A stretch of 64,000 bases of DNA from Ophelia neglecta (taxonomy: Eukaryota), in contig OZ260666.1 of NCBI GenBank assembly GCA_965285935.1, positions 42,408,001-42,472,000 of the forward strand. The letters run 5' to 3'. Positions within the stretch are counted from its first letter, which is position 1. Every line of letters begins with the position of its first letter. The notes beneath the pieces were generated by a model. That model had not been told where the DNA came from. It saw only the letters and a program-made list of their open reading frames with translations, and did no database searches. The translations under genes and the position numbers were made by a program. Positions 1 through 64,000 of the stretch are shown one piece after another.

Positions 1-875
1 ACAAGTAAAACTCTCAGCAAGATGGTGTGCTAACGCACATCGTGGAATGTATGCCTTAGCCACAACATCATGTCCTAACTCTATATATAACTAGAACTAA
101 TACTATAAACCCATAGGTCCCTATCTGACAGTTTGTAAATATGCCTACGTGAGCCATACTGGTCCCGTATGTACTGGTTCCGTAAGTTGGATAGCAGTCC
201 GGTCGGTAACCTCCATCCTCCTTGCATTCAACAGTCAAATAGACACGTTCAGATGTTTAGATTATGGTATTTCTGCATTATTGGACCAAACATGAACAGG
301 AAAACCTCGAAGCTAAACTGTATACTGCAATGACACCGTTAATTCTTTTATTTATATTTGAAGAACCATTATGTTGTTTAAAATTAAAAACTTTTAAACG
401 CCTGTAGCCACGTTTTCGGACACTTTGTGTTTATGGTCAATATCCTGTCATCTATTTAATTCTTAGCAGTATTATAAACACTGGTGGCGACAGCGAAATT
501 GTTTAACGTTAAGAAGGCCCGCTGGGGTACAACAAATCCAACAAACCATATGACCTCTACCACTTTAATATAGGGATTGCCCCCCCCCCCCAAGGCCTTA
601 ACCACAGTCACCACGGTCAAGAGCGGAAGATATTTGATCTAAAAGCAATTGAAGGTTATTGCTAAATTGGTTGGTATTTTCTCTCTAAAGCCAAATAAAT
701 CGGTAATCAAATAAAATGTATAAACGGTTGTGTATAACGTTTTGAATACTGCAGTTCTTTTAACTTAGAAATTTCTTTAGAAATCTCCCATATTTAGACT
801 GTATATTTGACCAGTAGTTCGGGTGGCAGGGCAATGAATACAGCTTAATGCTATCATTTCATGCTTCACTCTATA

Positions 876-1230
876 CGTAAATAAGAGGAAGTCAAATGCT
901 CTCTCAGATCATTGCCGTAAGTAAGAGGAAGTCACATGCTCACTCAGGCCATTGCCGTAAATAAGAGGAAGTCACCTGCTCACTCAGGCCATTGCCGTAA
1001 ATCAGAGGAAGTCACATGCTCATTCAGACCATTGCCGTAAATCAGAGGAAGTAACATGCTCATTCAGACCATTGCCGTAAATCAGAGGAAGCCACATGCT
1101 CATTAAGGGCATTGCCGTAAATCAGAGGAAGTCACATACTCATTCAGGCCATTGCCGTAAATCAGAGGAAGTCACATGCTCATTCAGGCCATTGCCGTAA
1201 ATCAGAGGTAGTCACATGCTCACACAGACC
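876..1230. repeat. Minisatellite, 40-bp unit (CGTAAATCAGAGGAAGTCACATGCTCATTCAGGCCATTGC), ~9 copies
   Basis: Units start at ~876, 916, 956 ... 1196 with few substitutions and no unique spacers. Confidence 0.95.
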
Positions 1231-2782
1231 GTTAGATATTTATATATATAGTACAGTATCGGCCGTAAGAAAAGAGGCGAGGCCTTAAACTACTTTATCA
1301 ACACTTTCCTCCTGCCTTGGATTTAAGTCATACTAACCAAAAGGCTAAGATCAATTTCGCACAACAATGTTTCAGCATTGCGTATAATATACAGAATTGC
1401 AGTGGGACCAATGTACTACTAAGTCGCCATCTCATTTGTATTGCCTCAATGTACCATTTGTCATTTTGCTCACCGTTTCCCCTTCATGAAACACCTTACC
1501 CTAGTGTTAAGTTGTTTTATCTATCGAACACTATTCATGATTTGATATGCATTTTATGATGTTTTTATTTACTTAGCTTTAAATATGTCATTTAAGTTAA
1601 GGAATCAGTACAGAGAAAGTGAGCTTCACTTTGGCCTCCCTATTAATTAAATGATGCATAGGGTTCGAATTGCTGACCTTTGAGTTGTCACAAATTATTG
1701 TTGCTATAGTTTTTTACGCACTGTCCAGAGATAAAATGCCGGAAAGCGGGCTCCACATTTGGGCAAAAATCCTTCAAATTATTTTCGGCCTTGAAATAAA
1801 CTCGACAGACAGTTTATTAACATAGACCATAGACTGACCTTACGAAATCACAGAAGGCGATTGGGGCATGTTGGGACTATGTTGTGGCCTGTGTTTCCCT
1901 TCGTCCCTTACACACAGGCCAACACATAGGCACAACTAATAACAGTTTCAACTGAAAATATTGAGTGTCCATTACGTATGGTATCTTATGCTTACTTGGT
2001 AAACTTCAAATCACTTGATTTATAAATAGCAATAAATTTGTATATTAAATGTTAACATATTACCATGGAAACAGGTATTCTTTCCAAATTCTGAATAAAA
2101 ACGCATGTTCTACTTTGAGTGTCCAAGGCTAGTGTTTGCCATATTATTTACTTTGCTTTTTCAACTCTTTTTATATTTGAAATTCAACTTTAATGCTGGA
2201 AAAACATCAATAAGGTGAGTGAAATGTATTAGATTTCTCTTTTTGATTTGTCATGATTTTAAGTGCATCTGATGTCAGACTAAATTTTTATAAGGAAAAT
2301 AAAGACAGGCATTTTCTCTATCATTGAGGATACTTTTTTCTGACATACTCAAATTTAATCCAAGGAAAATATTCAAATAAATTTCTTCTTATCGATTAAT
2401 CATGTGGAAATGTGTAACCGTCTTTCATTTGACGTAGTATGTATCATTCTCGGTAGCACGAACACTTAGATTTTACCTCAGATATCATTATTGTTGAAAT
2501 GAAAAGGGGGTTAACATGGAAACGTGCTTAAAGCAAAAACTTGTCACTCAAATCCTTCCACAACTCCCTAAGCATGTTTCTGATATGCTCAGCTTTAAAA
2601 GAGCTGAGATGTGTTAATGTGACAATCATTTCCACTAAACTCAAAAATCTGGGTCTCGTTTCAGCGCCTACAATCCCACGTCAGTCTGAATAAAATAACA
2701 TATGTGTAATTATCGAATTCCGGATGTATTTCGGGTTTCATGAAACACTATAGTGAATTTGCAAGAAGTAACCCCCTGTTAA

Positions 2783-3746
2783 ATGTCCACTCCGTTACCA
2801 AATGGGAGTATAGAACTGTGGAAGGTTTATATGTAGTATGCTGAAATGAAATATAACAGCGAACGAGTCGTGTAGTTGTGACATCCCTGTAAATGTGCAT
2901 TTTTACCTCTTGAAAAGCCAAAAGTTGTCGCCTCATTAGAGTCCACAGCACGAAAAGGTATGATTTTAGTTTTATCTGATTTATAAAATTCATCAGGTAC
3001 CCATTAAACTTTTCCAAACCCAATATTTGTTGGTATGGGGTTAATCCAAATTCTTTGAATTGCTGAATATTTGTTTCAGTGTAAGTAAATGGCACAGATA
3101 TAAGAGTAACGGAGTTGACATGGTAACGGAGTGGACATGTGTGAAAGGCAAATAAATGCCAATATCGCTGTAAATATAAGCACTTTGATTTGATTAAAGC
3201 ATTGCCTTTGCACAAAGTGTCCACTCCGTTACTACCCTGTCAACTGGATACAAGCACAGTCAAAATGGATAGTTGTAAAGTTTATCATGGGAGATTATGT
3301 AATATTTAAAGTAGGCCTAGCCCTTAACTAAAGTCTTTCATATAAACATTGTGTTATTTTGCCATTTGTCCACTCCGTTACCAACAAAAGGTAATGGAGT
3401 GGACAATAACATGTTTATCGCACATGTTTATGGCTGTATTAAAAATTCTAAGGCTACTATCGTTATACGCAAAGTGTTATTTAGTTGAGGTTTTGATGAC
3501 AAATTAAGCAATTTAATTTTCTATCATAAATGTTGTTATGTTCTATTATATAAGAGGGTAACGGAGTGTACATGGTCATCTTACCACTTGAAAAATTGTT
3601 AATCGAAATCTCTGATTTCTTTGCAACCATGAATCATAACAAAGCAATTTTCACCCCGTAGGATGTGCTCTAGTGGAATAATACAATTCTTTTCATTTTA
3701 GTAAAATGTTACTAAAAGAAGAAGGGTTAGGCCTACGGAGTGGACA
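2783..3746. repeat. Cluster of ~8 copies of a 14-15-bp motif (GTCCACTCCGTTACC) in both orientations; probable DNA-transposon subterminal repeats
   Basis: Forward copies at ~2785, 3219 and 3368; reverse copies at ~3106, 3122, 3391, 3558 and 3735. Element ends were not identified. Confidence 0.55.
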
Positions 3747-5330
3747 GAAACACAGTTTTGTCATTCGCAATGTTTTTCATACATCATATTCGCTTCTCTT
3801 TTGTGGTATATAGTCCAGTTTATGGACTTTCGAAAATGTAGTCATCATTGAGTGTAGCTTTAATCGGATTACAGTATGGCCTGTTATCATACCAAAGTTA
3901 TCAAAATGACACTTTGTTAAAATAACACTATGTGATCTTTTCCAAATAATTGAAGTCTTTTGTCGGGGTTGGACCGCTTGATGCATTTATACTTTTCTAT
4001 ACTATTTACCCAAATTTTACTAAAATTTAGACTATACTATTACATTTATTTATTCTTATAGCGCACACTTTCACGGTATTCTTAAAAAAACGTAGCGTAT
4101 ATACATGTTTCATCGGCGAGAGCTTCACACCTTGTATAAGAGGTAAACGCCGAATAAAGTCATCATCCTTGTCAGTGTCGTACCATGGTACTCAGACAGA
4201 ACGTATTATTAAGTGTGAGGGCATCGATCATTTTTAAAGTGAAGTTAAACGTGGCATTTTCCAGAAGTCAAAACCAAAAGGTGTCTGAAACTCGAACCAT
4301 CTTCTTGTCTCGCTCCAGTTCCAAAGGTTCAAATTAAACTAATTCACAGATAATAGATTTGCTGCAGCTATTCTGGATTAACATTGATTATCAAAAAGAT
4401 GTTCATCGACTGAACACATTGCTGTATCCAGTCAATAAGTATAGACTCCTGAGATACAAAGGTTAGAAAAATAGAAAAGTTCACGAATACAAAGGTTGTA
4501 TATTGAACTTTGGTGTTCGTTAGATTTTTACGTTGCAGAACAACACTCTGGGTGGCGGTTTATAGGACAGAGTTCGCTTTTAGCTTAAGGACAACAGCGC
4601 CTTTGATAGGGTCATGGTATAGTCTAAAGGAACCAAAATACTCAAAACAATTCAAAATGAATGGGACAGCAATAAAGAGCTTTAAGAGTGATTTATTAAG
4701 AGTTCATCGCGCCACAGATCTAATTGCTGCCATGTTCTGTTTATAACTCATTTAGAAATTGAAGTAACTATCATGTCCATAGTAAATACTGATTATCGTC
4801 GGGTCATATGCATGTATGGACCCGTTATTATTAATCGCGAGTGCTTTTTCGTAGTTTATTATACAAGGAACTCTTCACAGGCCACTTCTTTCTTATAAAG
4901 TCCTGGTTTGCACGACCATCCTCATAGTAGATCTAACAACTACTAGACCCATTTCATGTTGGCATGCTATGATTTATCCTCAATTGCATGCATTATGATT
5001 TGAAGTGTTAGGTGCAAATCGATGTTAATCGTTGTTAAACAAAGGGATTGGCCTTTGAAGAGATAAAAAGCCTGCTAAATCTTTAATAAAGGTGTGTCCA
5101 GTAGCCCATATATATGCTAGACAGTATCTGTTATCAGGCCTGCATTTTGTCTCAGCGGGTGTCAAGCTGGAAAATATCAAGAGGGTAAGTGTTGACAATT
5201 TCACATCTTTCAAATTAAGATATCTGAAATAAATAGATTATTTTTCAAGCTTTTATTACACAGAATCTCCTATAGTTTTCAAATATTTAATTGTTGTGTG
5301 ATATGCAACATCATTTGTGTAATCCCTATA

Positions 5331-5506
5331 CAGTGAAACCTGCCTTAAAGACCAGCTCTATATTCAGACCACTGCCAATTCAGACCACTAGTATGAAGAC
5401 CATACTGCATACTTTCAATATAAATTAACCTGTCTGAAGAGACCACCTCTATAATCAGACCAGCTTTTCCAGTGCATTTGGTGGTCGTAATTCACAGGTT
5501 TCACTG
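5331..5506. mobile_element. MITE, Tc1/mariner-pogo-like
   Basis: TIR CAGTGAAACCTG...CAGGTTTCACTG, TA on the left flank, internal AGACCAC repeats. Confidence 0.8.
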
Positions 5507-6119
5507 AATGTATCAAGAAAGGCCCAGGTCACTATTCCATTACAAATTTTCCGATCAGGACCTTGATGAGCAGACGACTGGTTTCCATGTTGATTGAATA
5601 ATGACAGGCCTGATTCAGGGAGACGTTTATTTCAAGTAAACTTTATCCTAGATACATATGGCAGGTGCATAAACGTTAAGAATATCTTTTAAATATCAAC
5701 CACCAGTACTGTGTTTAATTAAACTATTAAAATGCGGCGTAGACCAACACGATTATAATTATACCCGAAGAAGTCGGCATTACTGACAAAAGGATGCTTA
5801 GTTGATGTTTATTAATACCTCTCAGAATTGAATGTATGATTTTTTTTTAAACACTGATCGTATTTACCTCGATAGCATTAATAAGCATGGATTTTTTATG
5901 CCCAATATTGTCGGCTTCTTAAAATCTTCGCCTAAATTGTTTACTCCCTCATTTCCTCGGCAAGAAAGCCACGAATGAGGTTTTGATGGAAGCAAGTTAT
6001 ATTTACGTGTTTTCTTTATATTAAATGGAAAACTTATATGTCATGAGAGGACAACATATGGTTTAAAGTAAAATGTTGATAAATTTCCCCTAAGTTGTGT
6101 TTGTACTCGTAGACGCTGT

Positions 6120-6960
6120 ATCAAATAACGGCCGCCATTGCACAGAAGAAAACATCTTTCGAAAGCGAAATCGAAAACATCTTTAAAAAGCAAAATCGGA
6201 ACTTTTAAAGCACAAAATGTACGGTGGGGATGTTTTGAAAAATTCATCGCCAGAGAATTTAGCATTTTAATGGTTAAGCTAGGGGCTGAAGATTCACTAC
6301 GATAGGCCTATTTAGGTGTCCGTCGTGGACCATCCAATACCGTCAACCATTTAAAAGATCGATGCTTGTCTTAAGGGGGAAAAGAAAGATCCACGAAGGA
6401 GTTGATTAATAAGAATACATGCTTAAACTTTCATATAAACTTTCATATATATTAATTCGTAATCGTAACCAGGGCAACTCGACGATCAATGGACGATAAA
6501 AAGATCAAACGGCAATTTGAGCAGTTTTTATCAGACGACATTCGGAACCCTAGATCAAAAGCCCTTGATTTTGACTGATCATTTTGTTTTTGTTTCATTT
6601 TTAGTTTAAAAGTTCTATACAGGCCGGTGAAGTCCAGTACAACAAACGCAACTTTCAGTCTGCCGTTAAAAGCTAATCACGATCATTATTGACTCTTGAA
6701 AGGCTGTGGCGAAGGATTCTAGTTAAGCAGTGACAATCTTATGACACCCATGACATTAAAAATCCCCCGTTGACGATATTGGGATGCGAGAGTACGTTAA
6801 CCGTCATTTCCAACCGGTCACGGCGAAAATTCTCAGCAAAATATTTATACTTTACTAGCACATTCAATTTCACTTTACAATGAATGATCCTTTGTTTTGC
6901 TGTTTGAATACGGATATTTTTTAATTTTGGAACTTACATTGCCGTTTTCAGTGAAATTGG
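6120..6960 (+). repeat. Diverged copy 1 of a ~0.8-kb segment that is also at ~41230-41900
   Basis: Collinear blocks CCGCCATT(G/A)CACAG, GACGATA..GATCAA.CG.CAATTTGAG.AGTTT and GTTGACGATATT.GGA occur in both places. Confidence 0.6.
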
Positions 6961-8329
6961 TCCCCATATACGCTAGGCTATAACTGTATTTGACACCGTA
7001 TATTCTCACCACAATGTAAGAGGGTGTAAGATCGTCCTAATTGTTTGAACAATTACGTTTTTGATTATACCTAGATGAATTAAATGATATCGCAAGTCTG
7101 AAATTAACTGAGTTTAACCCTTTTAGCCCTGGTATATATGTAGAAGATATATATGATCGGGACTTTGCATTCTTAAGACTGTGCGGCATAGACGGGTTTT
7201 AATAAATCTGACACATTCATTGTAATAGAAACATATTGCTAAAGAGATTGTCCTAAGAAGGTGCGGTTTGGACATGTTTGAACACATAATGTAAGCCATC
7301 TAGGATTAACCAAATCTACTTATAAACGAAACTGTGGTAAAGGGATCTCAAAAAAGCTTCTTGACAATGAGTACAAACTACTTGGGGGCCAACTTCTTGT
7401 ATGGGCCTGTTCAAAGGAGTATGTCAGTTTGCCAATCCCCTCAAATTCTCACTAGATAAGAATGACTATACCGAGGTGTTCCAAGGTTATTGGTAAGAAA
7501 AAATGTCAAACCGGTCCATTTGCGGTTTCACGCACTATAAGCATAATTGAGGAGGTATCATATATTTATATATACCTATTTACCCCCATGTGAATGTAGA
7601 AATGGTAAATGACAAATATCTCAAGGACAACAGTCCCAATAATATATATCTCCGGCAAAACACCGATGAGCTTATTACAGCAGTGAAGTTTTAAATTTAA
7701 AAGACCACAGTTCAGATGAATAAATTATAAGAAAATGAGCTTTCGCCTTTAAGAAAGGAAGTACACGTTTTACTTTTTCATGCTCCAAGAAAATACATTT
7801 TAATACTGACCTTGCTGTCAAAGGCTACGAGACCACAAGATATTTTTGAGGCTGACAGTCAATGAACATTTGCATGGGAATAGGCTATCAACGGGTAAAA
7901 TAGTCCTGAAGCAAACTGATGTCAATTTTACCAAGCTTAACACCACTGTTTAATAGTTTGTCGTCAGATGCAGTAATTCTCGATCCACCCTGTCGAAAGC
8001 CTTAAAATGTACGAAAACAAATGTTCCCTGACCGGAATCTAATCGAGATTTGAAAATGGTAGCTAAAACATACGAATGATCCATATTAAAAATCATGGGT
8101 TCATCATGGCAATGGCGTGGGCACAGGCAAATAATTTTGCTGCAGGAGACTACCTTCTGTTGGGTAACGTTAGGCTTTACCGGCGGGGGTTCTGAGTTCT
8201 TTCCTTATGTCATTTTTTCTTCAATTTTTCTTCAATCAGCTGCTTCATATACAGGAAAATAAATCTTTACCTAACTTTTTTTTATTCGTCTACCGACCAA
8301 CGTATATACATTCAAATAAAGAGAATTGA

Positions 8330-8390
8330 TATAAAGCTTATAACATAAAAGGCCTGGCTATTGAAATAAGTTAACATACGCCCCATTCAA
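8330..8390 (+). promoter_or_regulatory. Candidate TATA box and short non-coding exon 1 of gene 1
   Basis: TATAAA at 8330-8335 and donor CAA|GTAAGG at 8391. Called only by analogy with the paralogs. Confidence 0.3.
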
Positions 8391-8563
8391 GTAAGGTTCG
8401 CCTAGGTATAGTTATTATTTTCATTTCACTTTTTCCCTAGTCATAGCTATATTATGTTAATATCATGATGTGAATATCCGTTAGCTGGTCGTGAATATCA
8501 TTAATTACTTTGATACTTTCGTCTGGCGACTTTAAAACCTGTTTATTATTTTTCTAGAACAGA

Positions 8564-8606
8564 ATGAAGACGTTTCTATTCGTGCTTGTTCTAGCGGCCA
8601 TCGTTG
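8564..8606 (+). CDS. Gene 1 signal-peptide exon (MKTFLFVLVLAAIV + G)
   Basis: Acceptor TTTTTCTAG (8557), ATG at 8564, hydrophobic h-region, phase-1 donor G|GTAAGT at 8607. Confidence 0.85.
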
Positions 8607-9512
8607 GTAAGTAGACACTCCTCTTTTATAACCTACCTCTGGATAAAAAGCATAAACAGTTTCTTGCAGATTTGAATTGGACTTTATATTATAAAAGCGA
8701 GTATAGTTTGTTTATATTATGTGCATTAATCAGGGAGGGTAGGGGCAAAAAACGGCAAAGCACTATTTTGCTATTTAGCTGTATTTATTTTTTTCCTCAC
8801 TTGTTTTGAAGAGCTACTCGGCATATTTGATAGAAATATTGAATTTGGCGATTGTTCCTCTTAATCGATTTCATTTAATTATAAATTGGGCCGGAGTGGT
8901 ATAAAAGAAAAAGTCAAAAATTTCATAAATACAGTGAATCATTGCAACAGTTAATGAAAGTACATAAGCTCCTACATCCAAGATGTTTATATGAGTAAGT
9001 CGGTCTATCATTTTAAATTTGGAGATAAAGCAGACAGATAGGTCAAATATAACAACACTTTTAACCTAAGCCGCACTCTTGGGGCATGACCGGACACTAT
9101 GAAAGGGACAAGTACCACTTCAAATACCACCACTTGTCCCCAAGACGGGCAAAACCGGACCCTTCAAAATACATACAAAAGGCAATTGTTCTTTAATCAC
9201 ATACGAATTTGTCCTATTTGGGTCCGCTCTCCCCTACCTTGCTTGAAAATCCCTATACGAGATTATATTTATCAATCACCTCCCCCGCCCTCCCCCCACC
9301 TCATCAAGGGTCGGTCCCTTAATACTATTCTTTAAATTTGTTTCGTCTATATTGACTTTTTATAAAGCCTAAACCGGATACACGTTAAATGTAAAACGGC
9401 TATGACGGCTATTATTATAATTGGCTGTTGAAATCTAAGAAAAAAATTTGGAAAATATATATCTGCATGCTAAAGTGCGAACGGTGCTATTTGTCATGTA
9501 CTTTCATTGCAG

Positions 9513-10024
9513 CACGTATGAATGCTGCTTCAACAGAGGTATTAGGAGGGACAACATTGGGAGCGACATCAGCGGAAGAAACTTCACCGGTAGTGACTTC
9601 GCTGGCAACGACTTCATCGGGAATGACTTCATCGGGAGCTACATCACCGGGAGAGACGTCGATTGGGGAGACGTCACCGGCAGGGACATCACCGGGAATG
9701 ACCTCACCCGGACCTACATCACCGGGAGAGACGTCGATTGGGGAGACGTCACCGGCAGGGACATCACCGGGAGCGACCTCACCAGGAACAACAACACCGG
9801 GAGAGAATACAGCTGGAGGGACATCACCGGGAGATACTTCAATAGGGGCAATTTCACCTGGAGCGACATCACCGGGCGCCACAATATCCGGAGCAACAAC
9901 AGAATCAGAAGCCCAAGGCGGTACAACAGGATGCGAACCACTTTGTGACAATTCATCAAGTGGTTTAACATCGTTTATGCTGTTCAATCTGGTAGCCGCC
10001 ATTGCGGCCTGGATGTTGTTCTAG
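9513..10024 (+). CDS. Gene 1 terminal exon: mucin-like TSPG-repeat ectodomain and GPI-like signal (184-aa precursor)
   Basis: Acceptor CATTGCAG|CA joins in frame (G|CA = Ala) with ORF 9428..10024. It has 15-nt TSPGx repeats and ends CEPLCDNSSSGLTSFMLFNLVAAIAAWMLF*. Confidence 0.88.
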
Positions 10025-10599
10025 ACACACACTCGTCTGCTGTTACTCCTAAAACTTTAGAAAATGTATCAGCTAGTGTATGTTTATGGATTATGCATAT
10101 TATACCTAGACTAAATTTAACTAATCACATCATTAAATGATAGGTTTTTAAACAGAAGTTATTTTTATCATGCCTGACCCTCTTCCACCCCTACGTAAAT
10201 ATTTGATCTCTGCGGATGTACCCAGCGCTAGACTTTAACACTGACCTTTTCACACTGTAATCTCACCCTGTCCTTTTTCGCTTTATATGATTTTTGTAGT
10301 TTCATATGACCATTGTTTGAGTATCACCTCCGTATGTATTAGTATTTTAAGAAATTAAATCCTTTTAGGTTACAATCATCACACTGTCTCAATGCGCGTT
10401 GATATCAAACTAACAAGTCAGGTTTCCATCCCATAAAGAGTCCACGTATCATTTCTTAGCATACTTGCTAATACCTTAATTTGATACGTGGGTTAAGTTT
10501 ATGCAAAGAGTAAGTATCAGGCGATTCCTGCTGTGTTAAGTATATTATTACAGCACAATTATATTTCTAACATCTTGCGCTGTCTAAGGAATATGCCAT

Positions 10600-12020
10600 T
10601 TGTATTGTATTGTGTTGTATTTTCCTTTATTACAGTGACTTGTCTTTGATACAAAATCGGAGTTCATCACACACACAAAAACAAAGAAAACAGTAGACCA
10701 AGCCCTCGGGGCTTATAAGTCACTATTCACACTATTACAGGTATATCAAACCCATCCCTAAGAGAGCAGGCATGTGAAGATAACAATCTGCGTTGATTCG
10801 AGTAGGCAGGACAAACACATAAAAAAATGGGTCTCATCTTCCACTTCATGCAAATTACAAATTTCACACAATCGTTCGTCTACCCCTAAGCCACGAAATC
10901 TTCCAGTTTTAATTTTTAATGGCAGCACCCCAGACCTGAACTGTGCCATGATTGATCTTCAATGCCTAGACATATAGTTAGAGATATAGTGTTCACATTC
11001 AAAGTGCTCTTTAAATTTAATGTATGACCTTAATTTAGGCTTGGACAAAAGACAAACTCTCCAGTTGTCTTCTTGCTCAGCCAGAAGCCTTGGCAAAAGT
11101 GCAGATATATTTATGACAGCTTGGTTTTCATAATTCCCTTCAAGTTTTAACTCATAAAACAAATTAGAAAATATATTATTATCTTGCAAAATATTCCACA
11201 TGAATACTTGCTTGGTCAACCTTGTTTGTGACATATTACGAAAACGGTTCCAAAGTTTACAGCAGGCAATCCTCCTCCTGGAATTTGGTGAGGTCCACCC
11301 CACATCCCCCTGGAAAGCATATAAAGGAATTCGTTTATGGAGCCCCAAAATATACCGAATGGCTCTATTTTGTACAGCATCTGGTTCTGTAAATTTTCCC
11401 GGTCCCCATATTGCAGCAAAATTATCAATGATTGGTATAATACAGGTTTCATACAGTTTTTTAAATGTAAAGTGTCCCATGTCCCTGAGCACCTTAAATT
11501 TTGAAATGATACTCCCTAAAGCCCTACCACCCGCTTCTGCCAAAACCTCTGAACCATATTTAAAATTCAAAAATTCATCAAAGTAGATGCCCAAATATTT
11601 ATACTGCTTGACAATTTCGACTTCTGCGTCGTCATATTTGAAAACATATTTCGTAACCTGGGAACGTTTGGTTCGAAAGTGAACAATCTTAGTTTTATCA
11701 ATATTCAGAAATAATCTCCCTTTGTTACACCACACATTTAGTACGTTTAACATTACTTGTAGGTCTGCTTCTGAATCAGTCACGATATCGTCAGCGTACA
11801 TAATAAGCAAATTTATGTCAATGTTACCGAGCTTTACACCACGATTTAATATTTTAAGGTCAGAAGCAAGATCATTTATGTACATATTAAACATCAATGG
11901 GGATAGTACACCCCCTTGACGAACTCCACTTTTAGTAGCAAACCAGTCCGTGTAATAAGAATTCACCTTGACACAGTTAGAGGAATCATTATACAGAGAT
12001 CGAATAGCTTTATTCATTTG
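10600..12020 (-). mobile_element. 5'-truncated LINE: RT C-terminal half plus Cys/His zinc-finger tail; RTE-X-like (clade tentative)
   Basis: ORF 10959..12017 has GVRQGGVLSP, YADDIV and YKYLGI. The frameshifted continuation 10758..10949 reads RLCEIC...EDETHF..C. The 3' end has AATAAA and an (AATAC)n tail at ~10600-10630. Confidence 0.9.
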
Positions 12021-14931
12021 CTAAATGGGGGACGGGGGGGGGGGGGTCTTAGAAAATAGACCTTTTAGAAAAGAATCTTGGTTTTTGTCTTTCCAGATTA
12101 ATGTCTCTCAGGCTCAGTTAATGTCTGTTATCTATACATGTTTGCAGGAAAAACATAACCTCCAATAATTCTTCTAGCCCCGCTGTCAAATTCCTGATGG
12201 TGCGCCCCTAACATATTTCAAACTCAAACAGATACAATACTCTTTTTATCTTGGCGATCAATGTCGTAACACCACTATTGTCTAGCTTTTGTACAGCTTG
12301 TGAGGCCTGGTACATGAATGTGGATGTTAAGACATGGCACATATATCGTTCTGGTATTGTAATTACTCCCCCCCCCCCCCCCAGGGTTTCGCAAACCCGC
12401 CATTCCATTTTTGATGGACGTCGTGTCAAACATCATTAAGCGTTTATCAACAGAAAAAAAACACGCCTGTGCTATAGAATCTATCGCCCCTATTTGCTTT
12501 TAAAACTACCCGTTGATTGTGCTAGGCTATCTACTAAGAAAAACGATTTTATAACTACATTAAGACCTATTTGAATCTTAAAAGCATCAGCAATTACTTC
12601 AAGGAAGAATTTCCATTATTTTCACACTACAAAGTCAATGTCAGTGTATCGTACGTATTACCTTCCACCAATACAACAGGCAACTAACTAATTCTGTGAT
12701 AATGCATCTTAAGTTTGTTATGAGTCTTTGTGTCAATGCACTGTATGCAAATATAAACTATCAGCACACAAAAATGGCCACTGTGGAAGGGTACCTTCAC
12801 CGAATATCAGGGTTAAGCTGTAATTTGTAGTTACACAGTTATTTTATAAAGGGCACATCTCTGCTTTCGAATGGTACCTGATAGTATTTGTCACCATTTT
12901 GATACCGGATTGTCACAAATGGGCCACGAGCATATATACTGTAGTTTCAAGTAGTTGACACTTTTAACAATCTTTGTGCCTAACGCTCATTAATCAGGCT
13001 TATGTTTCCTCGTGGATGTACCATTCAGTCAACAGTCAGCAGAGACGTGCAATTAATAAAATATGGTTTATAAGGTTACACGAAAACCTACTCACAGTCA
13101 TGTCAGTGGGGGATTTAGGGGGGCCCAGAGCCCCCCCCCCCCTTTTGCCAAAAAGTGGGCCCGGCCCAAGGCCTATTTCCGGACCTACATAAGGTGGTTT
13201 CGCGGGTTTAAATTTCGCGAAAAGCACTCTGGCTCGAAATTTTATTGTCATTCATACATATAGGACCTACAAACCTTTTAGTGCAAAATTAAAAACACAC
13301 AAATTGTCATTTGTTGCCAAAACGCGAATTTAAACCAGCGCTAATATTTATACCGTTACACATCTTGATCTTTCCCTTTAAGTACATAAATTAGAAAAAC
13401 CAAGGCTGCTTTGCAACCTAAACCACAGATTAAGTTATTACTCTAAAACCCTTATATTTCACGGTCCTTAATATTCGTGGTTTTAATACTCAACGTATTT
13501 CTCTGCCGCATAATTTTGCGTTTTTGAGCTTCTCGTAGGTGCTTAATTACCTCAAGCCCTTTAATTTTGCAGTTTTTCCCCTGCCACACTTCAATCCATC
13601 CAGAATTCCAGGGCTTCTTTAAGGACATCTTTCAGTACCTGCGTTTTAGCTACTTTAAATTCTCCCTGTACCAGCATGTGAATTGATAATGTATATAATA
13701 GAAAATGTCAGCAACATTATCGTTTTAGAATTATTCACAAGTAACAAATTGTGAATGAAAAGGCAGAAAAATCAGAAGTTACATGTAATAAACGTTCAAA
13801 GTTGTGTTAGGTGGTGGAGGGGGGGGGGAGGCATAAAACCTTTGGCCACCCAATGCGGAGGGGTGGAGGGGACGAACGTTTTCCATGCTGGAGATGGGGG
13901 GGGGGGATTTTTTTTAAGCTTCACCGTTCTAAGTTGAACCCCCCCCCCCCCTCCCAAACCAATAAATAATGACATAGAAAAGGATACATTTTCTAGAAAA
14001 CAGAAACCGGAAACCAGGAGGAAATTGATCTGGAACATTCTCATTGTCTTACCTCAGTTAATTATGAGGTATGTCGAGTAAGAACTATCGCCGATATTCG
14101 TTATTAACCGACATAGAGCCATATTGCTGTGACATAAAACACAATCGTGATTTAATAGCTTAGTATTTAGCTAGGGCCTATGTCAAGAACGTCAGCATGG
14201 GTAGAAATTGAAAAGTCACTAAGAGAGCCCGGCTGCAGAGAAAGACACTGGCAATATTTCCTTGTTACAAAGGCTTTGTTTATGGTTCTGTCATAACAAC
14301 ACAACTAGTCGGTAAAGATAGAGACGTGAGCAAAACATTTTAAAAAGGTCATGAGATTGTTCGAAATTAATTTCCTCGTGGTTTCTGTTTCCTGGAAGGG
14401 GCACTCCAAACCACTGTACCTTAGAGACTTTATCTGCCTAACATGTGTTTGTTTTATCCATGCACCGAATCTTTTTTTGTTTAGCTATCGGATTCATGTT
14501 TTAAATTATGAGTAATAGAGTAACAATTGCTCATATGACTAGGCTGTAAAGATGTTGTGTACAGTTGCATTCCATAAGGATAATTAATGTAATAAAATGT
14601 ATTTAAAAGGTACTTAATATTCGCTAGGCAGCTGAGTACAGTACATGAAATGTTTATTAAAGCACATGCATTGCTAAGCAATAGGAAATTACATTAAAAA
14701 CCAATATTGAAATAGATAATTCAGAACACTTAAATCCTTCTTGGCAAACACAATTTCGACCATCATCGGCATACCTTTATGTTTTTGGCCATTGTCTTCC
14801 CATGAGACGATCGTGCACACTTGAAAATCAACCCTCGGTCTTTGTCATAGACACTTTATTTGAGGGTGTTAAATATTAATGAAGCAGGTCTAAACACCTG
14901 TGAAACGCGACAGCGCGAAACCTTTTTCCTG

Positions 14932-15055
14932 TATAAATAGAGTAACAACTTTCCTGTCTATTATATTTTCTCTGGGTGTCGAGCAGATACATTCATCCAA
15001 TATTTCTTGACGGCCTCATCATTTTTTTTTCAGCATTTGACAAATCAATCAGAAG
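14932..15055 (+). promoter_or_regulatory. TATA box and non-coding exon 1 of gene 2
   Basis: TATAAATA at 14932; strong donor AAG|GTAAGT at 15056. Confidence 0.65.
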
Positions 15056-15768
15056 GTAAGTCTAAATTAGTTCATAGCCACTAGCTTTGATATTCCAAAA
15101 TCAATCTGAAGGTTTTTTAAAGAGTTTTTTTGTTTATTCAATTTATATGCACTGTTAAGCAACTTTACAATAATCCTAAAATATGCTTATCTTTTTAAAA
15201 GTCTTATAATAACCACAAAGAAACTGTTTTTCACAAACTCACTATATCTTTCAAAGTTTACGTGGGCAAAACCATGCCGGAGCCAGTCGGATGACTCCCT
15301 TGCATGCATCGAGCTTCTGCTGTCGCTCTCATAAACAGTTTGTTGCTTCATGGTGCTAAGTTTTTATTGTACTTTGAAAAGTACATTTTTAGAGAGCTTA
15401 GACCATTATTGAATGTAAGTGGGCTCGTGGCCGCTGGTTCCTGACGGCTTCGGGCAGGTTTAATAGAATCTTTTTATGTTTACAAAAGATAAATAGCCAT
15501 CTGCACCCTTTTCTTCCTGAATTTTTAACATTGCGATACACAAATATTTAAAACGGAAAACTTTAAATTATAAAATTAGGCTCGTAAATAGGTACTTCAT
15601 AAAAAAATCCTCGAACAACTACAAGCAGTCCTTTCCACATAATTATTAGGTTGTTTTCACTTTTACATATGGACGTCTTCGCGGGGTCCGATAATCACCA
15701 AATTGATGTATTACATAAGGCTTAGCGAAATTAGATTTTATTTCCTTGTTAGTAACATTTTCTATGAC

Positions 15769-15851
15769 TAGTGCGGAAAGGTAATTGTTATTTTTATGAG
15801 GGGCTTTTTTTTAGTGCGGAAAGGTAATTGTTATTTTTATGAGGGGCTTTG
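15769..15851. repeat. Short tandem duplication (~42 bp x2) in gene 2 intron 1
   Basis: TAGTGCGGAAAGGTAATTGTTATTTTTATGAGGGGCTTT occurs twice. Confidence 0.85.
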
Positions 15852-16436
15852 TTTTTCATTTTTAATAGGCTTCTTTTTTACTATTAAACCGAACTAGTCG
15901 ATAAAATTCTGAACTTACTTTTTTTACCACTCCGGGATTTGTTTGATAGTTGCCATACGGAAAAGTGCATTATTCGACATTGATGTAATATAAAAATAAT
16001 TGCTAATTATCTATAGCTAATAAAGTATAGTTATACTACTTATGTATGTAAATTTAGCTTATTACCGGTTTAATTGAAAAATAATATCATCAAACGCGGT
16101 CGTGGTTTAGATCATTCCCTTTGAAGTAGGCAAACTAAAGTCGTTTTGCAAAGACGCCGCGGAAAATAGACCAGCAAAGTAAGTTACAGACAGGCGTTCC
16201 ATACGACGAGCCGACACATTAAAATGTTTTTAACCTTAAACGGGGGTACCATTGTAAACTGGGACGGTCCTGACAATTCCAACTCCTTCTCTATATAATT
16301 GACTACCATTGATGTGTTACAAATGTGAATACATATTACGGCTGAATTAGAATACACCACATAAAATGTGATTATATGATTCCTTTTATATTTGATGGTC
16401 GTTTCTAAAATGTTAATAGTTTTCTTTGCAGCTAAT

Positions 16437-16485
16437 ATGAAGTCACAGTTCCTTCTTTTTGGGGTCGTCCTCCTGGCTATCATTG
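16437..16485 (+). CDS. Gene 2 signal-peptide exon (MKSQFLLFGVVLLAII + G)
   Basis: Acceptor TTTCTTTGCAG (16431), ATG at 16437, phase-1 donor G|GTAATT at 16486. Confidence 0.85.
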
Positions 16486-17655
16486 GTAATTAAATATTTA
16501 TACACATTTATTGAAAAATCTTTTGTTTTACCAAAATAGTCAGAAAGCAAGCACGCTTGCTAGTACGTAATGAAAAGGGTTAACCTATGTGCTATGGCCT
16601 AGAGCATCCATATTTTGTCTGCTTTCCTGGCTACTACGTTGTTTTCATGAATAGGATAATTAGATGAGACTCCGGCCCGACAGTATAAAAGGCGGGGAGG
16701 GCGAGTATGAAATTCCCCCTTTCCCTCTTTCCTGATCCCGCCGTTATCTCATTATCGCGCAACGCTGATCCCGTCCAGATGTCATTCAAAAAATAGATTT
16801 GACCTTCCACTTCCAGATTTCATTTAGGGATTGGTCATTTAATATAATACGGGGAGGAATGGAGTGCATTTACTTTTTAGGGCACTCATAGGGGGTCACT
16901 AATTTTTTCGAACCGCAGGGGAGTGTATCAATAGAAAAAACTACAAACCATTAGTATTTTAACTCAAATTGTGAAATTGATACAGTACAATTGATATGTA
17001 CCTAATGTTCTTTTTTTACTACAGGGGCGTCACAAACAATGAATTTGATGACATTTTATTTGACATTGACCTCGTTATAAAGGTCTTATTTAAATTATAA
17101 ACATTGGGTGCATTCATATTCTTTGACACTGTATGATAACATATGAAGGTAATGTAGTTGTAACCTTCTTTAAAAATTGGCCCATATTAGAGGTTTAATG
17201 ATTCATTTACATCTTCTCCTAATGGCTTAAAGTGCAATATGGACATATCACATTTATTAACCAATATTGGGAAATCACATGCAAAGGATCCTTTGGTGAT
17301 CTTAAATGGGATTATTGGGGTTTAGGGTGGGGGTTTGGTCGGGCGACATCTATTGCATTTGCCGATCACAAGGGGATGGGGGGGGGGGGGCATCAATTGA
17401 AATTCACTTGAGGCAATCTTTACCAAGTCCCCATACCCACGCCTGTTGATAAGTGATCGGATCCTTTCCAAGTGTTAAAAAACAATTACAGAGTTAAATA
17501 GACAACGGTATAGAAATGTTGGCTGTATTTATCATACGCCTATTGTATACCTGCTCCTATTCCTCTTTTATCTTTTATAACAATAAAAAGGACAAGGATA
17601 ATTCAACTGCATTTATTTATTAATCATTCAAAACAACTGGCAATGTGTATTTCAG

Positions 17656-17861
17656 CTCTCGGGCATTCGGGCAGCTCTTCAGTGGCCCCGTCTGAAGGGG
17701 GATCGATCGATTCATCGACCTCAACGTCAACATCATCATCAACCCAGTCGTCTCCATCGGGTGGAGGTGGCAGCACAACTCCTAGTAAATCCTCTGCCAT
17801 CTTTTCATCGTTTAAGATGGTCAGTGTTTTTGCAGCCTTGGTGGCTGGTATGTTGTTCTAG
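17656..17861 (+). CDS. Gene 2 terminal exon: Ser-rich ectodomain and GPI-like signal (84-aa precursor)
   Basis: Acceptor TTTCAG|CT (G|CT = Ala) is in frame with ORF 17643..17861. It ends ...VFAALVAGMLF*, and the final ATGTTGTTCTAG is identical to gene 1. Confidence 0.87.
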
Positions 17862-19021
17862 AAACTCACTGGGTGGCTTAACTCTGATGATCGGGGCACT
17901 CTGCCCCTACAGGAAGGTCAAATACCCTGTTCTAGTTATCTCGTAAGCTCTGACTACCAAACAGCATCACTTATATGTTTGGCCTTTATGAAACGCATTC
18001 GCATTTTGAGCGCAATTGACGCCTAACCTCGTGTAGGAGTGTTTTAATACCCGATCAAGTCAGACGCTAGGCGATAAGACGAAGCAGGGCAAGACCGATG
18101 AATGTATGAGGAGTATTTGCTACCGAGTAACCCAAACAGCTTTAACAATTTCTGAATGAATGGATTTAAGACCATGACGAAGGAAATTTACCAGACATAA
18201 AGGCCTACAGACATTAAATAAAAAGTGTATTGACGGTTGACAAGTGATATTCTTTAATTGGTATATTTATTTCCCTATACGAAATGTAGTCTTCAGTTCG
18301 ATTTATATATGTTTCTACTTTACTTTAGCAACCAATCTTTTTTGAAATTACATTCTTTAACCTGGCAGAATAAAACCAGAATTTCAGACCAGAAATGACA
18401 AAGTAGTAGGCCTATATGATTTATATGAATATTGGCTTGGTGCACAGTGACAGGCATGTCTTATTCATTCGTAACAAACATTATTTGTAAACAATTAATG
18501 ACATGAATTCGTTTTGCGATGATCTGATATAAAATGGCAGTCTCTGGCAAGTCAATAATCTGGATATGTATGCTTATATGGTCCAACATTAACGTGACCT
18601 TTATTGGCCGCAGGAAGTTATCCCTCTCCCCATTACTTTATTTTACCGGGAGTTCATGAAAATACGATTGTCATAGTAATAAAGTATTACAAGTATTGTG
18701 GTTATTTTCCGATTGATAAAATTCATTTTTATCCCCACGATTCTCCGTTGTTAATTAGAATAAAGATCTTTAAAATATCTAAAAGCACATTTCTCATGTT
18801 TGTCTTGATTGTTTATATTTCACGACTTGCTTTTGAAACCCCGTGTTCGAACACACTAAATGTTTTACACTGTTGATTGAGACGGTCTAGTGCTAATTTT
18901 CCGTGCGCATAATCATCTTCCTTGTACCCAGAAAATTCCAAGCAGATTTGGTCACAAGTCCCGGCCCCTGTTGTGTTACGATGGAATACGTATGATAAGC
19001 TTTTTTATTCAAGCAGTATGA

Positions 19022-19393
19022 CAGAGGCGTAGGAAGGACAATAAAAGTGAGGGGGCTGACTTTACATCAGCGGCATAGAATGAGGGGGGGGGGGGGGCAA
19101 AACATATGATGGCCCCCCACTTTTTTAAGTGAATAATTTTTCAATTATTGGGTGTTTAATGGGTTTGTAAATATCCTGCCCACAGGTAACTATATGATTA
19201 TAGACAAGCCAACTGAGGACATACCCTTCTGACCACTGCTTCATATGCACCATTTTGAGAGGGCAAAAAGTGAGAGGGTCATCATTAAAAAGTGGGGGGG
19301 GGGCGAACATATGATGCCCCCCCCCACTTTTTAAAGTGGGGGGGCCATGCTCCCCCCCCCCTCCCCACCCTCCCCCCGCTTCCTACGCCACTG
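19022..19393. mobile_element. MITE with CAG(T/A)GGCGTAGGAAG TIRs (hAT-like ends)
   Basis: CAGAGGCGTAGGAAG at 19022 and CTTCCTACGCCACTG ending at 19393; internal G/C runs; no clear TSD. Confidence 0.7.
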
Positions 19394-20244
19394 TGGGATT
19401 AGCTCTTAATTAGCTTTTAATTAAGAAGCAACCAAATTTTACATCTCGTTATGTGTTGCTCTACATTCAACTAGCATGTAATTGCTAAATAGGCAGAAAT
19501 ATGACATTTTTTATGTTTGTTTTGTCTTTTAATGTGTTTATACCAGTCAGTTGAGCTTTTATAGAGAGTACCCTTTTTACATTGTGAAGCACACATGAGT
19601 TCAATTGCGAGCAAAAATGCATTTAATAAATGCCAGTATTATCTATAATTATGAAGTTCTACAAGTAAAGATCGCTAGATACACGTGTTCGAAGCACCAA
19701 AATGGGTATGCGTCATTTTCCAGACAGTTTTAAAGGGTGCAGATAAGAAAATGTATACTATCTTAAGTCAGTAGGGGAGCTTTGGGATACTTAAATGAAT
19801 AAAAATATGTAAATAACCAATCTTTTTAGATTGGAGGGTCGGTGGAAGAAAGTTAGTTTACAGCTACATATTGAAGCTGCAAATATTTAAAATTCCACAT
19901 CAGTCTGAATGAAATATTCCAAAATGAGATAATACATTGCATGAGAAAAATATCATGAACTATGCCGCAATTGAAAATAGTGATACAAACAATGTCAAAA
20001 TAGGCAAATTGTCTAAACGGCCGAGAAACCATGATACACAAAAAAAAAGGCGAAAACGAGATGTGACGTGATGTGATGTGACGAATGTGACGTATCTTTT
20101 TGTCCGTCAACGTATGACTTATTAATACAATTTGCTAAAGTTAAGAAAAATCGCCTTAAATATTACTTGTGCTATTTACTTAGCACATAGTCGTGCCAGA
20201 TAGCTCACATTTCTACAAGGAGGTGGTGAAATGTGTCCTATAAA

Positions 20245-20875
20245 TCTTGTCCACCAACTAGCATCTAGTGGCACAAAGGAGTTAGCCATCGACCAAGAGG
20301 CCTCTGGTGGCACAAAGAAGCAAAGTGCCTCTCGACAAGAGGCCTCTAGTTGGACAAAGGAGCCAAGTCTATACCTAAAATCCTCCAGCGACACAACAGG
20401 TATCAATAAAGAGGTACATGTATCTAGTAGTATACTGATTCTGGAATCAGGGGTCTAGCAGCATAATGGAGCCAGGTGTAAAAAAAATCTAATGATACAA
20501 TGTAGCTAAATATCCACTAAGAGGCCCGCCTCTTGTTGACTGGCTGACCCAATTGTACCACTAGAGGCATTGTGGTAGATGTCTGACTCCAGTTTTTATG
20601 CCACTAGTAGTCCTTTTGTGTATTGCTGAAGCTATGGTGTCACTGGTGCACCCTGGTGGATGGCTATCACCCTTGTGCCATTTAAGGGCTATTGCAATTG
20701 ATGGAGCTTGACTCCATTGTGCCACTAGAAGCCTCTTGATGGTTGGCTGTATCCATTGTGCTATTAGAGGCCTTTTGGCGGATGCTTGAATCTATTGTAC
20801 TAATGGATGCATCTGAGAGAACGGCTGAATCATGGTGCTATTATACAGTTTTTGGTGGATGCTTGACTTTTTTGT
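20245..20875. repeat. Degenerate ~40-bp satellite array that switches orientation near 20500
   Basis: Units read ...AGAGGCCTCTAGTGGCACAAAGGAG... in 20245-20480 and the reverse complement ...GACTCCATTGTGCCACTAGAGGCC... in 20515-20875. Confidence 0.7.
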
Positions 20876-21228
20876 GTTTGTTAATAGGCCGCTACATTGT
20901 AGGTTTCTGTTGGGCCTAACACAAGGCCTTTTGCAACAATAAAAGAGGCTTTAGCGCTAGGTCCAAGTAGTTAAATGATTAGGTGTCAGTTAATAACCGA
21001 CTTATACCGTGTAGATGTCGTGTCAGCCTTAAATCTGTGTTAGAAATGGCCCTCTGAATATGAATAACCACTATCTGAAACAAATGCTTAGAGAGTTATT
21101 AAAATGCCCTCGCCATTTCACGAAACCTGTTTCCATACTTTCTGTGAGTTGACCACTAATCGGTAAAAAGTCCGACCCTCGCACTGTGGTGAAGGCCCCA
21201 TATTGCATTTCACAAGCTTCGATCGGCA

Positions 21229-21231
<3 letters not shown>

Positions 21232-21275
<44 letters not shown>

Positions 21276-22480
21276 TATTGAACTTGTTATAGCGCTTTTT
21301 TCAGTGGAGACTGTTCAAAAACGCTGTACAGTAAAAAAAGCGGGGAATAAAATATATATAAATTGATACAATACTGGTATGATAGCATGAATCAAACATG
21401 CGGTACATATATACAAAGGACATGCAGAGAAAATACATATAAGTTAAAAGAATAATTAGCTATATAACCTCGAACTAAGATTCAAATGCAATTAGATAAA
21501 AATGTGTCTTAAGCTTTCTTTGAAAAATGACTAGACTTGGGCTGGTTTTTTCCTCTGCAGGGAGGGCATTCCAGTGGAAGGGGGCTGGATGGGAAAACCG
21601 CCGACAGCCGTAGGTGGAGGTGCGAAACCTGGGGAAAACCAATAGGTTCTGACTCTCCGACCTCAACCCACGGCTAGGCACATATATAGGGTAATCAGAT
21701 CACTCAGATACTCCAGGGCCATACCATGCAAACACTTAAATGCAAGAAGGCACACCTTAAAACAAACTCTGCTTAACGGTAAGCCAATGTAACTGTGCCA
21801 GTAGAGGAGTTATGTGAACGAAATATGACGACCCTGTCACCATACGCGCTGCAGCATTCGGGACACGCTGCAGCTTTGCTAGCAAAGAGTCTGGCAATCC
21901 AACATACAGGGAGTTCAGGTTATCGATTCTCGACATAACAAAAGTATGGGTAATAGTGAGGAGAGCATCCTGGGTCAAGTACTTTTTTAATTTAGAAATA
22001 TTCCTGAGCTGAGAGAATGCAAATCTAGAGGCCTGATTTATCTGACAGGCAAGAGAACCATCATCCTGAAAAAGTGCACCTATATTTCGAGCTGATTGTG
22101 ACACTGGGATATTTGACAGACTGGCCAATCCTTTTAGTGTCAAAAGGACAACACACTGAGGAGATTGGACCTTATTACCAGGAACTCTGTTTTGTCATCA
22201 TTGAATCTTAAAAATTTTGTTGTCATCCAATGACGAACTAAATCAATGCTTTTCTCCAAAGCAGTTCGAACAGAGGTACAATCAGCACACCGGAATGTGG
22301 CATAAAGCTGCGAGTCATCGGCGTAAAAATGATATGGTACATCATTCCCCCGGAGTACATCCCCCAAGTAAAGAGTTTACGCCGAAAAGAGAATGGGGCC
22401 CAAAACACTACCCTGAAGAACCCCACAGAGCAGAGGTGTGGACAATGATGACTCATCGCCGATAGTAACACACTGTGATC
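21232..22480 (-). mobile_element. 5'-truncated, frameshifted L2-clade LINE with (TAA)n tail
   Basis: Fragments HFYADDSQLY..WM....NDDKTE, LQRV.NAAARMV..HITPLL..LHWL and RRFS..AP..WNALP..LKTH. The (TTA)n tract at 21232-21275 is the 3' tail. Confidence 0.9.
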
Positions 22481-23077
22481 TATCCGACAAATACGACCTG
22501 AACCACAAGAGAGCATTATTAATTAAGGGTCCTTAGATTCTCCCAGTCTGAAATGAAGCATGGTACCCAAATTGTGTAGTGTGCTTCACCGATAATATTT
22601 GAGATTGTCTTAGTCGTTTTTCGATAGTCAGTGTGTTTTTGTGTTCAAAACGCAAATATTTCATTCTTTGACGGATTGAAATGAAACGACATTTCTTCGA
22701 ATAATTATGCGCCAAAACACGCATTTGCCGGCAAAGGTATACATAGCATGCGCAGCATTTCAGTATATGCAAAGTTTGTTTGACGCGTGCGCAGTGAATG
22801 GTTGATTGCCTGTTATCCTCGAAACCATGGTGGCTGCCATTTTGATAAGAGCACGGGTAACCTAAGCGTGCATATTTCGAGAAGCTTCCTTCTATTGCGA
22901 ATGCACCCCCACCTGTGGGTTGGCGACCTTTTGCAATATTCAAATACAGACTGTTGTTTGTGCGTTTTTCCTGAAGAGGGCAATAATTGTGACATCAATT
23001 GCCAAGCTACATGTAGGTCATGGAACAGAAAAAAAAAATGCTAGTGACACTTGTTACAACGACAACCTTTATTTCAG

Positions 23078-23430
23078 GAGATGAATATGTTCAGCAAAGT
23101 TCAGCATGGACACTGACATCGGTAGCATCACTCCCTGATTAATGCCTAGATCGATATGAAACAAGTCCGACAATAATAAAGATAATATGCTTTCTTGAAC
23201 TTAATAAATGATGGATTCCGTGTATCTGTAATTTTTGGAACATTGAAATATCAGAGAAATTGTATTTACCTGATACTTATAGACCAGTTTGTATTCAATG
23301 TGTAAAGAAACTTGGTGAACCTACAAAACTTCCCTGTTTGTTCCTACTCGATGCAAAAGCGCAGGAAGCTTTGGAAAGGGTTTTATAGAACATCGTTTCA
23401 GGTACTCTTTTTTGATTACGAATTTTCAAA
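23078..23430 (+). pseudogene. Possible highly decayed Polinton/Maverick-type protein-primed polymerase fragment
   Basis: Pieces YVQQSSAWTL, NKDN/CFL and LITNF in different frames echo the GSGW...N.D..CF...Y.LI.N order recalled for these elements. Recognised by eye only. Confidence 0.25.
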
Positions 23431-23877
23431 ACTATGTATAGAAATAATGATTTATATGTAAAATAAACCTCATCGTCCAGAAACAGATCGATTCACGAAC
23501 ACGCCTCTTAAATCAAGAAACTTTCACATTATGACCATGGCAGTGTTGTAAGCACACACACATATATAATTGCGATCTTACTTTACGTTAGGAGAACAGT
23601 AACAAGGGCCCTTGATATTTTGTTTAATTAGTAGTTTTTTTTTACCTCACTCGTGGTGAAGATATAATCATAATATGATAATTCCTTGGTAACACATACA
23701 TTGAGGTATTAGTGAAGGCCTTATTCGTGGTTTAGTAATGGAAATTTATTTTGCGCGAGACAGGTGAACATGCCCAGCGAGGAAGACACAATAGGTTAGA
23801 CCATCCTCATGTAAATACTCTCCTCGATGATTAGAAAAAAATAATTTTCCTCGAGTGGTTATTAATATTTATACGAC

Positions 23878-23965
23878 TATATAAAGGTGCTAAGACGAGT
23901 TATCCAACACACTTTGAAACACAGCCTTCTTCCTAACGTGCACCATTTGATAAGACTGTCACGAA
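23878..23965 (+). promoter_or_regulatory. TATA box and non-coding exon 1 of gene 3
   Basis: TATATAAA at 23878; donor GAA|GTAAGT at 23966. Confidence 0.6.
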
Positions 23966-25890
23966 GTAAGTCATGATTTTTTTCACAAACCTAGTGTTAA
24001 ACCGATATCTCGGACCCATGAATATTTCTTCCTTTATTAAAATCATTTATTATGATCAGTAGGAGATCTGATACTGTTTATTCATCTGCGGTAGGTCAGT
24101 CTCCAACGAGCCTCTCGTGGGAAGTCTACGGCAGGCTCCTGTAAGATGCCCAGGCCATTCAGAGCAGAGTTTGCTTTAAACATATTTCAACCAGCGCTAG
24201 GCTTTAGCGAAACGGCGTTAGTTGTTAAGGGATTAAGTAGGGTCAATTAGTATATTGTCGGTTAAAAAACTTGATCGCTAGGTTAGAGATAATAATAGCA
24301 ACATGTGCGTTAATATAACACATGAACGAAGGAAAATCAGATGTTGATGATACAATTTGCGTTTAAAATTTTGAGGAGGGTACAGGAAATGTCATCAAAT
24401 CTCATTCACATTCCGAACATAACAAATAGCATCCATTCTACTACGTGCGCAAAGCAGCTCCTTTTCTGAAACTAAAAGCTGTTTTAGCTTTCCCTGATGA
24501 TAACGCAATGCTTTTCCTATTCCGAAACCACGTTTGCACGATGGCCTTTGTTTTAAAAAGCACGTCGTCAAAATCATTGAAGCACTGTGGAATTGTTAAA
24601 AGAACTATTCATATTTATGGTTTCAAAAACTATCATATGCGTGGATCTTTTACTTTCTACCGCGGGAGGTTCCTATACCCCACCCTTGGGATGAAGGCTA
24701 ATAGGAAAGTACATATACGAACAGCTGGGAGGATGCACTTCATATGCCTTCCATCAATGAAAAAGACATCATATTTTGACAATATATGTAGTAACCTGTT
24801 GTTATTTTCGGGGCTATAAACAGGCGCCGATATCTTCCTTTGTTTTATAATTATATGTCAGCCCTCGCCAACTTGGACCTGCAATTGCCCTTGACTAAGA
24901 AACGATGTTTAAAATCGTTGAGCTTTTCAGTCTGCTGTTACAAATTAAGACTCCCGTTTTGGCCTTTAATACTTCCATACGGAAGAAACGTAACTCATTG
25001 AGGGACGGCAGTGCGCCTTATCTCATCTTCTTCTTCATTCCGCCGCCCTACGTACTCGTGGACTGTGTAGTGCTTTGTGAGAAAATATACATTTTTGGAC
25101 AACAATTACAATGACTTTGCGGTGAAAGACAGTGTAGTTTAGTCCATCTTGAAATCAAAGATTTGTCAATAATAATTTACGGCCCTTCTAGATCTAGAAA
25201 TATAACTCTTTTTTTTAGCAAAAACATTACACTGAACTCTTCATGATTTGGTTTGTGAATTTATATAGGCATAAGCATATATGTCATACGTTGACTATTA
25301 TATGTATGCAGTTTAAACTACAAATGTTAGCTGTAAATATGTTCATGCTGATTTCCTATACAGGTTATAACTTGTTTTAATTTGTTCCAACTTGAAAGGC
25401 ATCTATTAAAGTTGAGTGCTCAGACTCGTGTCAGGACATGCTACATTAATCAGCAGCATAAATTTGTAATTATGTGACAGTGTAGAACTTCCAAATAATT
25501 TCACAAAAGTTATATACCAAAGATGACCAACAAAAGTATTCTGTAAAATGGGATAAGATTAAATTCAGGATACTTTGCAGCATCCATGTCAGCTGCATTA
25601 AATAGTTAAAGTAAAAAGACATGGGATAATCGAGATGACAGTCTGGAACATGGATTTCCTGACTTGGTCTTTTAAATTTTGTCGAATGGATTGTTTGCGC
25701 CACCAGAATGTGCACGCACGTGCGTACTTGCGAAAATGTTTCTTCACTTCTACCCGTGCATGGTATAATAAATTATGATCTTTTTAATACTGAGCAGTGT
25801 GGTGGATTTGCGTATAAATATGTAAATATTAGCCTATGGGCGCAAAACGTTTTATTTTTAATTTTTAATTTTATTTTACAGATCGGAATA

Positions 25891-25939
25891 ATGTATACCA
25901 AGTTTATTGTAGCGAGTGTCTTGTTATTGGGCGTCATTG
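25891..25939 (+). CDS. Gene 3 signal-peptide exon (MYTKFIVASVLLLGVI + G)
   Basis: Acceptor TTTTACAG (25881), ATG at 25891, donor G|GTAAGT at 25940. Confidence 0.9.
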
Positions 25940-26177
25940 GTAAGTTGTCCTTTAATTGCAAAGAGCTTATTTGGCAAATAAAATTCGGAAGGCTTAGTCA
26001 CATTTTACAATTGTAAGTTTCTTATTTACAGAAATGCATACGAAGAATAATATATATATACTATATTTACAAGCAAGTGTGTTACTGATGCCGAATAACT
26101 TATTTTTGCTCAAATAGGCGACCACCCCTTTATATTAATTGTTTTACATCTGTGTCTCTACGTTACGTTTCCTTCAG

Positions 26178-26422
26178 CAATATCAGAGGCGTCAAGCACC
26201 ACATCCGATGAACCGACCGTCGCTGTGACCGCCGGCATCACTAACGGTGAAACAGACACATCAAACCCCAATGCAGGCGGCAACACCGATGGTGGGACAG
26301 ACACAACAAACCCCAATCAAACGGATGGCGCCTCCCCCGACACTCCGGACAACGGTTCCATGCCGTTGCAGGGAATGTTCCTGGTGTCCCTGGTAATGGC
26401 ACTACTTGGTCAACTGCTCTAA
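26178..26422 (+). CDS. Gene 3 terminal exon: Thr/Asp/Asn-rich ectodomain and GPI-like signal (97-aa precursor)
   Basis: Acceptor TTTCCTTCAG|CA gives AISEASSTT...; the exon ends DNGSMPLQGMFLVSLVMALLGQLL*. Confidence 0.9.
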
Positions 26423-26452
26423 ACCCATCACCATCCAGCGACAGGAAACGAA

Positions 26453-26530
26453 GCCCTGATGTCGTGACGTCACTCCTTGATACTTATGACAAAATTATTA
26501 AGTGGGACTGCGTCAGGATGATATGACGGT
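26453..26530 (+). promoter_or_regulatory. Conserved 3'UTR stem element (gene 3 copy)
   Basis: GCCCTGATGTCGTGAC ... GTCAGGATGATATGACGGT; homologous copies in genes 5, 6 and 7. Confidence 0.6.
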
Positions 26531-27203
26531 GTCGCATTCTGTTAGATGTATAATGGTGAAATGGCGATCTAACATATTTGACATGAAAACAATATTCTTA
26601 AGTTTTTGTAGGATTTTCCACCAGTTCCGTGTGATTGAGACAAGTCTAGTTTCCAATCTCATACCAGTGGACCTAATATTTGACATTAGCACTCATCGTG
26701 TGTTTAAGGGTGCACTACTCCATGCAGTAGTAGTGACGGGCGTTCGAACATGGTTTACATAAAATTATGTTAATGTGACATAAACACGTGTAGAATGACA
26801 CTTAGGCGCGCGAGTTCGTAAATTCTGGTATCATTTAACCATAAATGACCCAAATTACATTTATTAAACTATATATGATTTAAAAGCGAACAAGGGTAAT
26901 AATTATGACCCAACAACTTACAATATTTATACTCATTTTATAAGGAAAATCCATAACTGCATAAATTCAATTTGATATCTACTGATTATACTTTCTGTTT
27001 GTTTTATACACGGTTACTTTTTACCCGAACCTGAGAACTCTTCATTTATTGATATAGGACAAGCAAAATTTGTTCATGTGTCTTTAAATGTTTAAAAACA
27101 TATTTACTTTTCAAAGCATAACACGTGAGTTAAATTGTCATAAAAAGTGTTTTTAGCTTGAGTAATTTTTCCCCATTGTGAAAAACCAACTGGATGAGAT
27201 GAC

Positions 27204-27227
27204 TGTAGCTTCCTACATGAAAATAAA
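27204..27227 (+). terminator. Gene 3 poly(A) signal with upstream hairpin
   Basis: TGTAG-CTTC-CTACA followed by AATAAA at 27222; the context is conserved in genes 5, 6 and 7. Confidence 0.7.
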
Positions 27228-28296
27228 CATTCGAGTTGTAAAGATGCCACTTATGTTTAATGTGTAATTGAAGGTACTTGTAGTATTTATGCTATAAAAA
27301 CATAAGATAAAAAAAACTTTGAATTTGTATCATATTCAGGTATTTATTGCTACAAATATTGCTCACTAGGAAGGAGGAGCAGCAATGCATATATTACTCT
27401 CAGGCCTTCTACTGTTATACTACTAACTTATATTTTTGGACATACTTTAAATATTCCATACAATACACAGACCATATAATTTTTGTTCTTTTGTGAACGG
27501 ATGATACGTACTACACTAGCTGCACTTCAAAATATCAAATTAAAGACCCGGGCTCTGAATCTAAACTACTTATTTAAGCTGCTTGTTCTGGGGGGCTCTT
27601 TGCCTTTACATTTTAATCAATTTTCCAAATGTTTTTAGTTAACAAATAAACAAAGCAAATGAAAGTGTACATAGTTACCACATTAACACTTTTATATGTT
27701 AAGACGTCATTTACTAATTTAGTCTCGTGCTTGATGGCGCGCCAAGTATGTTCGTATGGTCTTAAATGTTATATAAAAGTATATATGATTACGTTTAGAA
27801 ATCGTTGCAGCGGAAGTTAATTATTCAGCTGTTACTACAATGGAAACTGTTTTTATCGTTTTAACACGTTATATGTTGTGCTAATTTGTAAACCGGTCGG
27901 ACGAGATGAATGAAGTTTCCTGAGTGAAAATAAAACTGTCATGTTAAAAATATGTTATTTGAACTTAATGGGTAATTTGATGAATGATTGTTAGTGCCAT
28001 CAAAGATGGGCTAAAATCAAATTTGATTTAATCTTATTTGGATAGTTTTTAAAAGAAAATTTGTGCTCAACAGTGCCGATCAAGCCGCATCGCCCTCTAG
28101 TGGTCATTAAACTTAAAATAATACACTACTATAGAATCTAAACTAATTTGGACCATACACAGTCCACAAATGCAAATATGTTTGCCTTATTCTGAATAGA
28201 TGAGCTGACGTTAGGTCGAAGTATGAAATTACAGGGAATTCGCTCGTCACTGATGATCTGCCTGATAACTATCTCGCTGTACAAATGCAAGAAACA

Positions 28297-28617
28297 TAGC
28301 GCTAGCCAATCAGAGCCGGGCTAAATGCTAAATTGCAAGGAGTAGGAAAACGGGCAGTATTATTATTATTATTATTAATAAATGTGAGAACCTATATACC
28401 TACACAGAGTTGAAAAAGCTTTTTTTGATACACATAACTGTGGTATATTCCTGATGAAGCACTTTAGTATTAAATGCCATTATAAACAGATAAAAGGCCT
28501 CGCTAAGAACGGGAAATTGCGAGTATCTTGCGAGCGTGTTTAAAAGCGATGGTAAAGGGAAAGGCCTCATTAAAAATTTGTTCGAGTTTTCAACGCTCCT
28601 GTTTTCTGTTTCATACA
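28297..28617 (+). repeat. ~300-bp segment with an inverted copy at 53778-54073
   Basis: For example ACCTACACAGAGTTGAAAA, ATATTCCTGATGAAGCAC and CGCTCCTGTTTTCTGTTTCATAC are reverse-complemented there. Confidence 0.85.
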
Positions 28618-30272
28618 TTTGAAAATTTATGTATTAAGCATGGTCGCTTCCACGATGGGAGAGTAACCGGAAAAATCACTGAGAGATTACCCTAATACCT
28701 TCAGCACACTAAATCAGGAAGCGATTAATATGTCTTGAAACTAGTCGAGCAGAGCCCGATTGTTTTTCCACACCCGCTACAAAATGCATACCAAAGAGAG
28801 AAATCTGCCTTCCGGACTCGAGTACTGCCTTTGGCTCTGCATGGCAACCTGGTCTGTAGGCCTATTTAAATATATACAAACTGTAAACTAGAGGAACATA
28901 TTATAATCTCTTTTTGGCATCTTACAGCGGCTGATCACTCCTCACTCTCTTTTCCCATATTGATATGGGAATTGCCGATTGAAGAATTTCGAAGAAGGCC
29001 TGCTCATTTTCAATGGGGCAAAATCTTCACCTGAGCTGCAAGAATGCCATAGGTGGAACTTCTCACAAAAAAGCTCATTGTAAAGCTGTCTGTGGTTGTG
29101 GGTGGCCATTGTAATAACCATTGCTTTCAAACCCAGATTGTTATTGATATACTTCGCAGAATTCGTTGCGTTGAAGCGGGATTTTAGGGCCTTTGAATGA
29201 TGCACAAACATAATCTAATGCACGAAATAGCCTATGGTGAGAAGGCTCTAGACTTTCCACGGATTGTTCAATTATAGCTGATACAATTTACGGTAGATTA
29301 ATGCGATCGATACCCCTTCTTTCCCCATATTAAAGGGAACACATTCGGTCGTAACCAATAGCACCCCACGCAAATATGAAACTTGTTTATTATTCCAATT
29401 CGATGCCACAGGTTAACTATATAGAGCATGCAATTGGTTAACTCAATTGTTTCATGGTTATGGACACAGTTTCACCACCCAAGAAGAAAACTAGAAAAGA
29501 AAAGGCTTTGGGCTGGTTGAGAGACAGATTGAATTGTTTGAAAATGTATAATAATATGTGTATATATCATGGATAGTGTTTTTCTGCCAGTCTAAGAAAT
29601 TAATTTTATATCAACTTGTAAAATGGTTTTCAGTATACAACTCTCCCGGCATGTTCGTATAAAACTTAGTACCAACTGCACTTTGTTTACCCAGCTGTAC
29701 GGCCTATAGCCTTCACCAGACACACACAAATACTTCAAAATTGCAATACTGGCGCTCCCTTTGGTTTTCCGTCCATTACCAGGATTTCTCACGGACAATG
29801 TCTATACGGGTCCACTACGAAAAACAGAAAACCCTCTACTAGGGACTGCATTGAATTTACCTTTCCATTGTAGTTAAGCAATTGATGTTTCATGCTTAAT
29901 TCTACCCCAGAAATACACACAAAAATAGTGGTTTGTCGTTGAGACAGTCTCGTCTGCCAAGCCCTAAAGAAGGTATACTACCCCTACCCCATCAGATCTC
30001 CAAGGTAGAGAGACTGTCCAATGCATGTCATTGAAAAACTTATTTCATTTTTGCCTCAGTACTTTTTCTCAGTCTGGGGTTATTATAGGTTCTAGTTTTC
30101 CATTTACTTGTGTCCAAACCTAAGACGAATAACTAATAAATATTCCTTGTCAAACTAACGTGTCATTTGTTATTTTAGGGTATGCTATCCACTTAATATT
30201 AAGGTGTGGAAGTTTTATAATCCGTTGCCAGTAAACATTGTGACGGTTACTAATCAAATGCTAGAGTACTCT

Positions 30273-30357
30273 TATATAAGGTGCCGGCCCCAGCTCTCTC
30301 GCACTCTGCATAGCAATCAGACGAGAATCATATTCACTGTAAGTGAGCAGTAACAAG
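30273..30357 (+). promoter_or_regulatory. TATA box and non-coding exon 1 of gene 4
   Basis: TATATAA at 30273 is followed by CCGGCCC as in gene 6. Donor AAG|GTAAGAAATA at 30358, with an alternative donor at 30339. Confidence 0.7.
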
Positions 30358-31410
30358 GTAAGAAATATACTTTTTTAAAGTTATCCTTTTGTTTCCGAAA
30401 AAACATGATACAGGCGATGTTTATGATTAAAGAAAAATCATACAAACCCGAAAATGATTATGAGTAACGTATAATATCAATATAACAAATATTGGGCCAT
30501 GTATTTTTATTGTTAAATAACATTTCTGCCGTTCACTAGTTCCCAATAGCTGAACGAGTTGTGTTATGTGTATTTATGGCAGAAATATACCAAGAGTTGG
30601 TCACATACGTATTTGTTAATAATATTTGTAAATTATAGAATAAGATTATCGACAAAATGATTTTAATTGCACGCTCCCCATTAGAGTAAGCATGAAATTC
30701 TTCAGAGCCATGGTAGATCTCTTTTTGTACAGAGAAACGGTATCTACTGTGAGAGTCTTTCCTGTAGTCATTTAGCATGAACTTTGAGTTCACTAAAAGT
30801 GAAAACTTGTTGCCATGAGCTATACAAATACACGCTGCATGGTAATAAGTTAAAGGTTACAATGCCGGAACCATAACTGCGTTGTATAAAAGCCTGCTTT
30901 GACAGATTATTACACTTCATACGATTTCTTCATATATGGCTGTTTTGTTGAAATTTTCCAGATATCGGTAGGCCTACCAATAATAGTAAAAAAATTGTGA
31001 TTTAAATGTTTGTTTTGTAAAATGATGTCACTTATTGCCCACCGTTAGCCCCCCCCCCCCTCTCTCCCGATCCAACCCTGGTGATAAATGATCAACGTCC
31101 CCAAAGGGGGTGGTTGTGAGGTAAAAAGTGCCTAACAGAGACTGACCTAATGCCGACTAAGGGGAATACCGCTCTCTCGGGCCTGCTCGAGCTATAACAC
31201 CCAGCGAAGATCAACCAAGTAACTCAGAGCGTATAAAATCCATCGATTTAATATATGATCTTAAAGCAAAAGGTCACCAAAGGTAAATCCATCTCATTAA
31301 TATATGATCTAAAAGCAAAAGGTCACACATTAGCCTTAAACAAAGGGTATCTTGATATTAATGTTTTATCATTTGGCTTCATTGCTTTTGATTATGTTAC
31401 AGATCCAACA

Positions 31411-31459
31411 ATGTCTACGAAGTTCATTCTGACGTGGGTTCTGCTGTTTACAAAAATCG
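31411..31459 (+). CDS. Gene 4 signal-peptide exon (MSTKFILTWVLLFTKI + G)
   Basis: Acceptor TGTTACAG (31402), ATG at 31411, donor G|GTGAGA at 31460; 16 codons + G as in the paralogs. Confidence 0.82.
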
Positions 31460-32674
31460 GTGAGATTTCCTCTATTGCAAATGAAACTTATTTACATAGA
31501 TAACACCTCAAGGAATTCGATTTAATTTTCTGAGTTGCAATTTTTCTCGTCAACGGAGGTGCAACTGAGAATATTTTGTTAATGAAATTAAGTAATACCA
31601 TATGTTTCCAATGTTAACCATAACTGTTCCAAATAAAGCATATTTATCACTAGGGCATAGGGTTATTACAATCAATTCTGACTCATAGTTCAACAAATGA
31701 TAAATGATTTTAAAATAAGCATGCTATGTACTAATGTGTACAAAAGACATATACAACCCAAACACAAATTTATAAGATGTACTCATATTAAGAAACAAAA
31801 CAATCAATAAACGTGAATAGAGAAAATCGAGAACTGGACAATTTTTCGAGAAAAACAAACATATCCGCATTAAATACAAAGAATTGGCTTTATCCCAGCC
31901 TGACTGTCTCTGAGATTTGTAAAAAAAATCATTGGTACCTAAACCCGATTATGTTTACTAGCTCTTCCTATAGTGTGACATAAAAAGTTATAAAATGTAA
32001 CATTAGGTAAGATGGAATTGGTTGTGTGATGTTCGATTAAACGTGTGTCCACTGGACGGTCCACCAACTCCCCTAGGCCTATTGTTTTTTGCGAAGCTGA
32101 AGCTTTAATCGGCCAAACTTCCAAGACGAACATTCGGACATGACCAGTGATGACTGGACCAGTGCAGATGCAGCAGCCGAAACAATAATTTGCTACCTGT
32201 TCCGGTGGCGCTAACGCTCTTCGCAGAACTCTGACTACAGTGCTGCCTCGTTGCGGAGCTCTAGCACAAATAGCCATAGGACATATGAATTGCTTTCATT
32301 CAAAATATGACATAAATAACTCTGGGCCTATTTCCTTTGCTTCAATAAGGTTGACACTAATGTAAAAGCTTTATTTATCAAATATGTAATATCACAAGAA
32401 AAAGGAAAAAAATGCTATGTCAGTTATATAGTAAAACGCTTTTCACTCCCGGCTAACGTATATAGAAATCCGAGAAAATATCTGATCAAACAAAGTTTGG
32501 AACTGAAACTAGCCAACCACTTTATACCTAGCTGGAATTAGTCTTGCAGTTTGTATTCCGAAACCAATTTGATCTTTCTCAATAATATTTATTGCGTTTT
32601 ATACATTAATGTTCTATCATTGGTATATAGACAATTGTTGGTCATATGTTTAAATGACATCCTGTTTCTTTCAG

Positions 32675-33102
32675 CGAAACATGACACCGTCTCTACTACC
32701 AACACTCCAGCCCCTAATGGAACTATCTCGCACACTACAGCACCTACCATAACTACCACGCAAATTACAGCATCTACTGAAACTACCAGGAACACTACAG
32801 CACCTACCATAACTACCACGCAAATTACAGCATCTACTGAAACTACCAGGAACACTACAGCACCTACCATAACTACCACGCAAATTACAGCATCTACTGA
32901 AACTACCAGGAACACTACAGCACCTACCATACACACCCCATGGCCACCAACTGTGCATTTAACCGGTGAGATAACGGGCGCTCCCTCTGCCACCGGCGTC
33001 TCAGAACCCGAACCCACTGTGCTAGAAAATGCTTCCACGCAACTGAAGGGAATTTTCGTGATGCTACTGATAACGGTACTATTCAGTCGGTTGCTTTTTT
33101 GA
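32675..33102 (+). CDS. Gene 4 terminal exon: Thr-rich tandem-repeat mucin ectodomain and GPI-like signal (158-aa precursor)
   Basis: Acceptor TTTCTTTCAG|CG is in frame with ORF 32551..33102. It has 20-aa repeats and ends ENASTQLKGIFVMLLITVLFSRLLF*. Confidence 0.87.
32732..32931 (+). repeat. Coding VNTR, 60-bp unit x ~3.3 (TTAPTITTTQITASTETTRN)
   Basis: Sequence lines 32761, 32821 and 32881 repeat exactly. Confidence 0.97.
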
Positions 33103-33925
33103 ACGTTAAGACCGGATGCCGAGACGTTACGTCTAGATGACAAAAAAATGATTGGAAAAAATTGGAACTAAAAACCCAGTTGCAGCAGATGAATGTCTAT
33201 GCAGGCTTGTCTTGGTTAGAGCCTAGCTATGGTGCCGAGCCGCGCCCGGTATTATTTTATAATCAAGTATACTCGCCTTCATGATGAGTTAATTACGTTT
33301 GCTGGGTAACTATTAAGTATAACTGTTAGTATGATGAAGGTAGAGACTTGGATCGAACGTAGCTATACTAAGTATTTACAAACACATTATGTTATTGATA
33401 TCTAGATTTTTTATCACGGAAACAAGTTCTGAACGGTGGCTTATCATTGCCTACACCAGAGGTGGCTGTATTTTGTGTTTTATGTGCTGAAAAGGAGAGT
33501 ATATGAAACAAAGCATGACGATATGCCTAAATCTTGAAGTTTAAAGAATCTTTATAGTTCTCGGCAAAGGATTTTGAATGAACATTGAATGTATAGTTTT
33601 GCTTTTTAATAAAGCGAAATTGCAGTTTATATATTTTTTTTGTGTGAAAAATAAATACTTAATAATTAATGTAGACTTTATGATCCTACTCAAGACAAGG
33701 ATTTGGCTACTTTGGGCAATCAGCCACTTCCTGTTTAACATGGTAGGCATGGTACAATTCAGAGATGAATAATGTCTGTGCCGTGATTGGTCGGGAGCCG
33801 GCAGTATTTTTCTAAACAGAATAAGCACATGGCACATGGCCACGATGGTCTGTTCAGCAGCACCAGCACAGTCTGCACTGAGGAGAGAGCTACAGACAAG
33901 GAGTTTTGGAAGACAAGAAACAATC

Positions 33926-34140
33926 ATGGGCCATTTAAAGACACGCGATTGGATAGTAAATGCACTAAACGAGGGACACAATATTATTTTACATGGCCAG
34001 GCAAGGACTGGAAAACCACTTCATTATTCAAAATAGTAAAATAGGTCACATGCACGTAAATAGTAGATGAAGTTGCGACCACTAGAATGTTTGGTCTAAA
34101 CCTCGCGATGGAATCTACAGTTCTTTGCCATTTCTTTTGG
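33926..34140 (+). pseudogene. Decayed PIF1-family helicase fragment (N-terminal motifs I and Ia)
   Basis: ALNEGHNIILHGQARTGK resembles PIF1 GxNxFxTGxAGTGKS. After a frameshift/stop, VATTRMFGLNL..ST resembles ATTGIAAxNIxGxT. Confidence 0.6.
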
Positions 34141-34927
34141 TAGTAACGTTAATATTATTTTGTTTTCTTTCCTATTGTATTGGGGTTGTGGCGGGCTGGG
34201 ATAAAAAAAATCTCTCCGACGAGCCGCGGGCCGGGCCGGGCCGAGCACATTAGGTCAAGTCTCTCCTCGCAATGAAAGGCCATCACCGCGAATTATTATT
34301 TTGTAACACGTACACAATTTATATTTTTTTGAAATACTTATATAATTTTTAGGCATAAAAGTGATTAACACATTATCGGCAGATTTGCCTAATAAGGGGA
34401 ACTTTCTCTCCACTTCGCATGTCTGCGTAAACATGAATATCGTTTCTTTCCAAAAAGACTTCGCAAAGTTTAAAAAAGGTTTTTTTTTAGCCTGATTCCA
34501 ACAGGCAATGGGTGGCCAGAAGGTGTTCATGGTCGTTTATATGTTTTTTCTCTCGTCGAATCACAAGGCCAACAGTAATTATGAAACATTTTCCTTCCTT
34601 ACCTGAAAAGAGTTTATTTAGGAATGAAGGAAAGGGGTTTCTTCATAATTGACACTTTCTTATATACATATATACACCATATTTAAAGTTTGGTTCAGGT
34701 TATTTTCCCCAGTTTAGGAGATATTCAAGTGCGCGTGCACTAACATATTCCATTCAGAATTTTGCCAAATTCTAATATTTGGAAGCAGTTAACTTTATTT
34801 CTGTTCAATTACGCATCAAAGTACCTTTTGTCTGATATGAGTAATATATTATGACCAACATATTATTTTTGATGTGTGCCCTTGAAATAAATAAAAAAAA
34901 GTATTAAATAATCATTCTTGACGGATG

Positions 34928-34950
34928 TTTATTTCATGTAACGAACTACA
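34928..34950 (-). terminator. Gene 5 poly(A) signal with upstream hairpin
   Basis: Minus strand reads TGTAG-TTCG-TTACA TGA AATAAA. Confidence 0.7.
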
Positions 34951-35207
34951 GTCATCTCATCCCATTACAGCATAAAATACAGCTCAATATATAATGAAAC
35001 ATTTAATAAAGGCAGTTATAGCAACTAGATAAGCTGTTATGGTTATGAAAATGTTTACAAATAAAGGTCAGGATCATATTAGCAAATATGGTTTGGTTTG
35101 CAGAAAAGAATTATCAATATAATGTTGTAGTTTTGAAATTCTGCTTCATTTGTAATTATTAGAGTCAATATATTTAAGTATATCAACACAATCCAGAAGA
35201 TGACGAT

Positions 35208-35284
35208 ACCGTCATATCGCCGTGACACAAGGTCAAAACCTTTCAGGCTTTCAGCCATTCGGTAGTGACGTCACGACATCCGGT
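35208..35284 (-). promoter_or_regulatory. Conserved 3'UTR stem element (gene 5 copy)
   Basis: Minus strand reads ACCGGATGTCGTGAC ... GTCACGGCGATATGACGGT. Confidence 0.65.
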
Positions 35285-35312
35285 CTTCACATCTTTTAAC
35301 TATATGGGTCTG

Positions 35313-35608
35313 TTAGTGTGATCTTTGGACCAGTCGAGAGAGCGGAGACAGAACCAGGGACACCACCAGCACGTGCTGACAATGAATGGTATAGCAGCCA
35401 TTATCCAAACTAGGAGTGCTGGTTTCAGGTGTGTCCGCCGTCGCGGGAACCGTTGCGGTTCCTGTTTGGGTTCCCCCCGGGCTGGTCCCTGTGTTTGTAT
35501 TCTCAATAGGCACTGTGGTGGATCCCGTGTTTGTACCGTTGAATGTCGTAGGTTCCCTAGTCGAATCGTCTGGAGCCATGCTCGCCGTAGTTGATGCCTC
35601 AGTCAGCG
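35313..35608 (-). CDS. Gene 5 terminal exon: Thr-rich ectodomain and altered GPI-like signal (114-aa precursor)
   Basis: Acceptor GTTTTCAG|CG gives ALTEASTT..., in frame with ORF 35313..35666. It ends DNGCYTIHCQHVLVVSLVLSPLSRLVQRSH*. Confidence 0.85.
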
Positions 35609-36230
35609 CTGAAAACACAATGTTATTTGAATATATACATAATAGAAATATTATGTCTATGATCATGCTTTATGGCTTATAATCTTTACTTGACACGCGT
35701 GCCAAGGTTGAATTTTGTCGAATGGAATAGGGTCTTAGTTTTATTGATAAAGTTTTAGGCATAGATCATAGGCCTACGTGTATTTTAAAACGAAGAATAG
35801 AACCAAATACTTATTTATTACCAAATTTACATATTACACCTACATATAATAATATATATATATTAATCTGGACAAAATATTTAAATTTGAGAGTATGGGT
35901 TTAAGTGTTGGTAAGGGGAAGAATCTGACGAAGAAAAGGCAATATTTCTTAAGTAGTACCCCATTGGCAATAACAGAAAAAAAATGGGCACCTTATGAAT
36001 ATGATCAAAAAAGAAAAAAGACACTTCATACAAATAAAGCAGAATTGTCTAAAATAATAATAATAATTAACAATTTAGTTTTACATATCACCAACATAAA
36101 ACAGCAAACTAGTTTAAAATGTATTAAAACGTGGCATCATCATAAGAAAACAAATTGAATGATACAAAGACAATAATAAAATCAATTACAAAAGATGCAA
36201 TATGCCTTCGCACAAAGTGATAATAATAAC

Positions 36231-37040
36231 AACTGAACTGAACTTTTATTCAACCAAATTAATAATAACATGCAAAAAAACCTATATATTCAAACCATAA
36301 TGCTACACAAAGACAATTATTAACAAAATAAGTATTTACAATCGATAGATTAGTTTGGTTGGGAGACCCCCACTAAGTCCCAATGGACGCTACCATGAGG
36401 GCCACCCAGAAAAATTAAATAAATAGAGCTGATACTGTATTATGGAGTAGACTAGAAATCGGATATAATACAACTAATGTACAATAGCGAGTATACTAAT
36501 AAAAGAGGAACATTAATTTAATACAAGAATGCACTTAATACAATACGAATTTAAAATTTGACAATTTAATTTAATATATCATAAATTGTTAACAAGGAGA
36601 TATCAGATCAGGGGCAAATACAAGAAGTACAGTTAGTATAGCATGAAGGAAACACAGTGTGTAGTAATATTAAGACATTCTATGATTACCAGTTAATCAT
36701 GGAGGCTGCGCAGCCCTAAGGCATACATAACAGTTTTCAATTTCTCATGTAATAGAATAGGTATCAATAATAAAGATTTGAAATAAGCACAAAAACTAGG
36801 AAAAACAAGAACGTTAGCCATTTGCTTAATGTGATCTGGGATTTCATTCATCTCAGAGACGAGTTGATACCTAAGACATTTCATTGCAAAGTTATGCCTC
36901 ACAAAGGTTTGATAGAATCGAGATCTATTTCTGGTGTCATGTTCATGCAACTCGGAGGCTATGCGTAAATTAGAGTCACTGAAATATGTTGGAATGCTAT
37001 TGTGTATGTAAACAAGTAAATAACAAGTAACATTAATAGG
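36231..37040 (-). mobile_element. 3' fragment of a CR1/L2-group LINE inside gene 5 intron 2
   Basis: HEHDTRN...HNFAMKCLRY..V...N.IP..IK is typical of LINE ORF2 C-termini. The 3' end has AATAAAA and a (GTTCA)n tail at ~36231-36250. Confidence 0.65.
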
Positions 37041-37326
37041 ATAATAGCGAAAATAACGCAAGAGTCGAAATATAATACAAATTTAAAAATGTATTAATGT
37101 ATATATTATTTATTATATTTCCAACGCGTGCAGTGCCGGACACGACTAATGAGTAGAAAATACTTCTAAGGGACTTTTCTGGTGTTTGGCCATTTGACTT
37201 GCTTCATTTTATGACGTTCAACCTTGACCCACATGCACAGAACAAGACCGTGGTGTTGAATAAAAAATGTACAGTTTTCTCTTAATTCTATAGGGTTTTC
37301 ATCATTTAAAATACATTATAACTTAC

Positions 37327-37375
37327 CAATGCCTACAATCAGCATTACACTCGCTGCAACCAAGTTCTTGACCAT
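37327..37375 (-). CDS. Gene 5 signal-peptide exon (MVKNLVAASVMLIVGI + G)
   Basis: Acceptor TTGATTACAG ending at 37384, ATG at 37375, donor G|GTAAGT at 37326. Confidence 0.87.
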
Positions 37376-39429
37376 TTTTAGTTCTGTAATCAAGGAGAAA
37401 AAACTAATGCTTAGCTGAATCACAAGCATTTTTTTCTTAAAAGTTCCTTTGGACAATCAAGTATCTTTTTCCTCGCAAGGCTAAATCAATGTTCTTTTCT
37501 CTTCCCGTTTTAAACATCGAAATCATATTTTCCACTATTTCTGGTTATCTCAATAATAATTTAGCCGGCTATACATTTCGTAGTCGCTGAGAAAACGTAG
37601 GTTTCGGTTTTGTACAAGAGACAGTTACTAGTAAATTAAGACATCACATATTGCCTACCTTTTGGAAGGATATCATAAGCGGCCTGATTCAAAGTTGTGA
37701 TCCTCTCCCTCTCAGAGTGAAACAAGGAGCCATATATACCTACCGGTATTCTAACGTAGCAACTCTTTGTTTTGACAGCCAACAGTAAAACAATAAAACC
37801 GCAATAATTACAATAAAGGAGACACTATTTGAAATTGTACATGTTGACATAAGTGGTGAGGTAAAATATTATAGGTACAAGCGCGCAAAACGCATGCATT
37901 TGTTGCTAGCTGCATTAAGTAGGGTCTTCTCTTCAAGTTACAAAAACCGACAATTTAATTCTTTTTGTCCAGAATCAACCCTTTGCTTTACTAAAAACAG
38001 CATATGTTCCAACTAGCATACTCCAAACCAAGGTGGGCTTCAGGTGAATCCTGGTTCCCGGGAACTCAAGAATTTTATGCCATTATTTTTATCTCGAAAT
38101 CTAAGCACGAATTACATCTTGTTTAGATATAAATGATATTCTCATTTGCATGAACATGTATCTCCATGGAATATTGTGTTCATTTTTGCAAAGCATGCAT
38201 AACACAAATTCACATATTTATGCAACTAGACAGACAAGATCAGGCAAGCCGTCCCCGTACTCGCATTGGCAGATGTGCACTATTAACAGTCCTCTGTTTA
38301 TGTTTAAACCAACACTTCTCTGAGGTAGCATGGTACTATCAAGATCAGTTGTTATTAGAGCTGGCGCGAATGATCGTTTAACGCAAAAAATCACCCATAG
38401 CAGAAATTTACGGAAGATGAATTTAAAAAAGGAAGAATGCTTAGTTAAGCAGGGGTTTTGATAGGTAAAGACCAAGGCTACGTGCAGCAAAGCAGGGAGA
38501 AGGTCACCGAGATCGAGGAAAGGCGCCCTGAATGAAATTTGCCTAGAGGGGTGCCCCAAATCACTCTAAAATAAAACTGACAATGCGCCCGGCCTTGTAG
38601 TAAGTTAAGGGACTGACTCTGTTCTATGTAGGCCTATACATATATATTGATATTTTAAATCTGGCACGATCCTTCATCATTTGAGTTATGTTTGCAAATT
38701 AAATAGGGACATCGTGGAAAAGAATTGTTGTTACCCACAAAAAAGTTAGAAACTGTCCATAGATAAATGGTATACTTGTTCGATGGTCGCCAGGAGAGAA
38801 ATACTATTTGTGTTTTCAAAGAATCCTTGCAGGTAATTTGTGTTCATTTCATCATATAGTTTGGATTCCTAGGGTATTTATTAAAGGCTTGCGTTCTCTA
38901 TAATACCTAGGTTTATCTGCCATTGTTCACAACATTTGAATCTTCCTTAAGCCAATGATTGAGATTTATTATTATAATTGACAAGGACAAATGACAGCAA
39001 ACCATCTCCTCTTTTCTCTAGCTAACACATCCCCAACCCATTTGCCATCGTGCAAATGTACACAGAATGTATAACCGCATAATGAATTGATCCCCGTGCA
39101 AGAGGCCGATCGCCGAGGCGGGGTAGGGGTTGGGGTTCGGAGGGGGGGGGGGGGGTTCAATTGAAGTAAAAATGAACCACCATACTGTCAATGTCCAATA
39201 TAATCCGAAACGTATTAGTTTATCATTTGTACCAGTTTTCTATTATGAACAACTAGTGTCAATTCCATTAAGTCAAAGAAAATGGCAACAGACACCATTT
39301 CGGTTTTCTATATTGGGGAGGGATGGGGGGGGGGGGGGGGGGGGGGGTCAAAGAGAGGATTAAATGACTGAAAATGAAACCAAAAGTAAGAAAATCACCA
39401 ATAGTTTTGGGAGCATTTTGGCTTCTTAC

Positions 39430-39615
39430 TCCGATAAGCGACAAAAGTTGTCTAAGATACATTCAATTTATCCGACATGCCATGAATAAAATTTAATGAA
39501 ATCGATAGCGCTTATTTTACTCTGGCTGTTCTGGCCATCAAGGTACTAATCAACACAGACTCTTTCAGGCAGTGGACATGTCCTGGCCTCAAGCAGGAAG
39601 TCAAAACTTTATATA
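39430..39615 (-). promoter_or_regulatory. Candidate TATA box and non-coding exon 1 of gene 5
   Basis: Minus-strand TATATAAA at 39615-39608 and donor GGA|GTAAGAAG at 39429. The exon would be longer than in the paralogs and would contain ATGs. Confidence 0.35.
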
Positions 39616-40984
39616 CCGACCGATTCGAATCACGTGACACATGCGCAAAAGTGTCCGGACGTGCCAATTTGTAAAGAAATTAAGAGGAAGCCCCACCAAT
39701 GCGGAATAGCCACTGTTGGCAAAGCCAAAATGGGACACTATGAGGAGTATTTGGGTCTATTTTTTAAGTATACAACAATACTTGGTGTTTAAATTAGTCA
39801 TAAAACACTGATTCATTATACAAAATTGATTTTTGACCGAACATTTAGCAGCAAAAGTACAAGGCAAAATGCACATTTAATTTTCCAGTATGGCCGCTTA
39901 CGGCCTGGATCTCCGAGGATATCGCTGAAGATATCTGAGGAAAAATAACGTCTCCAACGCATGTCACTCAAGCAATAATACTACGAACCGATTCTCTGTA
40001 CTAAAACATTTAATACATTTTCCCACTGAAGTGGAGTAAAACGCCAACTACGCCAATTTATTTCGGTTTGTGTTTGGTGACCGATGTTCGCTCGGCTTCC
40101 TCGATGTGAACACAATTTCGCTCTGGTAAATTCGCGCAAAAAATCCCGCGTACAGCGTGAGCTTGTAAGCGAATAACATATTACCATTTGCGCAATGTAT
40201 AAGGAGGGCCCGATTCGAATCTCTCAGTATACATGTACATCCCTAATGACAATGACGTCATATAGGGCCTATTGGTGCATGAATATACATTTGGAAGAAC
40301 GGTCCCAAATATTTGCTACCATATAATTCGACATGAAATTATAAGTAATGAGTAAAAATGAAGGTTAATGCCACAATGCAATAAGCTATTTGATGTACTG
40401 AATTATTCCTATTAGTATTATAGGTTACCTAATGCCAAATCAACCTTTACAAGCCATGTTAAAATGTTCATTTTTATCTATTATCATTTTTAAGAACTAA
40501 TAGCAAAATAGTGAATGTTAATCAAGGAAGTACCTGTTGTATATCAAGAACACTTAGGGAAAATGTGGTCGTTCATATAAATTTCGTTGAAGGTAGGATC
40601 ATAATTATTATACATGAAATGCAAAGCTTAAAAATACCACAGCTGCTTGCAAAATGAACACATACGTCATTCCCGAATTTGTCGTCTCGCTCTTAACGGT
40701 CATTACGAAACGGTTTCATATTTTGTTACGCGTGCCTCAAGTTCTGAGAAATCTTCTCTTCGTAGCCTTTCTACTCATGCATGGCATCCTTATAAGCAGA
40801 TTAATATGATCGTTGCAATGCATTTTATTTGGAGAATCAGCAGCCACAGCCTCACCCACATCAATAAATCAATCCAGCTTCCAATCAATAAATAAACTCG
40901 CAAATGAAAATAAAGAACAAAATTGATATCATTTGCGATGGGAAGTATTCACCTGTTTTCCATGCGACCTCATGCACTTAACTG

Positions 40985-41222
40985 ACGCCTGACTATGTTC
41001 TGCCACTAGAGGTCTCTTTAACTAATGCCTGACTCCATTGTCCTTTTAGATGCTAAAGGCCTCTTTAACTGATTCCTGACTCCATTGTGCTTCTAGAGGC
41101 CTCTTCTGCTAATTCCTGACTCCATTGTGCCCCCAGAGACCTCTTAAACTGAGGCCTGACTCCATTGTGCCCCCAGAGACCTCTTAAACTGAAGCCTGAC
41201 TCTTTTTTCCCTATACCTGACT
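40985..41222. repeat. ~39-bp satellite units (GCCTGACTCCATTGTGCC.CAGAG.CCTC), same family as 20245-20875
   Basis: About 6 degenerate tandem units. Confidence 0.75.
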
Positions 41223-41229
41223 GCACTAT

Positions 41230-41900
41230 ACGTCGACCGCCATTACACAGGAGACAACTTCTTAAAAAGGGTGATTGAGTGTTGAAGCAATCAGAGAATA
41301 GGTTTGTACCTACAGTATCCGTTAACAAAAACTAAATGGATTGATCTGTAATCAATTTATAATTGTGATAAATTACAAATCTACGATAAAGGGACACCCC
41401 TTGCGACGATATGAGGATCAACCGACAATTTGAGTAGTTTATCCGACGAAGTTCCGTACACCGGATCTAAAATCGTTAATTTCGAAGGATCATTTATTTG
41501 CTAGTTTTATTTAATTGTGTATTTTTACAGTTTTATGTTCCATATACATCTGTGAAGCTCACTATAACATACGCAACAGTCAGTATGGAATTAAAGAAGA
41601 AATCAGGATAATTAGTGACCCTTGTAAGTAGTGGTAAAACTTTTTACTGAAGCAGTAACGATATAATAACACACATGACGATGAAAAGACCCCCTTGTTG
41701 ACGATATTAGGACACAAGGGTGATTAAATCTTCTTTCCAAACCTACCATTACAACACATCTCTATGTATAATATTTGAATTTTACTAAACAAGTCAATAA
41801 ATGAATGTTTTTCTCTGTGTATCACTTTGAATGGGGACATTTGGTTAATTTTGCTATTATATTTCTTTCGCAGGAGACCATACTAATATTTTAATATTGA
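41230..41900 (+). repeat. Diverged copy 2 of the 6120-6960 segment
   Basis: Shared collinear blocks, as listed for copy 1. Confidence 0.6.
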
Positions 41901-44639
41901 TTAATTCAATGTGGATTTAAGTCCCGATGCGCCGATATGTAGAAAAAAATATTGGCTGACATTCATAAATCGAGAAAGTGAACACGAAATATGTAACGTT
42001 ATAAATTTGGGGAACGATTAAGGGCAACAACAATTTTTTTAATAATCTAGCTTGTTTTATGTATACGCAAATTAATTATATAGACTCAAGAAGTTTCTCA
42101 CAAAGTCAGACTGGTGGCGATCGATAGAACACGAATTTATCATCTTAGAAGTTGAACAATAACCGTAACAGCCTCTATAGAAGACTGTATACCTCGATAT
42201 ATTATCGCCCTCAAAGGACAGTTTTACCGGAAAGAATTGCCTGACCTTCAGCGTACCAATGTCAACCTACCCTCATTGTGCACAGGCATCAGACAACACA
42301 AGTGATAAACAGTATTGATTGATAATGTATTAGGAGTGCTGGACAGTGTACTGTTAGCGCCATGCAGTAGGGTAGAACATGTCATTTATTTAAATTTGCC
42401 GCTTTTATTATGTTCTCGGTCATTCAATGTTTTAAAACATTCCTTAGGGAATTAGAGTGACATTAAATTGACCGTAATTATTAGAGTATATATTTAAATA
42501 ACCTATATCTAGAGAAAAAAATGTTGTTGTTGCTGCTTGGGGTAGAAGCTCCGTGACCCTATAGGAAGATGAAATGACGCCTAGCGGCGTGTGGAAGTAG
42601 TAGTGGTGTGGAAACACTTATTGAAACACCTGTTGTTAAGGTTAAAATTAAACAATCGTTAACCACGCATAATATCCTACCATACTGCTTACCCGGTTCA
42701 CTATATCAATATACACTTCCTGTGACACCCCTAAACAGCCCACTGATCCCTGTTTATTTGCATACTAAAGCATCATGCGACTGATTAACAGTGATTGTTT
42801 AATAGTTTCCCCGTTTAATCCTAATATAGGACAGAAAATTTCCTAAAATTCTGAAAGTCTCTCCATAAAACAGTTTACCTATAGTTAAGAAGATTTAAAA
42901 GCCTGGGTTTATTTGGTTTAGAAATGGCTGATGTCGTATTTGCCTTAGTCTCTGGTTCTCCCATTTTAGCCCTTTTTGTTGGTACTCGGCTTTTCCAAAA
43001 GAATTAAGATCAATTAAATGTCTTGTTGTCCCTAATGTGAGCAAAGATATTGTGCAATGAGACGCCAAAAATTAATATTTCAGGAAACAAACGAACTACT
43101 TGCCCCTTTCTCACTGAGACTTATACATCAAAAACTACTTGATCACTTGTGTGAGACTGTCTATAAAAACCCTGATTTCTCCACAAACCTTTATCAGGAT
43201 TACGCCAGGCCTAGTTGGTATCCAAGAATAACACATGTATCACCCAATTGACATGAAGAAAAACAGGCATGAAAAAAATTGATTTGAAAGCAAGCAGTGG
43301 CTTTAAACTCTAGCTGATTAACTATGACGGTGCGTAACCTCCAGGTTTTACCATATATGATCTGTATTAATAAAGCAGTAAAATCATACCGAGAATGAAA
43401 TCTTTTCTGTGGTCCTATCTATTTAAAGTCCGCCAGTAATGATGGCGAGTACCATATAAGGGCGGTTATAATATTTATTACTAGCAGTAACCCGTGGAAA
43501 ATTCCTCAGTGGAGGAAAGTATCCGACTAAGAAACAACCAATCTGTCTAGCAGCACCATCTGTCTCATAAAGGCAGTTTTCTTTGGTTTGGATATCAGAA
43601 ATGTGACTGCTCTGTGACAGCGTACTACTGCCCTAACTGCTTCACCGGCCAGCTATGTTCATGTAACATTCTCAATTTAGTATCTGCTTATGTATATATA
43701 TATACACTCCATTCCCCAGAGCCCACTCTGGTATCTGAGGTGAAACACATGATGCTTTGAAATTTCATAAAAAGAAGGGTCCATTTCCAAGCTGATCCAG
43801 ATTCTTTAAAGCCTTAAGAGTGTAAAGTGGTTTTGCAGCACAATACTATCACAACATAAATTACAGCTATATAGCCGCTAAAAATAATTGATGTTTAGTT
43901 GCTATAAATTCTCTAAGTTGACAAAATATGTTTTTTCGGATAAGACTCTAGAATCGCAAAAGAAACCTGTTCAGGGGTTTTTTTTCTCAAATGGGAGAGA
44001 AAATTCTTGCCAAAGACCTATAAAGTATGACGATAATTTTTATTTCTATAAGTTACGGTGCGACCACTTCAATATCACTCAATAATCACACAGACCATCT
44101 TTCTTAAGACGTTCAGTTAGTGACACTGTGCCTGATCCTTGATTGAACGCTGGGAATGAAACTCCCAATACACCTGACAATTGATTGATTTCGGATCATA
44201 CGGCCAATAAGCTGTCATTGTCAATTCCATACGTACACCAACTTATAGACCAATTAAATCACGAAAAAAAGAATTAAAAGAAAAAAAATATACTAAATAT
44301 TGGTTCCTAAATATGGGCCAATAACAGAACAATCCAGACAGGTCTGTTTTATTAAGTCTCCTTCCTCCACCCTGAATGATTGGATCAAAGAACAAAACAA
44401 CCCGGACCGCTGGTGCACTACCATAAGTCCTCTTTCATACTTTTGAATAGGGTGACAGGGGCCTAGAACAAAACAAACTTGATAGGTGTGCTCTGTTGGT
44501 TCCCACTCCAACATACAAATCATGTTCATGAACCGAGCAAACTGGACTTTTTATACCCCCCTCCCTTCTCCCTTTCATATTAACCTCCTCTCCTTGGCTG
44601 CCACATTTTGTGCTGTAAGCCTAACCCTCCCCCTGGCTA

Positions 44640-45180
44640 CCCCCCCCCCTCATTCCCCCTTAGATAACCCTCCTCCCATTGGCTGCTTCTTTTTGTGCTG
44701 TATGTCTACCCCCCCCCCTCCCCCACTGTAGCCTCAGTCTAGTCTTATACTGTCATTTACATGTTAGTCTCTTGTGACAACAAAACAGGTTTCTCTGCAT
44801 TTTTTCAGTACATCAGCATTGCATGAGAGTGCTATGTAAACCCCCTCCCCCCTCCTTCCCCCTTAGATAACCCTCCTCCCTTGCCTGCCCCTTTTTGTGC
44901 TGTATGCCTCACCCTCTCCCCCCCCCCCCCAGCTGCCCCCCTCCCCCCTCTGTATCCTCAGTCTAGTTTTATACTGTCATCTACATGTTAATCTCTTGTG
45001 ACATCAAAACAGGTTTCTCTGCATTTTATCAGTACATTAGCATTGCATGAGAGTGCTAGGTTACCCCCCCCCCCCCCCCTCCTTCCCACATTAGATAAGC
45101 CACCTACATAGATGTTAATCTATTGTGTCAACAAAACAGGCTCACTCTGAATCTTATCAGTAATCAGCATGGCATGTTGA
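44640..45180. repeat. Tandem duplication, ~200-220-bp unit x ~2.5
   Basis: TTAGATAACCCTCCTCCC...CTCAGTCTAGT...AAAACAGGTTTCTCTGCATTTT...GCATTGCATGAGAGTGCTA is repeated. Confidence 0.85.
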
Positions 45181-48100
45181 ATGGAGTCAGGCCCTGGTCT
45201 GATACAGTATTTCCCATGATGCACTGCTGTTGCTTGGCAACATCAAATATGGCATCAAGTAAGGCTGCAAATGATACAGACGACAGATTTTCCCAAAATG
45301 CAAAAGCTTTTTGACTGCAAAACACGCACAGCGCACCGCAATCTCACATACTTTAGCACAACCACAGATGTTTCAGCAACAATCGGTGAAGATTTCAGGC
45401 GCATCGGTTCGTTGAGGAACCGGGAAATCAATGTTGCACTACTGCAATATAATTATAGATGATTTTGGGGAAGCAACTCACTCCTAGTGTTGGAGAATAT
45501 GTGCTAGCATAGCATCTGTGGTACCTTGTTCTATGTTATCACCCATTCTATAATGACACCCAGATATAGGTTCGGAGGAAGAATTTGTAAAGACACATTT
45601 GTGGTGTATGAACCACACAAATATGTTTCTGTAATAAGTGAAATTAATCAACATGGACAATATTGCCAGTCATATTTTCTATCAGCTCTATGTCCATTTC
45701 TTTAGTCATTATGGTTGGCAATATATTATTTGGGACCATAGATCTATGGAGCGGGCCATCTAGTCGCTGCGGTGAAAGTCGAACTCTTTCCACGTACCGA
45801 AAAGGTTCTATTCAACAGCCCCCCCCCCCCCCCCCCCCCGCCCCAAGTAGGGGACACCACTCAAACACCATCCTGGTATATAAAGGCCAACCCGTTATTA
45901 ATATCCATGGATTCTCCAGTGTAAAGTATAGTGTGAATATAGATATGGGCACACCACATACTAACAGGGGTTGTGGGGGGGGGGGGGGGGGGTAGGGGTG
46001 GCCAATGTCGGATTACCTTATGCCTAAGCGTTGCTCGTCATTGAACCAACGTTAACTTATTTCTGAGCTATTCTACCTTAGACATAAGCAAGCATTTACT
46101 TTACGATGAAACACATATTCAATGTCAGGTATTTGTAGGCCTTCTGCAGAAGCAGACCTTGCCGACGTTTGACGACTTGGGGACGAAGTACCTGTGTTAA
46201 CTGGGTATAGTTTAGTTTTTAGTTTACGCCACCTCCACCAATCCTAATTCGCTCACAGGCTTGTTAAAGTGTGACCTTCAAAAACCCAAAACAATTGAAT
46301 ACATTCAGAATTCCTCGACCCCTTCACCATTCTGTTGGCTATACCTTGAGGCCTTTTACTGCCTTGAATATTCACAATAATCTTAAACTTAAGAGCAATG
46401 TGGTTTAGACATAGTTCACTACCCTGCAATGAGGGTCAAGTTCACACAATGCAACCAAACACAGTTAGAAAAAATTGAATTACTTTCGTCCATTTATTTT
46501 CCTTCTTAGTTTAATAATTGAAAGTATTTTTACTCAATGCGACGGGAAATAAAACTCCGATGACTATTATGAAACTAGGCTATTAAATAAATGTGTAACC
46601 TGAGAAGTATTGCCAGCAAAAAATCTGAGTAGAAATATTCGTATTTTTAGGTATCTTTAATTTCAAGGAAACGATTTATTTGGGCTCAGTTAACATACAT
46701 TTTGAACTCAAGCTGTCCCTCATTCTGAGTGGTCATTTAGGAATGGTCTCACTCTAGTCGGAAGATCACATTTACTACTTAGCTGCACCCTATTTTCACC
46801 AAACCGCACATATAATTATGGCTTGTTTATAAATAACATTGATATGTGTCTTGTTCTTGAAGCGTCCAGACAGACCTTCGCTTAATCCGGTTTTGCTATT
46901 CTTCAACCGATCTGGTATATGTATTCAGTGCGTGACTTGGGTACATGCACATACATACAACAAATGGCTAGTTTGAAAATACGCAATTTTGTAATCACTA
47001 GATATCATGTAGGAGATGCCTTTTGGAGTAGATTTAATTTCAATTGTTTACAGATTAGCTGTCCTATCTTCATGGATGCTATCAACTCCACCCCCAGCCC
47101 ACCTCACCCCCACCCCACCCCTGTAAAAACGACCCATGCTTTCTCCAATGGTGCTAGGGATAACCAAACTAAATATTAACAAGTTACTACCTGACATGTC
47201 AATGATACCCTAGTATAGGCCCAATAAATAAAATTGGTATAGGCCTGTAGGCGTTCGGTGTGTTCTTTGCCGCCAATATGCGCGGAATGTCTCAGGGGGT
47301 AAGTAGGATGCCATAAATTGTCTCCACTCCTCCGTGATTCATGTAATAAATTGAATAAAGGAATTGAATAATTTAACGCCAGCTTCAAGGTGGAAATAAG
47401 CACTCACACTACTTAATCAAACACATACTTGCTTGCCTAAATGTTTGCCCCGGGTGATATATGATATATAAACACCATAACTTCAACAGGTCTCGCCCTA
47501 TTTACATTAACCCTGACGACAATTAAAAGATGAGTGTGGGACACGTCGCCGCGAAGAAACAAGCAAGTCATAAATACATTTGCGCTTCCTGGCCACAAAT
47601 CAAACTTTACTAATGTTTATGTGACCCTCGCCTGGTAACCATGCACGTTAAGAAGTATGTTCTAAGAGAGACTTTAAATCGCTATTTTATTTTTATACGT
47701 ATAAACAGGCCTATTGACTGGCCTTTGGGTTAAAAGTAGGAGAAAGACAAGTTGATTCCTGCAGTCCTGAACATATATGCAACATTAGAAACAATTGAAG
47801 TAACTGCGATGAAAACAAAATGTCTGTATACATAGCCATTAAAACACTGCAAGCTTATCATATACCTATTCTATTGTGCTGTAAATAGTATAGAAATCTA
47901 TTTCAAATATTTATATGATAATCTAAAGAAGGCACTCTCAATAATCGGATATATAACGGTCAATGCGAGAAACAAATGTTGGTAAGCTGAAGGCAATGGA
48001 AGAAGCCAGTGGGGCTGATCTTAGAACAATATGAGAATTGTATTCTTTCATACGCCTGCAGAAACGTCAATTTAAATATATATGATTAATAAGTATAAAC

Positions 48101-48385
48101 TTTTAACATAAATCTAATGGCCCCCGTATGTATTGGTCCGGTTTAACTGTGTTTCATGATGTAAAGAAAAAAATGACAACAAAATGAACGATTTTACACA
48201 GACTTGATTAAGTCAAGTTCTTAATCCGCACTGCGACGTTTTAATTGTTCTCGCAGCAGTGTTCCGCCTAACCACAGTCTTATGACTTGTCCTAAAAAAA
48301 CGGAAAAGTAGGCCAGTGGGTTTGGTTTAAGTTATCGGGTTTCTTTATTAAATTTAGTATTTGGCGAAATATAACGTGCTTCAAG

Positions 48386-48762
48386 CCCGGGGGGGGGGGG
48401 TACTCCCATTATTTTTGGGTGGGGGTGTGCGGCTGGTACCTGGCAAACCCTACCCTTGAATTAGGGACATTATGACTTCAAACCTACCCTTGATTTAGGG
48501 ACATTTTGACTTCAAACTTGGCACTTTGTTATGACATACATGTAACCTCGTGGAATGGAATACAGGTTATTCACTGCCCTAGGCAATTCAGAATCATGCC
48601 CGACAGGATGAATTTTTTTCTAGAAACCATACCCTTTATTAGGGAAGAAATCAACAAAAAGGTACCCTTGGTTTAGGGAAGTTTTGAGGAAAAACGACCC
48701 TTCTCGGCCGCACATACCCAGTATGCCGGATAATGGGAGTACCCCCCCCCCCCCCCCCCGGG
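48386..48762. mobile_element. Intact MITE with CCCGGG(G)nTACTCCCATTAT TIRs and 8-bp TSD
   Basis: TSD GCTTCAAG at 48378-48385 and 48763-48770; matching TIRs; internal TACCCTT..TTAGGGA repeats. Confidence 0.92.
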
Positions 48763-49719
48763 GCTTCAAGTAGTCATTTACTAGTAAAACCATCCGCAAC
48801 TACATTATCTGTGTTAGTGTGGGACGTGATAGATTATGTGATACAGGGAGAAACAGAAAAGTGTGTTGGGGTATACAATATTTCGAGTGAATATATACCA
48901 CCTAGGTTTGGTGAAAATAAGTGTATATATGCTTGAATTAAGGTTTTATCACTTGGTGAATTAACCGTGTCCGATTCAACGGCAAATTAAAGCACACAAT
49001 CAAAATAAGTCCCTATAGGGCCTACAAGTTTGTGTGCAAATCAGTTTGATGTTAGGCGCATATTAACATTAAGATCATATACAGGATACATAGACCCTTT
49101 TGGATTGATTGGCGGAACGTATCTTTTCTTCCAAGCAAAATTTTGTAAATATCGACAACAAAGTATTGTTATTTGTGTTAGAATTTCACTCAGTGTTGAC
49201 CTGGCAAGGCTACATTCTACCATCATAATTAATGCTAGTGGAAGAACTGTCCAGAGTGTCACTGGGTCATGGGGGCTCCATTTGTTTGCTGATTGCTTAT
49301 AATTTTGATCCTAGTAAATTTTTAACCTTAGGGAATTTAAAATCATTCCGACTGACTTAAGTTTCCCCAAATCATAATTATTTAAGTTCAACTTCAAGTA
49401 AGCCATTATTTTACAGCGGAACCAGGGAGAAGCACATTTAATATTCATTCTACCTGATTATTATTCTTAACACAACTACGCGCTATCATAAAATATCTCT
49501 TGACTTCCCAAATAGGTGCACTTCTGGTGATCGTTTCACCAATTTATGAGTCTGTTGTTAAGCCATAAGAGAGTCGGTTTTTCCATTCATTTCAAAGTCT
49601 ACTTCAAAATTTGAACTGATATTACTTGAAACATACGATGACCAAAATCTATATATTTTATTGCAGACGCGACATTTTTATTATCCGTTGCTAAGTGTTA
49701 CCATAACACACTGTAGTAA

Positions 49720-49797
49720 TATATAGTCCCGGCCCTGATCTGTTTTCTTAGAAGCAGCCAAGCAGAGTTTTAATCAGGCACATAGACTCACAATCAG
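49720..49797 (+). promoter_or_regulatory. TATA box and non-coding exon 1 of gene 6
   Basis: TATATA at 49720 followed by CCGGCCC; donor CAG|GTAAGAAATA at 49798; homologous to the gene 4 promoter. Confidence 0.7.
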
Positions 49798-51586
49798 GTA
49801 AGAAATACATTTATCTAAAGTTACTATATCACTAATAATCTTGTCGCAGAAATAATACTGAAAAAATAAACACTTTTAATTCTTCGGCGATTCAACTCTA
49901 AACATGCTATTGGTATATGTTAGTTAGTTTTGCAAAATTAAACAAATTCATTGTTAGTTAGTTTTGCAAAATTAAACAAAATCAAGCAGAATGTTTGAAA
50001 CCGAGGAAGGAGCATGGACCTAGAACGGTAAAAGTCATTCTCTCCGGTAGCTTAAGCTATAAGAGATATTAAGTTTACTACATATGTACCTTTTACTATT
50101 ATAGGGCATATATTTATTTCATTCAGATTCGGATGATGATAAGCTTAATGATAGTTTGGGCTTTTCCGGGTATGATATTCTATTAATGTAATATTTCCGT
50201 TCAACCAGTGGTGGACATTATTATTGTACTCTATATACATTGATAATTCAGTATTTAACATGAACCTGCACCCTGCAGCCAGTAATATTTTAGAAACTAT
50301 GCTATTTAATTCCCGCGCGTTCTTTATCTGTCTTGAAGTAATATCTGAAACATCGACCTAAATTTTAATAAAGGTAAATTCAAACTGATATATGAAAGAC
50401 AGGTGAGATTTTCTGTTAACTGCCAAGAAGGGAGCTGATATAATTAGGCATCCGACTGCCTATAATTGGTTGTGAATGTTGCAATTAAACTTGACCTAAC
50501 GTGCAATGACCTGTTATAAAAAACATTTCGAAAACGAGTGTAACTTTCAAAGAAAGTTCGAACTTTTTACAAGTTTATTTTAGAAATAAAGAAAATCTAT
50601 ATTATGGGAATGTGATGGAACAATGTTGGTGTTAAGTATGGGATTTGTCTCCGCTGATAAATTATATCAAGGAAAGAGAATTGGAAAGCATTACAACGAC
50701 AGTGCGTACAAATTAGTATCATACACTAGGCAGAGCAATATTTGAACTATTTCAACTTAAACTTTAGAATAAGTTTAGTCTTTTATTTGGCTTAGACCAC
50801 ATGTAGGTAGGGATCGCCAAACCCGGCAAACCTTTGGCTTAGGCCTAAAAAGGGTTAGACTTATTTGATTTTACATCAAATAGTTCTGACAAAAATTATG
50901 CGGGCGGGCGGCGATTTTTCAAAATATTACTTTAAGTTAGTAAGTCTAATAAATTTAAATCTTTACAGGTGATGTGACAAAAATTTTATTATTCAACAAG
51001 TATCCTCAAATATGAAATAACAAAGAATAAAAAATGTAACAGTTCTAGAATGAACAAAGCTCTCCACAACCACCATAATCTAATGGTTATTACCTCCTAT
51101 ATTTAGCTATTTTGCATGCGAAAATCACTGATATGTACAAAATTCTGCACTAAAGGAAGAGAAGTAAATGCATCATATTTAATGTGATTAATGTTCCACC
51201 AATACGTGCATTTTACACAAGAAAACATTACGGTACAGTTTGTACAATTGACTATTAATATCTCACGATTTCCAGCAGTTTTATCAACAAATCGCTATTT
51301 ATATACCACTGCAATTCATAGTTTTAGAAGCAAATCCACCTTGTAGTAGCCTAGCCCAAACGTGTTAATCATATCTATCGGAGCCTCTAGCTAGTCATGA
51401 GCCTAGTACTGATAAAAGCGCCGCCTACCCTTTCGAGTGTTTTGTTGCGCAAGCGAGATCTTGAAAAATTGTATTTTGATGTTATTTTGCATTGTAGTTT
51501 TGTTTCTAAATATATCGACCAAGCACTTAAGCGAAAATTACATGTAAATAAATGATTTAATTGTTTTACTTTTTATTGCAGCTTCA

Positions 51587-51644
51587 ATGATGGTTATGGC
51601 TACAAAATTCATTATTGGGAGCTTACTGCTGTTGGGCATCTTAG
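51587..51644 (+). CDS. Gene 6 signal-peptide exon (MMVMATKFIIGSLLLLGIL + G)
   Basis: Acceptor TTTATTGCAG (51581), ATG at 51587 (the ATG at 51596 aligns with the paralogs), donor G|GTGAGT at 51645. Confidence 0.88.
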
Positions 51645-52487
51645 GTGAGTTGTTTTTTCTTTTTTAAGTAAAATAGACATCTGTGGCTTATCTAAATTCT
51701 GAAAAAATATCTAATCACAATGTCAATTGCTCATGTTCTCTTTGACTGAAACGCAATTTAACCAATCAGGCTTCAGTTTAAACCTGCTAAAATTGCATTA
51801 CAATTAATTCCCAATCGCAGACCATGATCATGTGACCAGGACGGTAACACTCTCAACTTACTGATAATTATTATAACTTTTAATTTAAAATTATTTGTTT
51901 GCTCCATTTGATTTTTGTGTGAGCTTAGAACTGAAAAACTACAGTAACTGTTTTATTTTTTAATCTACAATATAATTCCAGAACCTTATTTTTCTTCTAA
52001 TTGGCATTTTTCAATTTTGTTAACATATCTAAAGATTGAATAATGTATTAGTAAATTAAAAACCTGCTAAAAGAAATTAAGTTTTAAGTTATGATTTGAA
52101 TCAAAATTAAATCTAAAAACTCTGCGAAAAATTAAATGTCATGTTAGACACTAAATGAAGTTGTCAAAGTTATAAGTCATGTTTTCCCCATCAAAAATTA
52201 GAATTGAATTGGAATTTACTTGTCTTAATATTAATGTCCTAAGGGAATGAATATCAAAATCCTCGGGCATGTAACCCTCAAAATAATGCACAAAATCAGA
52301 TCCTGCAATCATAACCCATCGTCCTCTTATCCCCTTCTCCCCACTGTTAATCCACGTCTCGTCACCGTGCTCCCCCCCCCATCACCACCACCACCACCAC
52401 TACCCCCCCCCCCCCACTCACAAAGGATAAATACCCAAAACACAGCTGATTTCTCCTCGTTTATTGTTACCATCTTGTTTCTATCAG

Positions 52488-52648
52488 CCATATCGGAGGG
52501 CTCTACCGCAACTACGACTGGCTCCGATGCAAATACCGGTACAAATGCCCCTGAGGCTACGACAGGGACGGGTGACAACGGCTCCATGCCATTGCAGGGA
52601 ATGCTTGTTATGTCCCTGGTAATGGCACTATTCGCTCGAATGCTCTGA
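52488..52648 (+). CDS. Gene 6 terminal exon: short Thr/Gly-rich peptide and GPI-like signal (69-72-aa precursor)
   Basis: Acceptor TTTCTATCAG|CC gives AISEGSTATTT...DNGSMPLQGMLVMSLVMALFARML*. Confidence 0.9.
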
Positions 52649-52679
52649 ACAATGTTCCATCTAGCGACAGGAAACGAAG

Positions 52680-52748
52680 ACCGGATGTCGTGACGTCACT
52701 TCGGATGCCCGGAAGGTTATTTCGATAGTGTCACGATGATATGACGGT
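52680..52748 (+). promoter_or_regulatory. Conserved 3'UTR stem element (gene 6 copy)
   Basis: ACCGGATGTCGTGAC ... GTCACGATGATATGACGGT. Confidence 0.65.
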
Positions 52749-52992
52749 ATCGCCATCTGCCGGATGTATTGTTTATTAGAATAGACTAAAAAGAAATTCA
52801 AGTGAAGTCTTTTATATAACTTTGTGCTACAGTGGCATTTTGCTGTCTATTTGTAAAACCCGTATTGCTCATCTGACTTTAACTGTGATATTAATAACGC
52901 TACCTTTACATTTTTAAATCATGATAACTAAAGTTGTATTCTTGTGATTTTATTACGTTGGCGCTGTCGTCTTGACGAACAGGGTAATATGA

Positions 52993-53017
52993 ATGTAGCT
53001 ATCTACATGATAATAAA
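52993..53017 (+). terminator. Gene 6 poly(A) signal with upstream hairpin
   Basis: ATGTAG-CTAT-CTACAT followed by AATAAA at 53012. Confidence 0.7.
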
Positions 53018-53777
53018 CACCCCTGTTCTGAATATTGATTATTTTTGTCTAATTGTTCATGCTTCCTCATTTTTTGTCAATTACCGCCCACCCTCCAATA
53101 CACGTGTCTAGTTATATTTAATTGCTTTTATCCCTTCAACACTTAGGCCTAACCTAATGCAATATTAACAGGCATGATAACATTATTATTATGTTCCTCT
53201 TATATTTCGGAAAGAAGACTAGCAATTTTGATTTCTGAGTAGGCTTCTTAGTGGAAAATTTACAGAATTGTAGAAACTACTAGAGACTACTTATTTTGAA
53301 AAAAAAAAAGATAGTGCAAAGATTAAACAGTCAAAGCTTTAAGCAAGCAAGCAAGCAAGAAAAGAACATAATATTACGTATCTACACCTAAATAAGTTCC
53401 AAGATGCAATTTTGTAATATTTCTCAGTTATGATAGACAAATTTTCCTGACGAAGCCCAATAGGATATGCCATTATAAAAGGCCCATAGCTAGATACTAA
53501 CGGACAGTTCAGAATAAAATCCGACCCCCCCCCCCAGGGGATTTTTCTGATTATTCTACATGCCTATTAAGTGTTTTAACTGAGAAAACAGACTGCCGGT
53601 TTAATGCGGACTCGAACCTAGACTGTTGAGTTAAAAATCATAAGCACGCAGCACTATATAAAATTCGATGCCCTGCGTATGTACTACATAGGCCTCGCTG
53701 GTTTGACAGGGGGTTAAACAGATCGGGTCCCTTTCCAACCGTGGAAACGACCACGCTTAGAACATAGACTAATTAAA

Positions 53778-54073
53778 GTATGAAACAGAAAACAGGAGCG
53801 TAGGAGAATCGGACAAATTTATGATTAGGGGCTTCCCTTTCCCATCGTTTTAAAACTCCCTCGTCAGATCATCGCAATTCCCGTTCTAAGCTAGGCATTT
53901 TATCTGTTAATAATGGCGTCGGGTACTAATGTGCTTCATCAGGAATATAACACAGTTATCAAAAAAAAATGCCTTTTCAACTCTGTGTAGGTATACATAA
54001 CGTTGTGTTCTAACATTTATTCATTATATTACTTCCCGTTTTCTTTCTCCTCGCTTTTTAGCGCCTAGCGCTA
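53778..54073 (-). repeat. Inverted copy of 28297-28617
   Basis: Reverse-complement similarity over ~300 bp. Confidence 0.85.
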
Positions 54074-57009
54074 TGTTTCTTGCATTCGCGCAGACGAGCA
54101 AATTTCCTGTAATATATCCATTGCTTGCAAAGTAATATGTTTAAACATAGTGTCATGTAGTACAATATGTTTATTGATGTATAAAGTAAGTTTTTCAAGG
54201 ATAAGTGCATAGCACTTTCTGACATTGCAAACACTAAAATAATGCTTACTCTTGATACATGGATTCGACTTAATCAGTAAACGGTGGGATGTCTGATTCC
54301 TTGTCGAATCGCGTAGCCACCGACTGTTTAATCCTGACAAGGTCAAGCACCTTATATAATCTGACCCTTCGTCAATGACTCCGGGGTACGCTCGTGTCGC
54401 GCTCACTAAGATGGGTTCAGGGTCGCATTCGTTGCGCTTGGAGACTGGCAGGTGATCTAGACTTCCGCGAGAAAACCGTCTCTGTTCCTGTGGCGAAATA
54501 CAGGAAGAGATGCATGTGTTAAGCTGCTGCCCTCTGACTAGCGATTTAAGACAGATAATATTTGGAAAGGTTCACATAAATATCGGCGATATCATATATA
54601 AGCAGGAATTAGCTCTCTACTTCTATGACGTCACAAATCGTTATTGAGTCACAAGATTTAGTGATGTGCTATGTGCTATTTGAGTACTTCATTTGTTATT
54701 TTGGATAGAAAGATTTAACCACTTACTCCCATACATCTATTTCATTTTGTGCTTTGTATTACTGTCAATTAATTTACTACTTCTACTACTAGTACACTAT
54801 GTTTATTGATTCATAAAGTACATTTGTAAGTTTTCCAAAGATAGCGCTTTCTGACATTACAAACACTAAAACAGCGCTATAACAGTTCTCTCTTTGCGAT
54901 CTAAATGTTATTAAGGGTCCGAATTAATCTTGCTTCGCATATTCTATCATCTCGTTTCTTTATAGTCGATAAATATCCGAGACAATTATTAGATACAACA
55001 TTACGAAACACATTAAATAACTCGATATGCATGCCATAAAATTTTGATGTGCGCAAATCTTTAAAATTGGTTCAGTGGAAATGGGAAGCCTTGTTAATCA
55101 TACGCATGAAATACAGCAGAATAAGACAAGGAAGGGCTGTATCTGAGAAAGATGCAGTCCATTAACGTGGCAGACGATGAAAACTCTGGTAGGCAGGGTA
55201 TTGAGGGGAAGGAAACTATTCGACGTAAATATATCAGCATATTTTTTAATCAATGTTCATGTTACAAAATAGTTACTAGGTTTTTCCCTCTGTTTCAATT
55301 TGGTTAATTATTTTCAATAGTGTTAAACAATTAAATCCTGCACACTAATATTACTTAGGATCGCTCTACATATACATGGTACCCACGGTCGGGCCTGTTT
55401 TGAATTTATACATAACGGCCGAATATCAACACGGGAGTAGTAGTGTGGCTCTAGTAAGCGTCGCGGTATACTACTTTATCGTTCCTTGGGATTGCTAGAA
55501 TCTTCCATTGTTGCTTGTACTTGCCTGGAATTGGGGTCTCACTTCTCACTTGTGTGCTGTCACCATATGTTTTTTTTTTCTTTCGGATGAATGTAGCGCC
55601 AAGATTAACTTTGGTAGTTTACACAAATGATTCAATTCATTTACGCTGAGATTGGCCACGCACTGGACGCGGTCTAGTACTGTTTACCGTCAATTTATCC
55701 AAAGAGAATATGCATATTACCTTATGCGTATTTAAAGATTTACTTATAAATTATACGTTATTAGGAAAGCACAATAAAAGAAACAAGAAACTGATTGATA
55801 TGATCAAATAATACAATGTTAACCCTTTTAGGAGTCACAAATAAATTTGCTCCCCTTTTAATATATAGATATAAGAACTCCCACTTGTCCATTTGTATAT
55901 ATGCGTATAAGGGCCGGGCTCGGCCGACCGCTCGTATATGGGTTGAGGCTCTTGGGTAATATCGCGGATGAAGAAATAAGTATTCCGTTTTACACACGTG
56001 CGTACTCGGTACGTGTGCACGGAGACATTTCCTATACGGATAACTATCATCGGGTAACTGTCGTGTGTAGCGCACATATTTCTACCAAAATACGCAATTT
56101 TCAATACATTTATGTCAAAACATTCAAGTTTGTTTTTTCCATGTCTCCATATTCCATCTCATTTCAACATCTCATTTAAAAAAGCACTATATCTGGCGGA
56201 TGTGCACACCAAATAACCCCGTTATGACGTCACGCTCCCTAAAATTTTAGGAAGTGATGTGTGGTATACGAGGGTCGCGTTCGAGAGATCGCGATTCTCG
56301 GGCGAGGACGTATAAGGGCCGTATAACATTTGGTGTGTAATTTTTTAACCATTGTCAGCGTTGATTCGAATAAACTTTTACAGCCAAAATACCGAAAACT
56401 TATTTAGTGAGTGTCTATTGAGCCCTTATTTTGAGCAATAGAAATAATGTTTCCAGCCCTATCTACATCAATCTTACGCTAAAACCGCAGATCCCCGCAT
56501 TGTCATTTAACCTTACTAATCACAAAGACCTGTGACCCTATAGGGCAAAGTAAGTTGGCCTACTTGTCTTCTAACGCATTCATCAAAGTGTACCGGCATT
56601 ATAATAAAAATAAAGGTAGAGAATAATATTAACTACCCTCAAAATTGACTAAAATAAGTGCTTGCAGTCCACTGCCGTTATCATTGTCTTTTATCTGCTT
56701 CATGATGAAAATTGGACAGATAAAGATTTAATTTTCCCAACCGTCAATGTGTGGAGCGGGGGGAGGGGGGGATGTAGATGAGGTAGGCTTTCTTAATATT
56801 ACTTATCATAAACTGTCGTCCATGTAGACATTTGTTCAAAATGGGAATACGTGTATATACGTACACATCAAAGACGCCGACACAGCCCATATGAAAATCG
56901 ACACGATGGACAACACGATTTTGCATCGAGCACGACACGCTTATTTCTAGGCCTTATCTTCCCACACACGACACACCTGCATAATCCCTAAAACATTGAC
57001 ATCAAGGTT

Positions 57010-57411
57010 TTTTATACCAGCCACATAAAGTCTGGAGATTTTCAGAAAAAAAGGTTTAAAATCATACGATGCTAGAAAACAGTGTGCACAAGCTACTGCT
57101 GACGCACATATTGTTTATGTGTAATTGGTTTGTTTAAAAAAGGTTGCCTCTAATTGGTTTGCTATGTATGACGTTTGACCTATTTAAACCCGAAGGCAAG
57201 TGAGGGGTTTTGCCAGAGCACTGTGTCCCTGGGTGCCGCTGCCTTCTGGTGGTGACGTCATCGCCTAAAGCAGGCCAAGCGTCATTTGCTTTCTGGGCCA
57301 ATCAGCGTTCACCATGGGAGCGCGTCACACATGCATAGATTACATACTTGATGCTTCGAGTAGTTTTTTTCCGCACAACTAGTCTCCAGACTTTATGCCG
57401 CTGGTATAAAA
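57010..57411. mobile_element. MITE with ~29-bp TIRs
   Basis: TTTTATACCAGCCACATAAAGTCTGGAGA ... TCTCCAGACTTTATGCCGCTGGTATAAAA. Confidence 0.8.
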
Positions 57412-58308
57412 GCTGACCCGCAACCCCAATATCGAACAACCCGAGAATTATATATTAGATTATATTGAAAATAAGCTGGTTGCCCTCCGGATCATACGGG
57501 TATAGAAACTGTCCAAACTTCTTCAGTATTTTGTGCTGCAAACCACCTTAACTTAAGAAAGGGTTAGCCTCACAACGTAATAATTCCTAGTAGGCCTGGG
57601 GTATCTGTAGGTAGACATATTATCGCTCTGGACAGCAGTCTGCACACTGGCACGTAAAACATGGTGGATGAGTGACCAAGAACAGCAGCGTGAGTATTAT
57701 AGTGTTTTCAATTTAAATTGATGAAGTGCATGTAAAATCACTTTTAATACTCTCCAAAGAACACTTGCATAGCTGCCTCCGGGTGAGTTACCCAGTGCAA
57801 CTGGAAGTATTGCAATCCAAACCCCCCACTTGTGGAAGTGTCTGAAGAGGGCATCGAAGTGTGCCTTTATTTACATACATGACGAACAGCGTAATATGAA
57901 GTTTCAAATATTTGGTTGACCCGCTCAATTATTGAACTTTCAAAGTTAACAAACAAACAGGTTGAAGTCGTTAAATATACCGTGCACTTGAGAGGTGGAA
58001 TATTGTGTGGTTCACTTTCCCTTTGATAAACTATGCCTATATTATATATCCTATAAGATAACCCCTTAATATGGTCAAACACTACAACACCACCCCACCC
58101 ACCCACCCCCACCCGCTTCTAAAGTGCGTGAACAGCTAATGCCCAAACCAGTAGGCCTTACGCACGTTACTGTTAGAATGGTATTAAGCGCATTCATGTA
58201 TTAAAATATAATGTCATCTACACTTAAGACACACAGGAAGCACGGAGGATCATTCAAATGCAACACTCAAAATAACCAAAGCGAAAATGAATGTTCTGAA
58301 CACGGATG

Positions 58309-58333
58309 TTTATTATCATGTAGCGAGCTACAT
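58309..58333 (-). terminator. Gene 7 poly(A) signal with upstream hairpin
   Basis: Minus strand reads ATGTAG-CTCG-CTACAT GAT AATAAA. Confidence 0.7.
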
Positions 58334-58568
58334 TCATTTTATCCTGTACAGGCGATCACAGTAACATACAGCTGTGGCATCAAATAAATTCAGAATGACC
58401 TTGACATGAAGAACTACCACAGATAAGCCAAATTATAACTTGTGATACAAATAAGAACAATCTGGCTTAGAATTCAAGTTTCCGTTTTGAAAATTAGTGT
58501 CAGTACGAACGTTTTTGCAGTTAAATTAGTTATTCCAATAGTATAGTTGTACATCGAGCAGACAACAT

Positions 58569-58631
58569 TGCCGTCATATCACCGTGGCACACCCCCATCA
58601 ACTAACGGAAATGAGGTCACGACATCCGGCA
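58569..58631 (-). promoter_or_regulatory. Conserved 3'UTR stem element (gene 7 copy)
   Basis: Minus strand reads TGCCGGATGTCGTGAC ... GCCACGGTGATATGACGGCA. Confidence 0.65.
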
Positions 58632-58672
58632 GTTGCTTTTGTCGCTCGAGAGTCTGGCGTATATATTGTGTA

Positions 58673-58809
58673 TTAGAGCATTCGAGCGAGTACAGCGAGC
58701 ACCAGTGACGTCACCAACGTGCACTCTAACGGCGTGGCGCCGGCGGTCGTAGTTGCTGGTGTAGTTGTAGATGTTCCAGGATCATTGGTGGTGGCCGCTT
58801 CTGATAGGG
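58673..58809 (-). CDS. Gene 7 terminal exon: minimal Thr-rich peptide and GPI-like signal (61-aa precursor; absent from the ORF track)
   Basis: Acceptor TTTCTTGCAG|CC gives ALSEAATTNDPGTSTTTPATTTAGATPLECTLVTSLVLAVLARML*. The C-terminus is homologous to gene 6. Confidence 0.88.
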
Positions 58810-59527
58810 CTGCAAGAAACCGGCATTTGTTTTATTTACATTTATGTAGAGCTATAGCATATATATATATAGGAATAACGACATTCCTCATAAAAAAACC
58901 ATTGATTACAAATTACAAAGAACGTTATTAAGATAAAAGTTTATTGCTAGAAGCCACTGACGTCAAAAATAGTGGTGTGTCCCATTCACACCACAAAACC
59001 GGTGGGGGGGGGGGGGTTATTTCCGGCCCTCGGGATCGGCCTTATTAATTCACCGTGTTCCGGGAATTGTAGTATTAATTTATCGTGCTTTTGAATTTGA
59101 CTTTTCTCCGTTCCTATAGGGATTAATGATTTCCATTTATTGATCTGCTTAGTTTCCCGTGAATCGGGAATCATCGTTCAAAATTATCGGGATCTGGGGA
59201 ACAACTTATTCGATATGATGAGAAATATCAATATTTTAAATGCCCGTGATTCGGGAATGGCCTCATTTTAAAACTGTGAACCGAAAACCGGGAACTCGAC
59301 CCCCAATATACCCCCCCCCCCCTCAATATATATACTGCTGCCTATTGGGGAGAAAAGGCGAGGTATTGTTGGTTTAACCCCCCCCCCCCCCCCCCCCCGT
59401 TTCTGATTCCACCCCACCCAAGCATATCTAGGTTTGGTAATAAAAATCGTAACTACCCCGCCCTCTCCCATGGCATCCCCCGGCCTTCGCTCCCAACAGG
59501 AGATAAACAAAGACCCTCTAAACTCAC

Positions 59528-59576
59528 CAACGATTCCCATGAGAAATACACACACGACAAACAATTTCGGAGACAT
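59528..59576 (-). CDS. Gene 7 signal-peptide exon (MSPKLFVVCVFLMGIV + G)
   Basis: Acceptor CATTACAG ending at 59585, ATG at 59576, donor G|GTGAGT at 59527. Confidence 0.88.
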
Positions 59577-60131
59577 CTTTAGAGCTGTAATGTAGAAAAA
59601 AGCAAATGATAATAATTTTAATAATATGATTAAATAAAGTTTCTGTTTGTAGCCTTAAAGAGAGATTACACCTGGAAGGGAAATGAAATCCGATTTTTTC
59701 TTTGAATCGGTCTCTCTCCTATATTAAAACAGAAAATCTAATATATTCACCCAGTTATTTAATCTAAGAATATAATGTAAATGCTAAAGTTTGATGGAAA
59801 TAATAAATGGCTGACGCGTGGTCACAACTTTGTAACTTGCGTAGATAATGAACTAAACACTTTCCATTTCAGTTATATTTAGATGTGTTGTTCATCTATA
59901 GGCAATTGTTTTCAACAGTCTTAGCATTAAAATTGGTTTATCAAAATAATAAGACCAACGAGGGCAACTTGGGCAAAATATTCTAAATTTTTTACAATAT
60001 GTGTCCTTTTGTACAGAAACAGTGGCACTCGTTCTGGGAATGGGAATTGTAACACAAAATAAATATACTACTTATCTGAAACCCATGTTCTGTTAATTGG
60101 TTTAATAATACAATATAAATGTACTTCTTAC

Positions 60132-60209
60132 CTTATTTGGAAGCAATGTTCGCCGTTAAAGATCGCAGTGAGTGAGTGAGTGAGCTCCGTAGCAGGGAAT
60201 ATATATATA
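60132..60209 (-). promoter_or_regulatory. TATA box and non-coding exon 1 of gene 7
   Basis: (TA)n box at ~60199-60209; donor AAG|GTAAGAAGTACATTT at 60131, similar to genes 4 and 6. Confidence 0.7.
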
Positions 60210-61655
60210 GCAGTACGTGTTGTATTATGGATACGCGTTGTATTGGCAACGAATGATATTCTGGCCCCTTAACAATGAAATAGAGAAATTATCATTGTCA
60301 ACGTGATGAAAAGAAGTGTCACTAACTTTGCATTGTGCTCTTAACTTCAATCAAATATCGTCTGAATTAAATTAAATCGGAGGATATTATACAGTTTTTT
60401 ATTTTCAAATGAACCCCAGGTCAGAATACTAATGCAGTGGAATAAATATTGGATGTCTGTCTCCAAGGTTTCGGCGCCAAATATTTTCTAACTCGTAAAT
60501 AGTATCATTGAATTCTGAATGACATTACAAAAAGAGCTCCCTTTAGTCGGTAGAAAAGCAAATTCATAGTGCAGTGTTCAAATAAAAATAAAAATTCTTC
60601 AAAAACTTCAGATATCATCATTAGACTCAAATAGCCAAGAATGTCAACATTTAGTCATTGAAATTGACTAAGTCATTGCTTCACATGGGATCGTCTGCGT
60701 TCACAAGACTGGAAGTATACTGTGGTTCTAAAGACACGATCATATAAAACTTACGGATGAGCCAACACCAATTTGTCTACAAACAAGACTGTTGGTCTTT
60801 CGTCAATGCTATCTTTTGTCAAGAACACAATTCCATTTGCCAATGTCTGGGGCTCCGTGTCTAAATAAATACACTCTAGTTGTTAAACTGCGTAATTTAA
60901 TACACTTCTCCATTTTCTCATTCTCGGGCGATGACAAAAACTAAGGGCACTCGACTTGTTCATTCCTTTGCGCTTTTTCCTATTTGAAATGCTGAACTGT
61001 TTAAAAGACATGAGCCATCATCCATAAGATAAGTTATTACTCGGATTATATCTGATACAGCTCTGGCAATGATAGCGTGACATACATGTGTATCGACGCA
61101 AAAAACCATGAATTCGAGACAAGCTGTCCTGATATACTAGAATTTCTAGACCGGCGGACTGTAGTTGATTTATTATCATTTAATTATGTCCTCATAAAAT
61201 GGTATAGAGGTTTTTCTCTTTTATTCATGGTGTTTCAAGACCAAGGGACTCCCGGGTTTGGATAAGAGTTAGTTGAAGGAGTCCAGGGCAGGGGGTGTGG
61301 GTCTTCCTACCCGGAAAATCGCATTGACTTTACACCTGGCTATGATAGCAATACATAGCTTGCAAGTATATATTTTTTTCGATTTCTATTTTTTTCTCTC
61401 TAAAAAATTGTGGAATTGACTGGCCCGAAACTATCCCCGAACTAGAATAACACACATCCTTCAGATTGCCTACTCGCAGTTTATGTACCAACTAAGTCAC
61501 AAAATATTGCTAACTTATTCTAGCTCATAATGTCCTTATAATGGTCAAGACACCAAGAACACTTTCAACGTGTTCAATTTAAAAATAAAAGTAGTATATT
61601 GGCAAATATTGAATAAATGTGCGGTAGTTTTTTTTATTGCGATTCATCACTCCCT

Positions 61656-61819
61656 TACGCTGGGACAACGTATACGCTGGGACAACGTATACGCTGAGTC
61701 AACGAATACGCTGGGACTACGTATACGTTGGGACTACGTATACGCTGGGACTACGTTTACGCTGGGACTACGTTTACGCAGGGACTACGTATACGCTGGG
61801 ACTACGTATACGCTGGGAC
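61656..61819. repeat. Minisatellite, 17-bp unit (TACGCTGGGACTACGTA) x ~9.6
   Basis: Direct tandem repeats; these explain the overlapping repetitive ORFs here. Confidence 0.95.
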
Positions 61820-64000
61820 GCATTTGGATTGGCTTTTTTATATATATTTATATATATTATATAAAAAATGCATACGTTTTATCAAAAGTTATTTGTATTC
61901 TACAAAGGTAAAGAGGGGTTTAGTCAAACCCTTCATCTCAGATTAGGCCTTTATGTTAATATAGAAACAATACTAAATGACGTGGACAGGTTCGGCCGTG
62001 GTCAGGGTTTGCGCGAATTCAACTGTATGAGTAATACATACATGTATATATATAATAGGTGAGATAATCGTAAAACAACGATTTCAAACAATAGAAAAGA
62101 CGAATAAAAGGTGTTTTTTTTTTGGACTATTGACATTATAAAAACTTATAGGCTAAATCACCAGCACCCTTTGGATCAGTCTGATTCGATTTCAGCCTGA
62201 AGTCTCTCCGGTTGTAAAATATAATACACATGGGAGCCCAGATTGACAACCCTATTTATTAAATGTAAAGTATAATAATGAATGGAAAAGTATTTTTGGT
62301 CTATCCATATTGAAACACAGTACATGTCGCAAACCATCAGGGCAACTACGCCCCCCCCCCCCCCCCCCCATCCCCTTGGTATATGTATGCACGCAATCGG
62401 TGTTAAATTGATAAACAACTTTTTCCCTCCCGGCGGAACAAATAATTATGTCGGATTTTGTCCGAGGTATTTTTTTCTATTGTCCAGACCCCCAGCCCCA
62501 TCCCAACCCCACCCCCGTCCCACCGAGAGGCTTCTTTTTTACTATAATGTACAGCATCGCCTACAATATATTGATTAAACATACATAAAATAAACTTTAT
62601 TGACATAATTCAAAGTGAGGTGCACCTCGTTCGTAACTTCTAATTTCAGTTTGGACGAAGCTATACAACCAGAGCATGGCGTTCATGAATCGAACCTTCT
62701 AAGACTGGGAGCTACCCCATTCAGCCTTAATAAAAGTTACTTCCGTAGCTATAATATGCAAGTCTTGCCATTTTAGAATCAAAATAACAATATTCAAGAA
62801 AAGTGCTTTTTTATTTATTTGGTCAAAGAGGCGGGGGGGGGGGGGGGGGGGGGCAGAGATTAAATACACAACGTCTGCCAGCTCTTACAGTTTTGCCCTG
62901 ACCCAAACGTACCCGGGAGTAACTATACAGTATATTTTGGATACGGTCTCAAAATCCTTGATTCTTACGTCCACCGGTGATATTATACTGTTGTATTTTG
63001 TCCTCGATCTGGTCTTCTTACCCTAGGGTTTCGAGCCCCGGGGACTTCACATCCGGGACACCAACTAATTTTGTAATTGTACATCGACACATCTGTCATA
63101 AACCTAGGACAGACAGCTCAGTAGCCTATGTCTTGTAGGTACTCGATTGCAGCAATACAAAAAGCTCTGGTTAATGTGAATATCTATATAAGGGCACTGG
63201 AACTTCATCAGTTTCTTAATTATAGCATTGGTTCCTTTATACAGCAATTTCCGTCCGTTTTATATAATTATTTTTTTTATCTGGTGTGATTCCTAGTGTG
63301 ATTCATTACTAGAATATATTCCCATGCATTATTTTATCACGTGAATACGGTTTGTTGGGGAATGAGATAATATTCTGATAAATCGTGTTGGCCCAAAACA
63401 GTTGCGACATTGGGAAATCCAATATCGTTTTACTTCCTTATATGAATCAACTTGTACTTCTGGGGTGCAAATAGTCTGCCCTTGACGCGAAGAAGGACCT
63501 AAAATGATCATAGGCTTACATGTGCATTGTATAAAAACAAATACATTTGACAGCAGGAAAGGTGTACGGTGATTTTATAATAATATGTATAATATGTATA
63601 TATACATTATAAGCCATATTTTTTGTTTACTGGACATTTTCGTGATTTCCTTTAAAATACAGAAAACAACACACGTTCGTTGAACTGTCTCCCATTTGTA
63701 CTAAAAATTGGAAGTACTGGACTATAGAATTAAATGGCAATGATTTATCAGAAGATAGTTTTTTTTAACTCGAGCTCTGCATAAAAATCACTGCATAACT
63801 ATAATTTGCTAGGCGAATAAAAAATAATGCACCGTGGAAATTGGCCCAATTTAAGTATGTACGAAACAAGTATATATATTTTTCCTTGAATAATGTAGGA
63901 TTGTTCGTGTAACCCCACGGTTAAGGATAAGTTTGCATGCCTATAGCAAAATGAGTCATTAGTTAATCTTATTTATTGGTCTGTAATATTTTGATGCTAT

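What the first reader, a model, noticed from the sequence alone, without database searches (positions are those of the whole stretch)
8564..60209. Tandem family of seven small GPI-anchored mini-mucin genes (CD24/CD52-like architecture) with hypervariable ectodomains
Seen: seven genes share a signal exon of 14-16 codons (19 from the first ATG of gene 6) plus G, a phase-1 intron that always forms an Ala codon (G|CN), and a terminal exon. That exon has an S/T/P/G-rich segment and a 22-28-aa tail starting with small residues (N-GS, N-AS, N-SS, A-GA) and running into a hydrophobic stretch. The ends are conserved, but the middles are unalignable and range from ~18 to ~140 aa. Known: signal peptide + short O-glycosylated peptide + GPI signal is how vertebrate CD24 and CD52 are built. 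Inference: this is a rapidly diversifying array of glycan-display surface peptides, possibly for self/non-self marking, gamete recognition, or the glycocalyx/mucus. The proteins have no folded domain and short exons, so automated annotation probably misses them.
Basis: partly seen in the sequence, partly recalled or inferred. Interest (0 to 1): 0.9.

Follow-up and report, generated by a model that had tools for sequence, protein, structure and literature searches.

The report
Tandem array of tiny mucin-like surface-peptide genes
An invertebrate (probably annelid) chromosome carries a cluster of at least eleven very small genes, each apparently making a sugar-coated peptide tethered to the cell surface by a lipid anchor; the design is well known from CD24/CD52 and parasite mucins, but this family has no detectable relatives and no RNA data exist to prove it is expressed.

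Summary
All seven two-coding-exon models are in the sequence as described: GT donors, pyrimidine-tract AG acceptors, a phase-1 intron, a junction codon GCN, a Ser/Thr-rich middle and a hydrophobic C-end.

Detectors built from the models found 8 signal exons and 13 exon pairings (several per gene, all in family genes) in 224 kb. They found none in reversed or shuffled sequence. The array is larger than reported, with 11 genes over about 118 kb: four lie outside the window and none elsewhere in the 762-Mb genome.

Evidence that these are real genes is evolutionary only:
- dN/dS on signal plus tail is 0.23-0.70 in 12 of 12 pairs.
- CDS GC is 51% against 35% for introns.
- Poly(A)-signal blocks are conserved, and there is a family-specific 3' motif.
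- In one young duplicate pair, the ectodomain (49% identity) has diverged more than the intron (72%), while signal and tail stay at 94-95%.

All tails fit the textbook GPI-signal layout. I could not run a GPI predictor, and no RNA run exists.

No homolog was found in Pfam (CD24 included) or among 1.84 billion protein representatives.

Verdict: a new orphan family of a known kind, small mucin-like and probably GPI-anchored peptides. Interest is moderate. The proposed recognition functions are untested.

The parts
8564..8606 (+). gene 1 signal exon CDS (14 codons + G)
9513..10024 (+). gene 1 terminal exon CDS (169 codons after the junction codon, ~5-aa/15-nt and 75-nt in-frame repeats, GPI-like tail, stop)
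16437..16485 (+). gene 2 signal exon CDS
17656..17861 (+). gene 2 terminal exon CDS (Ser-rich, GPI-like tail)
25891..25939 (+). gene 3 signal exon CDS
26178..26422 (+). gene 3 terminal exon CDS
31411..31459 (+). gene 4 signal exon CDS (weakest hydrophobic core of the set)
32675..33102 (+). gene 4 terminal exon CDS; holds a 60-nt (20-aa) repeat x3.3 at 100% identity (32732-32931)
37327..37375 (-). gene 5 signal exon CDS
35313..35608 (-). gene 5 terminal exon CDS; family stop position reads CAA, 4-codon polar extension, weaker tail; 3 non-synonymous and 1 synonymous allelic differences in DNA contigs
51587..51644 (+). gene 6 signal exon CDS (19 codons from the first ATG)
52488..52648 (+). gene 6 terminal exon CDS
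59528..59576 (-). gene 7 signal exon CDS
58673..58809 (-). gene 7 terminal exon CDS (smallest: 44 codons)
26451..26474 (+). conserved 24-nt 3' motif (ETS-like CCGGATGT + CRE palindrome TGACGTCA) after the stop of gene 3; also at 33108-33131 (+, gene 4), 35264-35287 (-, gene 5), 52677-52700 (+, gene 6), 58610-58633 (-, gene 7)
27189..27237 (+). conserved block holding AATAAA, probable 3' end of gene 3; counterparts at 52979-53040 (+, gene 6), 58286-58347 (-, gene 7), 34922-34962 (-, gene 5)

Best explanation
The locus is a lineage-restricted tandem family of at least 11 genes, 7 of them in the window. The precursors are 61-184 residues long. Proposed mechanism: the N-terminal signal peptide takes the chain into the ER. 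Its last residues are encoded across a phase-1 intron, and cleavage falls at the junction Ala or a few residues further on, for example after the conserved S/T-E-A/G of subfamily B. The C-terminal 22-25 residues then act as a GPI-attachment signal that the GPI transamidase exchanges for a lipid anchor. This signal consists of a small-residue triplet such as N-G-S, N-S-S, N-A-S or A-G-A, a 2-6-residue spacer, and 15-19 hydrophobic residues running to or near the end. What remains is an acidic, unfolded peptide of about 20-140 residues, rich in Thr, Ser, Pro and Gly. It would be heavily O-glycosylated and displayed on the outer membrane leaflet as part of the glycocalyx. The middle evolves by slippage and replacement of short in-frame repeats, while selection and gene conversion hold the two processing signals and the 3' region constant. 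Shown here: the gene structures, the family relationship, the constraint on signal and tail, and the fast turnover of the middle in one young pair. Inferred: transcription and splicing, signal cleavage, GPI addition, glycosylation and surface display.
For: Splice sites, phase and junction codon are as described in 7 of 7 window genes and 3 of 4 outside genes. Detectors were specific, with 0 hits in reversed or shuffled controls. The tail profiles of the two subfamilies align end to end (hhalign probability 89%). Tail-profile searches of the whole genome return only this cluster. dN/dS on signal plus tail is 0.23-0.70 in 12 of 12 pairs, with dS 0.15-1.3. CDS GC is 51% against 35% for introns. 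Nine of 11 start codons have A at -3, and all 11 are followed by a K or R and then 10-13 hydrophobic residues. The small-residue triplet lies 22-25 residues from the C-end in 9 of the 11 tails (30-31 in gene 5 and the downstream Bp2), and hydrophobic tails of 15-19 residues are short for a membrane span. Ectodomains have 33-58% Ser+Thr, D+E well above K+R, and 3-21% bulky hydrophobic residues. Mucin-type in-frame tandem repeats occur in genes 1 and 4. In the upstream duplicate pair, identities are: signal exon 94% (all three differences synonymous), intron 72%, ectodomain 49%, tail 95%, 3' flank 95%. Poly(A)-signal blocks and a 3' motif unique to the family in the genome are conserved.
Against: There is no transcript evidence: the only public runs holding the locus are DNA from one sample. 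No dedicated signal-peptide, GPI or O-glycosylation predictor was available, so those steps rest on textbook rules. An Arg 3-4 residues from the end in most tails could instead be the stop-transfer residue of a very short membrane anchor. Gene 5 has a degraded tail and gene 4 a weak signal core. Every ATG follows an acceptor-like site, so upstream exons exist or are likely, and they could in principle add coding sequence. dN/dS rests on only about 37 codons per pair with near-saturated dS.
Confidence: 0.6

Rival explanations
1. The same genes and the same mucin-like ectodomain, but the C-terminal hydrophobic stretch stays on the protein as a transmembrane anchor with a 2-4-residue cytoplasmic stub. 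These would be type I micro-mucins rather than GPI-anchored ones.
For: Most tails carry Arg 3-4 residues from the end, followed by M-L, L-L-F or M-L-W, as a stop-transfer residue would. Counting from the Leu of the spacer, some tails reach 18-19 residues.
Against: The Arg is replaced by Trp, Gly or Gln in genes 1, 2 and 3. The uninterrupted hydrophobic run before it is only 12-14 residues. A conserved small-residue triplet with a short spacer sits just upstream, which a plain membrane anchor does not need. By established knowledge, proteins with no cytoplasmic residues beyond a short hydrophobic C-end are usually GPI-anchored.
Confidence: 0.15
2. The two exons belong to larger transcription units. 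Upstream exons, implied by the acceptor before each ATG, or undetected internal exons would add coding sequence, so the real proteins are not mini-mucins.
For: All 11 ATGs lie 0-13 nt behind a pyrimidine tract plus YAG, against 8% of random ATGs. There is no in-frame stop between acceptor and ATG, although these stretches are only 0-4 codons long.
Against: Each ATG opens a canonical signal peptide and has A at -3 in 9 of 11 genes. Genes lie on both strands, 5-20 kb apart, separated by retroelement debris. No conserved upstream coding block was found within 3 kb among paralogs. The two upstream genes have a TATA box 57 nt before the ATG.
Confidence: 0.1
3. The array is transcriptionally silent or decaying: an orphan duplication family whose open frames persist because Thr/Ser-rich repeats rarely create stop codons.
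For: There is no RNA evidence and no homolog in any database searched. In gene 1 several frames are open across the repeat. Gene 5 has lost the family stop.
Against: dN/dS is below 1 in all pairs on the non-repetitive signal and tail. Splice sites are intact in all 11 genes although dS is near saturation. The poly(A) block and 3' motif are conserved. The ends are selectively retained while the middle and the intron diverge.
Confidence: 0.1
4. These are secreted pro-peptides. The hydrophobic C-end would be a removable pro-region or a lipid- or matrix-binding segment, for example of mucus, tube or cuticle components, with no membrane anchoring.
For: The Echinococcus apomucins with the same layout are thought to end up in an extracellular mucin layer (PMC3510090).
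Against: No dibasic or other processing site precedes the tail. The layout matches the GPI signal closely. Release from a GPI anchor would also explain an extracellular fate.
Confidence: 0.05

Closest known systems
Vertebrate CD24 and CD52
   Same: The precursor is tiny: a signal peptide, a mature peptide of about 12-30 residues rich in Ser and Thr with no folded domain, and a C-terminal GPI signal of about 22-25 residues. From memory, both genes also have an intron inside the signal-peptide coding part. Genes 6, 7 and the small outside genes would give mature peptides of about 20-30 residues. A language-model feature search placed a CD24 cluster at rank 6 with score 0.77, which is below the level that counts as evidence.
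   Different: There is no sequence relationship: no Pfam CD24 match at E up to 10. Here there is an 11-gene tandem array with two subfamilies, members of up to about 140 ectodomain residues with tandem repeats, strongly acidic ectodomains, and an invertebrate host.
Echinococcus cyst-wall apomucins (EGC00317, EGC02904 group; PMC3510090)
   Same: The host is a lophotrochozoan. The proteins are small, with a signal peptide, a Thr-rich core and a shared C-terminal sequence predicted to be a GPI signal. Signal and C-end are more than 95% conserved between species while the core is about 63%. This is the same pattern of conserved ends and variable middle seen here.
   Different: No detectable homology: the tail profile found nothing in 1.84 billion representatives. 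The apomucins belong to a parasite-specific structure, the laminated layer, and are known from abundant transcripts. Here expression is unknown.
Trypanosoma cruzi TcMUC/TcSMUG mucins and MASP
   Same: These are multigene families with conserved N-terminal signal and C-terminal GPI regions around a variable, repetitive, Thr-rich centre (PMC2691823, abstract seen).
   Different: They are protist genes, intronless, present in hundreds of copies and tied to immune evasion in a host. Here there are 11 spliced genes in a free-standing animal genome.
Plant arabinogalactan peptides (AG peptides)
   Same: From established knowledge and not tested here: a multigene family of precursors with a signal peptide, a mature peptide of about 10-15 residues that carries large O-glycans, and a GPI signal.
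   Different: They use Hyp-linked arabinogalactan chemistry on a Pro/Ala/Ser/Thr core, belong to another kingdom, and have no sequence relationship.

Membership tests
CD24 family (Pfam PF14984) and CD52 | Sequence match to the family profile | tested here: not met
   hmmscan of 10 terminal-exon translations against Pfam-A at E up to 10 gave no CD24 or CD52 hit. The Atlas feature score of 0.77 is below the evidence level.
CD24 family (Pfam PF14984) and CD52 | Architecture: signal peptide + very short Ser/Thr-rich peptide + GPI signal | tested here: met
   Rule-based reading of exon translations. This shows it works like these proteins, not that it is a member.
GPI-anchored proteins (generic) | N-terminal ER signal peptide | tested here: met
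   11 of 11 have a K or R within residues 2-7 and then 10-13 hydrophobic residues. Small residues at -1 and -3 are available at the junction Ala or 4 residues later. No SignalP run was possible.
GPI-anchored proteins (generic) | Small residues at the attachment site and two residues on, a short polar spacer, then a hydrophobic stretch running to the C-terminus, about 20-30 residues in all | tested here: met
   The triplet lies 22-25 residues from the end in 9 of 11 genes (30-31 in gene 5 and Bp2), with a spacer of 2-6 residues and a tail of 15-19. Gene 5 is weaker, with mean hydropathy 1.03 and a polar extension. This is a heuristic only; NetGPI, PredGPI and big-PI were not available.
GPI-anchored proteins (generic) | Release by PI-PLC, or a lipid anchor seen chemically | not testable with these tools
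   Bench experiment.
Mucin-type (PTS-domain) glycoproteins | Pro/Thr/Ser-rich unfolded region, often of tandem repeats | tested here: met
   Ser+Thr is 33-58% and bulky hydrophobic residues are 3-21%. In-frame tandem repeats occur in genes 1 and 4 and in one upstream gene.
Mucin-type (PTS-domain) glycoproteins | Dense O-glycosylation | not testable with these tools
   NetOGlyc was not available; needs glycoproteomics.
Echinococcus apomucins | Homology of the shared signal or C-terminal sequences | tested here: inconclusive
   The 30-column tail profile found no protein at E <= 0.001 in 1.84 billion representatives. No direct comparison with the published sequences was made, and a 30-column profile has little reach.

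The most novel reading that the evidence does not exclude
The cluster is a fast-evolving, polymorphic glycan-display locus of an annelid. A set of GPI-anchored micro-mucins would have peptide cores remade by repeat turnover while gene conversion preserves their processing signals. They would be co-regulated through a shared ETS+CRE module placed just after the stop codon, and glycosylated in part by the fucosyltransferase gene embedded in the array. The locus would serve as an individual- or gamete-recognition code.
Probability: 0.08. Interest if true: 0.7.

Novelty: new member of a known kind. Interest (0 to 1): 0.4.

Why it matters
If expressed, these would be among the smallest animal surface glycoproteins outside vertebrates. 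They would give a clean example of how a gene family keeps two short processing signals fixed while the displayed peptide is rebuilt faster than neutral intron sequence. Genes of 61-184 codons with no domain and a split signal peptide are hard for annotation pipelines. A recipe that finds them (signal exon, phase-1 donor, Thr-rich exon, hydrophobic end) could uncover similar orphan families in other invertebrate genomes. The design itself is familiar from CD24/CD52, tapeworm apomucins, trypanosome mucins and plant AG peptides. The finding therefore extends a known theme rather than opening a new one.

Tried and rejected
- **RNA evidence:** the run search returned only three runs from one sample and none is on record as RNA. 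Laying their contigs on window 31400-37390 showed that they span introns and intergenic DNA, so they are genomic and say nothing about splicing. The gene 4 repeat falls in a gap between contigs, so repeat-length polymorphism could not be read.
- **Word-indexed protein searches:** terminal exons of genes 3 and 1 found nothing. A control search with the neighbouring GT10 exon also found nothing, so these blanks carry little weight.
- **Profile search:** the 30-column tail profile found no hit at E <= 0.001 among 1.84 billion representatives.
- **Pfam:** no family at E up to 10 other than noise.
- **ESM Atlas features:** the best score was 0.87, to an unnamed bacterial cluster, and CD24 scored 0.77. 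I treated these only as a lead.
- **More flanking DNA:** The ends of the array rest on the whole-genome tail-profile searches, which would miss divergent members like the one ending at +85131.
- **First detector thresholds:** the first terminal-exon thresholds missed four true members, and the relaxed version had 13 hits in the reversed control. Only the signal-exon and paired detectors are used as statistics.
- **Joined models:** All searches used single exons by reference, so no signal-peptide scoring across the junction and no exact-sequence look-up of spliced products was done.
- **Earlier notes of this scan:** nothing was recorded at or near this place, or under GPI or mucin words.
- **Literature:** searches for a described family of this kind in annelids or other free-living lophotrochozoans found none.
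Full report
**1. What is in the sequence**

The window is G000:C9:42408001-42472000, part of a 762-Mb assembly. Earlier unchecked notes of this scan take the genome for an annelid, or possibly a mollusc. GC content is 33-44%.

- a GT donor (GTAAGT, GTAATT, GTGAGT or GTGAGA) and an AG acceptor behind a pyrimidine tract;
- an intron after the first base of a codon;
- a junction codon GCN, which is Ala;
- upstream, an ATG followed by 14-16 codons (19 in gene 6) with a Lys and then a hydrophobic run;
- downstream, an open frame of 44-169 codons rich in Thr, Ser, Pro, Gly and Asp/Glu that ends in a hydrophobic stretch and a stop.

CDS coordinates are listed under parts.

**2. More than chance, and larger than reported**

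I stitched the window to 80 kb of flank on each side.
- A signal-exon detector looked for ATG, 12-21 codons, a K or R early, a hydrophobic end, and then G|GT[AG]A[GT]. It gave 8 hits, all family members. It gave 0 hits in the reversed sequence and 0 in five shuffles.
- A detector requiring a signal exon paired with a Thr/Ser-rich terminal exon with a hydrophobic end returned only family members, and 0 in controls.

These scans and manual follow-up found four more genes outside the window:

| Gene | Donor (window coordinate) | Stop (window coordinate) | Strand |
|---|---|---|---|
| Upstream 1 | -11114 | -10245 | + |
| Upstream 2 | -2176 | -1254 | + |
| Downstream 1 | +85981 | +85131 | - |
| Downstream 2 | +106527 | +106950 | + |

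Profile searches of the whole genome with the last 30 codons of each subfamily returned only these genes (best E 1e-14 and 3e-17). Everything else scored E above 0.1. The family is therefore confined to about 118 kb of one chromosome, as far as a 30-column profile can see.

**3. One family with two subfamilies**

- Subfamily A is genes 1 and 2 plus the two upstream genes. Its signal reads M-K-T/S-x-F-L-L-F. Its tail runs S-S-F, then a hydrophobic run with A-A, then M-L-F or M-L-W.
- Subfamily B is genes 3-7 plus the gene at +106.5 kb. Its signal often reads M-x-T-K-F-I. Behind the junction Ala it has a short I/L-S/T-E-A/G motif. Its tail runs D-N-G-S, a short spacer, then a hydrophobic run ending A-R-M-L.
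- The gene at +85 kb is more divergent.

The two tail profiles align end to end (hhalign probability 89%). Both subfamilies share intron phase, signal-exon length and junction codon. I therefore read them as one family.

**4. Evidence that these are genes**

No RNA run holds the locus. The three runs found are DNA of one sample, so the evidence is evolutionary and compositional.
- dN/dS on the ungapped signal plus tail codons is 0.23-0.70 in all 12 within-subfamily pairs, with dS from 0.15 to 1.3. Splice sites and frames are intact in all 11 genes.
- CDS GC is 51% against 35% in the introns.
- Nine of 11 start codons have A at -3.
- In subfamily B, a block holding AATAAA is conserved 330-800 nt behind the stop in genes 3, 5, 6 and 7.
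- A 24-nt motif lies 5-45 nt behind the stop in genes 3-7. The motif is an ETS-like CCGGATGT next to the CRE palindrome TGACGTCA. It is identical in genes 5 and 6, although their coding tails share only 42% of residues.
- In the whole genome, the 22-nt core of this motif with up to two mismatches occurs only at genes 3, 5 and 6.

**5. Conserved ends, fast middle**

The two upstream genes are a young duplicate pair. Aligned over 2.3 kb, identities on ungapped columns are as follows:

| Region | Identity |
|---|---|
| Upstream | 88% |
| Signal exon (all three differences synonymous) | 94% |
| Intron | 72% |
| Ectodomain part of the terminal exon | 49% |
| Tail | 95% |
| About 960 nt of 3' flank | 95% |

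The displayed peptide has changed more than the intron. One copy now carries a T-T-E-E microrepeat. The tail and 3' region look homogenised, probably by gene conversion.

Gene 4 holds a 60-nt unit repeated 3.3 times at 100% identity. Gene 1 holds 15-nt and 75-nt repeats. The middle therefore turns over by slippage of in-frame repeats, as in mucin VNTRs.

In the DNA contigs, gene 5's ectodomain shows three non-synonymous and one synonymous allelic difference. That number is too small to test.

**6. Likely processing**

By textbook rules, all 11 N-termini look like signal peptides. Small residues suited to signal peptidase sit at the junction Ala and, in subfamily B, four residues later.

In 9 of the 11 C-termini a triplet of small residues lies 22-25 residues from the end; in gene 5 and the downstream Bp2 the nearest lies 30-31. 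A 2-6-residue spacer follows, and then 15-19 mostly hydrophobic residues. This is the layout of a GPI-attachment signal, and the hydrophobic run is short for a membrane span.

In six genes the triplet is also an N-x-S sequon. Ectodomains are 33-58% Ser+Thr, acidic, nearly free of Lys, Arg and Cys, and poor in bulky hydrophobic residues. No fold is expected.

I could not run SignalP, NetGPI or NetOGlyc, and I sent no joined protein to any tool. These steps are therefore inferred.

Weak points:
- Gene 5 has CAA where the others have the stop, adds Q-R-S-H, and has a weaker tail.
- Gene 4 has a Lys inside the end of its signal.
- The Arg near the end of most tails could mark a very short transmembrane anchor instead.

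**7.

All 11 ATGs lie 0-13 nt behind a pyrimidine tract plus YAG. Among all ATGs of the 224 kb, only 8% do. The signal exon is thus probably preceded by a non-coding exon, or by a trans-splice acceptor.

The two upstream genes also have a TATA box 57 nt before the ATG, so the point is open. No shared upstream exon was found within 3 kb.

**8. Surroundings**

Between the genes lie fragments of retroelements. These include reverse transcriptase at 10959-12017 on the minus strand and in several flank ORFs, plus tyrosine-recombinase and DUF3504 ORFs.

One ordinary gene piece sits inside the array: the last exon of a GT10 fucosyltransferase, at window +70.6 to +71.2 kb (L012:6566-7225, plus strand; Pfam E 2e-36).

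**9. Comparison with what is known**

No relative was found:
- Pfam, CD24 included, gave nothing.
- Two word-indexed protein searches gave nothing. They are uninformative, because a control with the GT10 exon was also blank.
- HMMER with the tail profile against 1.84 billion representatives gave nothing.

The design, however, is well known:
- vertebrate CD24 and CD52;
- the Echinococcus cyst-wall apomucins, whose signal and GPI-signal ends are more than 95% conserved while the core is about 63% (PMC3510090);
- the T. cruzi mucin and MASP families, with conserved ends and a variable centre (PMC2691823);
- plant AG peptides (from knowledge).

Literature searches found no such family described in annelids or other free-living lophotrochozoans.

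**10. Verdict**

The architectural interpretation is supported by rule-based evidence only, and the functional suggestions are untested.

I file this as a new orphan family of a known kind, small mucin-like and probably GPI-anchored surface peptides. My confidence in that reading is 0.6 and my interest score is 0.4.

Noticed in passing
window 26451-26474, 33108-33131, 52677-52700 (+); 35264-35287, 58610-58633 (-); also L013:1060-1125 (-): A 24-nt motif sits 5-45 nt behind the stop codon of genes 3-7. It joins an ETS-like site (CCGGATGT) to a perfect CRE palindrome (GTGACGTCAC). It is unique to these genes in the 762-Mb genome. The divergent gene at +85 kb has unalignable but equivalent sites (two GGAAGT cores flanking ATGACGTCAT) within 70 nt of its stop. 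It looks like a shared DNA-level regulatory module placed 3' of very short genes.
   Followed up: partly
0-13 nt upstream of each ATG (e.g. window 8545-8563, 25870-25890, 59577-59600): All 11 start codons follow a pyrimidine tract plus YAG, against 8% of random ATGs. This implies an upstream non-coding exon or a trans-splice acceptor. It cannot be resolved without RNA.
   Followed up: partly
L012:6566-7225 (+), i.e. window +70.6 to +71.2 kb: The terminal exon of a GT10 (alpha-1,3/4-type) fucosyltransferase gene lies inside the mini-mucin array, between gene 7 and the next family member. This may be coincidence, or a glycan-building enzyme linked to its substrates.
   Followed up: partly
L011 and L017 (window -11.2 to -0.3 kb): In the young duplicate pair, the tail plus about 960 nt of 3' flank is 95% identical while the intron is 72%. 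This suggests gene conversion limited to the 3' part.
   Followed up: partly
window 36200-37000 (intron of gene 5) and 34400-34800: DNA contig depth rises from about 20 to hundreds or thousands, so high-copy repeats (probably transposon fragments) sit in the gene 5 intron and just 3' of gene 5.
   Followed up: no
window 10959-12017 (-): A 352-aa ORF with the C-terminal half of a reverse transcriptase domain (Pfam RVT_1, E 2e-15). It is a retroelement fragment between genes 1 and 2.
   Followed up: no
window 876-1222 and 61656-61819: Non-coding tandem repeats: a 40-nt unit x8.7 (92% matches) and a 17-nt unit x9.6 (91% matches).
   Followed up: no
L015:3884-7035 (+), window about -46 to -43 kb: Overlapping ORFs of 780 aa (reverse transcriptase) and 415 aa (tyrosine recombinase, Phage_integrase). 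This is a DIRS-like retroelement upstream of the array.
   Followed up: no
L024:8416-9999 (-), window about +142.4 to +144 kb: A 528-aa open frame with ankyrin repeats that runs off the fetched piece. It is the first conventional domain-bearing gene found downstream of the array.
   Followed up: no

Follow-up and report, generated by a model that had tools for sequence, protein, structure and literature searches.

The question raised by this locus is at which level, DNA or RNA, a conserved element lying just after the stop codon of several paralogous genes acts, and whether it is the kink-turn-like RNA stem that an initial annotation had described. The whole 64-kb stretch of DNA that was analyzed (termed the window) is, judged by a GC content of 32-44% per 2 kb, GT-AG introns and a LINE-type reverse transcriptase fragment, animal genomic DNA. 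The element just after the stop codon was termed E1, with arm A and arm B as its core, and a second conserved 3'UTR element was termed E2.

The host genes and the element after the stop codon

The window holds seven paralogs of a common plan, in which a putative non-coding exon 1 downstream of a TATA-like box is followed by a signal-peptide exon and then by a final exon carrying stalk, hydrophobic tail and 3'UTR. The stalks are S/T/P/G/A-rich, the models encode 61-184 aa and none of the seven contains an internal stop; the signal peptide/stalk/tail architecture suggests that the products are GPI-anchored. Gene 6 (51587-52648, plus strand, joined from 51587-51644 and 52488-52648) encodes a 72-aa product with a signal peptide, an S/T/P/G/A-rich stalk and a hydrophobic GPI-type tail, and ends in TGA. 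Gene 3 (25891-26422, plus strand; 25891-25939 and 26178-26422; 97 aa) ends in TAA, as do gene 5 (35313-37375, minus strand; 37375-37327 and 35608-35313; 114 aa) and gene 7 (58673-59576, minus strand; 59576-59528 and 58809-58673; 61 aa). Most of E1 and E2 is gone from gene 4 (31411-33102, plus strand; 31411-31459 and 32675-33102; 158 aa), which ends in TGA. At 35313-35330 (minus strand) the ancestral stop of gene 5 was apparently lost and four polar residues were added; the hydrophobicity of the gene 5 tail is 0.85 versus 1.7-2.0, and GPI anchoring of this product may differ.

No Pfam family scored above cut-off among the seven paralog pieces, and no protein homologs of the host genes were found at E ≤ 1. 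A host-gene profile search returned three weak matches over short stretches, and the Atlas look-alikes of the host genes all scored below 0.9, a CD24 cluster being a weak feature look-alike at 0.77. Proteins of the CD24/CD52 type are tiny GPI-anchored glycopeptides with a signal peptide, a short S/T-rich stalk and a hydrophobic tail. Their architecture is like that of the host genes, but the Pfam and homolog searches revealed no sequence homology.

When the whole window was searched with the arm A pattern at up to three mismatches, five matches were obtained, against a mean of 0.81 in shuffled sequence, and 0 of 100 shuffles reached five. The matches lie at 26454 (plus strand, two mismatches), 33111 (plus, two), 35270-35284 (minus, none), 52680 (plus, none) and 58616-58630 (minus, none). 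The arm B pattern matched four times (26512, 35208-35226, 52730 and 58570-58588; shuffled mean 0.01). By this search, the coordinates originally assigned to the arms in genes 3, 5, 6 and 7 were correct to within 1 nt, and the degenerate arm A reported in gene 4 (33109-33130) brackets the pattern match at 33111-33125, where the arm B pattern was unmatched. Genes 1 and 2 carry neither arm, and neither E1 nor E2 was detected there in pattern and model searches. In gene 6, arm A occupies 52680-52694 (plus strand), with its GA at 52684-52685 and an ETS-like site overlapping it at 52681-52688, and arm B occupies 52730-52748 (plus strand), where AUAU is followed by GA at 52743-52744. From the stop codon to the start of arm A there are 31, 28, 31 and 42 nt in genes 3, 5, 6 and 7, respectively, and the spacers between the arms measure 43, 43, 35 and 27 nt in the same order.

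Among the six paralog pairs formed by genes 3, 5, 6 and 7, mean pairwise identity reached 0.91 in arm A and 0.86 in arm B. The spacer gave 0.53 (shuffled 0.53), the UTR flanks 0.52-0.56 (shuffled 0.51-0.54), the ectodomain DNA 0.66 (shuffled 0.64) and the intron ends 0.44-0.49, while within the coding sequence the GPI-tail DNA reached 0.65 and the signal exon 0.62. The arms are therefore better conserved than the ectodomains, as had been proposed, and they also stand well above the flanking UTR, which is near the shuffled level. Because spacer, flanks, introns and ectodomain all lie close to background, the conservation of the arms is real and no leftover of recent duplication.

A mini-frame, ATG-TCG-TGA, within arm A (for example 52685-52693, plus strand) is invariant in all four copies, probably incidentally. 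In genes 3, 5 and 6 it is read in the same frame as the main stop codon, in gene 7 in a different one.

A second conserved element at the poly(A) signal

E2 was found by self-comparison in the same four genes and had been absent from the initial annotation. In each of these UTRs it overlaps the first AATAAA, and it is built of a lower helix, a 4-nt ANAU strand, GA, a 6-bp upper helix with a tetraloop, a second GA, and AAUAAA as the opposite strand of the loop. The gene 6 copy lies at 52972-53033 (plus strand), with AATAAA at 53012-53017 in the internal loop; those of gene 3 (27182-27243, plus; AATAAA 27222-27227), gene 5 (34912-34972, minus; AATAAA 34933-34928) and gene 7 (58293-58354, minus; AATAAA 58314-58309) are arranged alike, the lower extension being broken in gene 5. 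Mean pairwise identity of E2 among genes 3, 5, 6 and 7 is 0.80, and 56 of 64 cells pair, with three double-change pairs, a conserved 1-nt bulge and the tetraloops CUUC, UUCG, CUAU and CUCG.

The 5' strand of E2 matches the consensus of the bulged strand of E1 at 10, 10, 9 and 8 of 11 positions; against the window background, at least 8 of 11 are matched in 405 of 127978 cases and at least 10 in 12 of 127978. An A and then a U precede GA in all eight copies of the two elements. AUGA and its partner GA are fixed in four of four E2 copies while the letters of the loop vary, and this is the best argument for selection on the GA/GA core itself. The tie of E2 to AAUAAA points to the RNA level.

The folding statistics for E2 are mixed. 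Single copies gave z values of -4.16 in gene 6 and 0.35 in gene 5, and E2 of gene 5 was weak (0.05) in unrestricted folding of the whole UTR; the alignment folded better in the antisense (z -6.26) than in the sense orientation (z -2.91), and the co-occurrence signal was gone under within-helix permutation (8654/20000). A loose AUGA-stem-GA descriptor was unenriched (5 matches versus 2.7 in shuffled sequence), so the case for E2 is made by its conservation and position and not by the descriptor. Models built from the four copies were strong only for those four, which made up 4 of the 7 E1 matches listed and 4 of the 11 E2 matches listed, the others listed scoring at most 17.7 bits. A weak E2-like copy downstream of gene 3 (27890-27951, plus strand; 17.7 bits, rough E 0.083) keeps AUGA, the 16-nt spacing, GA and AATAAA on decayed stems about 700 nt past the gene 3 E2, and is possibly a distal or alternative poly(A) site.

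RNA pairing, competing registers and DNA sites

Single-sequence and alignment folding extended E1 about 22 nt past both arms into a hairpin of about 110 nt with two further outer stems. In gene 6 the hairpin spans 52658-52767 (plus strand) and comprises an outer stem, a middle stem, the NC stem, the GA/GA core, the C stem and a variable loop. The gene 3 copy (26432-26549, plus strand; arm A 26454-26468, arm B 26512-26530) has a partly broken NC stem and contains a CRE at 26465-26472; the gene 5 copy (35189-35306, minus strand; arm A 35284-35270, arm B 35226-35208) contains a CRE at 35266-35273; and in the gene 7 copy (58551-58652, minus strand; arm A 58630-58616, arm B 58588-58570) the CRE is lost.

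In the register first proposed, 48 of the 52 cells of the 13-pair core pair, two pairs vary through G.U only, and there is a single double change, the A-U to G-C change in gene 7 that had already been recognized as compensatory. The weaker pairing reported for gene 3 was borne out, since three of the four broken cells are found there; the fourth, in gene 7, had gone unmentioned. This covariation within the core lacks significance, one double change being reached in 129 of 500 shuffles. The 23-pair extended E1 pairs in 82 of 91 cells and has three double-change pairs (11/500 shuffles), all of the pair-keeping double changes being held by gene 7. Private changes on both sides of E1 pairs numbered 4 against 1.62 expected (376/20000 within-helix permutations, p ~0.02). 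When gene 7 was held out and the structure taken from the other three copies, 10 pairs carried novel letters and pairing persisted in 4 of these, in 3 via a double change; with gene 3 held out, 6 of 7 such pairs break and 1 is kept, and E1 of gene 3 looks relaxed.

Against column shuffles, the E1 alignment folded with a z of -3.96 in the sense (0/300) and -2.54 in the antisense orientation (4/300), and the single copies folded modestly (z -0.25, -1.71, -2.96 and -1.29 for genes 6, 3, 5 and 7). Under full shuffles the complementarity of the arms was significant for genes 5 and 6 only (24 and 41/5000), and with six arm B bases fixed the remaining complementarity was within chance (800-3269/5000 shuffles). 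Local folding from the stop codon gave arm A-arm B pairing probabilities of 0.98-1.00 in all four UTRs; in unrestricted folding of the whole UTR competitors often won (0.36 for the arms in gene 6), and the arms of gene 7 paired at 0.00 when folded with 60 nt of coding sequence. A hand count of G.U over A.C gave 11 of 15 (p 0.059) for a structure picked on the sense strand. The structure was chosen on the same four sequences, so these p-values are optimistic. RNA pairing of E1 is likely, with moderate support from four sequences at one locus. Of the post-transcriptional element that had been proposed, what stands is a family-specific conserved 3'UTR element most likely acting as RNA; its kink-turn geometry and its binding by L7Ae are putative.

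At the level of sequence, GA is present in register on both arms in all four E1 copies, and the order of C helix, bulge ending in U, GA opposite GA and NC helix has the polarity of a kink-turn. Past the G.A pairs, the NC helix has 4 bp with one double change in genes 5, 6 and 7, and pairs at two of four positions in gene 3. Standard kink-turns are bound by L7Ae and are marked by a kink of about 50 degrees and A-minor contacts. Those known to be bound by the L7Ae family include Kt-7, U4 snRNA and box C/D, and in mRNAs the yeast L30e pre-mRNA and the archaeal L7Ae 5' leader. E1 differs from these in being an animal 3'UTR site and in having as its partner another element, located at the poly(A) signal. 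The standard bulge has 3 nt (PMC8191799) or, in the wording of a review, 'most often three' (PMC5061560), unlike the four (AUAU) of E1. Forcing a 3-nt bulge produced an extra bulged G and was 1.7-2.3 kcal/mol less stable in all four copies. In the kink-turn register (K register) the C helix pairs in 34 of 36 cells, and its closing pair (-1b:-1n) is G.U in four of four copies, whereas that of standard kink-turns is mostly C:G; the closing-pair rules in the sections of PMC8191799 drawn on here cover Watson-Crick pairs only.

The initial annotation's kink-turn label fits the GA/GA and the polarity, and is made uncertain by the 4-nt bulge, the G.U closing pair and ensembles that are slipped in three of four copies. 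In the slipped register, which had been missed in that annotation, AUGUC of arm A pairs with GAUAU of arm B in 38 of 40 cells (9, 10, 10 and 9 of 10); all 28 cells of a 7-bp version pair, compared with 34 of 36 in the K register. The slip removes the tandem G.A and thereby explains both the invariant AUAU 'bulge' and the two variable bases (R and Y). What is left unpaired is a 1x2 G/GA loop and a 3-nt bulge containing both variable bases. In nearest-neighbour ensembles the adenine of the arm A GA was Watson-Crick paired with probabilities of 0.93, 0.13, 0.60 and 0.83 in genes 3, 5, 6 and 7, the slipped form dominating in genes 3, 6 and 7, and the predicted population of the K register, in a model without protein or Mg terms, was 0.03, 0.71, 0.14 and 0.01. 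To our knowledge, nearest-neighbour models contain no term for protein- or Mg-stabilized K-turns. One interpretation of these data, unlikely in our estimation, is that E1 is a functional RNA hairpin that forms no kink-turn and is bound by some other bulge- or dsRNA-binding protein, E2 being simply a structured poly(A) signal. However, among four registers compared on the isolated core, the K register came out lowest for genes 5 and 6. The corresponding strand of E2 varies (AGAU, AUAU, AAAU) and lacks an AUGUC partner, although AUGA and GA are fixed there in all four copies.

A Watson-Crick pair at 3b:3n prevents ion-induced folding of kink-turns, according to the portions used of PMC8191799 and PMC4382518. 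This position is C-G in genes 5, 6 and 7, so kinking is predicted only with protein; E1 would share with standard kink-turns of this class a protein-dependent folding in addition to the helix-bulge-GA/GA-helix order. Given the 4-nt bulge, the G.U closing pair and the competing slipped register, E1 was not filed as a standard K-turn, although it may work like one.

A reading at the DNA level has support of its own. In gene 6, a perfect CRE palindrome (52691-52698) straddles the end of arm A. The CRE, TGACGTCA, occurs nine times in the window against 0.63 expected, three of the nine being inside E1 (genes 3, 5 and 6), and CCGGAWGY occurs seven times against 2.83 expected, with five of these sites inside E1 regions. 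A site that we take, from its core motif, to be ETS-like lies in arm A of genes 4-7; the core is broken in gene 3, and ETS-like site and CRE are both intact in genes 5 and 6 only. On this reading, an ETS-like site, a full CRE and CRE half-sites would form a 3' enhancer co-duplicated with the genes, and inverted half-sites would give the appearance of a stem. E1 of gene 7 is without a CRE and two CREs lie nearby, at 58706 in the gene 7 coding sequence and at 58958 in an intron, which resembles site turnover; and in gene 4 the arm A region remains 20/23 identical versus 45/66 for the coding tail, with arm B gone.

We nevertheless consider a DNA enhancer unlikely. No transcription factor motif is intact in all copies (the CRE in 3 of 4, the ETS-like core broken in gene 3), and the ACCG/CGGT register, the double changes of gene 7, the outer stems and the placing of E2 around AATAAA are left unexplained. 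In the part of PMC3464117 used here, the ETS-CRE composite motif needs precise overlap; in arm A, too, a CRE is immediately preceded by an ETS-like site, but arm A lies in a 3'UTR and not in a promoter, its spacing is 3 nt longer than in the overlapping motif, and the combination is intact in only two of four copies. The CRE excess may also be a genome-wide trait, as the palindrome TAGGCCTA is equally enriched (11 versus 1.24 expected in the whole window). The CRE alone, which had been named as a possible explanation of the function, does not account for it: the gene 7 element has none, and a CRE would explain neither arm B nor the outer stems nor E2. There is real support for a constraint on arm A that acts on the DNA or independently of pairing, and dual use is possible. 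Should either the slipped register or the DNA reading be true, E1 would be an ordinary conserved UTR element, and GA/GA plus a bulge would be insufficient to call a K-turn.

Six other perfect CREs were seen in the window, at 40253, 54626, 56225, 57253, 58706 and 58958. A promoter-like cluster of CRE, CCAAT and TATAAAA at 57245-57415 (plus strand) is aimed at the 3' end of gene 7 from the opposite strand, and a similar cluster of CRE, AP-1-like and TATA-like sites lies at 54590-54655; both possibly mark an unannotated or antisense transcript. Many poly-G/poly-C runs accompany TAGGCCTA in the window, a combination that may be an echinoderm-like trait, and a literature search on this enriched palindrome found no papers.

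Candidate readers, precedents and decay

Our preferred explanation, held tentatively, is that E1 and E2 are paired cis-elements of the sense-strand mRNA, selected in four paralogs, that share a G.A core and are bound by protein. Both are conserved and complementary, and in both the strand RYR-ANAU-GA stands opposite GA on the partner strand; as to register, ligand and output, we infer the following. One RNA-binding protein would most likely read both elements through tandem sheared G.A next to an AU-ending loop, and the best candidate would be an L7Ae-fold protein (15.5K/SNU13, eL30 or SBP2L), with hnRNP A2 as a precedent outside the L7Ae family. Free E1 would be a helix with a sliding bulge of 3-4 nt that adopts the kinked GA/GA register mainly upon protein binding. 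E2 holds AAUAAA on the opposite strand of a SECIS-like loop, and its occupancy may determine whether the poly(A) signal is used or how the tail is controlled afterwards, while E1, beside the stop codon, may affect stability, translation or localization; together they would co-regulate GPI-type mucin-like surface peptides post-transcriptionally. That gene 4 keeps arm A without arm B counts against a paired RNA element.

A more specific proposal is that these are two SECIS-core/kink-turn-like modules in non-selenoprotein mRNAs, at which an L7Ae-family protein (SBP2L, eL30 or 15.5K) gates 3'-end formation or poly(A)-tail control, coupled to translation or localization, with the sliding bulge of E1 as a protein-triggered switch. 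We regard this as distinctly doubtful. As described in PMC1874613, SBP2 favours sites in which A and U precede the GA, the third pair is not Watson-Crick, the fourth joins a purine to a pyrimidine and the internal loop is large, and Snu13p/15.5K prefers a closed bulge. E1 follows the fourth-pair rule and mostly departs from the third-pair rule, and E2 has the loop and a U-A fourth pair; with these determinants lacking, neither is an ideal SBP2 site, and E1 would be the more 15.5K-like and E2 the more SBP2/eL30-like of the two. If the proposal were true, L7Ae-family proteins would gain an endogenous mRNA-regulatory role beyond selenocysteine recoding, and the locus would provide a compact natural test set in which four paralogs are intact, one is decayed by half, one has largely lost the elements and two lack them.

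Natural K-turn-like sites in animal mRNAs beyond SECIS are poorly documented, the PKM-zeta GA motif being the one clear 3'UTR case among the literature results listed; none of those results had a K-turn or SECIS-core motif built around a poly(A) signal, and neither E1 or E2 nor any AAUAAA enclosed by a GA/GA motif was described in the top-listed open-access results. Structured poly(A) signals and polyadenylation gated by proteins are known from the U1A PIE and the HIV-1 polyA hairpin. In E2, as in these and in the structured poly(A) signal literature sampled from PMC5961354, RNA structure lies at or around AAUAAA; unlike the U1A PIE and the HIV-1 hairpin, a GA/GA core flanks the signal and no U1A-type loop sequence was seen. 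The 'GA motif' dendritic targeting elements bound by hnRNP A2, in BC1 RNA and the PKM-zeta 3'UTR, are described as switching between extended and kinked forms in the sections consulted of PMC3153643. Compared by that description, they are 3'UTR stem-loops with tandem G.A, an adjacent asymmetric loop and flanking G-C, and E1 of genes 5, 6 and 7 has the tandem G.A core, the adjacent internal loop and the flanking G-C. The GA-motif elements belong to rodent neuronal RNAs, whereas here two elements per mRNA are kept across paralogs, one of them at the poly(A) signal. On this comparison, the PKM-zeta 3'UTR GA motif is the closest functional precedent.

The decayed E1 of gene 4 (33108-33130, plus strand) comprises the arm A region only, 20 of 23 positions being identical to gene 6; a 20-nt deletion took the 5' outer arm of E1, and arm B and E2 were undetected in pattern and model searches. 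A candidate for a compensated arm B at 33208-33215 was not accepted: it pairs with arm A at 8 of 8 positions (46/5000 shuffles, post hoc), the alignments are ambiguous and the predicted fold leaves it unused. The paralogs stand in tandem, gene 3 is partly decayed and gene 4 has largely lost the elements, as would be seen if E1 and E2 were merely left over, neutrally, from duplication, from short-tract gene conversion or from an ancient inverted-repeat transposon. Such an origin is very improbable, as each gene has four short islands at 0.80-0.91 while spacer, flanks and introns lie at shuffled background, the spacer varies from 27 to 43 nt between kept arms, the 64 kb hold no copy outside these UTRs, and the elements are sense-oriented in plus- and minus-strand genes alike.

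Known RNA classes were also considered. An Rfam scan, as the initial annotation had suggested, gave eight matches in the window, none of them overlapping E1 or E2, and two UTRs scanned locally yielded 5 and 2 matches, all far below the gathering score and none from a SECIS family. ARAGORN found no tRNA genes in the window, and the two-arm pattern had no match in prokaryotic genome contigs. A pre-miRNA was rejected because of the missing Rfam match and of bulges that would leave arms of unequal length, and a snoRNA because of the exonic position and the missing Rfam match.

Eukaryotic SECIS elements, the targets of SBP2, SBP2L and eL30, resemble E1 and E2 in lying in the 3'UTR and in having an AUGA plus GA core with A and U before GA; E2 further has the SECIS topology of helix I, internal loop, core and helix II, with an internal loop of 4 x 6-7 between two helices, and the outer stem of E1 starts about 9 nt past the stop in genes 3 and 6, as might serve readthrough. 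The SECIS core order, 5' AUGA and 3' GA, is found in four of four E2 copies but is circularly permuted in E1, where AUGA is on the 3' arm. SECIS helix 2 has 14-15 bp plus an apical AAA/G (or CC), according to the part used of PMC2761289, versus a 6-bp upper helix with a tetraloop and without apical AA in E2, whose internal loop holds AAUAAA. That E1 and E2 serve UGA recoding or stop readthrough is largely refuted and almost certainly wrong, since the host mRNAs have no Sec codon (the seven models lack internal stops, and genes 3, 5, 6 and 7 end in TAA, TAA, TGA and TAA), Rfam gave no SECIS match, the SBP2 helix-II determinants are present only in part, and the readthrough frame is not common to gene 7 or gene 4.

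Several repeats were noted elsewhere in the window. The LINE-type reverse transcriptase fragment (10959-12020, minus strand; Pfam RVT_1) has relatives at up to 50% identity, and a second likely non-LTR remnant lies at 21757-22194 (minus strand). Tandem or local repeats occupy 876-1233, 9547-9876, 32695-32931, 44554-45176 and 61655-61819; the second and third of these code for the repetitive stalks of genes 1 and 4. Dispersed repeat pairs of ~300-350 nt at 69-76% identity (28327-28671 with 53723-54062, inverted; 6492-6784 with 41405-41712) are likely old transposon fragments.

Follow-up and report, generated by a model that had tools for sequence, protein, structure and literature searches.

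A local cluster of seven small spliced genes in Ophelia neglecta, the shortest of which is predicted to encode an ~18-residue GPI-anchored glycopeptide

Analysis of a 64,000-nucleotide stretch of Ophelia neglecta DNA (contig OZ260666.1; the whole stretch is called the window below) revealed seven genes built to one plan, in which a phase-1 intron separates a short signal exon from a terminal exon that carries a Ser/Thr-rich spacer and a hydrophobic end. In all seven genes the signal exon is joined directly to the terminal exon, which encodes the end of the signal peptide, and the precursors range from 61 aa (gene 7) to 184 aa (gene 1). The coordinates of the genes and of the parts of gene 7 are collected in Table 1. 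Five of the genes are on the plus strand, and genes 5 and 7 are on the minus strand, so inversions accompanied the growth of the cluster. Genes 1 and 2 stand apart as a subgroup that lacks the shared 3′ UTR blocks. Their 3′ ends are 74% identical over 65 nt, and the acceptor of gene 2 (17656) was picked among three in-frame candidates. In the tail of gene 5 (35313–35410, minus strand), CAA replaces the stop of the paralogues and adds four residues, the spacer carries an insertion, and a Pro lies inside the hydrophobic stretch; the product may be secreted, or the gene may be decaying.

Table 1. Positions in the window of the family genes, the parts of gene 7, and the conserved 3′ UTR blocks.
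Feature	Positions	Strand	Description
Gene 1	8564..10024	+	184 aa with TSPG-type repeats; in the more distant subgroup
Gene 2	16437..17861	+	84 aa, Ser-rich, more distant subgroup
Gene 3	25891..26422	+	97 aa, predicted mature 54 aa
Gene 4	31411..33102	+	158 aa, predicted mature 114 aa, internal 20-aa repeats
Gene 5	35313..37375	-	114 aa, altered tail
Gene 6	51596..52648	+	Closest paralogue of gene 7; 69 aa (72 from first ATG 51587), predicted mature 26 aa
Gene 7, TATA box (TA run)	60198..60209	-	74–78 nt upstream of first donor
Gene 7, predicted non-coding first exon	60132..60180	-	5′ end approximate; donor AAG/GTAAGA
Gene 7, intron 1	59585..60131	-	547 nt; acceptor TTACAG 8 nt before ATG
Gene 7, exon 2	59528..59584	-	8 nt UTR, ATG 59576, signal-peptide codons 1–16 plus one base
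Gene 7, intron 2	58810..59527	-	718 nt, phase 1, GT-AG
Gene 7, signal-peptide end	58796..58809	-	Residues 17–21; Ser at -3, Ala at -1
Gene 7, predicted mature peptide	58742..58795	-	Residues 22–39, 18 aa, 1709 Da bare; omega = Ala39 (codon 58744–58742)
Gene 7, predicted GPI-attachment signal	58673..58741	-	Residues 40–61 (22 aa), running from small residues through a spacer to a ~14-residue hydrophobic end; TAA follows
Gene 7, conserved proximal 3′ UTR blocks	58540..58660	-	Common to genes 3, 5, 6, partly 4
Proximal 3′ UTR blocks, gene 6	52650-52783	+	
Proximal 3′ UTR blocks, gene 3	26423-26563	+	
Proximal 3′ UTR blocks, gene 5	35171-35312	-	
Proximal 3′ UTR blocks, gene 4	33104-33141	+	Partly
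Gene 7, polyadenylation block	58284..58347	-	TGTAG-N4-CTACA inverted repeat, then AATAAA (58314–58309)
PolyA block, gene 6	52979-53040	+	
PolyA block, gene 3	27189-27237	+	
PolyA block, gene 5	34921-34962	-	

The window has a G+C content of ~37% and contains spliceosomal introns and LINEs; outside the seven genes only LINE remnants and simple repeats were found. A Pfam scan covered 142 of the 181 frames of at least 62 aa, the other 39 (overlapping family genes, LINE or tandem repeat) being left out, and returned two matches, a weak one to RVT_1 and a sub-threshold one to extensin. LINE-type remnants on the minus strand lie at 10959–12020 (reverse-transcriptase match, E = 1.7e-15), at 21757–22376 (weak reverse-transcriptase match), and at 36693–37082 (seen by eye only), and the relatives of the LINE reverse transcriptase are 34–50% identical. 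Downstream of genes 3 and 6 sits an inverted pair of ~270 nt (28395–28671 and 53723–53995), with 25 kb between its members and 76–94% complementarity over three pieces; it is likely a dispersed repeat. Tandem repeats at 836–1275, 40970–41211, and 61639–61853 have periods of 40, ~40, and 17 nt, and the unit of the second is similar to repeats at 20542–20815.

Gene 7 had been proposed, from its letters and open reading frames, to encode a spliced 61-aa precursor. Joining the minus-strand coding exon 59576–59528 to 58809–58673 gave a 61-aa frame whose translation is identical to that of the original prediction. The 49-nt coding exon starts at ATG 59576 and terminates at the donor G/GTGAGT, the acceptor of intron 2 is TTTCTTGCAG with the cut at 58810/58809, and the terminal exon contributes 137 coding nt through the TAA at 58675–58673. 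The terminal exon had been described as missing from the list of open reading frames; consistent with this, no minus-strand stop-to-stop frame of at least 62 aa covers it. Beyond the parts listed originally, gene 7 has a TATA box, a predicted non-coding exon upstream, and a conserved block with AATAAA. Around the donor of the first exon (60132/60131), 21 of 23 nt are the same as in gene 6, and the geometry from TATA to donor is alike in gene 6 (TATATA 49720, donor GGTAAG 49797) and also in gene 4 (TATA 30273, donor 30357). A strict pattern of TATA plus donor matched two of the seven genes (4 and 7); the first exons of genes 1, 2, 3, and 5 were not located. The predicted 5′ UTR of gene 7 is free of ATG, and an AG a few bases upstream of the ATG is common to all seven genes.

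As the junction 59528/58809 is a prediction, the gene model might be incomplete. If intron 2 hid a further exon, or if the cuts lay elsewhere, the mature chain would be much longer and the shortness of the product an artefact. Alternative cuts do shift the mature size, within 16–22 aa. We nevertheless regard an incomplete model as highly improbable. Intron 2 holds no open phase 1-1 cassette exon of 24–450 nt with a pyrimidine-rich acceptor, and the straight link from the signal exon to a terminal exon carrying the signal-peptide end is found in 7/7 genes. The next in-frame acceptors (58800 and 58797) would remove just 3–4 residues near the signal cut.

Still less weight, close to none, is given to the idea that the true product is an unspliced read-through frame of 102 aa, or that the two-exon model arose by chance. 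An open frame does extend from the ATG of gene 7 into intron 2; however, it crosses poly-G tracts, intron 2 gave no blastn match elsewhere in the window, and both exons of gene 7 match those of paralogues. On the side of chance, a loose two-exon detector found at least one exon pair in 31 of 100 composition-matched null windows, and this detector by itself is insufficient for a single gene. In the window it found 9 pairs, which were the seven genes and two passengers downstream; the null windows averaged 0.42 pairs and never held more than 4. Gene 7 is cleared of chance by leave-one-out profiles. A profile built from genes 1–6 recovered its signal exon (E = 3.9e-10), one built from genes 3, 4, and 6 recovered its GPI-signal tail (E = 1e-6), and a leave-one-out profile recovered its polyA block (E = 9.9e-16). 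The signal-exon profile found exactly seven copies in the window and no further one.

Hydropathy together with the cleavage rule placed the hydrophobic core of the signal at residues 5–16 of gene 7 and the predicted cut after Ala21; the motif [ST]-E-[AG] at positions 19–21 is common to genes 3, 5, 6, and 7. For the C-terminal end, a review (PMC7125958) gives as rules a small omega residue (S, N, D, A, G, C, T), a small omega+2 residue, a signal of 20–30 residues, and a hydrophobic stretch of “about 20.” Gene 7 has Ala39, Gly40, and Ala41 at these positions and 22 residues after omega, with no cytosolic tail. Its last 23 codons align without gaps with those of genes 6 and 3, both of which have Asn-Gly-Ser opposite Ala39-Gly-Ala; Asn occupies the omega-equivalent position in genes 3, 4, 5, and 6. 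Both cut sites of gene 7 were thus placed by paralogue alignment, through the signal-end motif and the omega-equivalent Asn. The GPI-anchor reading is supported as a prediction, as the signal peptide, the small residues at omega and omega+2, the 22-residue tail, and the absence of a cytosolic end all match the rules in PMC7125958.

Between the two predicted cuts remain residues 22–39. Ten of these 18 residues (56%) are Ser/Thr, nine of them Thr and one Ser; two are Pro, with one Thr-Pro. No N-glycan sequon was found in this part, so that any glycans would be O-linked only. Enumeration of alternative cuts gave 16–22 residues. Glu at -3 and Pro at omega+2 are disfavoured under the usual cleavage rules, and leaving out cuts with these residues narrowed the range to 17–21. 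Our best prediction is a mature peptide of 18 aa, plausibly 17–21, with a mass of ~1.7 kDa. The expected remainder of ~18 aa, more than half Thr/Ser, therefore agrees with the predicted cuts, and the ~26 aa foreseen for gene 6 were likewise obtained, since the same rule predicts 26 aa there.

Gene 7 might also be expressed without its tail being replaced by GPI, so that the product would be a membrane peptide held by the tail, or would be secreted or shed with the tail on. Its hydrophobic end is indeed short, ~14 residues compared with ~20 in PMC7125958, and includes Thr and Ser; the best 19-residue hydropathy mean is 1.66, and omega is Ala instead of the Asn of the family. Over its best 12 residues the stretch has a Kyte-Doolittle mean of 2.49, similar to the 2.59 of gene 6 and the 2.57 of gene 3. 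On the other side, neither cytosolic residues nor a basic cluster follow the stretch. Ala is among the residues allowed at omega by PMC7125958, and the distance from omega to the end is constant at 22–23 residues in genes 3, 4, 6, and 7, as for a transamidase signal. We consider a retained tail unlikely and GPI attachment the preferred reading.

It is the spacer that takes up the length change in the family. Genes 7, 6, 3, 5, and 4 have 65, 89, 173, 206, and 353 nt from acceptor to omega, all in frame. The predicted mature spacers comprise 18, 26, 54, and 114 residues in genes 7, 6, 3, and 4. A spacer that changes in frame between fixed signals would be expected where its length and glycan load are important but its sequence is not.

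Downstream of the coding region, two islands of the 3′ UTR hold 70–85% identity between genes 7 and 6. Inside the proximal blocks, the palindrome TGACGTCA is present in genes 3, 5, and 6 and altered in genes 7 and 4. A drawing of the blocks with a 10-bp stem and a 6-bp hairpin is possible, and gene 7 retains it by means of G-U pairs; the z-scores for structure were -1.37, -0.59, -2.25, -3.17, and -1.50 in genes 7, 6, 3, 5, and 4. This two-helix model paired 89% of 64 cells, yet it showed no two-sided changes and did no better than shuffles; a structure is not claimed. Rfam at gathering thresholds gave no match over the whole window, and a SECIS reading of the 3′ UTR made by eye was dropped, as no in-frame TGA was found in any of the seven frames. 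The proximal block could possibly act as an RNA element or as a DNA site. In the polyadenylation block, the inverted repeat TGTAG-N4-CTACA is near-invariant with a variable loop and stands immediately upstream of AATAAA in four genes. The block contains UGUA, the CFIm upstream element. The block of gene 3 lies ~770 nt past the stop, and a weaker second copy is found at 27893–27951.

Over 43 gap-free codons, the comparison of gene 7 with gene 6 gave a pS of 0.53 and a pN of 0.27 (one-sided p = 0.007), and the mismatches by codon position were 18/6/20, with the second position least changed. The codon comparisons with gene 3 and gene 4 were non-significant (p = 0.07 and 0.09). Neutral mutation was simulated in 5000 runs starting from gene 6, and the joint survival of splice sites, ATG, frame, and both hydrophobic ends was scored. 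It amounted to 0–0.4% at a distance of 0.35, 0.14–1.1% at 0.25, and 1–6% at 0.15. On the gene 7 branch of a triplet, dN was 0.27 and dS 0.355 (dN/dS ~0.76); private nonsynonymous and synonymous changes stood at 17:7 in gene 7 and 7:6 in genes 3 and 6. The Asn at omega is lost in gene 7, and its signal carries three Met-to-Thr changes. Selection appears to have preserved the architecture of gene 7, and its amino-acid sequence looks relaxed or diverging.

Gene 7 could alternatively be a recently silenced or decaying copy, with an inherited architecture and a product that is no longer made or relevant. The dN/dS of its branch, the 17:7 private changes, and the step from Asn to Ala at omega would fit such decay, and in gene 5 the family offers an example of a tail that can degrade. 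Against it, the promoter, the splice sites of both introns, the frame, the stop position, and the polyA block of gene 7 are all intact, joint survival under neutrality was at most 1.1% at distances of at least 0.25, and the polyA block is 85% identical to that of gene 6, compared with 44% for the UTR spacer that precedes it. Signal sequences are tolerant of many conservative changes. Very recent silencing is possible; decay as a whole seems to us not likely. These sequence features are best explained by a gene 7 that works, with three exons, as the shortest of a local seven-gene family of putative secreted Ser/Thr-rich proteins with GPI signals.

Homologues were searched for with terminal exons only, so that the first 17 residues lay outside the queries, and small spliced animal genes may be under-represented. 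The terminal exon of gene 7 gave no candidate among 5.8 billion proteins (only those of 24–77 aa), and of the 2712 candidates of a five-exon alignment search, none passed at E up to 10. A profile run against 1.84 billion representatives had a single match (E = 3.9e-4), a 1228-aa repeat protein without the architecture of the family, which was judged compositional. The terminal exon matched no PDB sequence; in Pfam it reached no family over the cut-off, with only a sub-threshold DUF1467 (E = 0.14), and PF14984, the profile of the CD24 family, was not matched at E up to 1. Two language-model searches returned nothing above 0.85. The CD24 clusters that both of them placed at 0.78 are a lead only, as shuffled proteins reach comparable scores. 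Among the matches listed, no described invertebrate cluster of this type of GPI glycopeptide was found in the open-access literature. Genes of this type would escape both ORF-based annotation and homology search.

We propose, with a probability of about two in three, that the gene 7 product is imported into the ER, loses its signal, receives GPI at Ala39 and O-glycans on Thr/Ser, and so becomes an unfolded glycopeptide held by a lipid. Established GPI and mucin-type biochemistry is the basis for the individual steps. The precursor would enter the ER, where signal peptidase would cleave after Ala21; GPI transamidase would then swap residues 40–61 for GPI on Ala39, and Golgi enzymes would attach O-glycans to some of the 10 Thr/Ser. 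A peptide of ~1.7 kDa without a fold would thus sit in the outer leaflet, with the sugars as its working surface. As a membrane-proximal part of the glycocalyx, it might present glycans that confer charge, hydration, or anti-adhesion or that lectins bind, and it might be releasable through GPI cleavage. Display in the glycocalyx is by analogy the most likely role of the product, and it is the weakest step of the proposal. The paralogues, with the same two signals and spacers of 18 to well over 100 residues, would present similar glycans at different heights.

For the family, the prediction is a length-graded cluster of GPI glycopeptides bearing O-glycans only, the shortest member of which would come near the smallest described animal GPI protein. 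A more far-reaching reading, which we hold tentatively and consider doubtful as a whole, is that an invertebrate lineage independently evolved a cluster of the CD52/CD24 type. It would consist of seven GPI glycopeptides with two common signals and spacers of 18 to >100 residues, co-regulated by a conserved 3′ UTR element with structure. In this reading, gene 7 would rank with the smallest animal GPI proteins and serve as an O-glycan-only “self” or recognition ligand, its fast amino-acid change reflecting diversification and not decay. Minimal GPI glycopeptides are known in mammals and plants, and a sequence-unrelated animal cluster, if true, would mean that the design has arisen repeatedly. 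Each origin would be from a signal exon and a Thr-rich GPI exon. The family would also be a natural length series for the minimum length of a GPI substrate and for the effect of spacer height on glycocalyx function. The kind of molecule is already known, and a function for gene 7 would be assigned by analogy with it.

CD52 (CAMPATH-1/HE5) is a single-copy gene, unlike gene 7, which sits in a cluster of seven. According to PMC7125958 and PMC6065011, mature CD52 has 12 aa, serves as a scaffold for GPI and an N-glycan, and is called the smallest mammalian GPI protein. The two are alike in having a very short GPI-borne mature peptide as a glycan scaffold, predicted in the case of gene 7, and 18 predicted residues (enumerated 16–22) against 12 is the same order of size. 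However, the activity of CD52 rests on a sialylated N-glycan according to PMC6065011, and gene 7 has no sequon; nor did the terminal-exon searches give a sequence match between them. Of the closeness to CD52 that had been put forward, size and topology stand, but chemistry and descent do not, with no sequon present and no homology found by terminal exon.

CD24 (heat-stable antigen) has an 80-aa precursor and a 33-aa mature peptide with N- and O-glycans, as described in PMC8347636. It likewise is a short, heavily glycosylated GPI protein with O-glycans, features that are predicted for gene 7, but by the same source it is longer (33 vs. a predicted 18 aa) and has two N-sequons where gene 7 has none. 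Plant AG peptides have precursors of 55–75 aa (PMC2882264) and mature parts of 10–13 aa (PMC7769824). The precursor range includes the 61 aa of gene 7, and GPI, O-glycans only, and a multigene family with longer relatives are further likenesses. In contrast, the plant peptides carry arabinogalactan on hydroxyproline in repeated Ala/Ser/Thr-Pro modules through a plant pathway, whereas gene 7 is Thr-rich, has one Thr-Pro, and belongs to an animal; no homology between them was found in the terminal-exon searches. CD24 and the plant AG peptides already form a class of small GPI peptides, which makes the size of gene 7 less exceptional.

The core of flagellasialin is small, Thr-rich, and GPI-anchored. 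In sea urchin sperm this glycoprotein is dominated by its glycans, runs at 40–80 kDa, carries polysialic acid, and is enriched in microdomains, according to PMC9630641 and PMC3528131. It is the nearest invertebrate analogue known to us, a marine surface glycoprotein, and it is likened to gene 7 by description only. Our verdict, drawn by analogy, is that gene 7 would encode a lineage-specific CD52/CD24-like GPI glycopeptide, a member of neither of these families nor of the AG peptides.
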